Source of the DNA: a virus
Taxonomy: Duplodnaviria; Caudoviricetes
IMG/VR virus record: IMGVR_UViG_3300021962_008580
Span: 1-54,709 of that record
Direction: 5' to 3' (one strand)
Length of the DNA stretch: 54,709 nucleotides
Shown here: positions 1 through 54,709 of the stretch, one piece after another
How the letters are laid out: the number at the start of each line of letters is the position of its first letter
How positions within the stretch are numbered: the stretch's first letter is position 1
Notes under the pieces: model-generated
What the model was told of the DNA's origin: nothing
The model's database searches: none
The model's input: only the letters and a program-made list of their open reading frames with translations
Translations under genes and position numbers: made by a program

Positions 1-417
1 ACGTTTCCAAAGATTATCGTTTGAATATCCACATTCTGTCTTTAGCCTTTCACACAATCCTACCAGATATTCTACTTCACCAAGCATCTTCTTTGATTGG
101 TTGATACCATAAGAAATCTTGGCGTGATTTTTCATCATGTCGCTTTCTTTAAAATTACGATAACGACTACGACCTTCCTCCATTACTCCAGAACCACGGC
201 GTATAGTAAGTGTTTCGCCTTCACCAACCGTAGTATCATCCGTGTCTTCTTTTCCAACTACTTTACCACCTGGCATAGAACGTTCTGCTGTTTTCTTTTT
301 ACTCTTGTGACCACGAAATGCGGCAGGAGTCATATATCCAGCAACAGCACCAGTAGCTGTCATTTCTTCAATGACTTCTTCTACAAGTTCACGAATGATT
401 TGTTTGGTGTCTTTCAT
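1..417 (-). CDS. Head-region hypothetical protein (3' end runs off the window; not in the ORF track)
   Basis: ATG at 417 and an open frame to the window edge, read manually: MKDTKQIIRELVEEVIEEMTATGAVAGYMTPAAFRGHK...NLWKR. It starts 3 nt after the stop of the 421..729 gene. Confidence 0.8.
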   Translation of the reverse strand, partial: MKDTKQIIRELVEEVIEEMTATGAVAGYMTPAAFRGHKSKKKTAERSMPGGKVVGKEDTDDTTVGEGETLTIRRGSGVMEEGRSRYRNFKESDMMKNHAKISYGINQSKKMLGEVEYLVGLCERLKTECGYSNDNLWKR

Positions 418-420
418 TGT

Positions 421-729
421 TTAACGTGGATATCCTTCAACTTTTTGTGGAAGATGTCCATACTTTTCGTTGAAAATATCGTATACCAGTCCCCAGAAAT
501 CTTCATCGTAGCTCGTTTTATATCTGACGGCTTTTCTAGCTTGTTTTTCATCCCCACCATTCATACCAACATACCAATCGGTTAAATTTTTGACAACTTG
601 TTGATCAAGTTCTTTCTCGGTCATGTTTTCGTTCGTGTCCTTCATCATGGCTGCATGATATTGAAGTTCCCCTTGAGATACTTCTTCAATGGTTTCTCTG
701 ATTAGTTGTTTGAGTTCGTTGCGTGTCAT
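421..729 (-). CDS. Hypothetical protein, head region
   Basis: 102-aa ORF, tightly packed and co-directional; N-terminus MTRNELKQLIRETIEEV. Confidence 0.75.
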   Translation of the reverse strand: MTRNELKQLIRETIEEVSQGELQYHAAMMKDTNENMTEKELDQQVVKNLTDWYVGMNGGDEKQARKAVRYKTSYDEDFWGLVYDIFNEKYGHLPQKVEGYPR

Positions 730-736
730 ATGTGTA

Positions 737-1612
737 TTATTTGATATTTTTTAGTTCTTTGATGAGTTCATAACTCAACATAAGAGCCATGATTTGATTT
801 TCTTTTACAAGGGTTCCTTTGGTGATTTTGTCCAACTGATTGAGTGTTTCATCAAGTTTGATTCTAACAACATCATTATCAATCTTGGTTTTTAATTCAG
901 AGATTTGTTTACGAACTTCTGGAACTTCGGCGTTGATATATTCACGTAGAGAGTTGGTATTGCTTACATTGTTGATATATTCACGAATAAGAACCTTTTG
1001 TTTGTCGTCCAATCCCTTGTATTTTTCGTTAAATGAATCGACCAACAACTTATAGGCCAACAGACGAACGTCTTCATTTTGCTGTTGATAAACCTTGACC
1101 AGATCCTTCTTTTCTTCTTCGCTGACAAGTCTTGTTGGGGTCTTTGATATCAACATGCTTTCTGTGATACAAGTACGAGCTTTGAATACTTCTCTTGGAT
1201 CACATACTACATCGTTTACGTTTTCTTCAAATACCTTGTATATACTGGCGAGAAGTTTATAGTTTGATATGCTTCCCTTCAAAAAGTCATCGATTGGATA
1301 ACTTTCTCTGATTTCTTTGATCAATTCATACTTTTGCTGATTTAACAGTCGTTCATCCAATTTCTTGCGGGTTTTGATTATTGTTTCAAGCAATCTGTCC
1401 GCAGAGAGTTGATCTTTGACCTTGTCTTCTAAAATGATACGATATAAGCGATTCTCTTTTCCAAGCTCGGTAGACTCGGTGAAATATTTACGAAGGATAT
1501 AATTGGCTTTAGACTCGTCTTTGCCAGATAAAATGTCAGCCGTTACCTGGCGGACCAAGAGCTCGAACAAAATTCCGGCGTTCTTGAATTTAGAATGCTT
1601 GAGTTTCTTCAT
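737..1612 (-). CDS. Hypothetical helical protein downstream of portal (probable head assembly protein)
   Basis: 291-aa ORF directly after the portal gene, preceded by the ATATTTATA motif; function inferred from position only. Confidence 0.65.
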   Translation of the reverse strand: MKKLKHSKFKNAGILFELLVRQVTADILSGKDESKANYILRKYFTESTELGKENRLYRIILEDKVKDQLSADRLLETIIKTRKKLDERLLNQQKYELIKEIRESYPIDDFLKGSISNYKLLASIYKVFEENVNDVVCDPREVFKARTCITESMLISKTPTRLVSEEEKKDLVKVYQQQNEDVRLLAYKLLVDSFNEKYKGLDDKQKVLIREYINNVSNTNSLREYINAEVPEVRKQISELKTKIDNDVVRIKLDETLNQLDKITKGTLVKENQIMALMLSYELIKELKNIK

Positions 1613-1622
1613 ACAATTTAGT

Positions 1623-1631
1623 TATAAATAT
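1623..1631 (-). promoter_or_regulatory. Putative late promoter ATATTTATA (representative copy)
   Basis: The + strand shows tataaatat 10 nt upstream of ATG 1612. The same motif recurs upstream of many other genes (see findings). Confidence 0.6.
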
Positions 1632-1666
1632 ATTATACAATGATAAAAACGACGGATTATATATGT

Positions 1667-3517
1667 TTATTCAGAAATGATGTTATCCTCGTCCATCATT
1701 GATTTCTCTTCCGATATTATTTTTTTGCTTGTTTTATTATATCTTTTTTGAAGAGCAGTTTTTATATTCTTCAAATCTTCATCCAAAGACAACGCAGATC
1801 CTCTATAATTGTGTCGTATAGATCTGTCCGATTTGGACTTTTCGTGATTTTCTTTGCTTCCAAGCGGATCTTCTCCAAAGTTCTTTTCGTGATTTGATGT
1901 ATACTTTTCTTTGTTTCCTGTTTGATCACGATTTCCACGTTCACGATCCTTGCGCGTTTCTTCTTCAAGAGGAGGAAGACCTTCTTCTCCCCCACCACCT
2001 TCTCCACCAGTGTCTCCACCACCAAGATCAGAAGTTTCTCCACCGTCTGATTTTTGATTGGTTGTGGCCGGGTCATTTCCTTCGTCTTGAATTTGAGTTC
2101 TACGCCATTTTTCTTTCTTATCTTTGATAATTTCATCTTCAAGGGATTCTACCTCTTCTGATGACATACTAAATAATTTGTTATAAATCCATTTTCTACT
2201 GAACATTTCGGCTTCTATCATGTCCGAAGCTACACTCATCTTTTCTTGCCATATACTGATTTTTTCTTGTTCAAAGATGGTCGATGGATTACTTAGTTCC
2301 AATTGGAAATCTACCAACGAAGCGTCTTGATATCCTTGTACATACAAGTGAACAATAGCGATCTTGGTCAGTTCGGACACAAGAATACGTTGAATACGTC
2401 CAATCGTTCTACTAAAACGAACGTCTTCTGCTGCTAGAGTAGCTTTACCAGAAATACTTTCATCATATCCAAGAAACGCCTTTGGAATCTTTAGAGCTGA
2501 CATCATCTTGTTGCGAACATATTCAAGATCGTCAATACCAGTAAAGTCCATACCGGGCAAGGTATCAATCTTGGTACCACTATCTCCACCACGAACTGGT
2601 AGATAAAAGTCTTCTACCATGTTGTTCAAGTTGAAACGAAGGTTATAATCTCCAGTACGTTCGTCTACATAAGGAACCTTCTTGACCTGAGATATTATCT
2701 TTTGCATCGCTGCATCAATCTCGGAAGGAGGAAGATTTCCAACATCGATCTGGAATATGCGTTTTTCTGGAGCACGCATGATACGATGGATTAACATAGC
2801 GTCTTCCATCAAGCTCAACTGCTTCCATACACGACGTGCTGGTTCAACCATCGACTTACCATATGGTAAAAAGTTACTATCACTCAACAATCTAAAATGG
2901 GCAATTTCAAAGTTTTCATATTCCATACCACCACCAAGACCGTCGTGTTGGAACTTTACATAATTAATGTTTTTGGGGTCAGCGCCTTCAACACGGGTAA
3001 TTTCGTATGGGCTGATTGGATGAACGAGATATACACCATATTCTGGAGAAATTTCCAATCTTAGGAAAAAATCACCATATTTGCACATATTACGGGTCCA
3101 AGACCACAAGTTGAATTCAACGTTAAGAATGTCATTGAACAAATTATCAAGAATTTTCTTTATGTTTTCGTTTTGAGAACGAATGGTTAGAACATTACCA
3201 AATTCACTCGGAACCAAGCATTCATCGGAGTATATATCCAAAGCTGAAGCGATGATAGGATCCATATCCATAACATCATAATCTCTGAACAATTCCAACC
3301 TAGCGGCCTGATAGGCCATCGACATATCACGGTTGTGTAGATTATATGTACTACTTCTTAAACGATTAAAACGATCACGCAAACTGTTTCTGTCGGTTGC
3401 GTATTGAATTTCATCCGTGTCTACTATCTTCAGGTTCTTGCCACCCACATTACGAACAATTACGTCCGTACTGAACATTTTCTTCAGTTTATTGAATAGG
3501 TTTTTTGTATCTGCCAT
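1667..3517 (-). CDS. Portal protein, T4 gp20-like
   Basis: gp20-type motifs LMEDAMLIHRIMRAPEKRIFQIDVGNLP, EDFYLPVRGGDSGTKIDTLPG and ALKIP; adjacent to the terminase gene. Confidence 0.95.
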   Translation of the reverse strand: MADTKNLFNKLKKMFSTDVIVRNVGGKNLKIVDTDEIQYATDRNSLRDRFNRLRSSTYNLHNRDMSMAYQAARLELFRDYDVMDMDPIIASALDIYSDECLVPSEFGNVLTIRSQNENIKKILDNLFNDILNVEFNLWSWTRNMCKYGDFFLRLEISPEYGVYLVHPISPYEITRVEGADPKNINYVKFQHDGLGGGMEYENFEIAHFRLLSDSNFLPYGKSMVEPARRVWKQLSLMEDAMLIHRIMRAPEKRIFQIDVGNLPPSEIDAAMQKIISQVKKVPYVDERTGDYNLRFNLNNMVEDFYLPVRGGDSGTKIDTLPGMDFTGIDDLEYVRNKMMSALKIPKAFLGYDESISGKATLAAEDVRFSRTIGRIQRILVSELTKIAIVHLYVQGYQDASLVDFQLELSNPSTIFEQEKISIWQEKMSVASDMIEAEMFSRKWIYNKLFSMSSEEVESLEDEIIKDKKEKWRRTQIQDEGNDPATTNQKSDGGETSDLGGGDTGGEGGGGEEGLPPLEEETRKDRERGNRDQTGNKEKYTSNHEKNFGEDPLGSKENHEKSKSDRSIRHNYRGSALSLDEDLKNIKTALQKRYNKTSKKIISEEKSMMDEDNIISE

Positions 3518-3591
3518 AAGTTTATCTGTATATATATGGGGCGACTAATATATAAATATACATCGGTAGTATTTTTATATACATAATATCG

Positions 3592-5229
3592 TTACTTCTG
3601 TATAAGCCACCGCAAATCCACCTTTTCTCCCCCACGAATATGCATTTCCCACGAATCTTTTGCTATTCCATATACATTATCTGTTTTACCTGTCATCAAA
3701 GGTTTAAAGTTGCTTTTTATATTATCGTTGGAGGAAGAACCTAATCTTGTTAATATAGTTTTCATTATAGTGTCGCTGTCTTTACGAAGACGTAATGCAA
3801 CGTCTCTGATCCATAGTGCTATACCCATTGCCATAACAAGGTCATCGTTGTATCCATCCATAGCTTCAGCTTTAGCACTAACGCCCGTGGATTTCCATAT
3901 AAAAACGTTAAGTTCTTCTACAAGACGGTTGCTATGAACTATAACTTCTTTATTTCTAAAATAACTTTCAAGTTTTGATATAACAAGTGGACGAGTTTTG
4001 TTGGAAGTTGTAAAGCCGGGAGTCATTTTTTTCTCTTGAGCGTTTATTTTGTTTGTCATCTGATTTTCAACGTCCACATATTGAAGATCTGATGAACTAT
4101 AAAACAAATTCTGATAGTTTCCGTCTATTACTTCTTGTATTACTGCCCAACCAACGTTTGCGTTTTCTATAACAAGTAACGCATTATTGTACTCAGTTGC
4201 CATTGTCATCAACGCTCTGGCATAATCCTTGGTAGGAAGCTTTCCTTTGTATTCTGCCACTTGTTCCATTGTTTCTATTTCAAGTATTTGAGCGGCACTA
4301 AAGTCTGACGAATCTCCGCGAGCAACGTCGGCTGAAACCATATACGATTTACCTGGTTCTGGATATTTGAATATCCAATATCCTTTGTCTATTCCACGCT
4401 TTTCAATAGGTTCACAAACGTGGGTTTTACTATACCACTCAAGAACGGGTATATCAACAACGGTGTTACCAGATGTACTAAATTCACAATCACATTCTTG
4501 AGAAGCTCCCTTTTCTCCAGATAATTTGGTTTGTTCATCACGCCATTTTTGATCACGCTCTGGGTGAAGATGCCAAGGTAAACGAATACGGTTCATGTCG
4601 TTCAAACTTTGCTCAGACTCTACCCAAAGCTTATGGAAGAAATTTCCTACGCCGTTTGGAGTAGAAAGAATAATTGCCTTACCGCCGGTGGACAATGTGT
4701 ATTGGGCAGACAACCATATTTCTTCAATACCATCAATAAACGCAGCTTCGTCAATGATTAACAGAGACAAGGCGGAAGAACGACCAGATGTGCCAGCACT
4801 GGATGCGGCTTTGATCTGAGATCCATTCTTTAACTTTAGTGATAGTCGATTGTCTTCCACCGCGGGAACCTTTAACCAACTTGGTAGATTATCATTTCCA
4901 AAACGAACCTTGGTAACAATAGCTTTGGATGTTTCCTGAGTAATGCTCAAACACAATATTTCTTTGTCGCTATGAAAGGTCATTAACCAAAGAGCATATC
5001 CTGCCACCAACGTGGTAATACCCATTTGTCTGGATTTTAAAATTATGTTTTGATTGTGTTTTACGAAATCTTCCAGCGCTCCATCTTGAAACGGAAATGT
5101 AAGAAACGGAAGCGTACCGCGAGTAGGATGTTGGATCTTCACATACTTCTTCATGAAATATATCGGATCCTTCAAGCACTTGGCGTACTCGATTTTCATT
5201 ATATCTTTAATGTTCTTAGTTTCCGCCAT
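3592..5229 (-). CDS. terL: Terminase large subunit, T4 gp17-like
   Basis: KSRQMGIT (Walker A region), LLIIDEAAF (Walker B), STPNG coupling motif, and nuclease motifs ADVARGDSSDFS and DDLVMA. Confidence 0.95.
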   Translation of the reverse strand: MAETKNIKDIMKIEYAKCLKDPIYFMKKYVKIQHPTRGTLPFLTFPFQDGALEDFVKHNQNIILKSRQMGITTLVAGYALWLMTFHSDKEILCLSITQETSKAIVTKVRFGNDNLPSWLKVPAVEDNRLSLKLKNGSQIKAASSAGTSGRSSALSLLIIDEAAFIDGIEEIWLSAQYTLSTGGKAIILSTPNGVGNFFHKLWVESEQSLNDMNRIRLPWHLHPERDQKWRDEQTKLSGEKGASQECDCEFSTSGNTVVDIPVLEWYSKTHVCEPIEKRGIDKGYWIFKYPEPGKSYMVSADVARGDSSDFSAAQILEIETMEQVAEYKGKLPTKDYARALMTMATEYNNALLVIENANVGWAVIQEVIDGNYQNLFYSSSDLQYVDVENQMTNKINAQEKKMTPGFTTSNKTRPLVISKLESYFRNKEVIVHSNRLVEELNVFIWKSTGVSAKAEAMDGYNDDLVMAMGIALWIRDVALRLRKDSDTIMKTILTRLGSSSNDNIKSNFKPLMTGKTDNVYGIAKDSWEMHIRGGEKVDLRWLIQK

Positions 5230-5614
5230 AAAAATTTAAAAATTTGTATCTAGCATATAATGGATGTGAATGTCCAATGTAAACAATATCTGGTATAGAA
5301 CCATTTACGCTTTTTCTGAATTGTTTTGCGGATAGGTCCAGTATCTTTCCCTCAATTTCAACCCAATCGTGGTTTACAGAATATTCATCTTGACCATCCC
5401 AATCGTCGCAGTCCATATACTTTTCAGCGTCTGGTTCGTCTAAAATGAAATTTCCGACTATATGCTTAGCGTTTACCCCGCGGGCATTCAACTCTTTGGT
5501 TAAATCCTTGGCAATAAGCTCGCACGCACCTTTTACATTTGGGTATTTTTGAATTATCCTCTGAGAAATACCAGAAATTATATTGTCTTTAGATAAGAGT
5601 TCTGCTAAATTCAT
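5216..5614 (-). CDS. Small protein with possible transglutaminase/papain-like Cys-His-Asp triad
   Basis: GACELIA...HDWVEIEGKILDLSAKQF; overlaps the terL start by 14 nt. Confidence 0.5.
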   Translation of the reverse strand: MNLAELLSKDNIISGISQRIIQKYPNVKGACELIAKDLTKELNARGVNAKHIVGNFILDEPDAEKYMDCDDWDGQDEYSVNHDWVEIEGKILDLSAKQFRKSVNGSIPDIVYIGHSHPLYARYKFLNFYGGN

Positions 5615-5640
5615 CTTATCTATATATATCTGAAATTTTA

Positions 5641-6522
5641 TTATATTGACGAGATATTCTCGCTTTTTATATCTCTAATACATTGGTCTATTTTTTCTTT
5701 GACCATTTCAAATGATATTTCTTTTGTGCATTCGAAGTTCTTGTTTCTGGGACACCACATCCATCCCATAGTACTCAATTTTAAGCACGTGTCATCTATC
5801 GTATCATCATTTAAACAACCATGACATACACTTTTGTTTATTACACGATAGCACCCGGCGTTAAATTCATTGGACTCTTCTGTACACCCGGATATTACTA
5901 TCGCTTTCTTTTTCATAGAAAAAGCAATCCAAGACAACCCCGAACTTAAACCCATAAAGAAGCTACAATTTTTAATCTGCTCCATTCTGTATTCAATAGG
6001 ATAATTTCCAGTTTCATTTATAGCACCCGAAGGAATATGATTCCATTTTACTCCTCCTTTACCAAACACCTCATCTCTATCTATAGCAAGAACATCATAT
6101 CCCAATTTTTTTAGGTATCGCACAACCTTATCCCAACCTGAATTATTATTCCAATATTTCATTTGAGCGGTGGATTGTACACTTATACATACATATTTTT
6201 TCTTCTTATTGAATTTTATTGGATTATTTGCTTTTAATTTTGGAATAATTTCCACATAATCCAAATCTAATTGCTTACATGCAACCTTTTGAAGATTGAA
6301 TCCTGGTTTGAACAACATGTATAATTTATGATGTACATCAGACTGAACATCTTGAGTTTTGGGTATAAATTTTACATTTTCATTGTCTGTATCAAATAAG
6401 TTATGCCATTTTGTTTTGACATATACCGTTCCGCCGTGCTTTTTTTGATACACATCGGGATATGGAGAAAACGCGATGTTATCTCCAAGACTTTCTGTAA
6501 CAAATTCTATTAGTGTGACCAT
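5641..6522 (-). CDS. TibC/Aah-family (autotransporter heptosyltransferase-like) glycosyltransferase, catalytic domain only
   Basis: SLGD, CISVQSTAQMKYWNNNSGW, FMGLSSGLSW and the iron-finger-type CHGC...CPRNKNFECT. Likely start is ATG 6522, a TAATG overlap with the upstream stop. Confidence 0.85.
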   Translation of the reverse strand: MVTLIEFVTESLGDNIAFSPYPDVYQKKHGGTVYVKTKWHNLFDTDNENVKFIPKTQDVQSDVHHKLYMLFKPGFNLQKVACKQLDLDYVEIIPKLKANNPIKFNKKKKYVCISVQSTAQMKYWNNNSGWDKVVRYLKKLGYDVLAIDRDEVFGKGGVKWNHIPSGAINETGNYPIEYRMEQIKNCSFFMGLSSGLSWIAFSMKKKAIVISGCTEESNEFNAGCYRVINKSVCHGCLNDDTIDDTCLKLSTMGWMWCPRNKNFECTKEISFEMVKEKIDQCIRDIKSENISSI

Positions 6523-7256
6523 TATATAATTGAAACTCCTCTTTGTCTTACAACTTTGCTCGCACATTCGTTTGCAAACTTGATAGACTGAATAATATCT
6601 TTACTTCTGCTATATTCTATAACAAGACCAGCCATGAACGAATCTCCGGCTCCAGATACATCTATGACATCCTGTTGCTCTACAGGATATCTGACCCCGT
6701 GATAATAGCAACCATCTTCTCCGCTTGTCTTGATGATTTTTTCTTCAAGATCTGGAGTTATGCTTGCCTCGGACCTGCTATATTCGTGATTATTGATTTT
6801 GATAAAAGTGACATTCTTTGCCCAAGGACCAAGAATTTTCTTTGTGTCCAAGAAAACAGAATTGTGATTTTTTGAAATGGTTTCTATGTCTTCTTCTGTA
6901 AGAAACCCTTTATCATAATCAGAAACAATAATGTGTTCATAATCATAATTCATGGAATCTATGTTTATGCGTTTGATTTCTTCGGCAGAATCCAATCTAA
7001 AAAACATATGATTGGTCGCCTTATGAATATATCTGGTTTTGGTTATATTGTACCAGTTTGGATTGGTTACTATATCACAATCGTCAACCATTGTCTTGAT
7101 GTTGCGATATACATTCTTAGCCATACCGGGATTGTCGTTTTGATCTATGATCTTTAGAACTGGTACTGGCTTATCTGGGCACATTCTGTTTGCGGAGCAG
7201 TATGCATGTACGTCTCTGCAACTATCACCGATTACTAATATTCTTTTTTTCATCAA
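6522..7256 (-). CDS. PfkB-family sugar kinase, HldA/RfaE domain I (heptose-7-phosphate kinase)-like
   Basis: ILVIGDSCRD, RMCPDKPVPV (compare RISPEAPVPV in HldE), VSDYDKG and DVSGAGDSF. Confidence 0.85.
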   Translation of the reverse strand: MMKKRILVIGDSCRDVHAYCSANRMCPDKPVPVLKIIDQNDNPGMAKNVYRNIKTMVDDCDIVTNPNWYNITKTRYIHKATNHMFFRLDSAEEIKRINIDSMNYDYEHIIVSDYDKGFLTEEDIETISKNHNSVFLDTKKILGPWAKNVTFIKINNHEYSRSEASITPDLEEKIIKTSGEDGCYYHGVRYPVEQQDVIDVSGAGDSFMAGLVIEYSRSKDIIQSIKFANECASKVVRQRGVSII

Positions 7257-8446
7257 AATAGAGTTTTCTTTTCAACAATCATAGAAGGTCTGGAAGAAGC
7301 GATAGCTTTTCTATATGCTTCAAGCATCTCTTCACCGTTCTTTGGTACGTATATTGGGAAAGTGACCATCTTCTTGAATCCTTCTGTAAAGTCCTGTGAA
7401 TGTGTAGGACCAGAATAGAATGGACCGCCGTCGGCAACAACGGTCTTTAGAATAACTGGACACTTATATTCTCCGTGAGAAATACGTTCGATATAGTTGA
7501 TATGGTTGATGATAGCGTCCGCAGCCACCAACATAAAGTCGTGACGTTCAATATAAACGACTGGACGATAACCCTCAAACGACATACCGATAGCCAATCC
7601 AGTCATCAAGTTTTCGGCAACTGGAGTTTCTATCTTCTTTTCATCCGGTACAAATACGGTGGTACCCATAGCGTTTCCATAAACGACGTTGTAACCAATG
7701 AAAACTGAATTTTGTTGTCCGATCTCTGTCATAGCCTTGATGACAGCGTCCTTGTATGAAATCTTTTCTGTTGTGATCGGAGGCAGAACTTCTGGAGCCA
7801 GATGTGGGAAATATTCCGCATCTGTCTTTTGCTTCATCTTGGAGATATCAATTCGTTCGTTGATACGAGCGTGAGGATATGTGATCTCGTACTTGTATCT
7901 TCTGACACAGCTCGGGAACATTTCCTCAAGTGACTTACCCCAACGAACAGTCTTTGGAGTTTCAACAGAACGGTTGTTGTCTTCGATGATGAATGTGCAA
8001 GGAAGATCAAAACCACTTACATATCTGGCAGCTTCAAATAGATGGCCAGAATCTTCTGTTCCGTCACCAACAAAACACCACACTCTTTGCTTTGAACCCT
8101 TCTTCTTTAGAGCAAGAGCGATACCGGCAGAAATAGCGGGAGTACCGCCGATGATAGCTGATGTAAAGAAGTTGAGCTTTCTGTCAAAGATGAACATGCT
8201 TCGTCCGTTGAGAATACGATCCTTGACGGTTTCTCTTGGAATACCAGACAAGATGGCATGATAATGGTTTCTGTGATTGGAGATGACATAATCACCTTCA
8301 TTCATTTCATTGAAGATATCAATAAGTTGGTCCTCGTTGCCACCGGAAAGGTGAAAAAGGAATGGAAGCTTGCACTCTTTGTATAGAGTTACAATCTCAT
8401 TCTCAAAATTGATCAGGTCTTGTTTGGTCAGGTTTGTTTTTTTCAT
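7253..8446 (-). CDS. Thiamine-diphosphate enzyme: E1-alpha-like domain fused to an E1-beta/transketolase pyrimidine-binding domain
   Basis: HLSGGNE, HRNHYH, ThDP motif GDG...EDNN, then ETPVAENLMTGLAIG and GPTHSQ. Confidence 0.85.
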   Translation of the reverse strand: MKKTNLTKQDLINFENEIVTLYKECKLPFLFHLSGGNEDQLIDIFNEMNEGDYVISNHRNHYHAILSGIPRETVKDRILNGRSMFIFDRKLNFFTSAIIGGTPAISAGIALALKKKGSKQRVWCFVGDGTEDSGHLFEAARYVSGFDLPCTFIIEDNNRSVETPKTVRWGKSLEEMFPSCVRRYKYEITYPHARINERIDISKMKQKTDAEYFPHLAPEVLPPITTEKISYKDAVIKAMTEIGQQNSVFIGYNVVYGNAMGTTVFVPDEKKIETPVAENLMTGLAIGMSFEGYRPVVYIERHDFMLVAADAIINHINYIERISHGEYKCPVILKTVVADGGPFYSGPTHSQDFTEGFKKMVTFPIYVPKNGEEMLEAYRKAIASSRPSMIVEKKTLF

Positions 8447-8447
8447 A

Positions 8448-9461
8448 TTAAATGTCTATCATTATTCTTCCACTTGAACCAGACTTCAACATTGAAACGG
8501 CAAGATTGATGTCTGACAAAGAATATCTATGAGTTACAAGGTGTTGAAGATTAATTTTATTGTTTTTATAAAGATTAATATATCTTGGGATATCAACGTC
8601 AGGATCAAATCCACCGGCTTGGGTTGTTCTGATGGACTGTCCGTTTGTGGAGAATAGTTTGCCTGGGTTGTTTATAGCCAAAGAAGAGCCAGGCTTTGGT
8701 TGTGCTACAAGAATGCATCTACCTTGTTCCGACATAGTCTCCAACAACTGTGAAAGAAGCTGTAGGATGCCTGTGGTATCTATGATACAATCAAATTTCA
8801 TCTTCTTGACAGTTTCTATATCTTCTTCCGAATGAAGGAAGGTTCCGCCATTCTTTTCGACCATAGACTTTTTATCTTTGTTGATATCCATGCCCCAGAC
8901 CAAAGCGTGAGAAAGATGGGAGGCGTAGATACAATTTAGACCAACTCCGCCGCAACCCAATACAAGAACTCTTTCACCAAACTTGATATTAGCATCTTTG
9001 TTTACTACGCTGAACCCAGTGGATATACCACAACCAAGAAGAGCAGCGAAATCGTTGCTGATATCTTGATCAATCTTTGTTATTCTGTTTTCTGATACAA
9101 CCGAGTATTCTGACAATGTGGTTATTTTACCACCAGACATACTTCTGCCATTCCAATTATATTGTGGGAAGTTAGCTTCAATACCAGATGCTTTTCTCCA
9201 ATGCAATACTACCTTGTCACCAACTTTGACTTTTGATACTCCTGGTCCAGTCTTTTCTACCAAACCACATCCTTCGTGACCGACAAGATGGGGCATAAAC
9301 TTCTCATTCCCCTTGAGCCCAGCAATTTCTTGTAGTTGTGCTCCACACAATCCACTTACAAGAACCTTTACAAGCACTTGCCCATATTCAAGATTGACTG
9401 GAAGATTGACTTCATCCACAACCAACGGTTCATTTTTCTTTACAAGTATTGCTGCTTTCAT
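8448..9461 (-). CDS. Zinc-dependent alcohol dehydrogenase (MDR family)
   Basis: GLCGAQ, GHEGCG, LLGCG and Rossmann GCGGVG motifs. Confidence 0.9.
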   Translation of the reverse strand: MKAAILVKKNEPLVVDEVNLPVNLEYGQVLVKVLVSGLCGAQLQEIAGLKGNEKFMPHLVGHEGCGLVEKTGPGVSKVKVGDKVVLHWRKASGIEANFPQYNWNGRSMSGGKITTLSEYSVVSENRITKIDQDISNDFAALLGCGISTGFSVVNKDANIKFGERVLVLGCGGVGLNCIYASHLSHALVWGMDINKDKKSMVEKNGGTFLHSEEDIETVKKMKFDCIIDTTGILQLLSQLLETMSEQGRCILVAQPKPGSSLAINNPGKLFSTNGQSIRTTQAGGFDPDVDIPRYINLYKNNKINLQHLVTHRYSLSDINLAVSMLKSGSSGRIMIDI

Positions 9462-10453
9462 CCTTTTTTCTTTCCGTATATAACGCCCTTGAGGTCACAC
9501 AAAGTATACCAAGATTCAAACGCTAAGTTCAAGCATTTGACATCAAATCCGGCTGCTATCAATTTATCAACTATGAATTGGGTTCTGTGATTTTCGTTAT
9601 GATGAAATTCGATCAAAACTTGGTCTATGTTCTTCAAATCCTCGACGGATAAGCTATTAAATATGTCATATTCATATCCTTCTATATCCAACTTCCAAAG
9701 ATTGATTTTTTCACACTTTGTTTTTTTAATCAAGCTTTTCAAAGATATGCATTCCACGGTCACCGGCCTAGCGTCGCCAACCATATTTTCGGTATCATAT
9801 TTTTTTTGATTATCTATCTGAAATGAATTTAGTGTGGTTTTATCCGTGAAATAAAATTGCTTCTGTCCATCTTGAGTGTCTAAAGCCACATTATATCTTT
9901 CAACTCTGGTGTCGAATGTTCTGTCTAAAATATAATATGATGGAGATGGCTCTAAACAAACAACTTTGCTTGCTTTTCTCTTTAAGCAATAGTCGGCAAA
10001 AGTTCCACAACTTGCTCCAACGTCAAATACAACATCGCCTTCTTGAACAATATTGTTCAAAAACGAATTATTGTAGAAATCGAGATATTGGATGTAAAAA
10101 CAGTCAGATACGTTTAGATCGCTTGAATCATCCGAGTAAAAATATTTTGGAGTAGGTCTATCAACAATTTTTATTTCAGAACTAAAAAGTTTTACTCCAT
10201 TTTCATACAAGGAAAAAATAAAACCTGTGAAGTCTGTGTTAAGTAATTTAACTCTGCTTGTTGGAGAAACAAAATAATTTACTCCGGCTGTAATTTCCAC
10301 ATCTTTCCAATAAAAGCATGTTAAATTGGAAGTTCTTTCTTTTAAAACAATGGTTACTTTTTTAAAAGATTTGGTTAAAACAAAGTTTAATTTGTTTTCA
10401 TCTTTTTCAAAGCTCCAAGATAAATTTATTGCTGTTTCGGTGGATTCACTCAT
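9458..10453 (-). CDS. FkbM-family SAM-dependent methyltransferase
   Basis: VVFDVGASCG, CLEPS, KLDIEGYE and IEFH motifs. Confidence 0.85.
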   Translation of the reverse strand: MSESTETAINLSWSFEKDENKLNFVLTKSFKKVTIVLKERTSNLTCFYWKDVEITAGVNYFVSPTSRVKLLNTDFTGFIFSLYENGVKLFSSEIKIVDRPTPKYFYSDDSSDLNVSDCFYIQYLDFYNNSFLNNIVQEGDVVFDVGASCGTFADYCLKRKASKVVCLEPSPSYYILDRTFDTRVERYNVALDTQDGQKQFYFTDKTTLNSFQIDNQKKYDTENMVGDARPVTVECISLKSLIKKTKCEKINLWKLDIEGYEYDIFNSLSVEDLKNIDQVLIEFHHNENHRTQFIVDKLIAAGFDVKCLNLAFESWYTLCDLKGVIYGKKKG

Positions 10454-12993
10454 TTGATGTTCCTAATTTCTATAGATGATGTAATATACTGACTCTTTGA
10501 TTGTATTAAGTCAAGAATTAATGATGCAATTTGTTGAGAATCCATAAGATCTGAATAGTTTAGTCTATTTTCCGTCATTTTTGTTTTCATGGCACCTACA
10601 TAAATATCCACCACCTTGATTTTTGAATTCTTCTGATTTATTGAAAGTGAAGAACCAAAACCAGAAAGTCCGAACTTTGATGCACAATATACAGATTCAT
10701 TATAGTTTGGTTGTTTTCCGGCCAACGAGTTTATATTGATTATCCAACCAGATTGATTGGTAAGAGTCAAATGTTTATAAAGATATTTGGAAAGAAGCAT
10801 AGGAGCTACAAGATTTACGTTTATGATTTCTTGTATTCTTTGATCTGAAACATCCATAATACCATCTCCACAATATATTCCAGCATTATTTATCAAACAG
10901 TTGATGTTGTTTTTGACAATGTATTCTTCCATTTTTTGAACACTGTTGATGTCAGAAAAATTACAAAATTCATATTTGTTGTTTTGGTTGTTGCGATTTG
11001 CTTGACCATAAAACTGAACGTTTCTGTTGGAACATTCTTTTTCAAGAGATTGGCCCAATCCACCCGATATTCCCGTCACCAATATTTTTGGAAAATTTTG
11101 TTTGATTGAAATGTTTGTATCTTCCACCAATCCATCTCGAACGTCTATATAAACCAAAACTTCGGTGTATTTATTCAAAAAGTCTGGGTTAAATAAATCC
11201 CACTTGATGTCTGTTCTAGCCGTAAAATCATAAACTTTGTAATTCTTGAATCGTCTCAGATAATTGTCTCTGAAGTTTGCGAATTTTTCTTTAAATCCAT
11301 TCGGACCAAGATGCCATTCACCAGCTATCTTTTTTACGTTCTTGGTTAACCAATCAAAATTCTCATCGGTGAAAATATCATACTCTCCTCCTTCACAATC
11401 GATCTTTAGAAAATCGATTTTATCTATGTTATTTTCTTTAATTAAGTCGGAGAACGTGATGGTGTTAAAATCTTCGGTTATTTTGAACGTCAATCCATTT
11501 TTAATAGATTGGCGTTTGTAAGATATTCCCACGTTCAATAACGTGTGTGGAGCACCTTTGAGTTTATTCTTGATGGTTTCTTGTCTTGAAGCTCCTGGTT
11601 CCAACGTCAATATTTTCTTAGGTTTTCTTTTTGAAGCAGCATAAGAGAACCAACCAAGAAATCCTCCTATATCAACGACTATATCGTCTTTTTCAACCTT
11701 GAAGAATTTTTCATATACGGTACCTTCTTTTTTAAAGAACTCTTCGTATATGATATATTTTTCTTTGGCACTTATGTCTTTTTCTTCTTCGACATATTCA
11801 AGTTCTTTTCTATAATCCAAATCAATGACATCGTTTATTTTTTTGATGACCATCTCCGGAGTTATTTCCTTGGTACATTCAAAATTTTTGTTTCTCGGGC
11901 AAAAATCCCATTTTGATTTGTCAAATGGTATTTCGTTGGCACAACCGTGGCAAACGTTTTTATTCATTCCAACTCTAAATGGACTATAAAATTCAGTCCA
12001 GACATCGCTGATACCAGAAATCATTATTACAGGAGTACCAACCGACCAAGACAACCAAGATAAACCAGAAGTCAATCCTATGAAGAATTCAGCCCCTGCG
12101 ACTTGGTTTATTCTTTCTTCTATAGGAAAATCTCCGGTTTTATCAATTGCTCCTTCTGGTATAGAGTTTTGATAGTTTTCCGTTCCAAAAACTTTGTACT
12201 TGTCTATACACCAAACCTCATAGCCAAGACCGTTGAGATATTTGATTACTTCATCCCATCCGCCCTTTCTGTTCCAGTATTTGTATTGAGCGGTGCTTTG
12301 TGTAGCGATACATACATACTTTTTTCCATCGTTGTATGTTTTATTAAATTTTAATTTTGGCTTTATTTCCATTTCTCCAAAACCAAGAATGCTTGGAGCG
12401 ATGGAAGATAAAGACAACTGTTTCGGATCGTGGAAAATTTTTCCTTGCCAATCTTCGTAATAATATCCCAATCTATAAGATGCATAGTAAGAAAGATCAG
12501 AGTCGGTTGATGATAAAAACTTTATATTTGGGTAATTTTCTTTGAATATTTTATTCCAAGTGGGATCAAATACCACACAACTTAATTCACAGTTGTGTTT
12601 TTTCTGAAAGGCGTCAATCGCTCCAATGTATGCAAGCAAATCTCCCATAGAGTTTGTGTCGCATGTAATCTTTACTCTCTTTCCTTTTAGATTGAATATT
12701 GTCTCCTTTACTATTTCGTTTCCGCATTTGACAACAATTTTCCAATTGAAAAAATATCTCATGCTTGGAGAAGACCACATTCCATTCTTTATTTTTGTGG
12801 AATATATGTTTTTTCCATTCGAGTTATCAATAAAATCTATGGAATATTCTTTTTCCACATTTCCTACTATCTCGACTTTGGCTCCTTCTATGAAAGAAAT
12901 TTTAATTTCATTTTTATTTTCATCCACCGATTTATCATATGGACGCCAAACCGGCTTGGTTTCGTTGTATATTCTTGTTAAAGTTTGTTTCAT
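10450..12993 (-). CDS. Trifunctional fusion: TibC/Aah-like heptosyltransferase + FkbM methyltransferase + SDR oxidoreductase
   Basis: Glycosyltransferase: SMGD, QSTAQYKYWN, IGLTSGLSW, CHGC...CPRNKNFECT. Methyltransferase: VVDIGGFLG, KIDCEGGE. SDR: TGISGGLG, NNAG, YCASK. Confidence 0.85.
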   Translation of the reverse strand: MKQTLTRIYNETKPVWRPYDKSVDENKNEIKISFIEGAKVEIVGNVEKEYSIDFIDNSNGKNIYSTKIKNGMWSSPSMRYFFNWKIVVKCGNEIVKETIFNLKGKRVKITCDTNSMGDLLAYIGAIDAFQKKHNCELSCVVFDPTWNKIFKENYPNIKFLSSTDSDLSYYASYRLGYYYEDWQGKIFHDPKQLSLSSIAPSILGFGEMEIKPKLKFNKTYNDGKKYVCIATQSTAQYKYWNRKGGWDEVIKYLNGLGYEVWCIDKYKVFGTENYQNSIPEGAIDKTGDFPIEERINQVAGAEFFIGLTSGLSWLSWSVGTPVIMISGISDVWTEFYSPFRVGMNKNVCHGCANEIPFDKSKWDFCPRNKNFECTKEITPEMVIKKINDVIDLDYRKELEYVEEEKDISAKEKYIIYEEFFKKEGTVYEKFFKVEKDDIVVDIGGFLGWFSYAASKRKPKKILTLEPGASRQETIKNKLKGAPHTLLNVGISYKRQSIKNGLTFKITEDFNTITFSDLIKENNIDKIDFLKIDCEGGEYDIFTDENFDWLTKNVKKIAGEWHLGPNGFKEKFANFRDNYLRRFKNYKVYDFTARTDIKWDLFNPDFLNKYTEVLVYIDVRDGLVEDTNISIKQNFPKILVTGISGGLGQSLEKECSNRNVQFYGQANRNNQNNKYEFCNFSDINSVQKMEEYIVKNNINCLINNAGIYCGDGIMDVSDQRIQEIINVNLVAPMLLSKYLYKHLTLTNQSGWIININSLAGKQPNYNESVYCASKFGLSGFGSSLSINQKNSKIKVVDIYVGAMKTKMTENRLNYSDLMDSQQIASLILDLIQSKSQYITSSIEIRNIK

Positions 12994-15119
12994 TTGATAT
13001 TTAAAAGTTTTTTGATTAGTTTAATATTCTCCGTTGGATTATTTGTGACCAAATAATTAACTTCATCATACTTGTCATACATACCTTGATATGTGTGAAG
13101 ATTGTGTATTAGAGACGGCAATCCCCAAGAAATGGATTCTTTTATTACAATTGGAGATGTTTCCATGATAGAAGTAAATACCATGAGATCCGCGGCTTGA
13201 TAAAACTTTTCAACGTCGTTTCTTTCTCCCCATATTAAACAGTTTGGGGGAAGGTTTGCCATTAACGGTTTCCAATAATCCTCAAAGTTCCCAGCCTGAT
13301 TTCCTATGAAATGAAACTTTATTTTTTCATTGATAAGAGACCTTGCGTATTCTATCAATTCACCCTGATTTTTTCCTTTGGTGAAAAGTCCAACGTTTAT
13401 AACGTGTTTATATCCATCCAAAAAGTTTAATTCTTCTTTATATTTCTTTTTGTCTGGTTTCATTTTTACGACCGGATATTCTACTATTTCGGCCGGAACA
13501 CCATGTTCCTTGAACATATCAACCTGTTGTTGACATACAAATAGGTATTTGTCTGGGAAAAACTTTTTGTCTTTTGGATTAAAATATATTCCGTGGGAAG
13601 TTTCAAATATAGTATATCTTCTGTTTTCTGAGTATATCTTTTTTGCTATGTCCTTAGAAATATATTCTTCCGAGAATTCCTCCAGATGAATTACGTCTGG
13701 ATCAATTTCTTCAATTATGTCCAACAGCTTCTCTTTAGGTAAATCCTGCAATCTATAAAATTTGTCTTTTAATAGATCGACTATTCTATTTCTTTGAACC
13801 ACATAAAAGGTTGCCACTTGGTCATATTCTACACAATATACATCAAAATCGTCCATCAAAAGTCTAATCTTTTTCTCAAGATATTGCGGCATTCCTCCAG
13901 TCGATAGATGGGGAGTAATAAACAAAATTCTCTTTTTTCTTGGTTTGTTATACTTCTCCAAAAAGTTTTTAATCTTTTCGTGTCCAATTTTTCCGACGTT
14001 TTCCCATTCAAATTTTTCTCGAATTTCTTTGGAGTCAATAAGGGCTTTTTCTTTGTATTGTTTGTAGTTTGTATAAACATCTCTGAATACTTCCGACAAG
14101 TGATTCCAATCTGGCTCATAATAATTTCCAGAGTTTTCTACTGTATTTGGGATTTCTCCTGCTATTTTGACAGGGTGCCCCTTTCCACTTGCAAATTCCA
14201 ACTGAGCCGAACAATCCGAATATATGGAAGGAGTTCCACATGCCATCGCCTCAATCAGAGGAAGGTTCCAACCTTCGCCTCTTGAACATGACACAAACAC
14301 ATGTCCTTTTCTCAAGAATTTTATATAGTCTTCTCTAGAAGGGAAGTGAACAACCTTAACTCTTGGATCTTCAAAACCAAAGGCCTTTAATCTTTCTTCG
14401 GTTGATTTGTATTTGTCATCTGGAAATGGATTGTCCACGGAAAGAATAAAATCCACTGGCTCATCTTTTCCAAAAGTTTTAAGAAATGTTTCTATTATTT
14501 CTTGTGTAGCTTTTCTATGGCTCCATCTACCAAATATTATAAATTTGAATCTACCATCAGCGTAATGTTCATCAAATGATACATCTTTTGGATAAAAAGT
14601 TTTAGAATCTACTCCGGCTGGAACAACCTGTATTTTGTCTGCTTTATATCCTTGAGCAATCATGCATTCTTTTTGCCAAGTGCTGGCTGTCCAAAATTCG
14701 TCAAATGTTTTTGCCTGCTCAAAAAACGCAGGTGGAAGAAGGGTCGATTCCCAAACAGTATAAGCTATCTTCGGACGGCTGTATGTTTCAAAAAAATAGT
14801 GGTGAGGAACAATGTCAGCCACAATCTGAACATCCATAGGTTCGGTACTTGGTCTTTTTCGATATATCGGAAAATTTACCAGCTTTCCACCATCTCCCCA
14901 CAACGACTGGACATTAATAAGCCTCTTATCTAAATCGGTAAGATATTTTTCTTCCGTGTGAGGATCTTCGCTCATTCCCTTCCAATTTTTTCCGACGGTA
15001 AAATTTCTAATTTTAACATCGCAATTTTTTGAAAGAGATCTGAAAAAATCTCTAAAGTGATTGTTTATTCCGGTATTACCTATATACGAAGTGTGTCCAA
15101 ATACTTTTATTTCATTCAT
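12990..15119 (-). CDS. Tandem two-domain GT-B (GT4-like) glycosyltransferase
   Basis: First domain: GRWSHRK and SRGEGWNLPLIEAMACG. Second domain: ILFITPHLSTGG, VGLFTKGKNQ and ETSPIVIKESISWG. Confidence 0.9.
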   Translation of the reverse strand: MNEIKVFGHTSYIGNTGINNHFRDFFRSLSKNCDVKIRNFTVGKNWKGMSEDPHTEEKYLTDLDKRLINVQSLWGDGGKLVNFPIYRKRPSTEPMDVQIVADIVPHHYFFETYSRPKIAYTVWESTLLPPAFFEQAKTFDEFWTASTWQKECMIAQGYKADKIQVVPAGVDSKTFYPKDVSFDEHYADGRFKFIIFGRWSHRKATQEIIETFLKTFGKDEPVDFILSVDNPFPDDKYKSTEERLKAFGFEDPRVKVVHFPSREDYIKFLRKGHVFVSCSRGEGWNLPLIEAMACGTPSIYSDCSAQLEFASGKGHPVKIAGEIPNTVENSGNYYEPDWNHLSEVFRDVYTNYKQYKEKALIDSKEIREKFEWENVGKIGHEKIKNFLEKYNKPRKKRILFITPHLSTGGMPQYLEKKIRLLMDDFDVYCVEYDQVATFYVVQRNRIVDLLKDKFYRLQDLPKEKLLDIIEEIDPDVIHLEEFSEEYISKDIAKKIYSENRRYTIFETSHGIYFNPKDKKFFPDKYLFVCQQQVDMFKEHGVPAEIVEYPVVKMKPDKKKYKEELNFLDGYKHVINVGLFTKGKNQGELIEYARSLINEKIKFHFIGNQAGNFEDYWKPLMANLPPNCLIWGERNDVEKFYQAADLMVFTSIMETSPIVIKESISWGLPSLIHNLHTYQGMYDKYDEVNYLVTNNPTENIKLIKKLLNIK

Positions 15120-15126
15120 ACTAAAG

Positions 15127-15155
15127 AATATATAAAATTGTTAAAATTGTGTCAA
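15127..15155 (-). promoter_or_regulatory. Sigma70-type promoter for the glycosylation operon
   Basis: Minus strand reads TTGACA (15155-15150), 17 nt, TATATT (15132-15127), ending 7 nt before ATG 15119. Confidence 0.7.
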
Positions 15156-15793
15156 TCTGTTTTTTTCATTACTTTTTCAATTTCCGCGTTTACCTTTTTT
15201 AGTTCTTTTTCTGCGGACTTTATTTTTTTGAGGCAAGTTACAAAATCTTTTTTTACATTTTCAAGAAGTTCGCCACGAGCTTCGTTGCTCCATTCTTCAA
15301 CCATACCAGTTTGGTTTGCGTAAGTGATTGTTTTTGAATCTTCACTTTCCAAATAATCTTTGCCTTCTTTGAGCTTTTGTCTAATATCATTCAGATAAGA
15401 CAATTCGTTCTCAATAAGCTTCTTTGTTTCATATAACTTGAATTGACCTTTGATACGAAGCTGAGTTTCTTCTTCAACTAAGCAATCCAAGCACTTCTTG
15501 GTCTTATAGTACATCTTACGATCTTGTCTTGTACCCCAACGAATTTCACGACCACAACAAGAACACTTTTCATTCATTTCTTCACGAATGATGTCCATAA
15601 CGCGAGTAACGGTTTGCGGACCATTAGCGGTTTGTATCCAGTTTTTACCACTGGAATCTGTCCAAGTTTCTCCCTCTTTGCGAATGATATACTTGTCTTT
15701 GTCTCCTACATAACCTACTTGAATGAACGGACGTTCTCCATCCAAATAACCTTTTACAATATCAATATTGCTTTTACTTTGGGCTCTTTTCAT
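15152..15793 (-). CDS. Hypothetical protein with two CxxC motifs and a coiled-coil C-terminus
   Basis: CSCC...CLDC in a 213-aa ORF. Confidence 0.7.
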   Translation of the reverse strand: MKRAQSKSNIDIVKGYLDGERPFIQVGYVGDKDKYIIRKEGETWTDSSGKNWIQTANGPQTVTRVMDIIREEMNEKCSCCGREIRWGTRQDRKMYYKTKKCLDCLVEEETQLRIKGQFKLYETKKLIENELSYLNDIRQKLKEGKDYLESEDSKTITYANQTGMVEEWSNEARGELLENVKKDFVTCLKKIKSAEKELKKVNAEIEKVMKKTD

Positions 15794-15821
15794 AATAACC
15801 TTTGTTGGTTATATATATGAA

Positions 15822-18716
15822 TCAACCCGAGGTTTCTTGTGAAGATTTTATTCTTTTATCTAACAACATTCTTAATAGATAAATCGTGTACGCATCACCT
15901 TGATATGGTGGTTTTTCAATAGCATTTGAGATATTATCAATCTTCTTTTGTAAAAAATCCAGTTGATTTTCTGTCTTTTCTATAGTATCTGGATCTACTT
16001 CTTTAGCTTTTTTTATCTTTTCCCATTCTGTCTTAGTAGCCTGAAACTCTTTCTTAGCAGAACCGATAACCTCATTTGCTCTCGATCTGACCGCTGCGGG
16101 AGACATATCAACTGTAGTTTTTAGTTGATTATATACTTCAAGAGCAATTTTGTTGGCGGATTCGTCGTCCGTAACTTGTCCTACTCTTTGTTTAGCAGCG
16201 GCTACAGCTTTGTTGAGTGTAGCAGCGTGTGATGTGGTCAAACCAAGCACTTTGGTCAAAAAATCTCCGTCTAATACCTTTTCAGTGTTTCCAGCAGCTT
16301 TTCTTGTTCCCCAAGTCTTTTCAGCGATCTTGTGAAAGATTTCAGATGTTCCTTTTATAAAAATGGGTTCGTCTGGTAGGTCTATTTTTAATACAACTCC
16401 CTCAACTGGATATTGACGAGAAGCGTCCGAACTGAGGAAGGTATTTATTCTTTCAGCGTATTGATTCAACACCCCTTGCATTTGTTCTTTAATTTTACGT
16501 ATAATTTTTTTAAGTGTATCTTTTTCTGGACTTTCTTTTCTACTTCTTAACAAAGCCTCCGCCTCTTTCAATTTGTTTGGACTTGCTACAAGCTTTTGTA
16601 TACCAGAAAGATTAAACACAAGTCCCTCACGACTTAGTGAACCATGTTTGTTGATGTTGTATATCTTCCATTCTGGATCATCTGGAGACTCTAATTCTTG
16701 TACTACCGTATTATCTTCTCCATGCTTTTCACAAACGGCACTAAAACACACAAACGCTCCCTTGTTTCCAAGTTTGGATTTGTTATATTTGGTGGAAGCA
16801 AACACAATATCTCCAAGTTCGTCACCCTTGTGAGTCAATACTGGGAACATTTCGGACGACACCTTGAATGCTCCATGTTTCTTTTTGACGGCTTGAAGTT
16901 TATTCTGAAAAGGTTTGTATGAGTTTAAGAAATTTAAAGCTTCATAAAAATGAACCGTGAAGGGATTGTTTAATTTATCGGCATTTGAAATAGTCACCTC
17001 TCCACTGTTCGCCGACTCTACAAAAAATTGTCCTTGAGCGTTCAATCCCCATTTACAAGGAGAACCGTCTAACTTTTCGGTGACGGACGCTTGATCCGTA
17101 ACCGCCAAGTTCATCTTTCCTTGTTTTACCAATGGTTGTATCTTTTGAAGAAAACTTAAAAACTCCGTGTCAGACATTTCGTTGGCACCAGAGAATCGTT
17201 GAATAGATAGTTTCGCTTCTCCAAGATTTTCTTCGTTCAACTTTGGATGTAGAAGATCTGGTTCAGATTGTTGATTCTTTGCCAATGTTTCCTTGTATGC
17301 ATCAACAATTTCTTTTCTGAGTTGTGGGAATTTGAAATCTTTTGATTTAAACAGATTATATACCTTTTCAAATGTATCTATGTCTTTGAACGATTTGTCT
17401 TCACCAAACAAGAACTTGGCTACAAAGTCCATATCTGTTGACTTTAACTCTCTACTTACTTCTTTACGTTTTCCCTTTGCGTCAATTGTAAACTTTTGTA
17501 GGAAAAATCCTTCCGCTGGACTTAGCATATACTTTTGCTTTAATCCTCCTGGACCAGCATCTTCGATGATTTTTGAGAATATCTCAGCGATGAATATGTT
17601 TCTGAATTTTGCCTTATATTCACTTTCTGGAGCACCCGAGTAGAACTTTTCTCTCCAAGATCTTACTCCAAGCATAACGTCTACTTGAGCATAAGGAATT
17701 TTCTTTGGATCTTCGGTTCCGTCTTGATTTATGAACTTTTGATTGACTGCTTTTCCAAGAAGGTGAAATTGATTTAACCCCTTGGCCGACTTGGCTCCGG
17801 GTATTTTCTTTGGTATAGCATCAAACAACTCATCTTTGGTGGCAGTTGGAGGAAGTTTTAGAAACTTCAACATATCAGCCGTATCGATGGCTATATCAAT
17901 GTCTCCAAGCAAAGGTTTGGTGAAATTTCCTATTTTGGAATATGGAACTTTGGACAGTCCATTATCCTTCAATACATTTTGAATTGTTGGATCAAGGTTT
18001 TCTCTTTTGACCTTGGTGACTTCTTCGTCAAAAATATTACCGCCTTCTTCAAGTTTTTTCTTGGCGGGTTTTTCTGGTGGTACATAACCAGAAGCTTCTT
18101 TAAATTTATTAGAAAGCATTTGAGCGATCTTTGGATCATACCATCCAAATATCTTCTTGAACGTTTCTTCCGATGGATCTGTTGCGATCATATTTCTGAT
18201 CTCGGTTCCGCTCAATTCCATTCCATCGACTTTAAGAGAAAAGTGAGGAACTATAATCAAATATCCATGTTTGGTAAAATCTTGAAGATTGTCTTTATTT
18301 TGTTCGTAAAATTGAAGATATGCTGGAGAACCGTCTTTTTTAACTCCACCCACTTTGAATCTGTCAGCGTCCTTTTTACCAAAACCAAATACCACCGCTG
18401 ATCCGTCTGGAAGTAAATCAAGCACTTCTGTTGCGGTATATGGACTCTTTGTTTGTATGATTTTGTCAGCGGGAACTCCATACTTAACCCACACGGCTTT
18501 CTTTTCTGCAAAATTTAATGGACTATCTGGAAGTTCCACCTTGTCGGTGGTTGCTACATATACCTTATCTTTACCAAACTTATCAGCTAACCATTTATAT
18601 GCTTGATAATGATGTGGGCCAGCGGGATGAAAACGACCTGGATAAATCGCGTATACGTCTTTTCCAACAACTTCGGTGTATACTTCTTCTATGATTTTCT
18701 CTATTAGGTCGTTCAT
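15822..18716 (-). CDS. Multidomain nucleotidyltransferase: HIGH-superfamily cytidylyltransferase-like + Pol-beta-like NTase + ATP-dependent (RNA) ligase-like domain
   Basis: YPGRFHPAGPHH...SGTEIR; IGN...GDIDIAID...QVD; TEKLDG...EGVV...IKG. Likely start is ATG 18716, just after the ATATTTATA motif. Confidence 0.7.
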   Translation of the reverse strand: MNDLIEKIIEEVYTEVVGKDVYAIYPGRFHPAGPHHYQAYKWLADKFGKDKVYVATTDKVELPDSPLNFAEKKAVWVKYGVPADKIIQTKSPYTATEVLDLLPDGSAVVFGFGKKDADRFKVGGVKKDGSPAYLQFYEQNKDNLQDFTKHGYLIIVPHFSLKVDGMELSGTEIRNMIATDPSEETFKKIFGWYDPKIAQMLSNKFKEASGYVPPEKPAKKKLEEGGNIFDEEVTKVKRENLDPTIQNVLKDNGLSKVPYSKIGNFTKPLLGDIDIAIDTADMLKFLKLPPTATKDELFDAIPKKIPGAKSAKGLNQFHLLGKAVNQKFINQDGTEDPKKIPYAQVDVMLGVRSWREKFYSGAPESEYKAKFRNIFIAEIFSKIIEDAGPGGLKQKYMLSPAEGFFLQKFTIDAKGKRKEVSRELKSTDMDFVAKFLFGEDKSFKDIDTFEKVYNLFKSKDFKFPQLRKEIVDAYKETLAKNQQSEPDLLHPKLNEENLGEAKLSIQRFSGANEMSDTEFLSFLQKIQPLVKQGKMNLAVTDQASVTEKLDGSPCKWGLNAQGQFFVESANSGEVTISNADKLNNPFTVHFYEALNFLNSYKPFQNKLQAVKKKHGAFKVSSEMFPVLTHKGDELGDIVFASTKYNKSKLGNKGAFVCFSAVCEKHGEDNTVVQELESPDDPEWKIYNINKHGSLSREGLVFNLSGIQKLVASPNKLKEAEALLRSRKESPEKDTLKKIIRKIKEQMQGVLNQYAERINTFLSSDASRQYPVEGVVLKIDLPDEPIFIKGTSEIFHKIAEKTWGTRKAAGNTEKVLDGDFLTKVLGLTTSHAATLNKAVAAAKQRVGQVTDDESANKIALEVYNQLKTTVDMSPAAVRSRANEVIGSAKKEFQATKTEWEKIKKAKEVDPDTIEKTENQLDFLQKKIDNISNAIEKPPYQGDAYTIYLLRMLLDKRIKSSQETSG

Positions 18717-18751
18717 ATTATTATAAATATATATGACAGTACATAATCGTG

Positions 18752-21700
18752 TCATTTTTTACTCAAAGTTTCAAGTTGATTTTCAAGTTTCTCGATACGA
18801 TCTTGCTGAGCTTTGATTGCTTCAATAAGTAGAGGAACAAGCTTCTCGTAACGTACTGTCATGTACTTTTCATCGATTGGTGCTGGTGCAACAATTTCTG
18901 GAAGAATTGCGTTGACTTCTTGGGCAGATACACCGACCTCTCGTTTCTTTTTATATCCCAAGGAGACCGCGATGTCATTTGCTTCAAAATAAAACCCAGA
19001 CAGCGCTTTAACTTTCTCAATTGGATTTTCAATCGGACCAATCTTTGTCTTCAAACGTTCGTCGGAATAATAAGCGGTTATGTTGTCTGTGGCACGAATT
19101 TCGCCGGTGGTTCCGGATGGGGAAGTCCCAACGCCCAGCGAATTTGTTATACGTGATGATCCACTTACAACAAATGAACCTGTAATTATTGTGTCTCCAT
19201 TAACATCCAATAATGAATTTGGATCTAGTTTTCCCACACCTATTCTACCAGAAGTTTCAAACAAAACTGAACTGTTTATTACATTTGTGGCTGAAGAAAA
19301 CTTGGCTATATATCCAGAGGTTCCAGAGTTTGCAACGGATGTTCCAGAAGACCCGCTGGTTCCAGAAGAACCGTTTGTGCCCGCTCCTCCATTTACTCCA
19401 CTCGTCCCACTTGTTCCGGATGCTCCACTTGACCCGCTTGTGCCGGAAGATCCAGACGTACCGTTTGTTCCAGAAGATCCGCTACTTCCGGAAGTTCCAC
19501 TTGTTCCACTTAGACCAGAAGTTCCACTGGTTCCAGATGCTCCGCTTGATCCGGATGTACCGGACGAACCACTAGTACCGGAAGATCCGTTTGTTCCACT
19601 TGTGCCAGAGGTTCCACTGCTACCACTTGTTCCACTCGCTCCAGAAGAACCAGACGTTCCAGATGTACCACTGCTTCCGCTTGTGCCAGAAGTACCGCTT
19701 GATCCGCTTAATCCAGACGTACCGCTTGTTCCAGACGCTCCACTCGTGCCAGATGTGCCAGAGCTTCCAGATGTACCGCTTGTACCGGATGTTCCACTAG
19801 AACCACTTGTACCAGAAGAACCGGAAGTACCGGACGATCCGCTTGTTCCACTTACTCCAGATGTACCACTTGTACCAGATGCGCCGCTTGTTCCGGAGGT
19901 ACCACTGCTTCCACTGGTTCCACTGGTTCCGTTTGTGCCTGAGGTACCATTTGTTCCAGAAGTTCCATTGGTACCAGATGTACCATTTGTGCCGGACGTT
20001 CCATTGGTGCCCGAAGTTCCGTTTGTTCCACTGGACCCACTAGTTCCAGAAGACCCGCTTGTACCATTTGTTCCACTTGATCCGCTGGTGCCAGACGAGC
20101 CACTAGTACCATTAGTACCGCTTGTTCCGTTGGTGCCACTCGAACCATTTGTTCCAGAAGATCCGCTTGTTCCTGATGTTCCACTAGAACCGCTCGTTCC
20201 ATTTGTGCCGCTGGTACCGTTGGTTCCACTGGTTCCATTTGTTCCAGATGACCCGTTGGTGCCACTGGTGCCGTTGGTTCCTGACGTTCCATTGGTTCCA
20301 CTGGTTCCATTTGTTCCAGATGATCCGTTTGTACCGCTTGTGCCATTTGTTCCCGAAGTTCCGTTTGCTCCACTTGATCCAGACGTTCCTGAAGAACCGC
20401 TGGTTCCGTTGGTACCAGAAGACCCGCTTGTTCCAGAGGATCCGCTTGTACCACTTGTTCCGTTTGTTCCAGATGTTCCGCTGGTACCGGAGTTTCCAGA
20501 AGAGCCAGATGTACCACTGGTTCCAGAATTTCCAGAGGTACCCGATGTTCCATTTGTTCCCGAAGATCCAGATGTGCCACTTGACCCGTTAGACCCACTT
20601 GTTCCACTCGATCCGCTAGAACCATTGGTACCAGACGTTCCACTCGTACCACTATTGCCGCTTGTTCCCGATGTACCGCTTGAACCACTAGTTCCCGATG
20701 CTCCAGATGACCCGCTTGTGCCGCTTGTTCCAGAAGTTCCCGACGATCCGCTTGTACCGTTCGTACCAGAAGTTCCATTTGTTCCCGAAGTTCCATTTGT
20801 ACCGCTTGTTCCATTTGTCCCAGAAGTTCCATTTGTTCCAGATGTTCCACTGGTGCCGGAGTTTCCAGAAGAACCAGACGTTCCGCTAGAACCGCTGCTT
20901 CCCGAAGTTCCGCTGGTACCTCTGGTTCCAGATGTGCCGCTTGTACCAGATGTTCCACTTATTCCACTGGTGCCGCTCGTTCCACCGCCCAAAGAATTTA
21001 ATGCGTAGCTGGCCGTAATTGCATAAGACGCCGTACCAAATAAAGATCCAGTGATACCGGCTGATACTCCAAGAGAACCAGTTATCACAGCACTTCCGCT
21101 GACATCAAATACAGCGCTAGGATTTGTTTTTCTTATACCAATTCTACCTCCACCGGTTAAAACCATCATATCTTCGTAATCGGTTTCTCCCCCTCCACGA
21201 TTTACGTAGAATTTCAATTGACCACCCCAATCACCAGGATTCAATCCAGTACTGGTCGTATCATATAAACCAGAAATTCCGGCATATCTCCAATTTGGTG
21301 TAGCGGGAATTGCTACAGACAATGGATCATAACCACTGAATGTAATTTTTCCTCCTGTTCCATTGGCTGTGTTATAATTGTGAAGATTCAACATGTCAGC
21401 AACGGAATTGCTTGAAGTATACAAAGTTTCCATTACTCCAGGGCGTGTAATTGTGTCTCCAATCGTTATATATTTTCCATCATCAAATATGGCACTTCCA
21501 GCTATATTATTTGAACCAGAATTATAATATCCCACAGCCAAACTATTTTCTGCGACGTTGTTTGTAGCAATATTGTATCTGGAGCTAGATTCCATGTATA
21601 CATGTTTCGTTCCACCTCTAAACACATTATTTGATACTACGTTGGCAGATCCGGTATATCCTCCAATATAAATTGATTTTCCTGTTCCGGCATTAAACAA

Positions 21701-24700
21701 TGTGTTACTTGTTATCGTACTTTCATACATGTTCAAACCATTAATCAACGTTGCGGTTGTATCTGCTATAATAAGATTATTGCTAATATAACAAGATTCA
21801 ACGTTTTTTAGAACTATTGAATCCCCGCTGTTTCTAGCATCAATATGGCTGTTTAATATAGAAACAAGAGCAACACGCCCAGCAATATTTCTTCCAGCCC
21901 AGTCGGTTCCAGCAATTCCGGTAAATGCGGCGTTGCCATCGACATAGATCCCACACGTCACAGGAACAAACAATAACTGAGAAAAGGTCATTCCTTCCGT
22001 GTTCATTCCCGCCGCGGTATAATCTACGGTATTTATTTTTATACCCGTGTTCCAATGATTGAATTGACTTTGGTTTACAGAAGAATTTACGCAAAGTCTT
22101 TTAAATTCAAGTCCAGTACCAACCCAACCACTTCCAGTCGGGTTTCCATGAAAGAAACATCTATCTATTCTTGTATTCCAAGCCGATTCTACGGTTACAG
22201 CTTTTAACCAATAATTTGAATTATCAAATGATAAAACTTGAACACCCGATAAATCAACGGAAACATTTTCGTGTTGAGATGTACTAGTTGTTCCATATGT
22301 TATGTCAATTGCAGATCCCGAAATTGCCGTGGCCGCGTGAAATCCAAGATCTCTTATAGCCACTTGATAAACGGAATCGGACGTAGTACCATTATCCATA
22401 TTGAATTTTATGGCCGTGTCATTTCCCGTCTGTTTTATTATAGATACATTGGCACTATTTCCAAACAAAGCTATATCACAACTTGGATTACTTGTTAATT
22501 GTAATGCGCCCGTAATTACATATACTCCATCAGGAAAGTAAACCGATCCTGTTTTTACAGCCTGAGAAGCAGAAATTGCGGTCTGAATAGCCGTGGTGTC
22601 ATTTGTAACACCATTCCCCGTTGCCCCATAGTCTTTAACATTAAAATAGGAAGTATCTGCTGATTTTAATGCATATGAAGCTGTTCCAAATAAAGATCCT
22701 GTTATTCCGTTTAAAACATCCAAAGATCCAGATATTTTCACACTTCCCGTCATCATAAAACTGCCACTGATGTCAAGTGTGGCTTGTGGAGATGTTTTAT
22801 TTATTCCCACATATGTGCCAGCATCAAATATTATAGATTCTGTAGAAGTTTGATTTGCCGCATATTTTACAACATAGTTTAATGATCCTGATATAGCCAA
22901 GGAGGTGCCGCTTGTGCCAGAAGTTCCGCTTGCACCATTTGTTCCAGATGATCCATTTGTTCCACTTGTTCCATTAGTACCACTCGAACCATTTGTTCCC
23001 GAGGATCCACTTGTTCCAGATGAACCAGATGTACCATTAGCTCCACTACTTCCAGATGTACCAGAGCTCCCAGATGTACCGCTTGTGCCAGAAGAACCAC
23101 TTTGTCCAGAAGTTCCACTTGTTCCTGAAGAACCAGACGTACCGCTTGTACCAGATGTACCACTTTGTCCAGATGTACCGCTTGTTCCCGATCCTCCATT
23201 TACTCCACTTGATCCACTGGTTCCAGAAGAACCGCTTGTTCCAGATGTTCCACTCGAACCAGAAGAACCACTTGTGCCAGAACTTCCCGATAGTCCGCTG
23301 GTTCCAGAAGACCCGCTTGTTCCAGATGTTCCGCTAGACCCAGAAGTTCCATTGGTACCGCTGGTTCCACTCGTACCAGATGCACCACTCGTTCCACTTG
23401 AACCAGACGTTCCATTTACTCCGCTTGTACCGCTTGTACCGCTTAAACCGCTTGTTCCAGATGAACCGGATGTTCCACTTGTTCCAGAAGTGCCAGACAA
23501 TCCATCCGTTCCAGATGTGCCATTTGTACCGCTTGACCCAGATGTTCCGTTTGTTCCAGATGTTCCGTTTGTTCCCGATGTGCCATTTGTTCCAGAAGTT
23601 CCGTTAGTTCCTGATGTACCGTTTGTACCACTTGAGCCAGATGTTCCAGAAGATCCATTTGTTCCACTCGTTCCAGAAGTGCCGCTACTTCCAGAGGTTC
23701 CACTGAAGCCACTGGTTCCAGAAGATCCAGAAGTTCCACTAGAACCATTTGTTCCCGATGTTCCATCAGTTCCACTGCTACCAGAAGTGCCGTTAGAACC
23801 ATTAGATCCAGAAGTACCACTTGTTCCGCTAGAACCATTGGTACCAGACGTTCCACTCGTACCACTATTTCCGCTTGTTCCTGATGTTCCAGATGAACCG
23901 CTTGCGCCGCTTGTTCCACTTGTGCCAGAAGTTCCCGACGATCCGCTTGTACCGTTCGTACCAGAAGTTCCATTCGTTCCGCTGGTACCATTAGTTCCTG
24001 ACGTGCCATTTGTTCCTGAAGTACCATTTGTGCCACTGGTACCATTGGTTCCGGATGTTCCGTTTGTCCCAGATGTTCCATTCGTTCCGCTGGTACCGTT
24101 GGTTCCAGATGTTCCATTAGATCCGTCAATCCCAGAAGTTCCTGATGTTCCACTCGAACCATTACTACCACTTATTCCGCTTGTACCGTTTGTTCCCGAA
24201 GTTCCAGATGTTCCACTAGACCCGTTAATACCAGATGTACCACTTGTACCCGAAGTTCCGTTTGTACCAGAAGAACCAGAAGTTCCACTCGAACCATTTG
24301 TTCCACTGGCGCCGCTTGTTCCAGAAGTTCCGTCTACTCCTGATGTACCACTGGTTCCAGACGATCCAGAAGTACCAGAACTGCCACTTGTACCCGACGA
24401 ACCATTTGTTCCAGAACTACCACTGGTTCCTGAGGATCCGCTACTTCCATTTGTACCCGACGTTCCAGAAGTTCCGCTGGTTCCAGATGTAGACGTATAT
24501 GCCGCCGAGGCAACTCCTATATTTTTTACGTTTACTATAATTGAAGGAGCCGCGGGAGCATTATATGGATCCGGTGGATTTGTTCTGGCCGGAATTGCTG
24601 TTATTTGAGTATACTGTGTTGATGCCGCCATCATCAACTCAATATAATCACCTTGTAACGCATCTACGATGATGCTTACAAACGGAAGCTGCAATACAGA

Positions 24701-27700
24701 GTTCGATACCAGTTTAAAATATGAGTCGCTTCTTGGAATATCTGTTCCGTTCTTTCTTACCCACCAGTGAACAGTTGAGTCCGTTCCTTGAGTTTTTTCT
24801 ACTTGTGGAGAAAAAGAAAATTCGTATATTCCAGAATGCCCAAAAGTTATTTTTGAATTATCCACCACCGATATTCCATTTTCTATTTCAACGGCGTTAT
24901 AAGTAATGGACATAGTAACGTCTGCGCCAGGCACAACCTGATCTTGGTCGCTACTATATTGAGCATAGTAGTTTACCACTTCTACACCAGATGTACCGCT
25001 GGTTCCCGAAGTACCATTTATACCACTGGTTCCGCTAGTTCCGGAACTTCCATTTGTACCACTGGTTCCGTTTGTGCCTGATGCCCCCGACACTCCAGAT
25101 GAACCAGACGTTCCGCTACTTCCGCTTGTACCACTACTACCACTTGTGCCAGAACTTCCATTTGTACCACTGGTTCCGTTTGTACCAGAGATTCCACTAG
25201 ATCCAGATGAACCATTGGTTCCTGAAGTCCCACTTGTACCGCTTGTTCCACTTTCACCGCTTGTGCCAGAAGTTCCACTATTGCCTGAGCTTCCTGAAGT
25301 TCCGTTTGTTCCCGATGAACCAGAAGACCCACTGGTTCCAGAAGAGCCGTTTGTTCCACTACTGCCATTTGACCCAGAACTTCCACTTGTACCGTTTGCT
25401 CCGGACGTTCCAGATGAGCCTGAACTTCCATCTATTCCGCTTGTGCCTGAACTACCACTGGTGCCATCAATTCCACTGGTTCCTGATGATCCGTTTGTAC
25501 CACTCGAACCATTGGTACCAGAAGTTCCACTTGTTCCGGATGAGCCGGAGCTTCCACCAGTTCCGCTTGTGCCCGAACTGCCACTAGTACCTCCAGTACC
25601 ACTGGTTCCGCTGGTTCCGCTGGTTCCTGATGAACCGTTTGTGCCACTTGTGCCATTGGTACCGCTTGTTCCATTTGTCCCAGAACTTCCACTACTTCCA
25701 GACGATCCACTGGTACCACTACTTCCAGATGATCCGCTAGTTCCACTGGTACCAGATGAACCACTAGTTCCATGTGATCCAGAAGTTCCTGATGAACCAT
25801 TTGTTCCTGATGAACCACTAGTTCCAGATGTTCCTCTGGTGCCAGAAGTTCCCGAAGAACCGCTGGTTCCAGAGGTTCCTCCACCACCTCCGCCACTTGT
25901 TCCGGAGGTTCCAGAGGTTCCAGAAGATCCACCCGCTCCTCCGCCCCCTCCTGTTTGAATACTCAGTCCATCAACATCGACAAAAAATTTCTTGTTTAAT
26001 GGAAGATATGTGTGGTTGTATTTAAAATTGTATGAGTTTTCTCCGTAAGCCAAATTTCCATTTGAGTCATATAGTTCAACATCTATTTCAAATAACTCAT
26101 TTTTTACCGTGTTTGGAATAGGAACATTTGCTGAAAAAACGTCTGGAGAATATCCAACAGAATGATATGGTTTTATTGAAACTTGAGAAAGATTCCATCC
26201 ACCGGCAACAGGAACAATCTTTATTGTTCCAAATTGTGTATTTGGTACAAAGAAAGAGCTGGTATAAAGTTCATTAGCACCATAATTGTAAGAGTTATCA
26301 ATATAACCTATTTGTGTTATTTCTTCTCCGCTCAAGAAATAAACATACAATTGAGAAGAATCGGTATTTGCGGATTGCCCTCTCACCCTCATAGAAAACT
26401 GATACAAACTATTTTCTATTAGTTTTATCGGGTTACTATTATGTACACTACCAGCTAGCAAGTTTTCTTGAGAACTTCCATATGCTGAAAGTAATGAAGG
26501 AACATCGTATGAGGCCGTAGGATATGGAAGTTTACTGTTGAACGCCTCGGTATCTCCATACCAATACGAATTGGATAATAACGTTGGAGAAACATATGCG
26601 GAAGTTCTGGACGGTTCAGCTACATTATCCTTGAATATAACATAATCGGTTTTAGAAGTGTTGGAAGAGTGTGATATAGAAACCCCATCTATCAACACAT
26701 CGTTTGATTGATTGAAAGTAAATGATCCATTTTTTAACCAATACTGGTCGGTATACGCCTGAGAATAAAATTCGCCTGGTTTTCCATGAAACGCGTTATC
26801 AAAATCTGTGGTCTTGATGCACTCTTGAGGTTCTATTCTTCCTTCCACCAGTAATGTTTTACTTTGGGGAGTGTTTAAGCTTCTTCCATATATCTTGTAT
26901 GAAGAAACTTGACCGCAAAGAGCACGTAAATTTCTTACTTCTATATGAGCGTAAGCTTTTACCGCCGCGACACTGGCTGAAACATAAGATCTTGGTAAAG
27001 TAAACGGTATATCTTTGTATATTATCTCATAATTTCCAGAACTGATACTCAGAACATAAAAATTTTTCTTGAAATAACTATTTTGTTTATTTGGATCATT
27101 TTCCGAAACATAATTTCGAATGTTTGTGAGATCATTTTTTGCGTATTGAGAATTTTGATTTGTTCTACCAATCAAATCCGAAACCGTTGAAAATGGAATG
27201 GATATAAGTAATGCATTCTCACTAACTATACGTTTAATTTTGGCTATGAAATCTGTATCAAGAGGTCCGTTGTATTCTATTTCATTGTTTCCTTGATCCG
27301 AATACAAAAATTTTGTAACATTTATATCTTTTACTCGAATATTTTCTCCTTCCATCGCAGAAGAAAATGCGGTTCCACCTTGTCTGTAAATTTGATATAT
27401 TACTTCATCTCCTTGAGGATCGTAATCTCCGTTGCTGTTCTTTTTTGGAGTTACCGCGTTGGAATAAAAAGAACCTGAAGCAACAGAAAACGGTTGTGAT
27501 GGATATTCTGGAACTTTATGAAGAACGGGAGTAACGGTCAGTGTTGGGTAATCAAAAAATCTTACTTGAGATTTTGTTGAAAACTTGGTGTCAATTGCGA
27601 CGTTTCTTCTCCAGATAATAGTACCAGTTGGAAGAGGGGAGCTTGCTGGAGCTTGTAATAATGGTCCGTTCTGATTGTCGGAGACCTTGTATGGAACGTT

Positions 27701-28042
27701 TTGATAATATTCAAAACTTCCTGTATATGTTCCGAGATCAACTCCCTGTGCCGAAACCTCTATATACCCAAAACCAGGTTCAACATTTTCTGGAATTTTT
27801 GTATAATACGTGGTTCCAAGAGTTGTTGACTCTCCATATTTGGCATCCTTAGCTTTGGATGTCTGAGTAAAAAGTTCTACATTTTTTGATGTATAAACCT
27901 TTACCGAAATGCTTGAATTTGGCAGTATTCTTTTGGAAGGATTTACTACAAAAGAATTTTTGCCCGCACCAAAAACACCATCGAAATCTGTTATAAAAAA
28001 GAAGTCGTTGGATTGTGGATCTGTGTCTATAATATCTGCCAT
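18752..28042 (-). CDS. Giant tail fibre/spike with Gly-X-Y repeats, C1q/BclA-like domain, pectate-lyase-like beta-helix and C-terminal S74 intramolecular chaperone
   Basis: 3096 aa with three GTS/GSS/GTN blocks. FNVKDYGATGNGVTNDTTAIQTAI marks a beta-helix N-cap; YSDERLK...VRYEKLVPLLIEAIK marks the S74 domain. Confidence 0.85.
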   Translation of the reverse strand: MADIIDTDPQSNDFFFITDFDGVFGAGKNSFVVNPSKRILPNSSISVKVYTSKNVELFTQTSKAKDAKYGESTTLGTTYYTKIPENVEPGFGYIEVSAQGVDLGTYTGSFEYYQNVPYKVSDNQNGPLLQAPASSPLPTGTIIWRRNVAIDTKFSTKSQVRFFDYPTLTVTPVLHKVPEYPSQPFSVASGSFYSNAVTPKKNSNGDYDPQGDEVIYQIYRQGGTAFSSAMEGENIRVKDINVTKFLYSDQGNNEIEYNGPLDTDFIAKIKRIVSENALLISIPFSTVSDLIGRTNQNSQYAKNDLTNIRNYVSENDPNKQNSYFKKNFYVLSISSGNYEIIYKDIPFTLPRSYVSASVAAVKAYAHIEVRNLRALCGQVSSYKIYGRSLNTPQSKTLLVEGRIEPQECIKTTDFDNAFHGKPGEFYSQAYTDQYWLKNGSFTFNQSNDVLIDGVSISHSSNTSKTDYVIFKDNVAEPSRTSAYVSPTLLSNSYWYGDTEAFNSKLPYPTASYDVPSLLSAYGSSQENLLAGSVHNSNPIKLIENSLYQFSMRVRGQSANTDSSQLYVYFLSGEEITQIGYIDNSYNYGANELYTSSFFVPNTQFGTIKIVPVAGGWNLSQVSIKPYHSVGYSPDVFSANVPIPNTVKNELFEIDVELYDSNGNLAYGENSYNFKYNHTYLPLNKKFFVDVDGLSIQTGGGGGAGGSSGTSGTSGTSGGGGGGTSGTSGSSGTSGTRGTSGTSGSSGTNGSSGTSGSHGTSGSSGTSGTSGSSGSSGTSGSSGSSGSSGTNGTSGTNGTSGTNGSSGTSGTSGTSGTGGTSGSSGTSGTGGSSGSSGTSGTSGTNGSSGTNGSSGTSGIDGTSGSSGTSGIDGSSGSSGTSGANGTSGSSGSNGSSGTNGSSGTSGSSGSSGTNGTSGSSGNSGTSGTSGESGTSGTSGTSGTNGSSGSSGISGTNGTSGTNGSSGTSGSSGTSGSSGTSGSSGVSGASGTNGTSGTNGSSGTSGTSGINGTSGTSGTSGVEVVNYYAQYSSDQDQVVPGADVTMSITYNAVEIENGISVVDNSKITFGHSGIYEFSFSPQVEKTQGTDSTVHWWVRKNGTDIPRSDSYFKLVSNSVLQLPFVSIIVDALQGDYIELMMAASTQYTQITAIPARTNPPDPYNAPAAPSIIVNVKNIGVASAAYTSTSGTSGTSGTSGTNGSSGSSGTSGSSGTNGSSGTSGSSGTSGSSGTSGTSGVDGTSGTSGASGTNGSSGTSGSSGTNGTSGTSGTSGINGSSGTSGTSGTNGTSGISGSNGSSGTSGTSGIDGSNGTSGTNGTSGTNGTSGTNGTSGTNGTSGTNGTSGTNGTSGTNGTSGTNGTSGTNGTSGSSGTSGTSGTSGASGSSGTSGTSGNSGTSGTSGTNGSSGTSGTSGSNGSNGTSGSSGTDGTSGTNGSSGTSGSSGTSGFSGTSGSSGTSGTSGTNGSSGTSGSSGTNGTSGTNGTSGTNGTSGTNGTSGTNGTSGSSGTNGTSGTDGLSGTSGTSGTSGSSGTSGLSGTSGTSGVNGTSGSSGTSGASGTSGTSGTNGTSGSSGTSGTSGSSGTSGLSGSSGTSGSSGSSGTSGTSGSSGTSGSSGVNGGSGTSGTSGQSGTSGTSGTSGSSGTSGTSGQSGSSGTSGTSGSSGTSGSSGANGTSGSSGTSGSSGTNGSSGTNGTSGTNGSSGTNGASGTSGTSGTSLAISGSLNYVVKYAANQTSTESIIFDAGTYVGINKTSPQATLDISGSFMMTGSVKISGSLDVLNGITGSLFGTASYALKSADTSYFNVKDYGATGNGVTNDTTAIQTAISASQAVKTGSVYFPDGVYVITGALQLTSNPSCDIALFGNSANVSIIKQTGNDTAIKFNMDNGTTSDSVYQVAIRDLGFHAATAISGSAIDITYGTTSTSQHENVSVDLSGVQVLSFDNSNYWLKAVTVESAWNTRIDRCFFHGNPTGSGWVGTGLEFKRLCVNSSVNQSQFNHWNTGIKINTVDYTAAGMNTEGMTFSQLLFVPVTCGIYVDGNAAFTGIAGTDWAGRNIAGRVALVSILNSHIDARNSGDSIVLKNVESCYISNNLIIADTTATLINGLNMYESTITSNTLFNAGTGKSIYIGGYTGSANVVSNNVFRGGTKHVYMESSSRYNIATNNVAENSLAVGYYNSGSNNIAGSAIFDDGKYITIGDTITRPGVMETLYTSSNSVADMLNLHNYNTANGTGGKITFSGYDPLSVAIPATPNWRYAGISGLYDTTSTGLNPGDWGGQLKFYVNRGGGETDYEDMMVLTGGGRIGIRKTNPSAVFDVSGSAVITGSLGVSAGITGSLFGTASYAITASYALNSLGGGTSGTSGISGTSGTSGTSGTRGTSGTSGSSGSSGTSGSSGNSGTSGTSGTNGTSGTNGTSGTNGTSGTNGTSGTNGTSGSSGTSGTSGTSGSSGASGTSGSSGTSGTSGNSGTSGTSGTNGSSGSSGTSGSNGSSGTSGSSGTNGTSGTSGNSGTSGTSGSSGNSGTSGTSGTNGTSGTSGSSGTSGSSGTNGTSGSSGTSGSSGANGTSGTNGTSGTNGSSGTNGTSGTNGTSGTNGTSGTNGSSGTNGTSGTNGTSGTNGTSGSSGTSGTSGSSGTNGSSGTNGTSGTNGTSGSSGTSGSSGTNGTSGSSGTSGSSGTNGTSGTNGTSGTNGTSGTNGTSGTNGTSGTNGTSGTSGSSGTSGTSGASGTSGTSGVSGTSGSSGTSGSSGTSGSSGTSGTSGTSGSSGTSGTSGASGTSGTSGLSGSSGTSGTSGSSGTSGTSGSSGASGTSGSSGTSGTSGTNGSSGTSGSSGTSGSSGASGTSGTSGLSGTSGTSGSSGSSGTNGTSGSSGTSGSSGASGTSGTSGVNGGAGTNGSSGTSGSSGTSVANSGTSGYIAKFSSATNVINSSVLFETSGRIGVGKLDPNSLLDVNGDTIITGSFVVSGSSRITNSLGVGTSPSGTTGEIRATDNITAYYSDERLKTKIGPIENPIEKVKALSGFYFEANDIAVSLGYKKKREVGVSAQEVNAILPEIVAPAPIDEKYMTVRYEKLVPLLIEAIKAQQDRIEKLENQLETLSKK
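19310..20990 (-). repeat. Gly-(Thr/Ser)-(Ser/Asn) triplet block 3 of the fibre
   Basis: Degenerate 9-nt periodic coding repeat; boundaries approximate. Confidence 0.9.
22905..24490 (-). repeat. Gly-(Thr/Ser)-(Ser/Asn) triplet block 2 of the fibre
   Basis: Degenerate 9-nt periodic coding repeat; boundaries approximate. Confidence 0.9.
24985..25955 (-). repeat. Gly-(Thr/Ser)-(Ser/Asn) triplet block 1 of the fibre
   Basis: Degenerate 9-nt periodic coding repeat beginning with poly-Gly; boundaries approximate. Confidence 0.9.
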
Positions 28043-28075
28043 AGGTTATATATACGCCTATGGTATAAATATTTG

Positions 28076-31000
28076 TCACTTACTATTATCTATCTTACTG
28101 AACCCGTTTTCTTTTTTTATCTCAAGCTGTTTTTCCACCATATCGCGCATAGTATCTAAATGACTTATCACAATAATGAAGTCGAAGTTCGTCTTTAGGT
28201 AATCAAACAAAGCATGGACCATTGCCATATTGTCCGCATCAAGGGCGGAGAAGCCCTCATCTACAAACATAAAGTTCGGGCGTGGTAGGTTACTGATGTT
28301 AATAAGAGCAACTCTCAGTGCCAAAGCTGATATGAACTTTTCCATTCCAGAACACAATTCCAACGGCCATTTGCGATCTTCGTACTTTATATATACGTTG
28401 ACGTTCTTACCATCCGTTTCTATACCCATCGTAAATTCAACAATCTGGGATAGGATGTTATTGACCTCTTGTTCGATCTTGGGAACCGCTTCGGAAATGA
28501 TCTGATAAGGTATTCCGTCCTTACCGATTGAGGTCAAATAATATTGATAAGCAGCGAATTCTTCCTCCGCCTTCTCAGTTTCTTCTATTCTTTTCTTGAG
28601 TGTGGCAATTTGGTCAGAAAACGATACACGTTTACTATATGCTGCCATATACTCGTTGTTGAGGGATTTTTGTTCCGCGTTGACTTTTGATAACAACTCA
28701 CTAAGGCGGTCAATTTCTGTTTGAACCAACTTATTGGTTTCGACCGCTTCTTTGGACTTTTCATACAATTCTATCAACCCAAGAACTTCATCATATCTGG
28801 TTGTTCCTTTTTCTATGAATCTCAAACCGTTGGTATTGCTTAATTCCTTTTCGGTGATTTGATTGGAGATGGAGTCTCTTTGTTTAACAAGATCTAAATA
28901 TTTTTCTCTACTTTCAACGGACGGTATTAGATTTTCTATTTCTTTTTTCAATCCGTCGATAGAATCTTTTAGTTCTTTGGCTTCTTCTTTGTCTGAGACC
29001 AAACTCTCCTTAGCGGACATAGCATCCTTTACAAACACGTTATTACAACAATATTTGCAGTTTGGATCATATTCATGAGTTTCCAGATGTTTAATTTTGG
29101 CAATTTTATTAGCAACGGATGTTTTTAGCTTTTCAAAGGTAGACTCCAGTTTTTCCAGACTCTTGTTCTTTTGATTGTGTTTTACATAATCTTCTTCAAG
29201 CTTATTTCCGTCATAGTTTGAAACCGACCCATCAATTTCAGACTTTTTAGCTTTAAAAGATTCTATCTGACCAGCAATAGTTTTTAATCCAGATTTGGCT
29301 GTCTCCAGTTTATTTTTCAAATCGTCTCTTTCCTTGATAAGACCGTTGATATCAGTTGGAACGTTTTCGAGATTGATTATCTTTTTCTTTTCATCTTGTA
29401 TTTGGTCTTCAAGAGATTTCTTTTGCTGGTTTGATTGATCTTTTTTACCCACCAAATCGGTTATTTTGGCGTTCAATATTTCCGTGCCAGATTCCATATC
29501 CAGTATCTTCTTGGCATTATCTTCTTTATTGAAAGCCTTGATAGCTCCAGACAATTCTTTTGAACCGTTTGAAGCGGCGTTGTTCAGTTCATCGAAAATA
29601 TTTAATCCAATGAATTGGGACAAAAGTTCTTTTCGTTCGGTCTGACCCATGTCGATGAACGAACCTTGGTTTCCTTGGAGAGCAACGGATGTAAGAATAA
29701 AGTCGTCATATGTTCCAAGATAATCTCTTATGATTTCATTGGTACTTCTGCGAGCTTCCGAGTTCAATGAAACTTGTTCATCTCCGTTCAGCTTGTAAAA
29801 ATTGACATCAACTTTGACGTTGTTCTTTTTATCTCTTGCTCCTTTTCGTTCAATGACATAGGTTGTACCATTTATTTCAAATGTAAACTTTCCAGAAAAA
29901 TTCATCTTCTGGGAATTAAGAACGTGAGACGCTTTGAATGCTCTAGCACTCTTGTCAAATATAGTAAAACAAAGAGCATCCATCAACGAAGACTTTCCGC
30001 TCGCATTAGCAGCGAATAATCCATATACATCTCCGAGTTTGGTAAAATCAAGAACGTTGTCTTCACCATAACTGAACATATTACTAAATTCAAGCTTGAT
30101 CGGTTTCCAACGTATTCCTTTGGACTGATCATCTTTTTTCAACGAATCGTTGATTTTCTTGTTGATTTCTTTCACGGATTTCAGCGTATCTTCATCCATT
30201 ACTTCTGGATACTTCTCCTTCAGATATGTTTCTATAAGTTTGTTTTGATAGTCAACGTTTGTGATCTTGTTGAGATTGCCGACGATCTGGGCGTTTACTT
30301 GTTTCTTGAGATCATCTCCGTCAACTCTCATATACACCAAATCCGTGATTTGTCGTGTGTGTCTTATTTCCGCGATGATCTTTTTGACTTCACTTGCCAC
30401 ACTCTCTTTGCATCTTACACGAAGTTTTGGCTTCGATGGCATGGTTGATATGTCTGTGATCAGTTTACCGTCATCAATCTCTATTGTAAAATAACCATAA
30501 TCATTCTGAATTTCAAAATGATCAAATGTTCGGTTGGTTATATCCCAAACCGAAAATCCGTGATTGTCCAAAGTTTCTCCGTGGTTCTGTTGTATAAGAG
30601 AACCCGGATATCTGAAAATAGGACTTTTCTTTTTGCGTAGTCTTACTTTGTCGGTCAAAGAATGATCGTCTACAACTTCCCATTCGTCTGAGTCTGCTGT
30701 CTTGGCAAAAGCTTCCGCTTCTTCAACGGTCTGAACTTTGTCGATATAAAATGTTTGAGCCTTATGAATATCTCCGAGAGCAATTATATCATGTCCTTCA
30801 AAGAAAAGGGTATCTACGACCTTGTTTTCTATTATATATCCGATGTCAGTAAATACACCATGAACTCCTCCGTGGTACAATGCAATCTTTGTATCATATT
30901 GATTTTTGATCTTCTTGGTGATTTTTCCTATCTGGACGTATTTGTCTGGGTCATCAAACACGCTCATATTGTTGAACAGTATGTTTCCACAACCATACAA

Positions 31001-31384
31001 GCCGGTATCTTTCAAATAAAACAATTTGTCGTGATCAAGATTGTCAACCAATGGAGACAAACTATCAAGTCTGGTCTTGTTGGTAAGAAGACAGTCGTGG
31101 TTTCCACTTATAAGAATCGTGGGACGAAGATCTGCCAAAGTCTTCAAAAACTCACTAGCAAGCTGAATAGCTTCTGGGCTGAGATCTATTTTGGAGTGAA
31201 GCAAATCTCCGGCGATAAGAACAATTGTTTTTTCTGGGGTCGTCTTGACATACTTGTAAACCTTGTCGAACGCCTCTCTGTATTCTTCATGTCGTTTCAC
31301 CAAGCGAACATGCACGTCCGCAATGTGTACCATTTTTTCAACTATATCAAATCCTATATCCAGTTTAGTTACTGTATCCGCCAT
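28076..31384 (-). CDS. Fused SbcD/Mre11 nuclease - SbcC/Rad50 ATPase (T4 gp47-gp46-like)
   Basis: Nuclease motifs ADVH, GDLLH, GNHD, GDIH and YPGS. ATPase motifs NASGKSS, zinc hook CKYC, CSGMEK signature, VDEGF..LD and ISH. Confidence 0.92.
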   Translation of the reverse strand: MADTVTKLDIGFDIVEKMVHIADVHVRLVKRHEEYREAFDKVYKYVKTTPEKTIVLIAGDLLHSKIDLSPEAIQLASEFLKTLADLRPTILISGNHDCLLTNKTRLDSLSPLVDNLDHDKLFYLKDTGLYGCGNILFNNMSVFDDPDKYVQIGKITKKIKNQYDTKIALYHGGVHGVFTDIGYIIENKVVDTLFFEGHDIIALGDIHKAQTFYIDKVQTVEEAEAFAKTADSDEWEVVDDHSLTDKVRLRKKKSPIFRYPGSLIQQNHGETLDNHGFSVWDITNRTFDHFEIQNDYGYFTIEIDDGKLITDISTMPSKPKLRVRCKESVASEVKKIIAEIRHTRQITDLVYMRVDGDDLKKQVNAQIVGNLNKITNVDYQNKLIETYLKEKYPEVMDEDTLKSVKEINKKINDSLKKDDQSKGIRWKPIKLEFSNMFSYGEDNVLDFTKLGDVYGLFAANASGKSSLMDALCFTIFDKSARAFKASHVLNSQKMNFSGKFTFEINGTTYVIERKGARDKKNNVKVDVNFYKLNGDEQVSLNSEARRSTNEIIRDYLGTYDDFILTSVALQGNQGSFIDMGQTERKELLSQFIGLNIFDELNNAASNGSKELSGAIKAFNKEDNAKKILDMESGTEILNAKITDLVGKKDQSNQQKKSLEDQIQDEKKKIINLENVPTDINGLIKERDDLKNKLETAKSGLKTIAGQIESFKAKKSEIDGSVSNYDGNKLEEDYVKHNQKNKSLEKLESTFEKLKTSVANKIAKIKHLETHEYDPNCKYCCNNVFVKDAMSAKESLVSDKEEAKELKDSIDGLKKEIENLIPSVESREKYLDLVKQRDSISNQITEKELSNTNGLRFIEKGTTRYDEVLGLIELYEKSKEAVETNKLVQTEIDRLSELLSKVNAEQKSLNNEYMAAYSKRVSFSDQIATLKKRIEETEKAEEEFAAYQYYLTSIGKDGIPYQIISEAVPKIEQEVNNILSQIVEFTMGIETDGKNVNVYIKYEDRKWPLELCSGMEKFISALALRVALINISNLPRPNFMFVDEGFSALDADNMAMVHALFDYLKTNFDFIIVISHLDTMRDMVEKQLEIKKENGFSKIDNSK

Positions 31385-31388
31385 AAAA

Positions 31389-32366
31389 TTATTTGTTCAA
31401 CTTTAACATCATAAGACCCGAAAAGTCAAGGTAATCCGTTTTATTAATTTCTTCCATAGTTTTTTCAAAACCGAGAACGTTGGGATCTTTTCCTTTTAAT
31501 CTTACAAGCTTCACTTTCTTTCCAAGTGACAAAAGATAATCTGCGATTTCTATGGAACTTTTGAGAGCGTCGTCGTCAAGAACAATGTTAATCTCTGGAC
31601 AACTACTTGCCACAATAGCCGCTTTCAACTTTGGACTCATCGTTTTTCCAAACAACGGAATAGCGTTTCTTTTCAGAGAAATAGCGTCCAAAGCACCTTC
31701 ACACAAATAAATTGGATAAGACAAATCCACCAGATTTTCGAATCCGATTATATCCTTGGAACATTCGCTGTTTTTATATTTGTATGCATTTCCATCATAA
31801 TAACTTCTACAACTGTAGAAATTGAGATTGTTGTCCGCGTCATATGAAGGAAACACCAATCGATCTGCGAATGGTCCCTTACTACAATATCCTATGTTAT
31901 ACTTTATGATATCAGAATTGGTTATCTTTCTTTTCTTGGCGTAAGAACTTGCATGCTTGTATGCAAAACTTCCATCGTTGTTGAAAAGACTTTTGAACTC
32001 ACCGGGAAATGTAAGACCCTCTTTTTCTTCTTCGTTTTCCTTTCCTTCCAAATCAAACAACAATTGATCGTCAAAACTTTCGCTCGGAATATATTTGGGC
32101 TCAGACACCCCAAGAATTTTTTCCAAAGCGTCAAATTCACTGGGATTGGATTTCAGTTTCTTCAGCAAAGAAAATAACCCAATTCCCTTGGCATTACAGG
32201 TCCAACAATGCCATTGGTATGGTTTTTCAACTCTTACCTCTAGCTTGCGTTTATGGTGATTGCAGAACGGGCAGAAATATTGCAGGTTATTGTCCTTGCG
32301 CTTTCTGCCACTTTGTTTAAGTGTTTTGTCTACAAAGGTTGTTAAGTCTAAAATCTTTAACGACAT
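31389..32366 (-). CDS. DNA primase (Zn finger + TOPRIM)
   Basis: CPFCNHHK...CWTC, LCEGALDA and LDDDA motifs. Confidence 0.9.
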   Translation of the reverse strand: MSLKILDLTTFVDKTLKQSGRKRKDNNLQYFCPFCNHHKRKLEVRVEKPYQWHCWTCNAKGIGLFSLLKKLKSNPSEFDALEKILGVSEPKYIPSESFDDQLLFDLEGKENEEEKEGLTFPGEFKSLFNNDGSFAYKHASSYAKKRKITNSDIIKYNIGYCSKGPFADRLVFPSYDADNNLNFYSCRSYYDGNAYKYKNSECSKDIIGFENLVDLSYPIYLCEGALDAISLKRNAIPLFGKTMSPKLKAAIVASSCPEINIVLDDDALKSSIEIADYLLSLGKKVKLVRLKGKDPNVLGFEKTMEEINKTDYLDFSGLMMLKLNK

Positions 32367-32376
32367 TCAGACAACT

Positions 32377-32404
32377 ACTATACACAAATGGTCGTTTAGG
32401 TCAA
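32377..32404 (-). promoter_or_regulatory. Possible sigma70-type promoter for primase/Mre11-Rad50
   Basis: Minus strand reads TTGACC, 16 nt, TATAGT in the intergenic gap upstream of ATG 32366. Confidence 0.45.
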
Positions 32405-32410
32405 CTTATA

Positions 32411-32902
32411 TTAACCCGCCAAACTTAACACGATAGCATCATACATATCCTCGTTGCGCTTGTCATCGTTTCCCTTGGTATTTTTTATAATCCAAGGAGT
32501 CATATCATACATTTTTTCTATACTACTTTTTACAAATACCTTTGGCTTTACACCTTTAACTCTAGCCGCTCCCAACGCCCTTTTACGGGCAGTTTGAGCG
32601 TGAATAGACTCTACTTTCACACCATAATGATTTTCAAGTATATAACCAATTACTGCTTTGTTTTTAACCAGTTTGATAATGACTTGCTGTGATGTACCAC
32701 CACCCGCAAATCCAAAGAGGCTTTCTTCGATTATTATCTTTTCAAAAGACTGACCTTTTAAAGTTTCTATTATTAGATCGGATTTATCTTTATATGTTTC
32801 AACTTTGGATATATCAATAAAGCCAGCGTACAATATAGATCCACTTTCTGTTATAGCATATCCACAAGTTGTGGTGCTTAAATCTAGCCCCAACACTTTC
32901 AT
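32411..32902 (-). CDS. RuvC-like Holliday junction resolvase
   Basis: VLGLDLSTTTCG, IIIEE and the C-terminal D..DAI acidic residues. Confidence 0.85.
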   Translation of the reverse strand: MKVLGLDLSTTTCGYAITESGSILYAGFIDISKVETYKDKSDLIIETLKGQSFEKIIIEESLFGFAGGGTSQQVIIKLVKNKAVIGYILENHYGVKVESIHAQTARKRALGAARVKGVKPKVFVKSSIEKMYDMTPWIIKNTKGNDDKRNEDMYDAIVLSLAG

Positions 32903-32920
32903 TTATAACCTTTTATTTTA

Positions 32921-33232
32921 TCAAGCAGAAATACGACCGCCTGGGGCGTATGGCTTATCAACAGGAACTTTCAGCGTATTGGTAGAATACTCCAAAGCGT
33001 TCTCGGTAAAATTTGTTACTCCTTTTTGAGCATTGGTTGTAAATTCCTTTTGGGCCCATTCTTTACCCAGTCCAGCGGGACCATTATTGATCATGTCCGT
33101 TGCTCTAAAAGCAGGAGTTCCGGCATCTTTAGCGCTTCCACCACCAACGTTGGCCAAATCTTTGGAATCGTTGTATCTTGCTTCAAGATTTGTTGTTAAT
33201 GAAGTTCTTTGTATTGAAGGTAGGTCTGGCAT
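32921..33232 (-). CDS. Hypothetical protein (probably late-expressed)
   Basis: 103-aa ORF with an AGGAGA ribosome-binding site and an upstream ATATTTATA motif. Confidence 0.7.
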   Translation of the reverse strand: MPDLPSIQRTSLTTNLEARYNDSKDLANVGGGSAKDAGTPAFRATDMINNGPAGLGKEWAQKEFTTNAQKGVTNFTENALEYSTNTLKVPVDKPYAPGGRISA

Positions 33233-33266
33233 ATATAATTTCTCCTATTTTATTATAAATATAAGG

Positions 33267-36200
33267 TTATGTATCAAAACGGACGATAATATTGATGGGC
33301 CAATCAATTAGATTTTTTATAGGTTTGCCCAACTTTCCTATTGCTACCAACGACCCGTTGGTTTCGTCATATAGACCAATTGTGGTGATATATGGAGCTA
33401 GATAAGATCCTGTAAGGTCATATGACGAAGATGTCTGATAATTGAAGAAGTTTGGATCTACATCAAAGGATTTTTTACCACAATATCTATCAAGATAACT
33501 TATTATATCTTTGACATATCGTCTTGTTGAATTTTCATCGATATACTTTGGAAGTAGGGTTGGGGTTAGTTTGTTAGCGTAATATGCAACCAAAATAGCA
33601 CCGTCCTTGATATCAATTGTTCCGTTTCCATCAATGTCCAATAAACCAGTTTTTACCAGCTTATTTTCTATATAATCAAAAACCTCTTTGGTAAATGTGG
33701 TATATGAACTGCTGGTGAAAAATTCCGTGATTTCGGATTCTAGCAACAATACGTCTTCGGCTTCGGTTTGAAGAAGATCCATTCCCCACCAATCATAATC
33801 ATTCGGAGAATTGGTTTCCAACCCAAGTCCGTTGTCATATAACCTGGATTCATCTTGGAATCTTCTTTTGGTGAGATATTGCATGATGAAATTAACATCA
33901 TATAAATCAAACTTACCATCTTGATTTACATCGAACAGCAAAGGATCGGACACCAAAGAAGTTGGGTTTGTGCTATAATTGAACTCTCCCGGATTTATGG
34001 TTACAAGATATTCGTGCTCAAATATTGTGTGGGTTCCTTGATATTTCATATCAAAACCTCGACTGCCAGAATTGGTGAGTATATGATAATAGTTGGATGA
34101 AGTATTCGTCATTACCGCATATCCATTTCTATAAAACATATTTCCAAGATGTGGATTTTTAGAATAATCATCAAAATCATACACAAATACAGAACCACTA
34201 TAATTGTAAGGAAATGCTGAAGCGGATTGAACGTATGCGTCTATGATTACCGATTGAGAAACTGGGTCGGCGTAGTTGTAAATCGGAGCACCCACGGCCA
34301 AGAAACCATAACCCATCGCCACCGATTTTCCATATACATTGTATGGTTTATTTTCTTCTTTGTTTTGTCTTAGTATAGTTTCTTCGTTCCAATTGCCTAT
34401 ACCAGAATCATATCCATATATGGCCACTCTTCCTAAAACACCGTCTTCACTTCCGATTGATTGATACGAGCTACTTTCCAGTTCAAAGCTAGAAGAGTCC
34501 GAATTGTATGAAACAAGTTTTAACGGAGAATCTGTTTCATAGCTTACCGCGGCTTTTAATCCATCGATAGAAACCGATCTTCCAAAATTATTAACCGTTT
34601 CAAATGTTCTGTTACCAAATGTTTTATTGATCAAATAGAAAGAAGAGCTTGAATCGGCACATGGTCTAAAATTATAGAAGTATACCGCTCCAAGTACTTT
34701 TTCCAAATTTGTGGGAGCACCGTTGTATGGAGTAAATCCTTTGTCAAAATAACTTCCAATTGCCATATTGTCCCCATTCAAAGCAACGGCCATTCCAAAT
34801 CCGTCGTATGGCATTGTTATTTCATTTGCATATTCTGGAGAACTTATTGGTAAATCCCCAAAAGTTTCGTCCCCAACAATTATCATATACTCGGACCAAG
34901 ATGCCGTTGGACAATCATTGACAGAAGCAGAATAATATGAGCAAGTAAATAATGCAGCGTATCCGTTGCTTCCTGTCATATACGTTCCTATCAAAACTCT
35001 GTCATTGTTTGCTTGTAAGCACCATCCAAATTTATCTCCGATTTGACCTATACTGGAAGTCAGTACCGCTTCACGAACCCAAGTATAATTTCCAGATATG
35101 TATGTTGGGACATCCTCTGGAGAATACAATGGCGCCAACGAACTGGTGGAAATATAATCGCATGATCCACTATTCTCATATTTGTATCTTCTATAGATAT
35201 AAACCGAGCCGACTTCACTATTTTCGTATGGAGCACCAATTGCTAAAATGTCATCGTCCAATGAAACGCTTTGACCAAATCTACTTCCGGAATTATCTCC
35301 TGGTATAGTGTTGATGATTCCCCAGTTTTCTATTCCACCTTTATATTTGTCGTATACGTGTACACATCCAGTTTGTAAGCTTCCAGTGGCGGCGTCGTGT
35401 GGTGCTCCAACTGCTAGAAAAGCTTCATCAATGCTGACTGATGTTCCGTAGCCATCATCAATCAAATTGTTCATTGATCCACTTGCTATTACTTGATTTA
35501 CCGTGTCCATGTTTGGACCGTATTCATCAAATATTCCTTCATATGAATGAGGAGAATGTAATCTTCTTACCAATCTGTGCTTATCAAGATTGGTATCGTA
35601 TTTGTACAAAGCGGCATATCCATGCAAGCTTGCTGAAAGGCTAAATACATCCATAGGAGAACCGACGGCTATATATCTGTCCCAAACAGAAACGGATTCT
35701 CCAAAATGTTCTCCAGCCGGTTCAAATATATTGATAGAACCAGATTCATCATAATCCCAAGAACTACTATCTGGAAAATATTCAACTTGAAGACCCATTG
35801 CCATATATTCTTTGGCAGTCTGGGTGGTCAATATTTCCTGAGAAGAATCTGGATAAGTATAAACAAAATATCCGCTCGAAGTATTCCAATAAAACGGAGG
35901 AGGATATGTTTTTACAGCTGGAATTATTTGCTGAGTTCCAAAATGAGAACCAGAAGCATACAAATTGGTAAACCCGTCATCATAAATTTTGTATGTCTGA
36001 TTGAGGTTGGAGTTGTCTGTTATTTGAACCGACTTTGGTCTTATCTTTTCTCCCCAATAGCTGTTCAATATTCTAAATGTGGTTATTCTACCATTTATAT
36101 CTCTTATTTCTTGCCTGCCTGTAAATGGATCCGACCCAGCAACTTCAAGACCAAATACTTCAGCCGGATTATTTTTGTATCTGTAAAACATCGCATCCGT

Positions 36201-36425
36201 GACGTTATATACAACTCTTTTGTATTTTCCGCTTGGATTGATCGGTTCACTCAAACTGAAAGAGTGTTGATATTTGATTCCTTCGTTGATTTCTACAAGA
36301 TTTGAATAATATGTTGAATATCCGTTTGAATCATGTGCTCCTGACACAATGCTTTGTATGTTCCAGTTTTTGAATGTCTGGAATGGTCGAACAGATATAT
36401 CGCCTGCAGAAAACGATTTGATCAT
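33267..36425 (-). CDS. Virion structural protein with FG-GAP-like beta-propeller and dockerin/EF-hand-like loops
   Basis: Repeated FGxSVS...AVGAP...GxVxxY units, plus DVNQDGKFD and DIDGNGTID. C-terminus is paralogous to 36496..37641. Confidence 0.7.
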   Translation of the reverse strand: MIKSFSAGDISVRPFQTFKNWNIQSIVSGAHDSNGYSTYYSNLVEINEGIKYQHSFSLSEPINPSGKYKRVVYNVTDAMFYRYKNNPAEVFGLEVAGSDPFTGRQEIRDINGRITTFRILNSYWGEKIRPKSVQITDNSNLNQTYKIYDDGFTNLYASGSHFGTQQIIPAVKTYPPPFYWNTSSGYFVYTYPDSSQEILTTQTAKEYMAMGLQVEYFPDSSSWDYDESGSINIFEPAGEHFGESVSVWDRYIAVGSPMDVFSLSASLHGYAALYKYDTNLDKHRLVRRLHSPHSYEGIFDEYGPNMDTVNQVIASGSMNNLIDDGYGTSVSIDEAFLAVGAPHDAATGSLQTGCVHVYDKYKGGIENWGIINTIPGDNSGSRFGQSVSLDDDILAIGAPYENSEVGSVYIYRRYKYENSGSCDYISTSSLAPLYSPEDVPTYISGNYTWVREAVLTSSIGQIGDKFGWCLQANNDRVLIGTYMTGSNGYAALFTCSYYSASVNDCPTASWSEYMIIVGDETFGDLPISSPEYANEITMPYDGFGMAVALNGDNMAIGSYFDKGFTPYNGAPTNLEKVLGAVYFYNFRPCADSSSSFYLINKTFGNRTFETVNNFGRSVSIDGLKAAVSYETDSPLKLVSYNSDSSSFELESSSYQSIGSEDGVLGRVAIYGYDSGIGNWNEETILRQNKEENKPYNVYGKSVAMGYGFLAVGAPIYNYADPVSQSVIIDAYVQSASAFPYNYSGSVFVYDFDDYSKNPHLGNMFYRNGYAVMTNTSSNYYHILTNSGSRGFDMKYQGTHTIFEHEYLVTINPGEFNYSTNPTSLVSDPLLFDVNQDGKFDLYDVNFIMQYLTKRRFQDESRLYDNGLGLETNSPNDYDWWGMDLLQTEAEDVLLLESEITEFFTSSSYTTFTKEVFDYIENKLVKTGLLDIDGNGTIDIKDGAILVAYYANKLTPTLLPKYIDENSTRRYVKDIISYLDRYCGKKSFDVDPNFFNYQTSSSYDLTGSYLAPYITTIGLYDETNGSLVAIGKLGKPIKNLIDWPINIIVRFDT

Positions 36426-36495
36426 ATAACCAATAAATATTCGTTTGGATGGGTATTTTTAACATCCAACCCAATCAATATTCTAATTATTATAA

Positions 36496-37641
36496 TTAGA
36501 AGTCCAAGCGAATACGAATCAGACATTCGTTGGCGAAGTCTTTCAACACTGGTTGACTTAGTTTTGCGACAGCAACAAGATCGTTACTTTCGTTATACAA
36601 TCCAACCGTTGTGACATAAACCTTTGGATCCGTTGAGAAGTCGGCAAATCTTAGTTTACCGATATCTTGAGAACTTGCTGGATTATCTGTGTCGTTGATG
36701 ACGAAAGTAGGATTGTTGGAATAATTGAACTCTTGGTTCTTTACTCTAACAAAGAAATGGCGGGCTGGCACATATTCTGTGACTCTTGCTTGCATTGGAT
36801 ACAGATTGGAGCCCAATCGAATTGAAGTGAATAATAGACTGGACATTTTAGCATATCCACCCGACCATTGATTGTTTAGATAACTTAAATCTGGAGGATT
36901 GTCGGAGGCAGATCCTGTTGGCCCTGTTCTATATCCGTCAACAGCCCCAACCAATTGTTGAATTGATCTTGGATTTAATACAACTATTCCCAAATCCGGA
37001 TACATAGATCCAATAGCTTCATAGTATCTTGTGGCCAAAGAACCGCTTTCAATTGTTCCTTGAATCAAGTTGTACCTCTTACCACCAGTCTCGGTAGTTG
37101 TATTTGGATTGTCTCTTGAGTCATCAATGATTGTAATTGTTCCTTTTGAACCAGACAAAGTCATCTCAAATTGACCAGGATCCAAACGATCTTTGAACTT
37201 TGTACTTCTAAAGTTTACAACATAAATGTCATCCGAATCTATGGATGTTTGATTTCCGGCGATACTGGATGTAGCAAACGAAAACTTAGTATCTCCAGGA
37301 GTCAATAACAAATTGCGGTATTGATTGTATATAGCCTTGGTAGGATACAACAAACTTCCATTTGATGTGTTGGTATCAAACGTAGAAGAACCAGATCCGG
37401 CATAATGTCCAAAAGTCACTGAAAAATATACATCAGCGTCCGGCTGAGTAGAGCCTGTGTCATATACATTCAAATAATACAATCCATTCAAAGGTTCGTA
37501 TGCCGAAGCACTTGGTGTAGCTTGAAGAGAGCTTGTAAAAAATTGACTCCAACTAGTATTACCGTCGCTCCAAATACCAGTAGATACTGGTTGTGTTCTG
37601 CCAGCCACCAAATCCGTAGTTTCAAATGCTTTGAATATCAT
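36496..37641 (-). CDS. Virion structural protein (baseplate/fibre attachment)
   Basis: C-terminal EFNYSNNPT...YVTTVGLYN...LVAVAKLSQPV...IRLDF module; located in the tail gene cluster. Confidence 0.6.
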   Translation of the reverse strand: MIFKAFETTDLVAGRTQPVSTGIWSDGNTSWSQFFTSSLQATPSASAYEPLNGLYYLNVYDTGSTQPDADVYFSVTFGHYAGSGSSTFDTNTSNGSLLYPTKAIYNQYRNLLLTPGDTKFSFATSSIAGNQTSIDSDDIYVVNFRSTKFKDRLDPGQFEMTLSGSKGTITIIDDSRDNPNTTTETGGKRYNLIQGTIESGSLATRYYEAIGSMYPDLGIVVLNPRSIQQLVGAVDGYRTGPTGSASDNPPDLSYLNNQWSGGYAKMSSLLFTSIRLGSNLYPMQARVTEYVPARHFFVRVKNQEFNYSNNPTFVINDTDNPASSQDIGKLRFADFSTDPKVYVTTVGLYNESNDLVAVAKLSQPVLKDFANECLIRIRLDF

Positions 37642-37642
37642 A

Positions 37643-38269
37643 TTAGTCAGCGTTTACTGTTACAGGTATTGTGACCGATCCACCACTTTCATTTCCTACG
37701 ATGGTCAATGTGGTAGTGATAGTTTGTGTCAAAGCTGCGTTTGGTACAAAACGGAATCTCAAACCAACAGCCGTTTGAGCAGTTGTTGAGTTTACGTCAC
37801 CAATAAATGTAGGTATGGTTGCTGTGACGTTGCTGGACAGTTGTTCACCAATAATTGTTCCAGCATTCTTGTTAGCCAAAATAGCGGTATATCCAAGAGT
37901 AGTATTGTATGTGGGATTGGTGGCAGGAACAATAACAGATTCTCCAGAATAGTCTTTATTAACATTGATAGAGCTTTGACCAAGAGAAATAACTGGAATA
38001 GATGTTACTCCGGCTGGAAGGGTGACAAGCTTGTATTTCAAAACTTGGGTTTCATCTGTGAAAGCTTCAAACACTGGAGTATTACGAATGGCTAAATCAT
38101 AATAGGCTGAACCTTGAGGATGATTTGGCTGATACAGACGATAATCGATTTCGTCGTCTGCCAACGCAAAAGACGTAATGTTCAATCCTCCCTTAGCGGC
38201 AAGAATTTCTCTTCCTTTTTTGGTCAGGACGGCATCTACGGTGACTATTTCATTGTTAATGTATGCCAT
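37643..38269 (-). CDS. Virion structural protein (baseplate/tail-collar-like N-terminus)
   Basis: DAVLTKKGREILA...ITSFALADDEIDY followed by a beta-rich C-terminus; upstream ATATTTATA motif. Confidence 0.6.
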   Translation of the reverse strand: MAYINNEIVTVDAVLTKKGREILAAKGGLNITSFALADDEIDYRLYQPNHPQGSAYYDLAIRNTPVFEAFTDETQVLKYKLVTLPAGVTSIPVISLGQSSINVNKDYSGESVIVPATNPTYNTTLGYTAILANKNAGTIIGEQLSSNVTATIPTFIGDVNSTTAQTAVGLRFRFVPNAALTQTITTTLTIVGNESGGSVTIPVTVNAD

Positions 38270-38320
38270 ATATGTGAATTTGATTATAAATATATAGAAC
38301 TTTTGGTTTTTTCACTATTT

Positions 38321-41300
38321 TTATGTAGCTTTTGTTTCGACCGGGAAACTGTTATTTAGTAGGCCCGTATTCTCGTCCACGGTAGTTTTTTTATTCTGAC
38401 TACCACGTTTCCACTTCTGAGGACGGTTTTGCTGATCATACGAATTAATTTCCTTTTGAGAAAATACCCTCTTTTTATATTTGTAATGAGTAGGAAAATA
38501 ACCTACCAATCTCTCCGAATTGGCGGGTGTGTTTTGTAAAGAAACCTCTTTTCTATATCTTATTCCACTATTTGCTGTACCAAACAATGCCCCATATGTT
38601 TTATATACGAATTCGTCAAAAATAGAACCGGTAGAATTTGATGATAAAAACTTCAAGTCAAAATATCCGCTTCCACTTGTTGAAGGTGTAAATGATATAC
38701 TTCCGCTGAAATAAAACTCGGTGGCATCAAAATTGGAGCTAAACATTCCATTGTAAGAAACTGAGCCAGAAACATTCGGTACAAAATTTCCACTTACATT
38801 TAATGGTTCTATAATTGTTCCATTATAAACCGATCCAGAAAGAGGAGATTGATCGTTTTGTACCCCCGAAATATTTCCCCACAATACTCCGTTTATAGAA
38901 TGCGATGTATTTTGTAGGCTACTTGTTACTCCGTTGGCTCCAATATCAAAAGATATACTTCCGGAATATGACATAGATACATTTGTTCCTATAACCACAT
39001 ATAATGGATATTCGGTGATTGTTGGTAATTTGGCTATACTTACTTCGTAATATGAACGAGTTATTGTTTGAGCTGTTCCTTCAAAATTGATTTGCTTCTC
39101 ATATTCATTTAGCTGAGATCCAGACAGTGCGTATTTTCTGTAAACTTGGAATGGTTTTTTAACCTTCAAAACATCGGCTCGATAATAATCACCGTTGTAA
39201 TATGTTATGCCAGAATCAGAATATATTACTGAACCATATTCATCCGGAACGTCGGCATATTGTCTATGATTTATATCATTAAGAAGAGTTGTACCGATAG
39301 TTCTTATGTCTATACTCTGGGTGGCATATACCGGATTACTTCCTGTTATACCATATCCCATGTTGTACACAGATCCTGTTGGTATATAGATATTTTCTCT
39401 GACCACCGGCTTTAGTTCGAGCTTCGGTCTTTCCAATATTGATGGTTCTAGCACCAATCCTTCAACCAACTTTGTTCTCGCTGGAACAATTTGCTTGATA
39501 TAAGAGAACATAGATTTGTCAAAATATGACTTAACCATGTTCATGAACGATTGATAATCTATTCTTCCAAGGCCCTGATCAAAGTATATTTCTCTGAATT
39601 TTTCAAATTTCTTGTATGTTCTGTCATATACTGTTCTTGGGTCTCCGATAAGATCTCCAATTTCAAATTGACCAAAGAATTTTAATATCTCTTCATTTTT
39701 TATGTCAATTGGTGAGAAAAATACCCCAAGCTTATTTGAATCTTTTCCCGTCACATTGGACAGCATCAACGAAGAACGAGTTTCTGAAGATAATGGACTT
39801 GTTAAAGTTTGTTCAACATAGTTTATCTTATTGCTTCTGAATCTCGCAGCTCCATACGACGGAACTTGTATCGTTTGTCTTGTACTCTTTTGAACAAATT
39901 GATATGGATATGAGGACTGAGAAATTGGGCAACCATATTGATCATGTGTGACTTCATACACGGTTGAAAAATTGTTTGCTGTAAATGTGGGGAAATCGGT
40001 CCTAAATGCCAAGTTATTCAATGTCAATGCCACACTTGAAGTATACAAATCGATTGGTCTTTCAAATGATATATGCAACAAGTTTTTGTCTACCATCGTT
40101 TCAGCTGAATCCAAATCATATGATCCCTTATATAACACATGGTTGTTGAAACGATCATCGCTCAAAGGAATTTCCCATAGTTTGATTTCATCCAATGTAC
40201 CCCAAAAAGATCCAGTAGATCCTCCCCAATTGTCTCCAAATAATATTTGTCCACCAGATCTGAAAGAATTGTTAAAACTCGAGCTTAATATGATACTTCC
40301 CGTTGATGTAAATACTATTCTTGAATCGTCGGACTTTTTTACAATCAAATCATATTGTATAGGATAGTCGTCAATTGTAGAGGCTGACGCGCTGGCAAGA
40401 TTAAATGAGGAAAGTGGGTCGTTTCTTCTCAATAAAACGTTGTATGTACTTCCGTCAAACAATGGAATTTTTCCTGTTCCAACTGTTTTCACTCCACCAC
40501 TTCCCGTGACACTAAAAAACATCCTTCCCCAATGATCCCCTCTATCCTTTATAACTCCAACATTCCATATATCTGGGCTGCCAGCTACATATATGATTGA
40601 ATTTTCATCGATTTCTTTTTTATCAAAACTGATATTAAATTCTACGCTTTGAACACTTCCCGTCCAAGGGGCTTCAAAATATTCTCCGCTTCCGCTAAAG
40701 TGTGGTTCATATTTGGTTGTTTCAAATATATAATACGACTTATCGGAAGAATCTATCAAACTATCTATACCACCATATTCTTTTATCTTTATAAGATTTT
40801 TTGGAACTCCAAAACATGAAAGAATTGCATTGATCGACGCCTCCGTTCCTTTTGTCTTATAGATAAAAGGAAGTGAATTCAACAATCTTTTCCATATTAT
40901 TTGGTTTCTTTCTTTCTCGGATATGGTTCCAACTTTATTGTATAATGAAGAAGCTGGACTAAAATCCGATTTGGAGAAAGAAGACAATAGCAATGGAAGA
41001 TTTTCTCTGGATATTTCAGGCTCCCACCCCAAAGATTTCAATATTTGGTCCGATATTCCAGAAGAAACTCCGCGATTTACGTCGGCGTCATGATTGTTTT
41101 TTTCAGTAAATTGTTTGATAAAAATTGAAATGTTATCAAAATAATGTCCGATCATTCCTATAAATCTAATATACTCTTCGTTTTCTGTTCCGGTACTTAT
41201 GAATTCAGGAAGATTGTTTATTAAACCACTTTGATTATCTCTGTCATATAATGAAGCTGACGATTCTGTTCCATAAACATTAATGTGCTCATAATACCAA

Positions 41301-42991
41301 TATGGATTATTTTTCAAGAAATTTTCATATCCATCAAACGATCCATATATTTCATTGATTTTATTTTCTATCAGTTCTTTATCTTTTAAATAAAATACAT
41401 CGTCTGGCTGAGATTCTATTTTTTGATTAAGATTGGAAATTTCATTTTCCAAGGATGTTATTTCTTCTCTCTTTGCCGTATATGTGTTTAATCTGTATAC
41501 CGCCGATGAAAAAGTGACAAAATTTTCAAAATATCTATAGTCAATTGTGTCGAGGTATTGGTTTTTAAGCTTTGTGCCCAACTTTGACATCAATTCGTTG
41601 TATAAACTTCCCGTTTCAGAAAGCAATTCTTCATTGGAAACCGTTTCCGTTGAATTTCCTTTACTTCCTATGTTTACATTGAAATTTGGTCCGCGTAGAC
41701 GAATGGTTTCAATGTATTTTTTTGCGTAGTAATAAAGATTTTGAACCAATGGTTGTGAGGCAAACAAGTTCTTTATCAAAAGCGGAGACCCCTTTCCTAT
41801 GGTGTTTGCCAAAGGAGAATTCAATTTGATTATAAGTCTATCATGAAAATTTGGATTGGTAGAAGCAACCAACTTATAATTCATGATCGGAAGCAAAGTT
41901 CCATCGTCAAAACTCAAGTAGTTTTTGAAAAACCCGATATACAAATTGTTGTAGTAAATTTGAATTTGTTGAATTACTGGGAGGAATATATTGGTGTAAT
42001 ATATTTCCGCCAAGAAATTAACTATATCGTTATAGTTGGAAGGTTTATGATTGTTGATGGCGGTCAATTCTCTATCAACGATAAATTGCAAGAATGAATA
42101 ATATACATTTGATATATCTTGGAACGATACAATAGTGTTATAGTTTTCATGTAACCAATTATAAAATTGCTCATATATTCCAAATATTTGTCTCGTATAA
42201 TAGCTTGATCCGTTTGCTAACTTCTTTTCATTACCATAATAAACGTCGGTGATAAAATTGATAGCGTTGATATCTTGACTTCCGGACACACCACTTATAA
42301 ATCCATAATTATACAAAAATGAACTTGCCACCAAAGGATTTGAATTTTTTACTGAAAAATAAATCTTATATAATTCGGGAGACTTTATTCCGTCTATGAG
42401 TTGATCCATCACTTCATTTATTTGAAGAGCTCCTTGAGAATATGTTTGATATTCAGCGTAAAAGTTTATGTCCTTTTCATCAGTGCTGTTTACATCAGTG
42501 TTTGGAATCAATGCTATTTCTGTTCTTGATGGAGAAATTTCATCTATTATCAATCTTCTTGTTGGATCAAAAGAACTCCCAACCACATCTCTGGTTAATT
42601 GTAATACAACTTTGTAATTTCCCTCGTTGATAGACAAATTGTTGAGTTCGTCCGATATATTGAAAAATACGGATTCGGTTGGCTTACCAACTGAAACCAC
42701 ATCGCTGGAAAAGTATTTGTGATTATATGTTACCGTTTCATTTCTTATATTCTTATAAGATCCGGTGAACTCTTTATATTCTCCAAGGATCTTTATCATA
42801 GATCCGGTTATAAGAGAATCGTCCAAAGTATATACATTCAGGCTAAAAAGATCTTTGTCGGATTTTCCAAATGAAAAATTATAAACTTCATAAACGTCCT
42901 TCAGATAGTCCCAATCATTTTTGGACATATAGTATCCCGTCGAAAATGAAGACGAAGATTGTTCTACATATTTGATATCTTCTATGTTCAT
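38321..42991 (-). CDS. Large baseplate wedge protein (gp7-like) with LamG/ConA-like domain
   Basis: IYKTKGTEASINAILSCFG...IKEYG and FWGTLDEIKLW. Likely start is ATG 42991, an ATGA overlap with the upstream stop. Confidence 0.65.
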   Translation of the reverse strand: MNIEDIKYVEQSSSSFSTGYYMSKNDWDYLKDVYEVYNFSFGKSDKDLFSLNVYTLDDSLITGSMIKILGEYKEFTGSYKNIRNETVTYNHKYFSSDVVSVGKPTESVFFNISDELNNLSINEGNYKVVLQLTRDVVGSSFDPTRRLIIDEISPSRTEIALIPNTDVNSTDEKDINFYAEYQTYSQGALQINEVMDQLIDGIKSPELYKIYFSVKNSNPLVASSFLYNYGFISGVSGSQDINAINFITDVYYGNEKKLANGSSYYTRQIFGIYEQFYNWLHENYNTIVSFQDISNVYYSFLQFIVDRELTAINNHKPSNYNDIVNFLAEIYYTNIFLPVIQQIQIYYNNLYIGFFKNYLSFDDGTLLPIMNYKLVASTNPNFHDRLIIKLNSPLANTIGKGSPLLIKNLFASQPLVQNLYYYAKKYIETIRLRGPNFNVNIGSKGNSTETVSNEELLSETGSLYNELMSKLGTKLKNQYLDTIDYRYFENFVTFSSAVYRLNTYTAKREEITSLENEISNLNQKIESQPDDVFYLKDKELIENKINEIYGSFDGYENFLKNNPYWYYEHINVYGTESSASLYDRDNQSGLINNLPEFISTGTENEEYIRFIGMIGHYFDNISIFIKQFTEKNNHDADVNRGVSSGISDQILKSLGWEPEISRENLPLLLSSFSKSDFSPASSLYNKVGTISEKERNQIIWKRLLNSLPFIYKTKGTEASINAILSCFGVPKNLIKIKEYGGIDSLIDSSDKSYYIFETTKYEPHFSGSGEYFEAPWTGSVQSVEFNISFDKKEIDENSIIYVAGSPDIWNVGVIKDRGDHWGRMFFSVTGSGGVKTVGTGKIPLFDGSTYNVLLRRNDPLSSFNLASASASTIDDYPIQYDLIVKKSDDSRIVFTSTGSIILSSSFNNSFRSGGQILFGDNWGGSTGSFWGTLDEIKLWEIPLSDDRFNNHVLYKGSYDLDSAETMVDKNLLHISFERPIDLYTSSVALTLNNLAFRTDFPTFTANNFSTVYEVTHDQYGCPISQSSYPYQFVQKSTRQTIQVPSYGAARFRSNKINYVEQTLTSPLSSETRSSLMLSNVTGKDSNKLGVFFSPIDIKNEEILKFFGQFEIGDLIGDPRTVYDRTYKKFEKFREIYFDQGLGRIDYQSFMNMVKSYFDKSMFSYIKQIVPARTKLVEGLVLEPSILERPKLELKPVVRENIYIPTGSVYNMGYGITGSNPVYATQSIDIRTIGTTLLNDINHRQYADVPDEYGSVIYSDSGITYYNGDYYRADVLKVKKPFQVYRKYALSGSQLNEYEKQINFEGTAQTITRSYYEVSIAKLPTITEYPLYVVIGTNVSMSYSGSISFDIGANGVTSSLQNTSHSINGVLWGNISGVQNDQSPLSGSVYNGTIIEPLNVSGNFVPNVSGSVSYNGMFSSNFDATEFYFSGSISFTPSTSGSGYFDLKFLSSNSTGSIFDEFVYKTYGALFGTANSGIRYRKEVSLQNTPANSERLVGYFPTHYKYKKRVFSQKEINSYDQQNRPQKWKRGSQNKKTTVDENTGLLNNSFPVETKAT

Positions 42992-43206
42992 AGCTCCGAA
43001 AATTCTATGTCGTATTTGGTCAAAACCTTTACTGGATTTGTTGGAATATTTTTCAATGGTATTGTAATACAAGTTGAAAACATAGAACCGCTGTTTTCCA
43101 AAATAAGATTATAAGAAGAATCTATATTTGGAGAAATTGATCCAGTTTTGTTAAGACTCAAGACTTCATCTTGAGGATATTTTGCCAAATATGGATTTTC
43201 ATTCAT
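42988..43206 (-). CDS. Small hypothetical protein in the baseplate operon
   Basis: 72-aa ORF with ATGA overlaps at both ends. Confidence 0.7.
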   Translation of the reverse strand: MNENPYLAKYPQDEVLSLNKTGSISPNIDSSYNLILENSGSMFSTCITIPLKNIPTNPVKVLTKYDIEFSEL

Positions 43207-44471
43207 CGTGTAACCTTAAATGTTGTCGGTATATCAAATGTTTTGATGGAACCGCTTTGTTCAGTTCTTATTTGAACCTTCATATATCTTTCTTGTGGAA
43301 TACCGGTTGTATCTAACATGAAATAATTTCCATTGCTGTCAAAACTTATTCTTGTATAGCAGTCATATGGAATTATATCATCATCGGATTCCGCGTCTCT
43401 TATGCAATAAAAACTTGATGAGGGAAGATAATATGGATAAAGATAATCCGAGAAACGATTGATTGCTCCGGCTGGAGTTGGGTAACTTGCAAATGTCTTG
43501 GTTGGATATCTCTTTCTTGCCGTGATGTCCATTCTGATAATATCCCCGTGTTTGTAAGTTAATGACATGTTTTTCATGTTTACTACAGCATCGTTGGTTT
43601 GAATCAACTCGGCACTTCCGGTGTCAAACCCAGGCAATTCCCAATCAAGTCTAGCGTCGTTCCACGCAACATCGATATATGGAGAATATATAGTGTTGGT
43701 TTCTTTGGAAAAAAATCTCAACGAACCATAGTCAATTGAACTGGTTTCGTCGCTGTGAAGAAGTATCAAACCGTTGTTGATGATCGTTCCAGACAACCAA
43801 GCGTTGACTATAGGAGTGATGTCCATACGAACATCCGAACTCTGGTAATCAAATGATTGAGAACAACCAAACCCTCCCGTGACAGGAGCAATTATAGAAG
43901 ATGTTGGTGGATTATAATCTGGTGGAGAGCATTCTCCCATATTTGGGTACATGGCTGGATTGATGTACACCGGTTCCAGATATCCCGAACCAGAGCTTTT
44001 CATGCTTCCAGAAATCCACCAAACTCCACCACCATTACAATCTGAGGCAAAGCTTGGATACCAATCCTCGTTTCCTCCGTCCGTGAATTTCCAACTTACA
44101 CCGTCGGAATAATCGTTTCCATCAAGTTTATATCCAGTTCCCATAGACCATGATTGAGATATAGGATATGCAGCGAGTGTATAGTTTACTGGAACTTCTA
44201 TCGACTCACAAACTTTCAAAACAAGATAGAATTTTGGATCTATTGGTCTGTCTGGGTCCGAAGAAGCTATAGATTGAGATAGTTCAGCCAAATTAAACTG
44301 AAGAAGTGCCCGAGACAACACCGATCCAAGATTTTCTCCGTCGGTTCCGCAAGCATAATAACTTGTTCTCTTTTCTACCTCAAGTATTTCATCCAACCCA
44401 GTGTTTTTGTACATCAAAACGGGGTTGTTCGAAATGAATGCGTCCTTGGATGGATATAAAAAGTAATGCAT
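43203..44471 (-). CDS. Virion structural protein with DNRLRE-like beta-sandwich
   Basis: KDAFI...NTGLDEILEV...SRALLQF...DITPIVNAW...NNGLIL...FFSKET...PYIDV pattern. Confidence 0.55.
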   Translation of the reverse strand: MHYFLYPSKDAFISNNPVLMYKNTGLDEILEVEKRTSYYACGTDGENLGSVLSRALLQFNLAELSQSIASSDPDRPIDPKFYLVLKVCESIEVPVNYTLAAYPISQSWSMGTGYKLDGNDYSDGVSWKFTDGGNEDWYPSFASDCNGGGVWWISGSMKSSGSGYLEPVYINPAMYPNMGECSPPDYNPPTSSIIAPVTGGFGCSQSFDYQSSDVRMDITPIVNAWLSGTIINNGLILLHSDETSSIDYGSLRFFSKETNTIYSPYIDVAWNDARLDWELPGFDTGSAELIQTNDAVVNMKNMSLTYKHGDIIRMDITARKRYPTKTFASYPTPAGAINRFSDYLYPYYLPSSSFYCIRDAESDDDIIPYDCYTRISFDSNGNYFMLDTTGIPQERYMKVQIRTEQSGSIKTFDIPTTFKVTR

Positions 44472-44521
44472 ATCTGAGGTTCTTTGTTATATAAATATAA
44501 CAACCAATCAAAAATATACGA

Positions 44522-46408
44522 TTAAAGAACCTTACCGATTATATCTTTTGTTGGGAATTTTACTTCAAAAACCGAAGGATCCAGTGACGGATATACAACC
44601 TTGTCCACGGTAGCTTGTTTGATGTCATATTCATATGGAGAATAATCTCCATCTTTGGCAGTAAGATTATTTATTTTTATATAACTTACAGACTGTACTC
44701 CCTCTACTCTGCTTATTTCAAGCTCCAATCTGCTAAGATTTATTGGTTGACAAAATTGAACATTGTCTATGTTGAAATAATCTTGAACAATAGTCAAACA
44801 ATTGCTCAACACATCTCTTTTATTATAGTTTTTATAAACAACGATACCAAAATCCACTCCAACATTTATGATATACCCATCCAGAATATTTACTGCGTCG
44901 GTGAGCATTCTATATTGATTTAGATAATTTTTTACGTTTTCTTGGATAGCTGGGTTGGATTTTATCAGCTTTTTCTGAGTGTTGTAGCAAAGTATATAAA
45001 GATTTACAGCAAATGGGTTATAATCGTTCATCGTTGTATCGATGGACTGGTCGGCTACAGCATAAGCCTTGGCTATGGATCCATATTTGGACGGCATAGA
45101 ATATGTTCTTACCACATAATCTTGTTGAGTAACAGCTCTGTTTTGTGAGGAATAATTGGCTAAAGCATTATTTCTAATTACATCGTTTGATTCACTTCCA
45201 AGCCCACCAACCGCTGGAACTGGATTGTTCACTTTTATAGATCTACGAATGGTATCCGTCAGAGATTGTTCTAAAGTTGGAAGTTCCGTAATGTCACCGA
45301 AGAACTCAACCGCTGTAACATTACGTATAGTGTTGGTGTTTACATTACTTTCCACACCGCCGCCAACAATATATCTTATGGTCAATGTGGTGTTTGCTGG
45401 AGCTTGACCAAAAGCTTTTGAAGACAGAAAATTGGCTGGATCATATGAAACATTTTCTGTTCTAAAAATGGACTGATTTGAAACGGTATTTACGTTCGGA
45501 ACAATCAACTCATCGTCTTTAACATTTGTTCCTGCTCCAAATTCAATAAAAGTTGTATCATCACCATTTATTCCAGAAACAAATCTTCTTGAGGTTCTTA
45601 AAAATTTCATCAAAAACGGGGCAGTATCTCTATATTTTGACATCACATTGTCATTTTTGAAAAGGTTTTCCGAATCCACCGGTATCAAATCTTGAGCAAG
45701 ATAGTCGGATTCATACCAACGGTTTCCATCAGAATCATATATGTCAACAATGCCAATGAGATTGGTTTCTGCAAATTCAACTCTGTAAAATGCAATAGGA
45801 TCTCCAACCGTTACGGTCTTTGTCAAAATTTGTCCGGCTGACGCATCTACACTCTTTTTCAAAACATAGAAATCTGGCTGTCCAGCTTGATTTCTTTGAT
45901 ATACAGATATTTCCAATGGGTCATTTTTGGTGTCAACGGTGAAATCGACCGGCAAGTTTGTAATAAAACTAACTCCATTGTCGCTGTTGCTTGTCATTCC
46001 AGGCTTAATAATCTGGGCATATGACATATCTGGTACCATCGAACCCGTTTCATCCGTCTTTGATGGTAATATTTGATAAACATCAAGTTTGGTGACGGAT
46101 GGCGTTGTTACCTTTGCTCTATATCCAAGGGATCTCGCGGAATCAATGATGTTTTGTCTTTCTTCAGAATTTACAAGAATAGATTCTTTGAACTGATAAT
46201 CTATGTAATATGACATTACGTCTCCAACATATGCTGACATTTCAATGAACATCATACCTGTCGATGCTTCACTGAAATCCTTATATGTGTTTGGATAATA
46301 GTATTTGGCAAAATCAATCAACGATTGTCTCAACTGGGTAAAATCCTTGTTGAGATATTTGATATCTTTTCGTGTGGGTTGATAAGACTTTGGTGTATCA
46401 AGTATCAT
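44522..46408 (-). CDS. Baseplate wedge subunit, T4 gp6-like
   Basis: KDFTQLRQSL...DFSEAS...AYVGDVMSYY, ARSLGY and QNRAVTQQDY motifs. Confidence 0.9.
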   Translation of the reverse strand: MILDTPKSYQPTRKDIKYLNKDFTQLRQSLIDFAKYYYPNTYKDFSEASTGMMFIEMSAYVGDVMSYYIDYQFKESILVNSEERQNIIDSARSLGYRAKVTTPSVTKLDVYQILPSKTDETGSMVPDMSYAQIIKPGMTSNSDNGVSFITNLPVDFTVDTKNDPLEISVYQRNQAGQPDFYVLKKSVDASAGQILTKTVTVGDPIAFYRVEFAETNLIGIVDIYDSDGNRWYESDYLAQDLIPVDSENLFKNDNVMSKYRDTAPFLMKFLRTSRRFVSGINGDDTTFIEFGAGTNVKDDELIVPNVNTVSNQSIFRTENVSYDPANFLSSKAFGQAPANTTLTIRYIVGGGVESNVNTNTIRNVTAVEFFGDITELPTLEQSLTDTIRRSIKVNNPVPAVGGLGSESNDVIRNNALANYSSQNRAVTQQDYVVRTYSMPSKYGSIAKAYAVADQSIDTTMNDYNPFAVNLYILCYNTQKKLIKSNPAIQENVKNYLNQYRMLTDAVNILDGYIINVGVDFGIVVYKNYNKRDVLSNCLTIVQDYFNIDNVQFCQPINLSRLELEISRVEGVQSVSYIKINNLTAKDGDYSPYEYDIKQATVDKVVYPSLDPSVFEVKFPTKDIIGKVL

Positions 46409-46812
46409 ATATTACCTTGAGCGGTTACTAAAGTTAAATTTTGTGGCGTGGTAATTCCCATAGAATCAACCGTGAAAGATACATCTATTTTGACATAGTT
46501 GTTATCTCTTTCCTGGTCTGTAGAACTCACGGACACGCTTTTGACAGTGACATATGGTAACCATTTTTGAACATCCTTTTTTATTGCTTGTTCTACAATT
46601 CCAGGAAGATCGTCGTTGTTGAATTCAAACAATACATCCCAAAGAGTAGACCCAAAATCAAGATTCAATCTTCTTTCTCCACGTTTAGTGTTTAGAAGCA
46701 AATACAAATTAGCCTTAACTTGATCAACCACATCAAAGCTTTGATTGAAATAACCCTGATCTCCACGTATAAGTGGAAAGGTTAATCCTATTGGTTGACG
46801 GTTAGCAGCCAT
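46405..46812 (-). CDS. Baseplate wedge subunit, gp25-like (sheath initiation)
   Basis: QVKANLYLLLNTKRGER...DFGS..WDVLFE...WLPYV; directly upstream of the gp6-like gene. Confidence 0.9.
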   Translation of the reverse strand: MAANRQPIGLTFPLIRGDQGYFNQSFDVVDQVKANLYLLLNTKRGERRLNLDFGSTLWDVLFEFNNDDLPGIVEQAIKKDVQKWLPYVTVKSVSVSSTDQERDNNYVKIDVSFTVDSMGITTPQNLTLVTAQGNI

Positions 46813-46814
46813 GA

Positions 46815-47258
46815 TTATGGTCTCTTTGATTTAGCCTTACTTTCTGCGGCTTTCAAAAGAGCTCTGTAATCTTTTTTCAGAGCGTTAGCAACGGCAGCAA
46901 TTTCTTTGTTTTCATTCAATTGCTGAGGAGTCAAATTGTTAAGAACATCAACAGCCGAATTTGTTTCCGCTTCTTGTGGAACTCCGCCCGTTGTCTCATT
47001 CAATACTTGATTAAGAAGTGGGTTCTTGCTATACATTTTTTGAGGTTGTGCAGCCTGCTTTTTTACAGGTTCATCAAGTCCAACATTAAAATTTGGCTTT
47101 TTGGCCGGAGTTACTTCCGTATTTTTTGCTTCTAATATAGCCGCCGAGCTTTCCGTCATCTTTTCTGCCAATACTTCCATCAATAGTTGAGGAAGCGCAT
47201 TATGAACTTCTTCTTTTACAAGGGTTCTTATAATATCAACTAGTTCGTTCTTTTTCAT
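46815..47258 (-). CDS. Hypothetical protein
   Basis: 147-aa ORF with upstream ATATTTATA motif; N-terminus MKKNELVDIIRTLVKEEV. Confidence 0.7.
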   Translation of the reverse strand: MKKNELVDIIRTLVKEEVHNALPQLLMEVLAEKMTESSAAILEAKNTEVTPAKKPNFNVGLDEPVKKQAAQPQKMYSKNPLLNQVLNETTGGVPQEAETNSAVDVLNNLTPQQLNENKEIAAVANALKKDYRALLKAAESKAKSKRP

Positions 47259-47290
47259 ATATATGGGTCTTTCTATAAATATAAACTATT

Positions 47291-49789
47291 TTATGTTTTC
47301 GGTACCATCTTCACGACTTGTATGGTATTAATCTGTATTGTATATGGGTTGTAAGAAACCGTATAATATAAGTCCTTAGCGATTTTTACTTTAGCGACCC
47401 ATCCCGGCCAATCCCAGCTGACTTCGGGAGGGGTTTCTTTTAAATCTTTTACGTTATACTTTTTTTCATTTGAACTTACATAAGTTTCTTCTGTACTCTG
47501 TTGGTCAATTATTATGTTGTTCCCACAACAATATCTAATCTTTCCTGTACTTCCGTCGTCGCTTGAATTTGCCCACATTCTAAAATACGCACCGTCTTTT
47601 GGATTTAACGTGTCCATAGTTCCTGGAGTTGCTGTGATGGTTGGGTATATTTTACCAAAATGATATACAGATACACATTCTTTTATCGCCAACATGTTAA
47701 AAAGAACATCTATCGAAGGAGGCACTGCTTTCGGTATAGTTGCTGTGCCTGTTCCATACGCGGGATTTGAAATTGTAAAATTGACCTCGGAATCGCTCTT
47801 TTTGGATATGAATACTTTATACGGAGATTTTGCAGGTTCCGTGGAAGAAGTTAAAGCTTTTACCTCAAACTGTCCCTCGGCCACATTAGTCAAAAATTTA
47901 TAGAAATCCTCCGTATCCATAGCCAAATAGTCATTTAATGATAAGATTCTATTTTCTGGGTCCGACATCACTTTATCGGTCGCTCCACTGTATGCCATGC
48001 TGAACGTTCCTTTGTAACTTGATATTACATCTTTGACTAATGCTCTGTCTGCCGCAGATACTTTGGCTATATCTTTTTCCATCAAGGCTCGCATCTCCAT
48101 AGAACTCTTTGCTTTAAAAAAACCACTATATTTTTTTTGTATAAAAGTATTCATTTCGAGCATAAACAACTTTCGACTCAAAAGGTCAGTTGAAATATAC
48201 TGTCCGGTTATCTCATTAGATTTATACCTCTCGTTAAGAGCTCTAGCTTCTTCTATTGCATTTGATGAAGTTGCTCCGATTGTATTATATGCTTCTTCCG
48301 CTTTAATATCTGGGGAAGAAATAGATGTCTCCGTTGCCGGAATTGGCTGTGGAGGTGGAACTGATTGTGGACTTTTATTTGCCAAATCATCTATTTCTTG
48401 AACTGTATTTTTTGATAAATCCGGCGGGGTCGTAGAAGCGTCAGATTGAACAGACTGTTGACTAGATGCTATATCTGTAGCTGTGTTTGGTTGAGAGCTC
48501 TGAGATGTCGTTGGTTCGGATCCTTTTGATAATCCAAAAGCATTATTTATTTTGTTGGTCACCAATCCCGTGACCGCGCTTATTCCTATTCCAGCGGCAA
48601 GCCCAGTGAGAGCTTTCTTTCCAGCAGACCCACCAACCATTCCGGCTATTGCTCCTCCAGCGGCGGCCCCAATTCCCGCCATAGGCACTGTACTCCCCAC
48701 CAACGTCGATCCTATTTGTGCACCTATTCCTCCACCAACCGAACCAGCCAAATTTCCAGCAACGCTTTTTAAATTTACAGATTGGCCAGTAAGTTTTCCA
48801 AGAGCGGCTCCCCCAAGAGCTCCTGTTGCCCCACTTGCAATTGTATTTGCAACTCCACCACCCAAAGACGATCCTATTTTTCCAGTAATTTCACTGGCAC
48901 CATTTGATGCCGCTCCTGCTATTCCGCCAACAACCGCACCAATACCCGCTCCTTTGGCAGCATTTGCCAATAAGTTTTTTCCTCCTCCGGATAAAGCTCC
49001 AGCAACGGCTCCAATTCCAGCCCCGCTTAATGCACCACCAAGAGCCCCAGAAGGTTTTAAAGAATTTAATTTATCTTTTAAACCAGACGCTATATCTTTT
49101 TCCTTCGCCAAATCGGTTATACTTTTTCCAGGAGAAAAATCTGAAACTTTGGACATCAAATTTCCAACTGAATTTTGTTGAAATTTTCCAAGGTCCACGC
49201 CTTTTTCCATAACCCCGCTCATCCCTTTGCCCTGTTCTGGAAGTTCTGGGGCGTTTGCCATTACCTTGGCTCTAGCTGCGCCTTTTAAATTATCCATTCC
49301 ACTTTTTACAGAATCGGTAGCTCCTCCCACCCCAGAAGACAATTTACCGATAGCTGCTCCAGCCAGTCCTCCCACAGCGGCTCCACCCAAGGCTGATCCT
49401 AATTTACCTCCACCAAGTTTACTGATCGCTGTACTTGCCAATCCTCCCGCGGCTGCTCCCCCCAACACACTGCCTATTCCTCCACCAGCCAATTTAGCAG
49501 CGGCTCCGCCGGCGGCTCCGCCTATAGCAGATGCACCAACCTTTCCACCAGCAATCTTACCAATTGCGGCACCGGCCAATCCTCCGACCGCTGCTCCTCC
49601 GGCAATATTTCCTAGATTTCCCAACGCACCTGCCGAAGAACCAGCATTTGAAGAAACTCCACCAATCAAATTATCCAGTTTTGGGGCTTGAACCGAAGGT
49701 ATTGAGACGTTGCCAGCATTTTGTACACTATTTGTAAGAGACAAATTTGGTGCCATCGAAGTGGGAGCTGTAAATTTTGGCAATTCCAT
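47291..49789 (-). CDS. Gly/Ala-rich glycine-zipper protein with a globular C-terminal domain
   Basis: Many GxxxG helical repeats (GAAVGGLAGAAIGK) over the N-terminal ~400 aa. Confidence 0.65.
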   Translation of the reverse strand: MELPKFTAPTSMAPNLSLTNSVQNAGNVSIPSVQAPKLDNLIGGVSSNAGSSAGALGNLGNIAGGAAVGGLAGAAIGKIAGGKVGASAIGGAAGGAAAKLAGGGIGSVLGGAAAGGLASTAISKLGGGKLGSALGGAAVGGLAGAAIGKLSSGVGGATDSVKSGMDNLKGAARAKVMANAPELPEQGKGMSGVMEKGVDLGKFQQNSVGNLMSKVSDFSPGKSITDLAKEKDIASGLKDKLNSLKPSGALGGALSGAGIGAVAGALSGGGKNLLANAAKGAGIGAVVGGIAGAASNGASEITGKIGSSLGGGVANTIASGATGALGGAALGKLTGQSVNLKSVAGNLAGSVGGGIGAQIGSTLVGSTVPMAGIGAAAGGAIAGMVGGSAGKKALTGLAAGIGISAVTGLVTNKINNAFGLSKGSEPTTSQSSQPNTATDIASSQQSVQSDASTTPPDLSKNTVQEIDDLANKSPQSVPPPQPIPATETSISSPDIKAEEAYNTIGATSSNAIEEARALNERYKSNEITGQYISTDLLSRKLFMLEMNTFIQKKYSGFFKAKSSMEMRALMEKDIAKVSAADRALVKDVISSYKGTFSMAYSGATDKVMSDPENRILSLNDYLAMDTEDFYKFLTNVAEGQFEVKALTSSTEPAKSPYKVFISKKSDSEVNFTISNPAYGTGTATIPKAVPPSIDVLFNMLAIKECVSVYHFGKIYPTITATPGTMDTLNPKDGAYFRMWANSSDDGSTGKIRYCCGNNIIIDQQSTEETYVSSNEKKYNVKDLKETPPEVSWDWPGWVAKVKIAKDLYYTVSYNPYTIQINTIQVVKMVPKT

Positions 49790-49792
49790 ATA

Positions 49793-51478
49793 TTATTTTT
49801 TTGATTTTTGAGAATAACCAAAACTATCCGCTTCAACTCTTACCGTTTCGTATTCTTTTTCTATAGCGGAAGGACTTACGGCTACATCCTCTGGAGATTC
49901 TTGTGGAGGTTTTTCGTTTGATTTTCTATCGGAAGAGACCGCAGCAGTACTTGTTTCTGGAGCAAGTTCTCCTCCTGGGAATCCAGGAGCTCCTCCCCCA
50001 CCGACCAAGAAAACTCTTTGACTCATATTCTTCGGAGATTCATCTCTTAGAGCTATAAGTTCTTCTCTAAGCTTTTTCAAAGCATCGACGTGATTTTTCA
50101 TTTTTGACACCCATGCATCTTTTGGTGGTTTTTGCATGTCTTTATGACTATCATCATCGTGAATATGCTTAGCAAGCCATTCTTCGCACAGCTCTATCAT
50201 CCAGTTCGTTTGATTCAATAACCAATTGCACAAACTTATATGCCACAATGTCGTCGTTCTTCCAAGAAGAGCGGGCTCTGCCATTTGATATGCTTCTCCG
50301 AGGAATATCATTGGAGAATTTATAGATGTCATTTCGTTAGTTGTCATTACAATTTGCTTGTGAGCATCTATTGTAAATTCCTCGTCGGTCACCATTGAAA
50401 GACGCTTCTTGGAAAAGTGAAATGTTTCGTTTGCCTTTGATGAAAATATTAGACGATCACTGTTGATGACTATCTGATCACCGTCCAATTTTGGAAATGT
50501 AAATTCTGTACCACCTTCTGGAGAAAACGCCGGTTGTTCTTCCTTTACATCCATCTGATACATAACCTTTTTACAGGTGGTAATGAATTCGGAAACAGTT
50601 TTTCCAGATGTTATATGAATAGAAGAACCATCGTCGTTGATAGACTCGGTAACATACCCTCTCGCTGTAAAACCGGGAGACTCTGGGTCTGTAGAAACTG
50701 GCGCTTGTCGGTTTCTTATTAACGTATATGGATTGCCACCACCTTCTTCATATTCTCCAAGTCCATTGTCATTTTCTCTGTTTGAATCATATGAACCAAA
50801 TCTAACAGACGATCCAAATCTGGATTCTATCAGTGTATCTCCCTCATATCTTTTGAGGGTTCTTATATTTGGATTGAACTTGAAATAACTTCCAACCACT
50901 CCTGTATAATTTTCTCCACCTTCATAGTTCATTTGGGATTGTGGACCCTTCATCGGAACTTCTGGTTGTCCCGCGTATTCATCAAAATTTTGTTCTACCA
51001 ATCCGGCACGTCTTTCAATCGCAAAATCTACATTTGCATTAAGCAATTTCTTTATGTTTATTTTTCTGGTATAATAATATTCGTCCAGATATTTGACAAC
51101 AGCAACGACTTCGTTGAGTAATGGATACTCGGTTATTCCCGTATTTTCCAAAGGACTTGCCCAAAATAAAGTTTCTTTTAACTGTCCTTTTTGGCTATAA
51201 TAAAATCTGAACTTTATTCTACCAATTACTGAATAATCTATTTGGTCTTTGGTTGGCTCTCCACCGGTTATATCTGGTGGAGAATCTTCGGTGGTGAGAT
51301 TATTTTCGTAAAAATATGGATGGTTTTCGTCTAAAATAATATCCAATACCACGGCTGGTTCGAATTCATAAAAATAAACCTTATCTGGTTTATATTCACG
51401 AACAAATCTTTTGGATGCCAAACCGTCTTCTTGAATTCTGGCAGATTCGTAATTTTTTTGTATTACTTCGTATGCCAT
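49793..51478 (-). CDS. Baseplate central spike, gp5-like (OB-fold + beta-helix, no evident lysozyme)
   Basis: GRIKFR...EYPLLNEVV, YEGDTLIESRFGSSVRFG, GDQIVINSDRLIFSSK, EPALLG and HIH; located upstream of gp25/gp6. Confidence 0.65.
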   Translation of the reverse strand: MAYEVIQKNYESARIQEDGLASKRFVREYKPDKVYFYEFEPAVVLDIILDENHPYFYENNLTTEDSPPDITGGEPTKDQIDYSVIGRIKFRFYYSQKGQLKETLFWASPLENTGITEYPLLNEVVAVVKYLDEYYYTRKINIKKLLNANVDFAIERRAGLVEQNFDEYAGQPEVPMKGPQSQMNYEGGENYTGVVGSYFKFNPNIRTLKRYEGDTLIESRFGSSVRFGSYDSNRENDNGLGEYEEGGGNPYTLIRNRQAPVSTDPESPGFTARGYVTESINDDGSSIHITSGKTVSEFITTCKKVMYQMDVKEEQPAFSPEGGTEFTFPKLDGDQIVINSDRLIFSSKANETFHFSKKRLSMVTDEEFTIDAHKQIVMTTNEMTSINSPMIFLGEAYQMAEPALLGRTTTLWHISLCNWLLNQTNWMIELCEEWLAKHIHDDDSHKDMQKPPKDAWVSKMKNHVDALKKLREELIALRDESPKNMSQRVFLVGGGGAPGFPGGELAPETSTAAVSSDRKSNEKPPQESPEDVAVSPSAIEKEYETVRVEADSFGYSQKSKK

Positions 51479-51479
51479 A

Positions 51480-51878
51480 TTACTTCTTTTCTTTATCCTT
51501 GTTTATCTTTTCTTTATCTAGCGGATGAACTGGTTCCTTGGCAGATTTTACAACTTCTTCTACGGTTGACATTAATTGCTTCTTTTCATCTTCGGTAAGT
51601 AGCATCGAACCACCGTCCTCTCCCATCGCTTTACCAGCCATCAATCTTTGGATTATAGCCGCTAGTTTAATGAGTTGTTCGTCGTTTCGTACACCAACAT
51701 CAAAATACTCTTTCAACAACGGCACAATCATTGTAGCGTCGTTTATGGTCTTAATCATTTCACGAAGATCCGTTATCAGAATATCAATCTGATTTTTCTT
51801 CTCTTCCGAGTTCTTTACAATGTCTTTGCAAAGATCGGAAAAATTCTTTCCCTTGAATATTTCAAAATCATTATCCAT
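51480..51878 (-). CDS. Hypothetical helical protein
   Basis: 132-aa ORF with an upstream TATTTATA motif. Confidence 0.7.
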   Translation of the reverse strand: MDNDFEIFKGKNFSDLCKDIVKNSEEKKNQIDILITDLREMIKTINDATMIVPLLKEYFDVGVRNDEQLIKLAAIIQRLMAGKAMGEDGGSMLLTEDEKKQLMSTVEEVVKSAKEPVHPLDKEKINKDKEKK

Positions 51879-51935
51879 CGTATATATAAATAGTCCAATG
51901 GACTAGTTTTTGATATTCCCAAAATAGTTTTTATA

Positions 51936-52793
51936 TTAAATGGAATAAGAATCTATAGTTCCTTTTGAAAAGTACTGGTCGGAAATTTCCTTCTGGGCCA
52001 TCTTCATTTTATTAATAACTTTGGTGATGTGTTGTGTCTGACAACCGGCAATGTCTCGGATATACAAATATAATGCCTTTTTATTAAACACATCTATTCT
52101 TCCACTGTTTCTGAATATTTCAATGACCGCATTGGCAATTTCCAAATCTCTATCTTTGGTGAAATACTTGTGTACATTATTTTCCCAAAACACAACCATC
52201 AATTCTATAAACTCTCTTAACTCCGAATCCCTCTTTTGATGTTCAGGCTCAATAACAAACTCTCCCGAATCGCTTGGGTGTTCACATATTTCAATATGCT
52301 TCTTAAATCTTCGGTAATTGCTATTATTGTCTAATATAAACCAATTTTTAGCAACTATACTGAAATAACTGAATGCTTTTCCTTTTCCAGATTCAAATTT
52401 GTCCATATTTGCTACCATATGTGAGATAGCTTGTTTCTGAACTTCTATTGGACTTACGTCCGAATAACTGAATTTAAATGTATTGTATACATTTTCTGCT
52501 ATTTTCTGAAAGGCACCTTGTATTTTTTCATTATATATTCTGTCTTTTTCTCTTGAATCATTTGATTGATTATATTCAATGATGGCCTTCTCTGTTTCTG
52601 AAGTAAAATACACGTTGGATTTAGATTTCTCCCCAACGATTGGTGAAACTTTTGCTTTTTCCACTGGCTTGGTTTTTTCTTTTTTTATTAAAATAACCTT
52701 TTTTGTTTTGGCGACTTTTTTGGTCTTTTGATTTTTTAATTTCTCGTTGACCTTTTTTATTTTCTTGGTCGCTTTTTTTGATTTTTTCTTCAT
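51936..52793 (-). CDS. Phage RNA polymerase sigma factor, T4 gp55-like (late transcription)
   Basis: YFTSETEKAIIEYN, KIAENV...F.Y and KFESGKGKAFSYFSIVAKNWFI (sigma region 2-like). Confidence 0.7.
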   Translation of the reverse strand: MKKKSKKATKKIKKVNEKLKNQKTKKVAKTKKVILIKKEKTKPVEKAKVSPIVGEKSKSNVYFTSETEKAIIEYNQSNDSREKDRIYNEKIQGAFQKIAENVYNTFKFSYSDVSPIEVQKQAISHMVANMDKFESGKGKAFSYFSIVAKNWFILDNNSNYRRFKKHIEICEHPSDSGEFVIEPEHQKRDSELREFIELMVVFWENNVHKYFTKDRDLEIANAVIEIFRNSGRIDVFNKKALYLYIRDIAGCQTQHITKVINKMKMAQKEISDQYFSKGTIDSYSI

Positions 52794-52796
52794 AGG

Positions 52797-53054
52797 TTAT
52801 TTAACTTTTTCGTTGAATTCTTTTGTTATTCTTAATATTTCCGAAAACACGAATCCAACATCATCATCAGATTCGAATAGTTTTCTGTCATCGACCATTT
52901 TTAATTTTTGATATAATCCTTCGGATTCTTGGCGGAAGGTATTAACCCATTCTTCATATACTTCTATTTTCTTTAAAAGATTATAACAAGCGTATGACAG
53001 AGCTCCAATTATAACTCCCAAAAATATAATCAATATAACCATTAATGTGTTCAT
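52797..53054 (-). CDS. Small membrane-anchored protein
   Basis: Likely start is ATG 53054; N-terminal hydrophobic helix LMVILIIFLGVIIGALSYACY. Confidence 0.7.
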   Translation of the reverse strand: MNTLMVILIIFLGVIIGALSYACYNLLKKIEVYEEWVNTFRQESEGLYQKLKMVDDRKLFESDDDVGFVFSEILRITKEFNEKVK

Positions 53055-53055
53055 G

Positions 53056-53238
53056 TTATTCTTCCAAAACCACCGTGTGGTCATTAAAATTTTCGGAATC
53101 ATAACCAAGTTCTTCGTTTATGATTTCTAGAGCTTCTTCTACTTGAATCCATTTTCTTTCATCTAATGCGTTCGCCAATATCTCTCTGATTTCTTCGAGG
53201 ACATCTGGATCGATAGTATCTTTGTCGTGATTTTTCAT
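53056..53238 (-). CDS. Small acidic hypothetical protein
   Basis: Likely start is ATG 53238, an ATGA overlap with the deformylase stop. Confidence 0.6.
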   Translation of the reverse strand: MKNHDKDTIDPDVLEEIREILANALDERKWIQVEEALEIINEELGYDSENFNDHTVVLEE

Positions 53239-53849
53239 ATGATTTTCCACCCTTCTTTTACAAGGTCTAGTGCCTTCTTGTACTTTATATATTGAGTTTC
53301 TCCATTTTTTTCCACAACAACCTTGTCATTTCTACCATGTTTTACTGCTTTTTTAACTTCAACCACGGCTCTTACAGAGTCATCCGTCATCAATATTCCT
53401 TCCAAATGATCTATTTCATGCTGAATACATACCGATTCAAGTATTCCATAATCTTCTCCCACCGACTGCTGTGTAACTGGTTCGGTTTCTGGTCCAAATG
53501 GAAGTGGGTTGGCGTGATTTAGTGTGCTTACCACCACTTTCAAATTTCTGATTGTATTGGTTCTTTTGCCAGGCAAACTCAAACAACCTTCTACATATCC
53601 GATCTTCTCTTTGCTTCTTTCAACTACGACGGGGTTCATCAGAATAATCGGAGGATTATCTTTTTTAGCTCTTATGACCGATACGCTTTTTGAAATACCA
53701 ATTTGATTGGCAGAAAGTCCTATTCCATACTTCACTTCATCCAAAGCCTCAATCAGCTTCTTTGCTATCTCTTCACCCTCTTCCACCGAAGATACGGGCG
53801 TTGTCTTTTTTCTTAGATAATTTTTGTCCTTGATTATTTTGTACTTCAT
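53235..53849 (-). CDS. def: Peptide deformylase
   Basis: All three motifs present: GIGLSANQIG, EGCLS and QHEIDHLEG. Likely start is ATG 53849. Confidence 0.95.
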   Translation of the reverse strand: MKYKIIKDKNYLRKKTTPVSSVEEGEEIAKKLIEALDEVKYGIGLSANQIGISKSVSVIRAKKDNPPIILMNPVVVERSKEKIGYVEGCLSLPGKRTNTIRNLKVVVSTLNHANPLPFGPETEPVTQQSVGEDYGILESVCIQHEIDHLEGILMTDDSVRAVVEVKKAVKHGRNDKVVVEKNGETQYIKYKKALDLVKEGWKII

Positions 53850-53920
53850 ATGTGAATATATTCGCAATATTCACACATGTATATACACAAATCGTTGAAT
53901 GTCAATATATAATAAATATA

Positions 53921-54709
53921 TTATCTCATCGGACGGCTGAAATGTTCGGTCCTTCTTACCACTGGTGGTGGCGGTGGTGGCTGAATAGGTCTGGCCGGAC
54001 GAACTCTTGGTTGTGGTTCTGTGGGCCCCGACGTATCAGAGGATCCAGAAACTTCAGCTACAGATCCAGAAACTTCAGCTACAGATCCAGAAACTTCAGC
54101 TACAGATCCAGAAACTTCAGCTACAGATGTGGAGTTCTCTTTAAGAGATTTATCATATTTCTCCTCAGGTCCAAAAAATTCTACAACTCCATCAATTTCA
54201 AGAGATGTAAATTCAGAAGAATTGATTTCTTCCGACGATTCCAAAGTCGATGTTAATTTCGGAGTTTCAATTGATTTAGAAACTTCTTCGACCGCAATTT
54301 TGACTGGTTCGGATATCAGAGAAGAGGTTTCTTCAGCTTTAATGGAACCCGTGGTTAAAGATTCTGGCTCTTTAGAAAATGGAAAAGTAAAATTTGATCT
54401 GATAGCTTCCGGTATATGATTTTCTCCACCAAAATTTTGTCTAATAGCTTCCGGTATCTGATTAACTTCGGACATTTCTTTTGGAACCACGACAAACTTG
54501 ATTATTTCTCTGGGAACTTCAACGGTTTTTATGACTTCGACGGTTTTTATTACTTCCACAGGAACTTCGACGGTTTTTATTACTTCCACAGGAACTTCAA
54601 CGGTTTTTATGACTTCTTTTATTATCGCATTTTTTTCTTCTTCTTTTCTTTTTTCTTCTTCTTCTTTTCTTTTTGCTCTTTCCATTTCAACCAAAGAATT
54701 ATAGGCCAA
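53921..54709 (-). CDS. Low-complexity repeat protein (5' end lies outside the window)
   Basis: Open frame from the window edge with VEVIKTVEVP and AEVSGSV repeats and a poly-Pro tail. Confidence 0.75.
   Translation of the reverse strand: MAYNSLVEMERAKRKEEEEKRKEEEKNAIIKEVIKTVEVPVEVIKTVEVPVEVIKTVEVIKTVEVPREIIKFVVVPKEMSEVNQIPEAIRQNFGGENHIPEAIRSNFTFPFSKEPESLTTGSIKAEETSSLISEPVKIAVEEVSKSIETPKLTSTLESSEEINSSEFTSLEIDGVVEFFGPEEKYDKSLKENSTSVAEVSGSVAEVSGSVAEVSGSVAEVSGSSDTSGPTEPQPRVRPARPIQPPPPPPVVRRTEHFSRPMR
54042..54128. repeat. Perfect 21-bp tandem repeat, 4 copies
   Basis: gatccagaaacttcagctaca at 54042, 54063, 54084 and 54105. Confidence 0.95.
54513..54616. repeat. Nested 30/18-bp tandem repeat
   Basis: cggtttttattacttccacaggaacttc(g/a)a twice (54541-54600), flanked by partial copies. 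Confidence 0.9.

Follow-up and report, generated by a model that had tools for sequence, protein, structure and literature searches.

The nearest described counterparts of the locus analysed here are the TibC-TibA and Aah-AIDA-I systems of Escherichia coli, whose enzymes belong to the BAHT family (bacterial autotransporter heptosyltransferases; TIGR04414; PDB 4RAP/4RB4; PMC4358343). As far as the account in PMC4358343 extends, TibC modifies Ser, not Thr, in loops rich in Gly, Ser, Thr and Asn; it acts on synthetic peptides, so that a folded beta-helix acceptor is not required. According to the same account, its activity requires the catalytic base (Asp-110), the ADP-heptose-binding residues (Thr-226, Lys-230, Arg-286 and Trp-305) and the four Cys of an iron finger. 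The two phage proteins which we name TibC1 and TibC2 share this enzyme family, and here too a cytoplasmic enzyme is encoded near a highly repetitive, Ser-rich protein which is a plausible acceptor. Unlike TibC and Aah, these enzymes are phage-encoded and there are two of them, TibC1 joined to FkbM and SDR domains and TibC2 devoid of the beta-barrel; the phage cassette adds GT4, methyltransferase and redox enzymes, and what would serve as acceptor is a collagen-like chain free of proline instead of a beta-helical autotransporter encoded nearby. BAHT enzymes are known to act on beta-helical autotransporter passengers and not on collagen-like chains, which speaks against the fibre as the target.

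Other systems resemble the locus in part. BclA of Bacillus and BclA1/BclA3 of C. difficile are prokaryotic, Gly-X-Thr-rich, collagen-like O-glycosylated filaments, but they are made by non-BAHT transferases, sit on the spore surface and not on a virion, have repeats with proline and carry rhamnose/anthrose sugars. Giant viruses decorate their surface fibres or capsid with virus-encoded, host-independent machinery, and a chlorovirus multi-domain GT-GT-methyltransferase protein resembles the fusions found here; these are, however, eukaryotic viruses with other enzyme families, and Mimivirus glycosylates hydroxylysine, not serine. In mycobacteriophages, as far as the published accounts describe it, phage-encoded glycosyltransferases whose genes are found beside those for structural proteins act on virion proteins in the cytoplasm. 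Capsid and tail-tube subunits are, as Freeman et al. 2023 are said to have reported, modified there at their C-termini; these systems differ in having no BAHT enzyme, collagen-like acceptor or such sugar-precursor genes. The relevant section of PMC8968730 states that the BclA-type glycan is believed to help the hydration network of the triple helix and that Mimivirus modifies its own collagen by hydroxylation and glycosylation. In the aquatic, T4-like pelagimyophages, the host-recognition cluster with the tail-fibre genes also includes glycosyltransferase genes and one of the heptose pathway (rfaE), and some of the structural proteins have collagen triple-helix repeats, but the passages of PMC7029224 on these genes read them as host O-chain modification and make no mention of TibC-type enzymes.

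In the window, which is the whole 54,709-nucleotide stretch analysed from this large uncultured phage, seven minus-strand genes from 15119 to 5641 form one translationally coupled operon. The junctions read, in order, ATGA, ATGA, ATGA, a 1-nt gap, TGATG and TAATG, which confirmed what the sequence-only reading had claimed for these genes. The operon lies between the terminase, from which one 132-aa gene separates it, and the fibre gene, as claimed earlier, although the direct adjacency to the fibre did not hold, since p977 (15822-18716) and p213 (15152-15793) intervene. An AT-rich promoter-like motif, ATATATATA, is found ahead of the operon (15128-15136, minus strand, at most one mismatch). 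At this tolerance the window has 73 matches against 24.5 +/- 6.9 expected, clustering directly upstream of the fibre, p977, p213, the operon, p132, the portal and baseplate-region genes, with no match inside the operon. That the operon shares this upstream motif with the fibre, portal and baseplate-region genes speaks for glycosylation of the phage's own fibre.

TibC1 occupies residues 1-388 (11830-12993, minus strand) of an 847-aa TibC1-FkbM-SDR fusion protein (10450-12993, minus strand) and is a full-length TibC/Aah-type (BAHT) domain. It scored 318.8 bits against NCBIfam TIGR04414 (319.9 in the six-frame search) over profile positions 6-373 of 374, where the curated equivalog cut-off is 200 bits, and matched PDB TibC (4rap) with E 3e-62, residues 28-383 aligning onto 22-380. 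Since the alignment begins at TibC residue 22, the beta-barrel (TibC residues 1-97) is present. TibC2 (293 aa; 5641-6522, minus strand) matched PDB TibC with E 2.3e-46 and is borderline against TIGR04414: its 308-aa ORF scores 202.8 bits, but the six-frame search gave 196.6, which misses the cut-off; its matches cover only profile positions 83/86-373, which leaves no room for an N-terminal beta-barrel. Mapping onto TibC, made by hand from HMMER alignments, placed D118, T234, K238, R294 and W313 of TibC1 at TibC D110, T226, K230, R286 and W305, and C348, C351, C365 and C373 at the iron-finger cysteines C339/342/358/370; all nine are invariant in seven phage sequences including TibC2. Thus, by NCBIfam score and match to the solved TibC, both proteins are assigned to the BAHT family, and the earlier claim of two TibC/Aah-like enzymes was upheld, with active-site residues kept. 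In contrast to TibC, the positions Phe-265/Val-266 at the tip of the beta-hairpin thumb, which TibC employs in building its dodecamer, are not conserved, being Asn and Tyr in TibC1 (hand mapping, 4rap alignment); this counts against the proposal. The position of TibC Pro-300 holds Thr or Ser in the phage enzymes, Ser in TibC2; Aah also has Ser there, which the structural discussion in PMC4358343 ties to accepting both heptose epimers. These two GT9-type enzymes score as BAHT, not as WaaC/WaaF of LPS synthesis, and keep the BAHT-specific iron finger.

The remaining operon enzymes were each identified earlier as a double GT4, two FkbM domains, an SDR, a Zn-ADH and a ThDP enzyme, and Pfam matches bore this out. 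The first gene (12990-15119, minus strand), which overlaps the next by ATGA, encodes 709 aa with two GT4 (GT-B) glycosyltransferase domains (Glycos_transf_1, E 6.5e-27 in two stretches, besides Glyco_trans_1_4, GT4-conflict and Glyco_transf_4); a GT4 homologue also occurs in 59/80 TibC-bearing viral loci. Within the fusion protein lie an FkbM-type methyltransferase domain (11254-11712, minus strand; Methyltransf_21, E 1.1e-10, residues 505-580), a weak FtsJ match at residues 428-467 and an SDR (short-chain dehydrogenase/reductase) domain (10450-11088, minus strand; adh_short, E 2.8e-29, residues 637-810) matched by many NCBIfam SDR models. A stand-alone FkbM-family methyltransferase of 331 aa follows (9458-10453, minus strand; Methyltransf_21, E 1.8e-14; TIGR01444 at 72.7 bits against a cut-off of 37.7), and the two FkbM domains together suggest a methylated glycan. 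The Zn-dependent medium-chain alcohol dehydrogenase (337 aa; 8448-9461, minus strand; ADH_N, E 1.7e-15; ADH_zinc_N, E 1e-8) reached the cut-off of no NCBIfam model and is 69-93% identical in relatives which also carry the kinase described below. The ThDP enzyme (397 aa; 7253-8446, minus strand; E1_dh, E 8.5e-16; Transket_pyr, E 2.5e-11) fuses an E1-alpha-like PP domain to an E1-beta/transketolase-like Pyr domain without a C-terminal TK domain, and matched PDB E1 alpha and beta chains with E 1e-8 to 6e-12; relatives L008 and L116 have a split Transketolase_N and Transket_pyr pair at its position. It may point to branching of the glycan, but this enzyme can be read in at least one other way.

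The last of these enzymes is a short PfkB kinase (243 aa; 6522-7253, minus strand), which had been called HldA-like. The family model TIGR02198 (rfaE domain I) is its best NCBIfam match, yet the score of 103.7 bits, in three stretches, falls far under the cut-off of 345, and the protein, whose 243-aa length is conserved in relatives, is shorter than the HldA family (~310 aa); among the best 120 of 3799 homologues found, lengths are 215-257 aa. By sequence and predicted fold, on the other hand, its closest solved relative is HldA, so that the claim stood in this sense: the best PDB sequence match was B. cenocepacia HldA (4e84, E 1.7e-9), and HldA chains took ranks 1-7 in Foldseek (E 1.1e-17, TMq 0.76) of an AF2 model with pLDDT 90.5. 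The residues D198, S200, G201, A202, G203 and D204 of the PfkB C-terminal D-x-S-G-A-G-D motif are invariant in 30 sequences. This kinase and the conserved ADP-heptose-binding residues of the TibC-like enzymes point to heptose as the sugar, and the window encodes this one candidate ADP-heptose step only. A target other than protein is also conceivable, with the enzymes hypermodifying phage DNA or producing a free small molecule: DNA is a frequent substrate of phage glycosyltransferases (according to PMC7029224 and PMC12619734), and the ThDP/ADH/SDR set could fit a small-molecule pathway. We regard this as very improbable, because BAHT enzymes are known, in the account of PMC4358343, only as protein O-heptosyltransferases, Pfam scans of the window ORFs found no base-hypermodification gene and the operon is sited among virion and packaging genes.

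The candidate acceptor is the giant fibre of 3096 aa (18752-28042, minus strand; Pfam Collagen, E 1.5e-171 in 11 stretches). About 1400 aa of G-T/S-S/N repeats had been noted in it; they are there, refined to collagen-type Gly-X-Y triplets, which make up 1398 aa or 466 triplets in four blocks. All on the minus strand, blocks 1-2 cover residues 699-1021 (24980-25948; runs 699-722 and 725-1021), block 3 residues 1187-1714 (22901-24484; 528 aa uninterrupted) and block 4 residues 2354-2902 (19337-20983; 549 aa). A pectate-lyase-like beta-helix lies between the last two (residues 1715-2353, 20984-22900; PF12708, E 1.3e-16; NosD, E 5.5e-5), and the C-terminus carries an S74 intramolecular chaperone domain (residues 2993-3051, 18890-19066; Peptidase_S74 PF13884, E 6.6e-11 to 3.7e-9). 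The N-terminal 698 aa are 46-59% identical in relatives. The X positions hold T 298 and S 118 times and the Y positions S 363 and N 86 times, Ser numbering 481 in the 466 triplets; the 932 X/Y positions contain no Pro, 6 Asp, 2 Arg, 2 Glu and 1 His, so these repeats do not show the usual stabilisers of a collagen helix (Pro or charged pairs at X/Y). Thr is the commonest X residue, which, set against the Ser-only specificity of TibC, stands against the fibre as its substrate.

If the operon serves such repeats, TibC/Aah-like genes should co-occur with them across phage genomes, a check proposed with the sequence-only reading. Block 4 as query retrieved Ser/Thr-type collagen repeats at 79 viral loci, and the 50 whose contigs reach 30 kb or more were searched for TibC. 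As a control, 38 viral records, each 28 kb or longer, were chosen for their proline-containing collagen repeats, and 36 of them were searched. A TibC-like gene over the cut-off was present in 27/50 of the former and 1/36 of the latter (Fisher p = 1.3e-7, for records that are not phylogenetically independent), and the check was passed, albeit with exceptions. Among records at least 90% complete it was found in 8/11, and these eight are all the genomes in the set that reach 250 kb, while a search of three complete small phages (30-35 kb) with Ser/Thr collagen repeats found no TibC. In 26/27 positives no more than 13.2 kb separates the gene from the matched repeat segment (median 6.5 kb). From the opposite side, 16 TibC-bearing records that match Pfam Collagen were sampled, and in every one Ser and Thr fill 59-94% of the X/Y positions of the repeats and Pro no more than 2%. 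A Gly-X-Y run of at least 8 triplets within ~10 kb was, however, seen in only 7/80 TibC-bearing viral loci, and a Collagen match in only 23/48 TibC-bearing records, most of which are 4-40% fragments, many ending inside such repeats. In the TibC lineage G015-G017, the G015 cassette lies beside a Gly-Pro/Ala-Gln collagen and no collagen was seen in G016/G017. Common descent, and a hypervariable island that these loci have in common, could make both co-occurrence and adjacency look stronger than they are.

Relatives in the terminase lineage gave a similar picture. Those without the cassette (L089/L090/L091, L147 and L143) have a short fibre without Gly-X-Y runs, and their records (35-97 kb) showed no Collagen and no TibC match. 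In several relatives (L052, L055, L056 and L063), however, the fibre homologue adjoining the cassette lacks repeats; in G024 and G038, the two such records in which the giant collagen gene was located, it lies ~26 kb off. The cultured Microcystis phage Mel-JY01 keeps the order of GTS collagen ORF, structural protein, GT4-MT-TibC fusion and terminase. Some TibC-bearing lineages show no Ser/Thr collagen nearby, and the window has further Ser/Thr-rich stretches, e.g. in an 832-aa protein at 47291-49789. Both would fit a cassette that glycosylates virion proteins other than or besides the fibre (capsid, tail, baseplate), the tie to the fibre then being indirect, as would the reported glycosylation, by phage-encoded transferases, of capsid and tail-tube subunits in Mycobacterium phages (a citing passage in PMC12619734). 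We consider this unlikely, as it leaves unexplained that TibC tracks Ser/Thr repeats in presence and position and that relatives lack cassette and repeats jointly.

The stretch from fibre to terminase differs greatly from one relative to the next, and LPS and O-antigen clusters typically contain GT4, FkbM and heptose-pathway enzymes. These facts favour a cassette which remodels the host surface (LPS, O-antigen, surface or secreted protein), e.g. to block superinfection by competing phages, and which is near the fibre only because both sit in a hypervariable host-recognition island; such is also the reading given, in the section concerned, to the glycosyltransferases and rfaE among pelagimyophage tail-fibre genes (PMC7029224). 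But the GT9-type enzymes score as protein heptosyltransferases with the iron finger kept, Pfam scans of the window ORFs found no membrane-associated transferase, flippase or ligase, and host-surface remodelling does not predict the link to Ser/Thr- over proline-type repeats, so this too has little probability in our view. The same scans found no autotransporter-type domain.

Because the co-occurrence check was passed and presence and absence within the lineage agree with it, glycosylation of the phage's own fibre is the best-supported reading. The earlier claim to this effect therefore gained comparative support, while the pairing proved not to be universal. We lean towards the operon being a phage cytoplasmic protein O-glycosylation system that acts mainly on the phage's own fibre with its proline-free, collagen-like Gly-Thr/Ser-Ser/Asn repeats, and judging by gene context and comparative genomics the phage probably sugar-coats this fibre. 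The operon would be expressed as one unit, and the TibC-type enzymes would transfer heptose from ADP-heptose to Ser hydroxyls of still unfolded fibre chains. The two GT4 domains would lengthen the glycan and the two FkbM domains O-methylate it, with the SDR, Zn-ADH and ThDP enzymes supplying or tailoring sugar; the HldA-like kinase would raise heptose activation, the remaining ADP-heptose steps coming from the host. After glycosylation the C-terminal S74 domain would nucleate trimerisation. As the collagen triple helix rises ~0.29 nm per residue, the 1398 residues would yield a sugar-coated triple helix of ~0.4 micrometre. Mel-JY01, as a cultured relative, is usable as a bench model. If the proposal is true, the glycan would give the fibre stability, shielding from proteases or antibodies, or adhesion.

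Both TibC-like enzymes of the window matched the family of bacterial autotransporter heptosyltransferases (BAHT; NCBIfam TIGR04414, cut-off 200 bits). TibC1, which forms residues 1-388 of an 847-aa fusion, scored 318.8 bits over almost the entire model and aligned to solved TibC with an E value of 3e-62, while TibC2 scored 202.8 bits as a 308-aa ORF and 196.6 bits when all six frames were searched, and aligned to solved TibC (E 2.3e-46) from about model position 83 only. Passages of PMC4358343 name as essential for TibC activity the catalytic base Asp-110, the sugar-nucleotide binders Thr-226, Lys-230, Arg-286 and Trp-305, and the iron finger made of Cys-339/342/358/370. Mapped by hand from HMMER alignments, 9/9 of the essential residues are kept in TibC1 and in TibC2, and 9/9 were invariant across the aligned phage homologues (n=7). 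At the position of TibC Pro-300 the related enzyme Aah differs, having Ser there and accepting both epimers, as the same passages describe (PMC4358343). Since the thumb-tip residues Phe-265/Val-266 are not conserved, a TibC-like dodecamer is not to be assumed. In an unrelated complete phage genome of 317 kb (G114:C1:311240-313182) a full-length TibC-like gene stands immediately before a barrel-less one of 295 aa; this tandem resembles the window pair and hints at a two-enzyme arrangement. When bacterial genome contigs were scanned with the TibC alignment, one short contig was returned.

The seven genes at 15119-5641 on the minus strand, which the sequence-only reading had described as a translationally coupled operon, are indeed so arranged, the junctions being ATGA, ATGA, ATGA, a 1-nt gap, TGATG and TAATG, and these junctions fix the starts of the kinase (7253) and of the second TibC-like gene (6522). 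Pfam and NCBIfam searches gave the same domain content as that reading (double GT4, TibC1-FkbM-SDR fusion, FkbM, Zn-ADH, ThDP enzyme, HldA-like kinase and TibC2), with the amendment that TibC2 is without the N-terminal barrel. All long ORFs of the window lie on the minus strand and include, in transcription order, the baseplate region (gp25-like, wedge-like), the primase, an SbcCD fusion, the fibre (3096 aa), p977 (964/977 aa), p213 (213 aa), the operon, p132 (132 aa), the large terminase and the portal (616 aa), the last two T4-type. The operon does not adjoin the fibre: p977 and p213 intervene. The SbcCD fusion (1102 aa, 28076-31384, minus strand), in which an Mre11-like phosphoesterase is joined to a Rad50/SbcC-like ATPase (Metallophos and SMC_N/AAA_23/SbcC Walker B), is located upstream of the fibre and was noticed at the same place in relatives. 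An AT-rich motif, ATATATATA, occurs 73 times in the window with at most one mismatch against an expected 24.5 +/- 6.9, and its copies cluster directly ahead of the operon and of the genes for the fibre, p977, p213, p132 and the portal, as well as of several genes in the baseplate region, with 0 copies within the operon; it is probably a shared, probably late, promoter element. The portal ORFs of four relatives are 1019-1086 aa long (L005 10746-13802, L088 3181-6405, L089 8182-11268 and L140 4177-7434; L-numbers denote matched viral loci) and align to the 616-aa window portal as two separate pieces, which suggests an insertion within the gene, possibly an intein or homing element.

CheckV places the window, the whole 54.7-kb IMG/VR virus record, at ~25% completeness, so the full genome of the phage probably measures about 200 kb. 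We found no near-identical DNA among deposited phages, and no PHROGs family for p213, p977, p132 and six other window proteins. The window also encodes a peptide deformylase (53235-53867, Pfam E 5.9e-28), a common auxiliary gene of cyanophages, which together with the Microcystis phage relative described below hints at a cyanobacterial host. The N-terminal domain of p977 (15822-18755) is cytidylyltransferase-like (ESM Atlas 0.95) and its homologue in the Microcystis phage Mel-JY01, 33% identical, is annotated as a cytidylyltransferase; the protein further contains a K-x-D-G motif of ligase type, weakly matched by RNA_ligase (E 0.12), and had no match to Pfam or NCBIfam models. Its start is likely Met-14 at 18716, as the AT-rich motif lies just upstream. 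We considered p977 as the missing ADP-heptose adenylyltransferase and rejected it, because no model matched and the gene is also present in the cassette-less relatives L143 and L128.

The fibre (18752-28042, minus strand) begins with 698 aa that are conserved among relatives. The repeats of Gly-Thr/Ser-Ser/Asn character which the sequence-only reading had noticed in it are present, and turned out to be collagen-type triplets: 466 Gly-X-Y triplets, distributed over four blocks (24, 297, 528 and 549 aa), with Thr (298) and Ser (118) at X and Ser (363) and Asn (86) at Y. Pro is absent from them, and charged residues together with His number only 11. The other domains recognized are a beta-helix of pectate-lyase type (PF12708, E 1.3e-16) and, at the C-terminus, an S74 chaperone. 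The codons of the repeat are mixed, which argues that it is maintained at the protein level. Collagen rises ~0.29 nm per residue, and at this value the repeats would span ~0.4 micrometre.

To see how far such fibres and TibC-like genes occur together, as the sequence-only reading had proposed, we scanned viral contigs with fibre block 4 (19337-20983), which gave 79 loci, and examined those 50 whose contigs reach 30 kb or more, all of them proline-poor and Ser/Thr-rich except L196. A TibC-like gene over cut-off was present in 27/50 of these Ser/Thr-repeat records, at a distance of at most 13.2 kb from the repeat segment in 26/27 (median 6.5 kb). Among records at least 90% complete 8/11 were positive, namely every one of the eight genomes that measure 250 kb or more, where the distance was 0.6-11.8 kb (two records taken as circular), and the negatives were three small phages of 30-35 kb. 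For the control we scanned for five Gly-Pro-X triplets and took the 38 loci whose contigs are 28 kb or longer, 35/38 of which had a Gly-X-Y ORF of 14-75% Pro; a TibC-like gene was found in 1/36 control records searched. The difference (27/50 vs 1/36) gives p = 1.3e-7 in Fisher's exact test, a value that overstates the evidence, as the records are non-independent and the types of phage are not alike in the two sets. The proposed co-occurrence thus held against the control without being universal, the three small phages and G015 (G-numbers denote whole viral records searched) being exceptions.

Starting from the enzyme, a scan of viral contigs with the TibC alignment hit 269 stretches, of which 190 encode relatives, and the following counts refer to the best 80 of these 190 loci. 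A Gly-X-Y run of at least 8 triplets lay within ~10 kb in 7/80 and any Ser/Thr/Gly-rich window in 9/80; the pairing of TibC and repeat is not universal, and adjacency is limited to a subset. In whole records a Pfam Collagen match was found in 23/48 of the TibC-bearing ones searched, most of them fragments of 4-40% completeness, and the two most complete (78% and 100%) had 41 and 38 Collagen matches. The repeats of 16/16 sampled TibC-bearing Collagen-positive records had 59-94% Ser/Thr at X/Y and at most 2% Pro. There are exceptions: G015 (L037 4019-5503) has as collagen neighbour of TibC a run of Gly-Pro/Ala-Gln triplets with almost no Ser/Thr, and in G019 and G020 the repeats are of Gly-X-Thr type and include some Pro. 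Contigs of G002, G014, G018, G035, G036, G039, G041, G042 and others end inside a collagen-like gene. Several long TibC-bearing records had no Collagen match at all. In the collagen-free G004, G023, G029 and G032 the contig stops 7.7-20 kb downstream of TibC, and in their relatives G024 and G038 a giant collagen gene lies ~26 kb from TibC, beyond those contig ends. Many Collagen matches in TibC-bearing records touch the contig end; assemblies seem to break at collagen repeats, so that adjacency of enzyme and repeat is hidden in fragment data.

Viral contigs contain at least 591 relatives of the terminase, and among the best 80 we read the gene arrangement wherever the interval from SbcCD to terminase was visible. 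A collagen-type fibre followed by the TibC cassette was seen in the window, L006, L008 and L116-118, and a repeat-free fibre homologue of ~710 aa followed by the cassette in L052, L055, L056 and L063, an arrangement shared by G024 and G038, whose collagen ORF of ~3400 aa is about 26 kb off. In L089/L090/L091, L147 and L143 the repeat-free homologue stands without a cassette, and these records (15-97 kb) had neither a Collagen nor a TibC match. Among the visible intervals we noticed no unequivocal example of a fibre locus with a collagen-type fibre but without cassette. G052 (L102) was considered as a collagen-without-TibC counter-example and rejected, because its contig stops inside the gene upstream of p213, before the cassette position. 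Among 50,697 deposited phage records four had a TibC-like gene at E <=1e-10, one of them the cultured isolate Mel-JY01 (L349, PP395634.1), whose terminase and portal are 54% and 50% identical to those of the window. Its plus-strand frame 2-3052, unannotated and open at the record start, encodes 606 aa of collagen-like Gly-Thr/Ser-Ser Gly-X-Y repeat and a structural protein and then a 1227-aa GT4-methyltransferase-TibC fusion come after it. The deposited annotation gives the collagen region as two antisense 'hypothetical proteins' (1-651 and 739-2298) and the fusion only as 'methyltransferase FkbM'. A 735-kb uncultured phage has a Ser/Thr Gly-X-Y ORF 4.7 kb from its TibC-like gene, and a 636-kb phage has none within 20 kb of its own.

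The rest of the cassette bears on the sugar. Profile and structure searches against TibC/Aah and HldE, proposed earlier, upheld the TibC-like pair, whereas the kinase fell far below the HldA-model cut-off (its best NCBIfam model, TIGR02198, scored far under cut-off), although HldA is its nearest solved relative: B. cenocepacia HldA is the best by sequence, and the top seven Foldseek hits of its AF2 model (pLDDT 90.5) are HldA chains. Its short form of 243 aa is conserved in relatives, and its metagenomic family counts 3799 proteins at E <=1e-5, the best 120 being 215-257 aa long; some homologues are named heptose kinase by the JGI pipeline. No GmhA-, GmhB- or HldC-type gene was found in Pfam scans of the window ORFs. 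In the ThDP enzyme a PP domain of E1-alpha type is fused with a Pyr domain, and in L008 and L116 a split Transketolase_N and Transket_pyr pair, unrelated at the 1e-8 level, stands between ADH and kinase, the same place, which suggests that a two-carbon-transfer step is part of the module. This step would fit either production of sedoheptulose 7-phosphate feeding heptose synthesis, or transfer of a two-carbon branch onto an SDR-made keto-sugar with subsequent reduction by the ADH. Among the best 80 of the 190 TibC-bearing viral loci the extended module is rare (kinase in 3, ADH in 3, ThDP enzyme in 1 and SDR in 2), and a GT4 homologue was found in 59/80 and FkbM in 37/80.

What was observed is confined to the families of the enzymes, the order of the genes and their co-occurrence with the repeats, and from these we infer both the chemistry and the acceptor: the cassette most likely serves in cytoplasmic O-glycosylation of the phage's own collagen-like fibre. 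The TibC-type enzymes would prime the fibre chains in the cytoplasm, before trimerisation, and the primed glycan would then be extended by GT4 and methylated by FkbM. This fits with the preference of TibC for Ser in Gly/Ser/Thr/Asn-rich loops and its action on peptides, as given in passages of PMC4358343, and with the glycan of BclA, which is believed, in the portion of PMC8968730 concerned, to aid hydration of the triple helix. The main rivals are that the cassette remodels the host surface, which is the published reading for similar pelagimyophage genes in the relevant part of PMC7029224, and that its acceptors are virion proteins other than the collagen-like fibre. Two proteins of the window are possible candidates for virion surface proteins, one of 1052 aa that carries FG-GAP repeats and shows weak dockerin-like similarity (33267-36425), and one of 832 aa beside the baseplate genes (47291-49789), whose long N-terminal half is rich in Gly/Ala and which has a linker rich in Ser/Thr/Gln. 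Returning to glycosylation of the phage's own fibre, we put forward tentatively, and with more doubt than confidence, that in jumbo phages a captured adhesin heptosyltransferase hyper-O-glycosylates hundreds of Ser on a collagen-like chain that has neither proline nor charge, the methylated glycan replacing hydroxyproline and letting a ~0.4-micrometre fibre fold and stay triple-helical, with a sugar that is maybe in part a ThDP-built, branched or chain-extended heptose.

Judged by titles and abstract openings, no paper found in the literature describes a BAHT encoded by a phage or collagen-like phage fibres that are glycosylated; supplements could contain relevant annotation tables. If true, a glycan replacing hydroxyproline would be a new chemical answer to collagen stability, and the question how Gly-Ser/Thr repeats free of proline and charge could make stable fibres would have an answer open to test. 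The fibre would be a new class of BAHT acceptor, extending the acceptors from bacterial autotransporters to viral collagen-like fibres, and large aquatic phages would glycosylate their virions through an enzyme family that is absent from the mycobacteriophage case. Aquatic phages have many genes for glycosyltransferases and the heptose pathway in their host-recognition islands; these genes, now taken as modifying host O-antigen, would then have a new reading.

Follow-up and report, generated by a model that had tools for sequence, protein, structure and literature searches.

Introduction

BclA and F-BclA of Bacillus, the collagen-like glycoproteins of the exosporium and of endospore appendages, are built of an anchor followed by a Gly-X-Y region and a C1q/TNF-like knob; the BclA repeats contain Pro. 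In the cuticle collagen of vent worms, with which the initial annotation of the present locus compared its repeats, Pro occupies X and Thr occupies Y. TibC and Aah of E. coli, which act with TibA and AIDA-I, belong to a family of soluble cytoplasmic enzymes (TIGR04414; PDB 4rap, 4rb4) that transfer heptose from an ADP-heptose donor to Ser of repetitive proteins; what they are known to modify are beta-helical autotransporter passengers built of 19-residue repeats, not Gly-X-Y.

BclA has been reported to be glycosylated, which is thought to help its hydration network (PMC8968730), and stabilisation by sugar on Thr is mentioned as a known mechanism for the vent-worm collagen (PMC3368898). Among phages, the 'bacteriophage collagens' EPclA and EPclB of E. 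coli prophages hold a Gly-X-Y domain between trimerisation domains and are trimeric and triple-helical; collagens of this type are described as having short domains with Pro in roughly half of all X positions and 22% charged residues, and glycosylation was not seen in them (PMC3368898). Orf028 of the marine T4-like cyanophage P-SSM2 has been annotated as a putative tail fibre; Gly-X-Y fills 49% of this ORF, with Pro, Ser and Thr frequent at X and Y (PMC1079782). In mycobacteriophages, virion proteins are glycosylated by transferases that the phages themselves encode, as cited in PMC12619734, where the targets named are the C-termini of capsid and tail-tube proteins, not collagen repeats.

The locus described here lies in a window of 54,709 nucleotides from a virus (IMGVR_UViG_3300021962_008580:1-54709), which is the whole stretch of DNA that was analysed. 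Its fibre gene shares with BclA the order of anchor, Gly-X-Y and knob, and with EPclA/EPclB the combination, in a phage fibre, of Gly-X-Y with flanking domains of trimerisation type. In contrast to BclA, whose repeats are far shorter, it is a phage protein with no Pro in the repeats, three rods, an added beta-helix and S74 chaperone, and neighbouring enzymes of TibC type; in contrast to EPclA/EPclB, its repeats lack Pro, have a charged-residue content of 0.7% and run to 466 triplets. P-SSM2 orf028, compared by description, is known by annotation only, with Pro present and no link drawn to a glycosyltransferase. The neighbouring enzymes belong to the TibC/Aah family by curated score, TibC alignment and conserved Cys but, unlike the E. 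coli enzymes, occur as fusions with, or next to, FkbM, SDR and GT4 proteins.

Results

The fibre gene and its Gly-X-Y repeats

The window carries portal, terminase and baseplate wedge genes and is thus from a phage; the portal shares 52-54% identity with its counterparts in Microcystis phage Mel-JY01 and Flavobacterium phage immuto. It is a metagenomic fragment, estimated to be 25% complete. A frame open over 9291 bases was identified, the product of which is a phage fibre, most likely a tail fibre belonging to a large aquatic myovirus of T4-like type, with the following parts from the N- to the C-terminus:

18752-28042, minus strand: whole fibre ORF, 3096 amino acids (P0001; PHROG tail-fibre families, E down to 2.4e-159)
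25949-28042, minus strand: N-terminal anchor module, all-beta and multi-domain, residues 1-698 (AF2 pLDDT 78.8)
25877-25948, minus strand: Gly-rich lead-in of 8 triplets including GGGGG, residues 699-722
24980-25870, minus strand: collagen-like rod 1, 99 Gly-X-Y triplets, residues 725-1021 (triplet scan, Pfam Collagen, composition)
24485-24979, minus strand: C1q/TNF-like jelly-roll knob, nearest to the BclA C-terminal domain, residues 1022-1186 (AF2 pLDDT 88.4, Foldseek)
22901-24484, minus strand: collagen-like rod 2, 176 uninterrupted triplets, residues 1187-1714 (triplet scan, Pfam Collagen, composition)
20984-22900, minus strand: non-repeat region with a right-handed beta-helix of glycanase/epimerase (pectate-lyase) type, residues 1715-2353 (Pfam match at about 22001-22648; Pfam, PHROG and PDB sequence matches)
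19337-20983, minus strand: collagen-like rod 3, 183 uninterrupted triplets, residues 2354-2902 (triplet scan, Pfam Collagen, composition)
18755-19336, minus strand: C-terminal domain with a Peptidase_S74 intramolecular chaperone (PF13884; profile match at residues 2993-3051, Pfam E 6.6e-11)

A regular-expression scan counted 466 in-register Gly-X-Y triplets in four runs, three of them the main blocks; the initial annotation had estimated about 470 over 19310-25955, with which both count and span agree. It had also described the repeats as free of Pro and nearly uncharged, with X mostly Thr or Ser and Y mostly Ser or Asn, and this was borne out by the residue counts over the 1398 repeat positions (S 481, G 477, T 298, N 92, His 1, Pro 0, Asp+Glu+Lys+Arg 10), of which Ser and Thr make up 779 (56%). 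The most frequent triplets were GTS (220), GSS (111) and GTN (72). The Pfam Collagen profile (PF01391) scored 556.8 bits against a cut-off of 27.2 over a long uninterrupted register, while the imino acids or charged pairs in X and Y that stabilise such repeats were lacking. Since Gly accounts for only 144 of the 1698 fibre residues outside the repeats, 176 or 183 in-phase Gly in a row are not random.

At the DNA level the 466 triplets are encoded by 184 different 9-mers, with all four Gly codons in use (GGA 258, GGT 137, GGC 58, GGG 24). Tandem Repeats Finder returned degenerate arrays with 59-87% matches, save for one 26-base array at 100%, and mixed periods of 9, 18, 27, 36, 45, 54, 63, 72 and 108. 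It is therefore at the level of the protein that the Gly periodicity is kept, and the repeats do not stem from recent slippage. Autocorrelation of the X and Y residues showed an alternation over two triplets, with no longer period recurring consistently.

At 0.286 nm per residue the rods would measure approximately 92, 151 and 157 nm. The tether of roughly 400 nm proposed in the initial annotation stands as arithmetic (1398 x 0.286 nm) but not as a single rod, as the knob and the 639-residue beta-helix region divide it into these three. Repeats of the same kind are widespread in viral contigs, and in other phages the strict Gly register reaches 962 triplets.

Domains flanking the rods

The anchor module had no family match in Pfam or PHROG, and a fold search gave whole-length matches only to uncharacterised proteins of uncultured Caudovirales. 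All 14 of its homologues in IMG/VR are stand-alone ORFs of 692-745 amino acids without collagen, and none of the best 150 of 166 representative relatives contains collagen.

The best Foldseek matches of the knob in the PDB were 3twi, 3tyj and 2z5w (BclA), 7r1m (ExsFA), 8d02 (BxpB) and C1q domains (E 5e-8 to 5e-6, prob 1.00), with TM scores against BclA, ExsFA, BxpB, C1q and TNF-family chains of 0.56-0.69 by query and 0.59-0.80 by target; together with the model (pLDDT 88.4) these indicate a ten-strand jelly-roll. Identity to the structural matches is 8-16% (11-16% for BclA, the best fold match), no match was obtained in Pfam at E up to 1 or in PHROG at E up to 0.01, so that the knob joins no sequence family there, and its 43 sequence relatives are all unnamed metagenomic proteins. 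The beta-helix region matched Pect-lyase_RHGA_epim (E 1.3e-16) and NosD (5.5e-5) in Pfam, tail-spike families in PHROG, and beta-1,3-glucanase 5m5z (1.7e-10), alginate epimerases and iota-carrageenase among PDB sequences.

The Peptidase_S74 match at the C-terminus scored 42.8 bits against a curated cut-off of 22; the domain was also matched by 40 PHROG tail-fibre families and by the long tail fibre distal subunit 6f45 (1.9e-4). The profile match starts with an SDERLK motif at residue 2993 (Ser codon 19064-19066), which would supply a Ser-Lys pair at the predicted cleavage site and leave a piece of 104 residues; from the endosialidase literature we take this Ser and Lys to be the S74 catalytic pair. 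A domain of trimerisation type thus follows each rod: the knob after rod 1, the beta-helix after rod 2 and the S74 tip after rod 3. C1q/TNF knobs, tailspike beta-helices and S74 tips are trimeric in their families.

Reliability of the assembly

In public reads from two runs, independent contigs broke within the repeat at about 25797-25813, and the exact triplet count of this short-read assembly is therefore uncertain; repeat words had very high read depth, originating from other organisms. Contigs of two runs (25797-26600), which may be the source samples, crossed the junction of anchor and repeat at 25949 without mismatch.

A sugar island downstream of the fibre gene

Located 3' of the fibre gene on the same strand is a group of sugar-related genes including two TibC/Aah-type protein O-heptosyltransferases, a double GT4 protein and FkbM methyltransferases:

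12990-15119, minus strand: 709-aa protein with two GT4-type (Glycos_transf_1) glycosyltransferase domains (Pfam/PHROG/NCBIfam scans)
10450-12993, minus strand: 847-aa fusion of a TibC/Aah-type protein O-heptosyltransferase, an FkbM methyltransferase and a short-chain dehydrogenase (TIGR04414, 4rap, Pfam)
9458-10453, minus strand: FkbM-family methyltransferase, 331 aa (profile match)
8448-9461, minus strand: Zn alcohol dehydrogenase, a sugar-metabolism-like gene (profile match)
7253-8446, minus strand: fused E1-alpha/beta or transketolase-like TPP enzyme, a sugar-metabolism-like gene (profile match)
6522-7256, minus strand: PfkB kinase resembling the HldE heptose-7-phosphate kinase domain, a sugar-metabolism-like gene (103.7 bits, far below the cut-off of 345)
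5641-6567, minus strand: second, shorter TibC/Aah-type O-heptosyltransferase, 308 aa (TIGR04414, 202.8 bits against a cut-off of 200)

The 847-aa fusion scored 318.8 bits against TIGR04414 (curated NCBIfam cut-off 200) and aligned with the TibC structure 4rap (E 1.4e-62), its residues 28-387 matching residues 22-384 of the chain. Cysteines C348, C351, C365 and C373 were invariant across 28 TibC-type family members and are presumably iron-binding. The 308-aa enzyme lies barely over the cut-off and lacks the first 85 profile positions; it matched a profile built here for the family at 4.8e-105. The two enzymes lie 5.8 and 12.2 kb downstream of the fibre gene and are not adjacent to it, genes of 977 and 213 aa standing between. 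No autotransporter substrate gene was found among 34 ORFs of the window, scanned in parts against PHROGs, Pfam and NCBIfam; the repetitive Ser-rich protein near the enzymes is the collagen-like fibre.

Association of the enzymes with Ser/Thr-type collagens

Eighty viral loci seeded with the enzyme were screened for ORFs with at least 8 consecutive Gly-X-Y triplets within 10 kb; 23 carried one, 21 of these being of the Ser/Thr/Asn type. When viral loci were seeded with Gly-Thr/Ser-Ser/Asn collagens, the enzyme was present at 21 of 75 (16 of 61 dereplicated clusters), compared with 1 of 74 loci (1 of 38 clusters) for Pro/Gln-type collagens (Fisher P = 0.002 by cluster), a control set which was grown from one Pro-rich protein and may be phylogenetically narrow. 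GT4 homologues (19/61 vs 3/38 clusters) and FkbM (9/61 vs 0/38) were also commoner beside the Ser/Thr type, while terminase, S74, the C1q-like domain and SbcCD were not enriched in the same cluster comparison. No TibC-type enzyme was present within the locus DNA examined for 45 of the 61 repeat clusters. Among bacterial enzyme loci, 8 of 80 had a short Gly-X-Y ORF; 7 of these were mainly Ser/Thr-rich, and in 6 of the 7 the distance to the enzyme match was no more than about 160 bases.

Only 4 of 50,697 GenBank phage records contained a TibC-type enzyme, 3 of them together with Gly-Thr/Ser-Ser collagen ORFs; the huge-phage record LR756504 has the enzyme and gave no collagen match. One relative (G001) carries the enzyme island and a separate open frame of 3409 aa with Gly-Ser/Thr-Ser collagen repeats. 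In three others (L013, L014 and L021) the island adjoins an anchor gene without collagen, and the island therefore need not serve the neighbouring gene.

Discussion

We hold with moderate confidence that the gene encodes a giant homotrimeric fibre of about 0.4 micrometre with three triple-helical rods, O-glycosylated on Ser and Thr by the phage's own TibC/Aah-type enzymes. The conserved all-beta N-terminal module would attach the fibre to the particle, and the Pro-free Gly-(Thr/Ser)-(Ser/Asn) segments would fold as collagen-type rods. The domain C-terminal to each rod, whose type is trimeric in the cases investigated, may act as a node that registers the three chains and nucleates folding of the preceding rod; the beta-helix probably binds or cuts host surface polysaccharide, and the S74 chaperone is predicted to cleave itself at Ser2993. 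The transferases would modify the rods in the cytoplasm, the GT4 and FkbM enzymes could extend or methylate the glycan, and the sugar coat may help to stabilise, stiffen or protect the rods. What the analysis establishes is the repeat pattern, which domains are present, to which family the enzymes belong and how they associate with collagens across genomes; trimer, triple helix and glycosylation, and which sugar is added and what it does, are inferred. The suggestion in the initial annotation that glycosylation has a role here gains support of a contextual kind, from the two enzymes nearby and from their enrichment beside Pro-free Ser/Thr collagens in viral contigs.

In peptide studies triple helices form poorly with Ser, Thr or Asn, which counts against the proposed helix. 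So does the observation that runs of at least 3 Pro-free triplets are a minority in animal collagens, as reported in PMC13138384. The complete lack of Pro, the near absence of charge and the high Ser/Thr content would suit repeats that form no triple helix, either a flexible spacer, extended and heavily glycosylated like a mucin, or an assembly of polyglycine-II type. Such a structure appears distinctly unlikely, as a flexible spacer would have no use for Gly at all 466 third positions, kept through synonymous change, nor for the same register held for up to 962 triplets in other phages, and a domain of trimeric type comes after every rod. The polyglycine-II form, raised in the initial annotation, finds little support: the blocks are uninterrupted, and the missing long-range period counts against a fold of the snow-flea antifreeze type, in which short Gly-X-X helices are joined by regular turns. 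An ordinary collagen-type trimer without glycosylation, held by its length and three trimeric nodes, with the island serving host envelope glycans, other virion proteins or DNA, would accommodate the two intervening genes, the relatives with an island beside a collagen-free anchor gene and the many repeat clusters without the enzyme; recombinant prophage collagens do fold without glycosylation (PMC3368898). We regard this as unlikely, given that the TibC/Aah-type enzyme is by family a predicted protein O-glycosyltransferase, that its enrichment is specific to Ser/Thr-type collagen and absent for control genes, and that the collagens described as folding unmodified are rich in Pro and charge (PMC3368898), whereas the present fibre has neither. 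There is little probability that short reads mis-joined in repetitive DNA account in part for the lengths of the repeats or for the joining of anchor and fibre in one frame: an incomplete metagenomic fragment, contigs ending inside a repeat whose words are deep from other organisms, and the lack of collagen in every close anchor homologue and best representative would fit this, but the junction is spanned without mismatch in both runs (possibly the source samples), the frame is open throughout, and many other contigs carry comparable or longer ORFs of this type.

If the glycosylated trimer is correct, a sugar-coated rod that is Pro-free and near-uncharged would be an undescribed route to a collagen-type rod; literature searches found no paper describing the pairing of enzyme and fibre. 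A broader proposal, which we offer tentatively and consider rather doubtful, is that dense TibC-type O-glycosylation lets a triple helix free of Pro and charge fold and stay stiff, that these phages make sugar-stabilised collagen rods of 0.4 micrometre, reaching about 0.8 micrometre in relatives, and that viral and bacterial Gly-Thr/Ser-Ser collagens, not autotransporters, are a main natural substrate class of the enzyme family.

A proline-free Gly-X-Y repeat within a single fibre protein

The Gly-X-Y span of the initial annotation was found to fall within a single minus-strand open reading frame (window 18752-28042), which encodes a fibre protein of 3096 amino acids. Against the roughly 470 triplets that had been estimated, 466 were counted, with Gly at each third residue, in four runs:

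Gly-X-Y runs of the fibre protein
Residues 699-722: 8 triplets
Residues 725-1021 (rod 1): 99 triplets
Residues 1187-1714 (rod 2): 176 triplets
Residues 2354-2902 (rod 3): 183 triplets

The description of the repeat as proline-free and nearly uncharged was confirmed, there being no Pro and ten Asp, Glu, Lys or Arg residues in total among its 1398 residues (S 481, G 477, T 298, N 92, His 1); the most frequent triplets were GTS (220), GSS (111) and GTN (72). The non-repeat part of the fibre has an ordinary composition (67 Pro, 8.5% Gly), and the Gly-X-Y pattern is therefore not due to chance. The triplet-coding DNA contains 184 different 9-mers and uses all four Gly codons, and DNA arrays within it matched at only 59-87%, with the exception of one 26-base array (100%), so that the repeat is not a young slippage array. 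The Gly register is conserved at the protein level and the proline-free collagen-like repeat is real. The tether of about 400 nm proposed previously, which would exceed the T4 long tail fibre several-fold in length, holds as the sum of all rods if extended (at 0.286 nm per residue) but not as a single rod, as the pieces would measure approximately 92, 151 and 157 nm.

Domains bordering the rods

Pfam searches gave a Collagen match of 556.8 bits in the fibre and, at its C-terminus, a Peptidase_S74 chaperone; PHROGs gave tail-fibre families for both the whole protein and its C-terminus. An SDERLK motif at residue 2993 is the expected self-cleavage site of the S74 chaperone, as predicted from its sequence, and cleavage there would leave a piece of 104 residues. 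The knob, a 165-residue stretch that separates rod 1 from rod 2, matched no Pfam or PHROG family; its predicted structure is a jelly roll (pLDDT 88.4), for which the top PDB matches were the BclA C-terminal domain, ExsFA/BxpB, C1q domains and TNF-family ligands (prob 1.00). Its 43 sequence relatives are mostly in collagen-free fibres. The 639 residues between rods 2 and 3 matched a pectate-lyase/rhamnogalacturonase-type beta-helix in Pfam (E 1.3e-16) as well as tail-spike PHROGs, and their sequence resembles those of glucanase, alginate epimerase and carrageenase structures.

From the order of knob, beta-helix and S74 tip it follows that each rod has a C-terminal neighbour of a type that is trimeric where studied. 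Such C-terminal nodes could register the three chains and nucleate the helix of the preceding rod, a mechanism with which the domain order fits.

The N-terminal module and its fusion to the repeat

Residues 1-698 form a separate conserved module, read as a putative virion anchor. Viral contigs hold 14 close homologues of it (48-59% identity), all of them stand-alone ORFs of 692-745 amino acids that end where the repeat of the window starts. What follows them is either the terminase directly, another glycosyltransferase island, or a fibre gene of its own that encodes at least 2424 amino acids. No collagen repeats were present in the best 150 of 166 representatives of the anchor family. The in-frame anchor-collagen fusion in the window is unusual. 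Neither the anchor nor nine relatives matched a Pfam or PHROG family, a tblastn search of GenBank phages with the anchor gave no match, and all matches in a protein atlas scored below 0.9. The anchor model is a string of beta-sandwich domains (pLDDT 78.8); Foldseek comparison to the PDB gave local CBM/Ig-like likeness only (whole-chain TM at most 0.18, no whole-length match), and among viral models the only matches were uncharacterised proteins of uncultured Caudovirales.

Seven anchor relatives (comparison loci L015-L020 and L022) end in approximately 15-25 consecutive Gly followed by 14-15 residues (locus 10001 to ~12235). In L015 and L018, the two examined, a separate giant fibre gene starts about a dozen bases past the anchor; that of L018 encodes at least 2424 amino acids and runs off the locus end.

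Sugar island and TibC-type enzymes

The island of glycosylation-related genes lies on the strand of the fibre, downstream of the fibre gene and past genes for 977-aa and 213-aa proteins; the terminase comes after it. Its genes encode:

A protein in which the GT4 domain occurs twice
An 847-aa protein in which a TibC/Aah-type O-heptosyltransferase is fused to an FkbM methyltransferase and a short-chain dehydrogenase
Another FkbM methyltransferase
A Zn alcohol dehydrogenase
An E1/transketolase-like TPP enzyme
A PfkB kinase similar to the heptose-7-phosphate kinase domain
A second TibC/Aah-type enzyme

The two TibC-type proteins scored 318.8 and 202.8 bits, both above the curated equivalog cut-off of 200, and the first matched solved TibC with an E value of 1.4e-62. 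An alignment of 28 family members shows four invariant Cys. A search of viral contigs with a single TibC-like domain sequence found nothing, detection requiring a profile of the 28 sequences. With at least 586 confirmed stretches, the family occurs commonly in viral contigs, but few GenBank phages have it (4 of 50,697 records). Literature searches on TibC or heptosyltransferase in phages, and on glycosyltransferases with jumbo-phage collagen, turned up no description of a phage TibC-type enzyme or of its pairing with collagen repeats.

Association of the enzyme with the repeat

In the best 80 enzyme-chosen viral loci, 23 had, no further than 10 kb away, an ORF with a run of 8 or more Gly-X-Y triplets, and all but two of these ORFs (21/23; exceptions L039 and L065) were of the Pro-poor Ser/Thr/Asn type. 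Nearly all were on the same strand as the enzyme, and many were cut by the locus end. When loci were chosen by the repeat instead, the enzyme was found in 21 of 75 (E<1e-30), or 16 of 61 clusters after dereplication. A control set of 75 Pro/Gln-type collagen loci was seeded from L065, the seed's own contig being dropped, and contained the enzyme in 1/74 loci and 1/38 clusters (Fisher p=0.002, odds ratio 13), although this single-seed set may be narrow. Homologues of the window's GT4 protein occurred in 19/61 repeat clusters versus 3/38 controls, and FkbM homologues in 9/61 versus 0/38. No such pattern was seen for the terminase (3 versus 4), S74 tip (5 versus 7), C1q-like knob (5 versus 4) or SbcCD (1 versus 1) across the same 61 and 38 clusters. 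PfkB, TPP, ADH and SDR genes were found in 0/61 repeat clusters, which rules them out of the recurrent pairing, and were also absent in the control set.

The repeat itself is widespread in viral contigs (at least 669 pattern stretches), in which proline-free collagen-like ORFs reach 3624 amino acids and 962 triplets; those of L106, L120, L143 and L159 are longer than that of the window. Some of these four are rich in GTD or GLS triplets, and the class therefore includes acidic and Leu-bearing variants. The fibre belongs to this widespread class of proline-free phage collagen-like fibres, which is essentially undescribed.

In Microcystis phage Mel-JY01 the enzyme lies within a 1234-aa open frame annotated as FkbM, with a GTS/GSS ORF a few kb upstream, while Flavobacterium phage immuto has neither enzyme nor collagen ORF. 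LR756501 (735 kb) has the enzyme and a 3488-aa open frame with proline-free GTS repeats; in the huge phage LR756504 the enzyme is present and collagen absent. A relative (G001) bears the island beside a collagen-free anchor gene, with a 3409-aa open frame of GSS/GTS repeats approximately 25 kb away.

Among 80 enzyme loci from bacterial genomes, eight had a short Gly-X-Y ORF; seven of these were mainly Ser/Thr-rich, six of the seven at most ~160 bases from the enzyme match. Gly-Thr/Ser-Ser ORFs of 11-29 triplets adjoin TibC-type genes in L308, L317, L319, L331, L332 and L346, whose contig labels are Binatia, Methylococcus, Burkholderiaceae, Gammaproteobacteria, Methylococcales and Bordetella.

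Interpretation of the fibre

Collagen stability is generally attributed to imino acids, hydroxylation, charge pairs and hydration networks. We consider the protein to be probably a virion fibre that is trimeric, segmented and built with collagen-type rods, and somewhat favour its O-glycosylation by the TibC-type enzymes; that both are true is about an even chance. As summarised in a passage of a review, bacterial collagens most often have Pro at X and Thr at Y, and BclA is glycosylated (PMC8968730). It is rather unlikely that the rods are unmodified collagen and the sugar island serves another target. The E. coli prophage collagens are described in part of one report as trimeric and stable without modification, roughly half of their X positions being Pro and 22% of their residues charged (PMC3368898). 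Against a link between enzyme and repeat, 45/61 repeat clusters had no enzyme in the locus DNA examined, the window's TibC-type enzymes are separated from the fibre gene by 5.8 and 12.2 kb, and the huge phage LR756504 combines the enzyme with an absence of collagen; on the other side stands the excess of the enzyme in repeat clusters over controls.

A glycosylated spacer that is not helical, or an assembly of polyglycine-II type, is also unlikely. Proline-free runs of three or more triplets are a minority in animal collagens and are linked to a looser 10/3 helix, according to a passage of PMC13138384. An assembly effect on repeat length or on the fusion has a slim probability and is compatible with the other readings. 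The junction at 25949 was crossed without mismatch by contigs of two runs (25797-26600), both possibly source samples; these contigs stop within the repeat, and the triplet count of the assembly is therefore uncertain. Public runs X3 and X4 did not bridge the junction and held only parts of the stretch. At window 25769-25850, in rod 1, summed public-contig word depth rose from ~10 to ~30,000 in two metagenomes, indicating that repeat-type DNA words are common to very many other contigs of those samples.

In 2005, a passage of PMC1079782 listed a Ser/Thr/Pro-rich Gly-X-Y ORF of cyanophage P-SSM2 as a putative tail fibre, and virion glycosylation is known in mycobacteriophages (cited in an excerpt of PMC12619734). 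The present copy is distinguished by its fusion to a conserved anchor, by three rods with a BclA-like knob and a beta-helix, and by a sugar island that is unusually large and includes two TibC-type enzymes. A naturally occurring rod with 176-183 triplets in a row but without imino acids, hydroxylation or charge pairs is beyond the studied range; if it folds, it would be a test of collagen stability rules and a very simple, polar, repetitive biomaterial scaffold. To our knowledge, the TibC-type family is known only from bacterial adhesins. Modification of the rod by these enzymes would represent a new kind of phage virion glycosylation and a new substrate class for the family, and would probably help to determine how large aquatic phages get to their hosts and protect themselves en route. 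Mel-JY01, on which a literature search found no paper, is a cultured phage with both enzyme and repeat and puts the question within direct experimental reach.

Phage background and neighbouring genes

The window is a viral contig fragment estimated to be 25% complete, in which all but one of the selected ORFs are on the same strand. It encodes a portal, large terminase, baseplate wedge proteins, a fused SbcD-SbcC, a primase and a peptide deformylase, a gene content that identifies a large T4-like myovirus; the portal is 52-54% identical to those of Mel-JY01 and immuto. No tRNA genes were found in the window. Runs holding the sequence are labelled as marine, estuary and freshwater metagenomes.

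15822-18755, minus strand: 977-aa protein, overlapping the fibre stop codon by 4 bases
28076-31384, minus strand: SbcD-like nuclease fused to SbcC-like ATPase, 1102 aa
33267-36425, minus strand: FG-GAP repeat protein of 1052 aa that also has a weak dockerin-like stretch
47291-49789, minus strand: 832-aa protein, first ~430 residues of Gly/Ala-rich glycine-zipper-like repeats
53235-53867, minus strand: peptide deformylase (phrog_2890, E 5.2e-26)

The 977-aa protein had no Pfam, PHROG or NCBIfam match, and carries what we take to be two motifs, one HxGH-like as in nucleotidyltransferases, at the N-terminus, and one KxDG motif resembling that found in ligases. Similarly placed genes upstream of the terminase in Mel-JY01 and immuto are annotated as cytidylyltransferase-like and NMN adenylyltransferase. 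The HxGH-like motif had made the 977-aa gene a candidate member of the sugar pathway, which was dropped because immuto, without enzyme and collagen, also has one of these similarly placed genes.

In relatives, the SbcD-SbcC fusion is an ORF of 1068-1102 amino acids directly upstream of the anchor gene, and the FG-GAP protein, possibly another surface or fibre protein, is kept as an ORF of 1048-1078 amino acids. The sole Pfam match of the 832-aa protein was a weak Gly-zipper, and its Gly/Ala-rich repeats explain the second GC-rich patch of the window.
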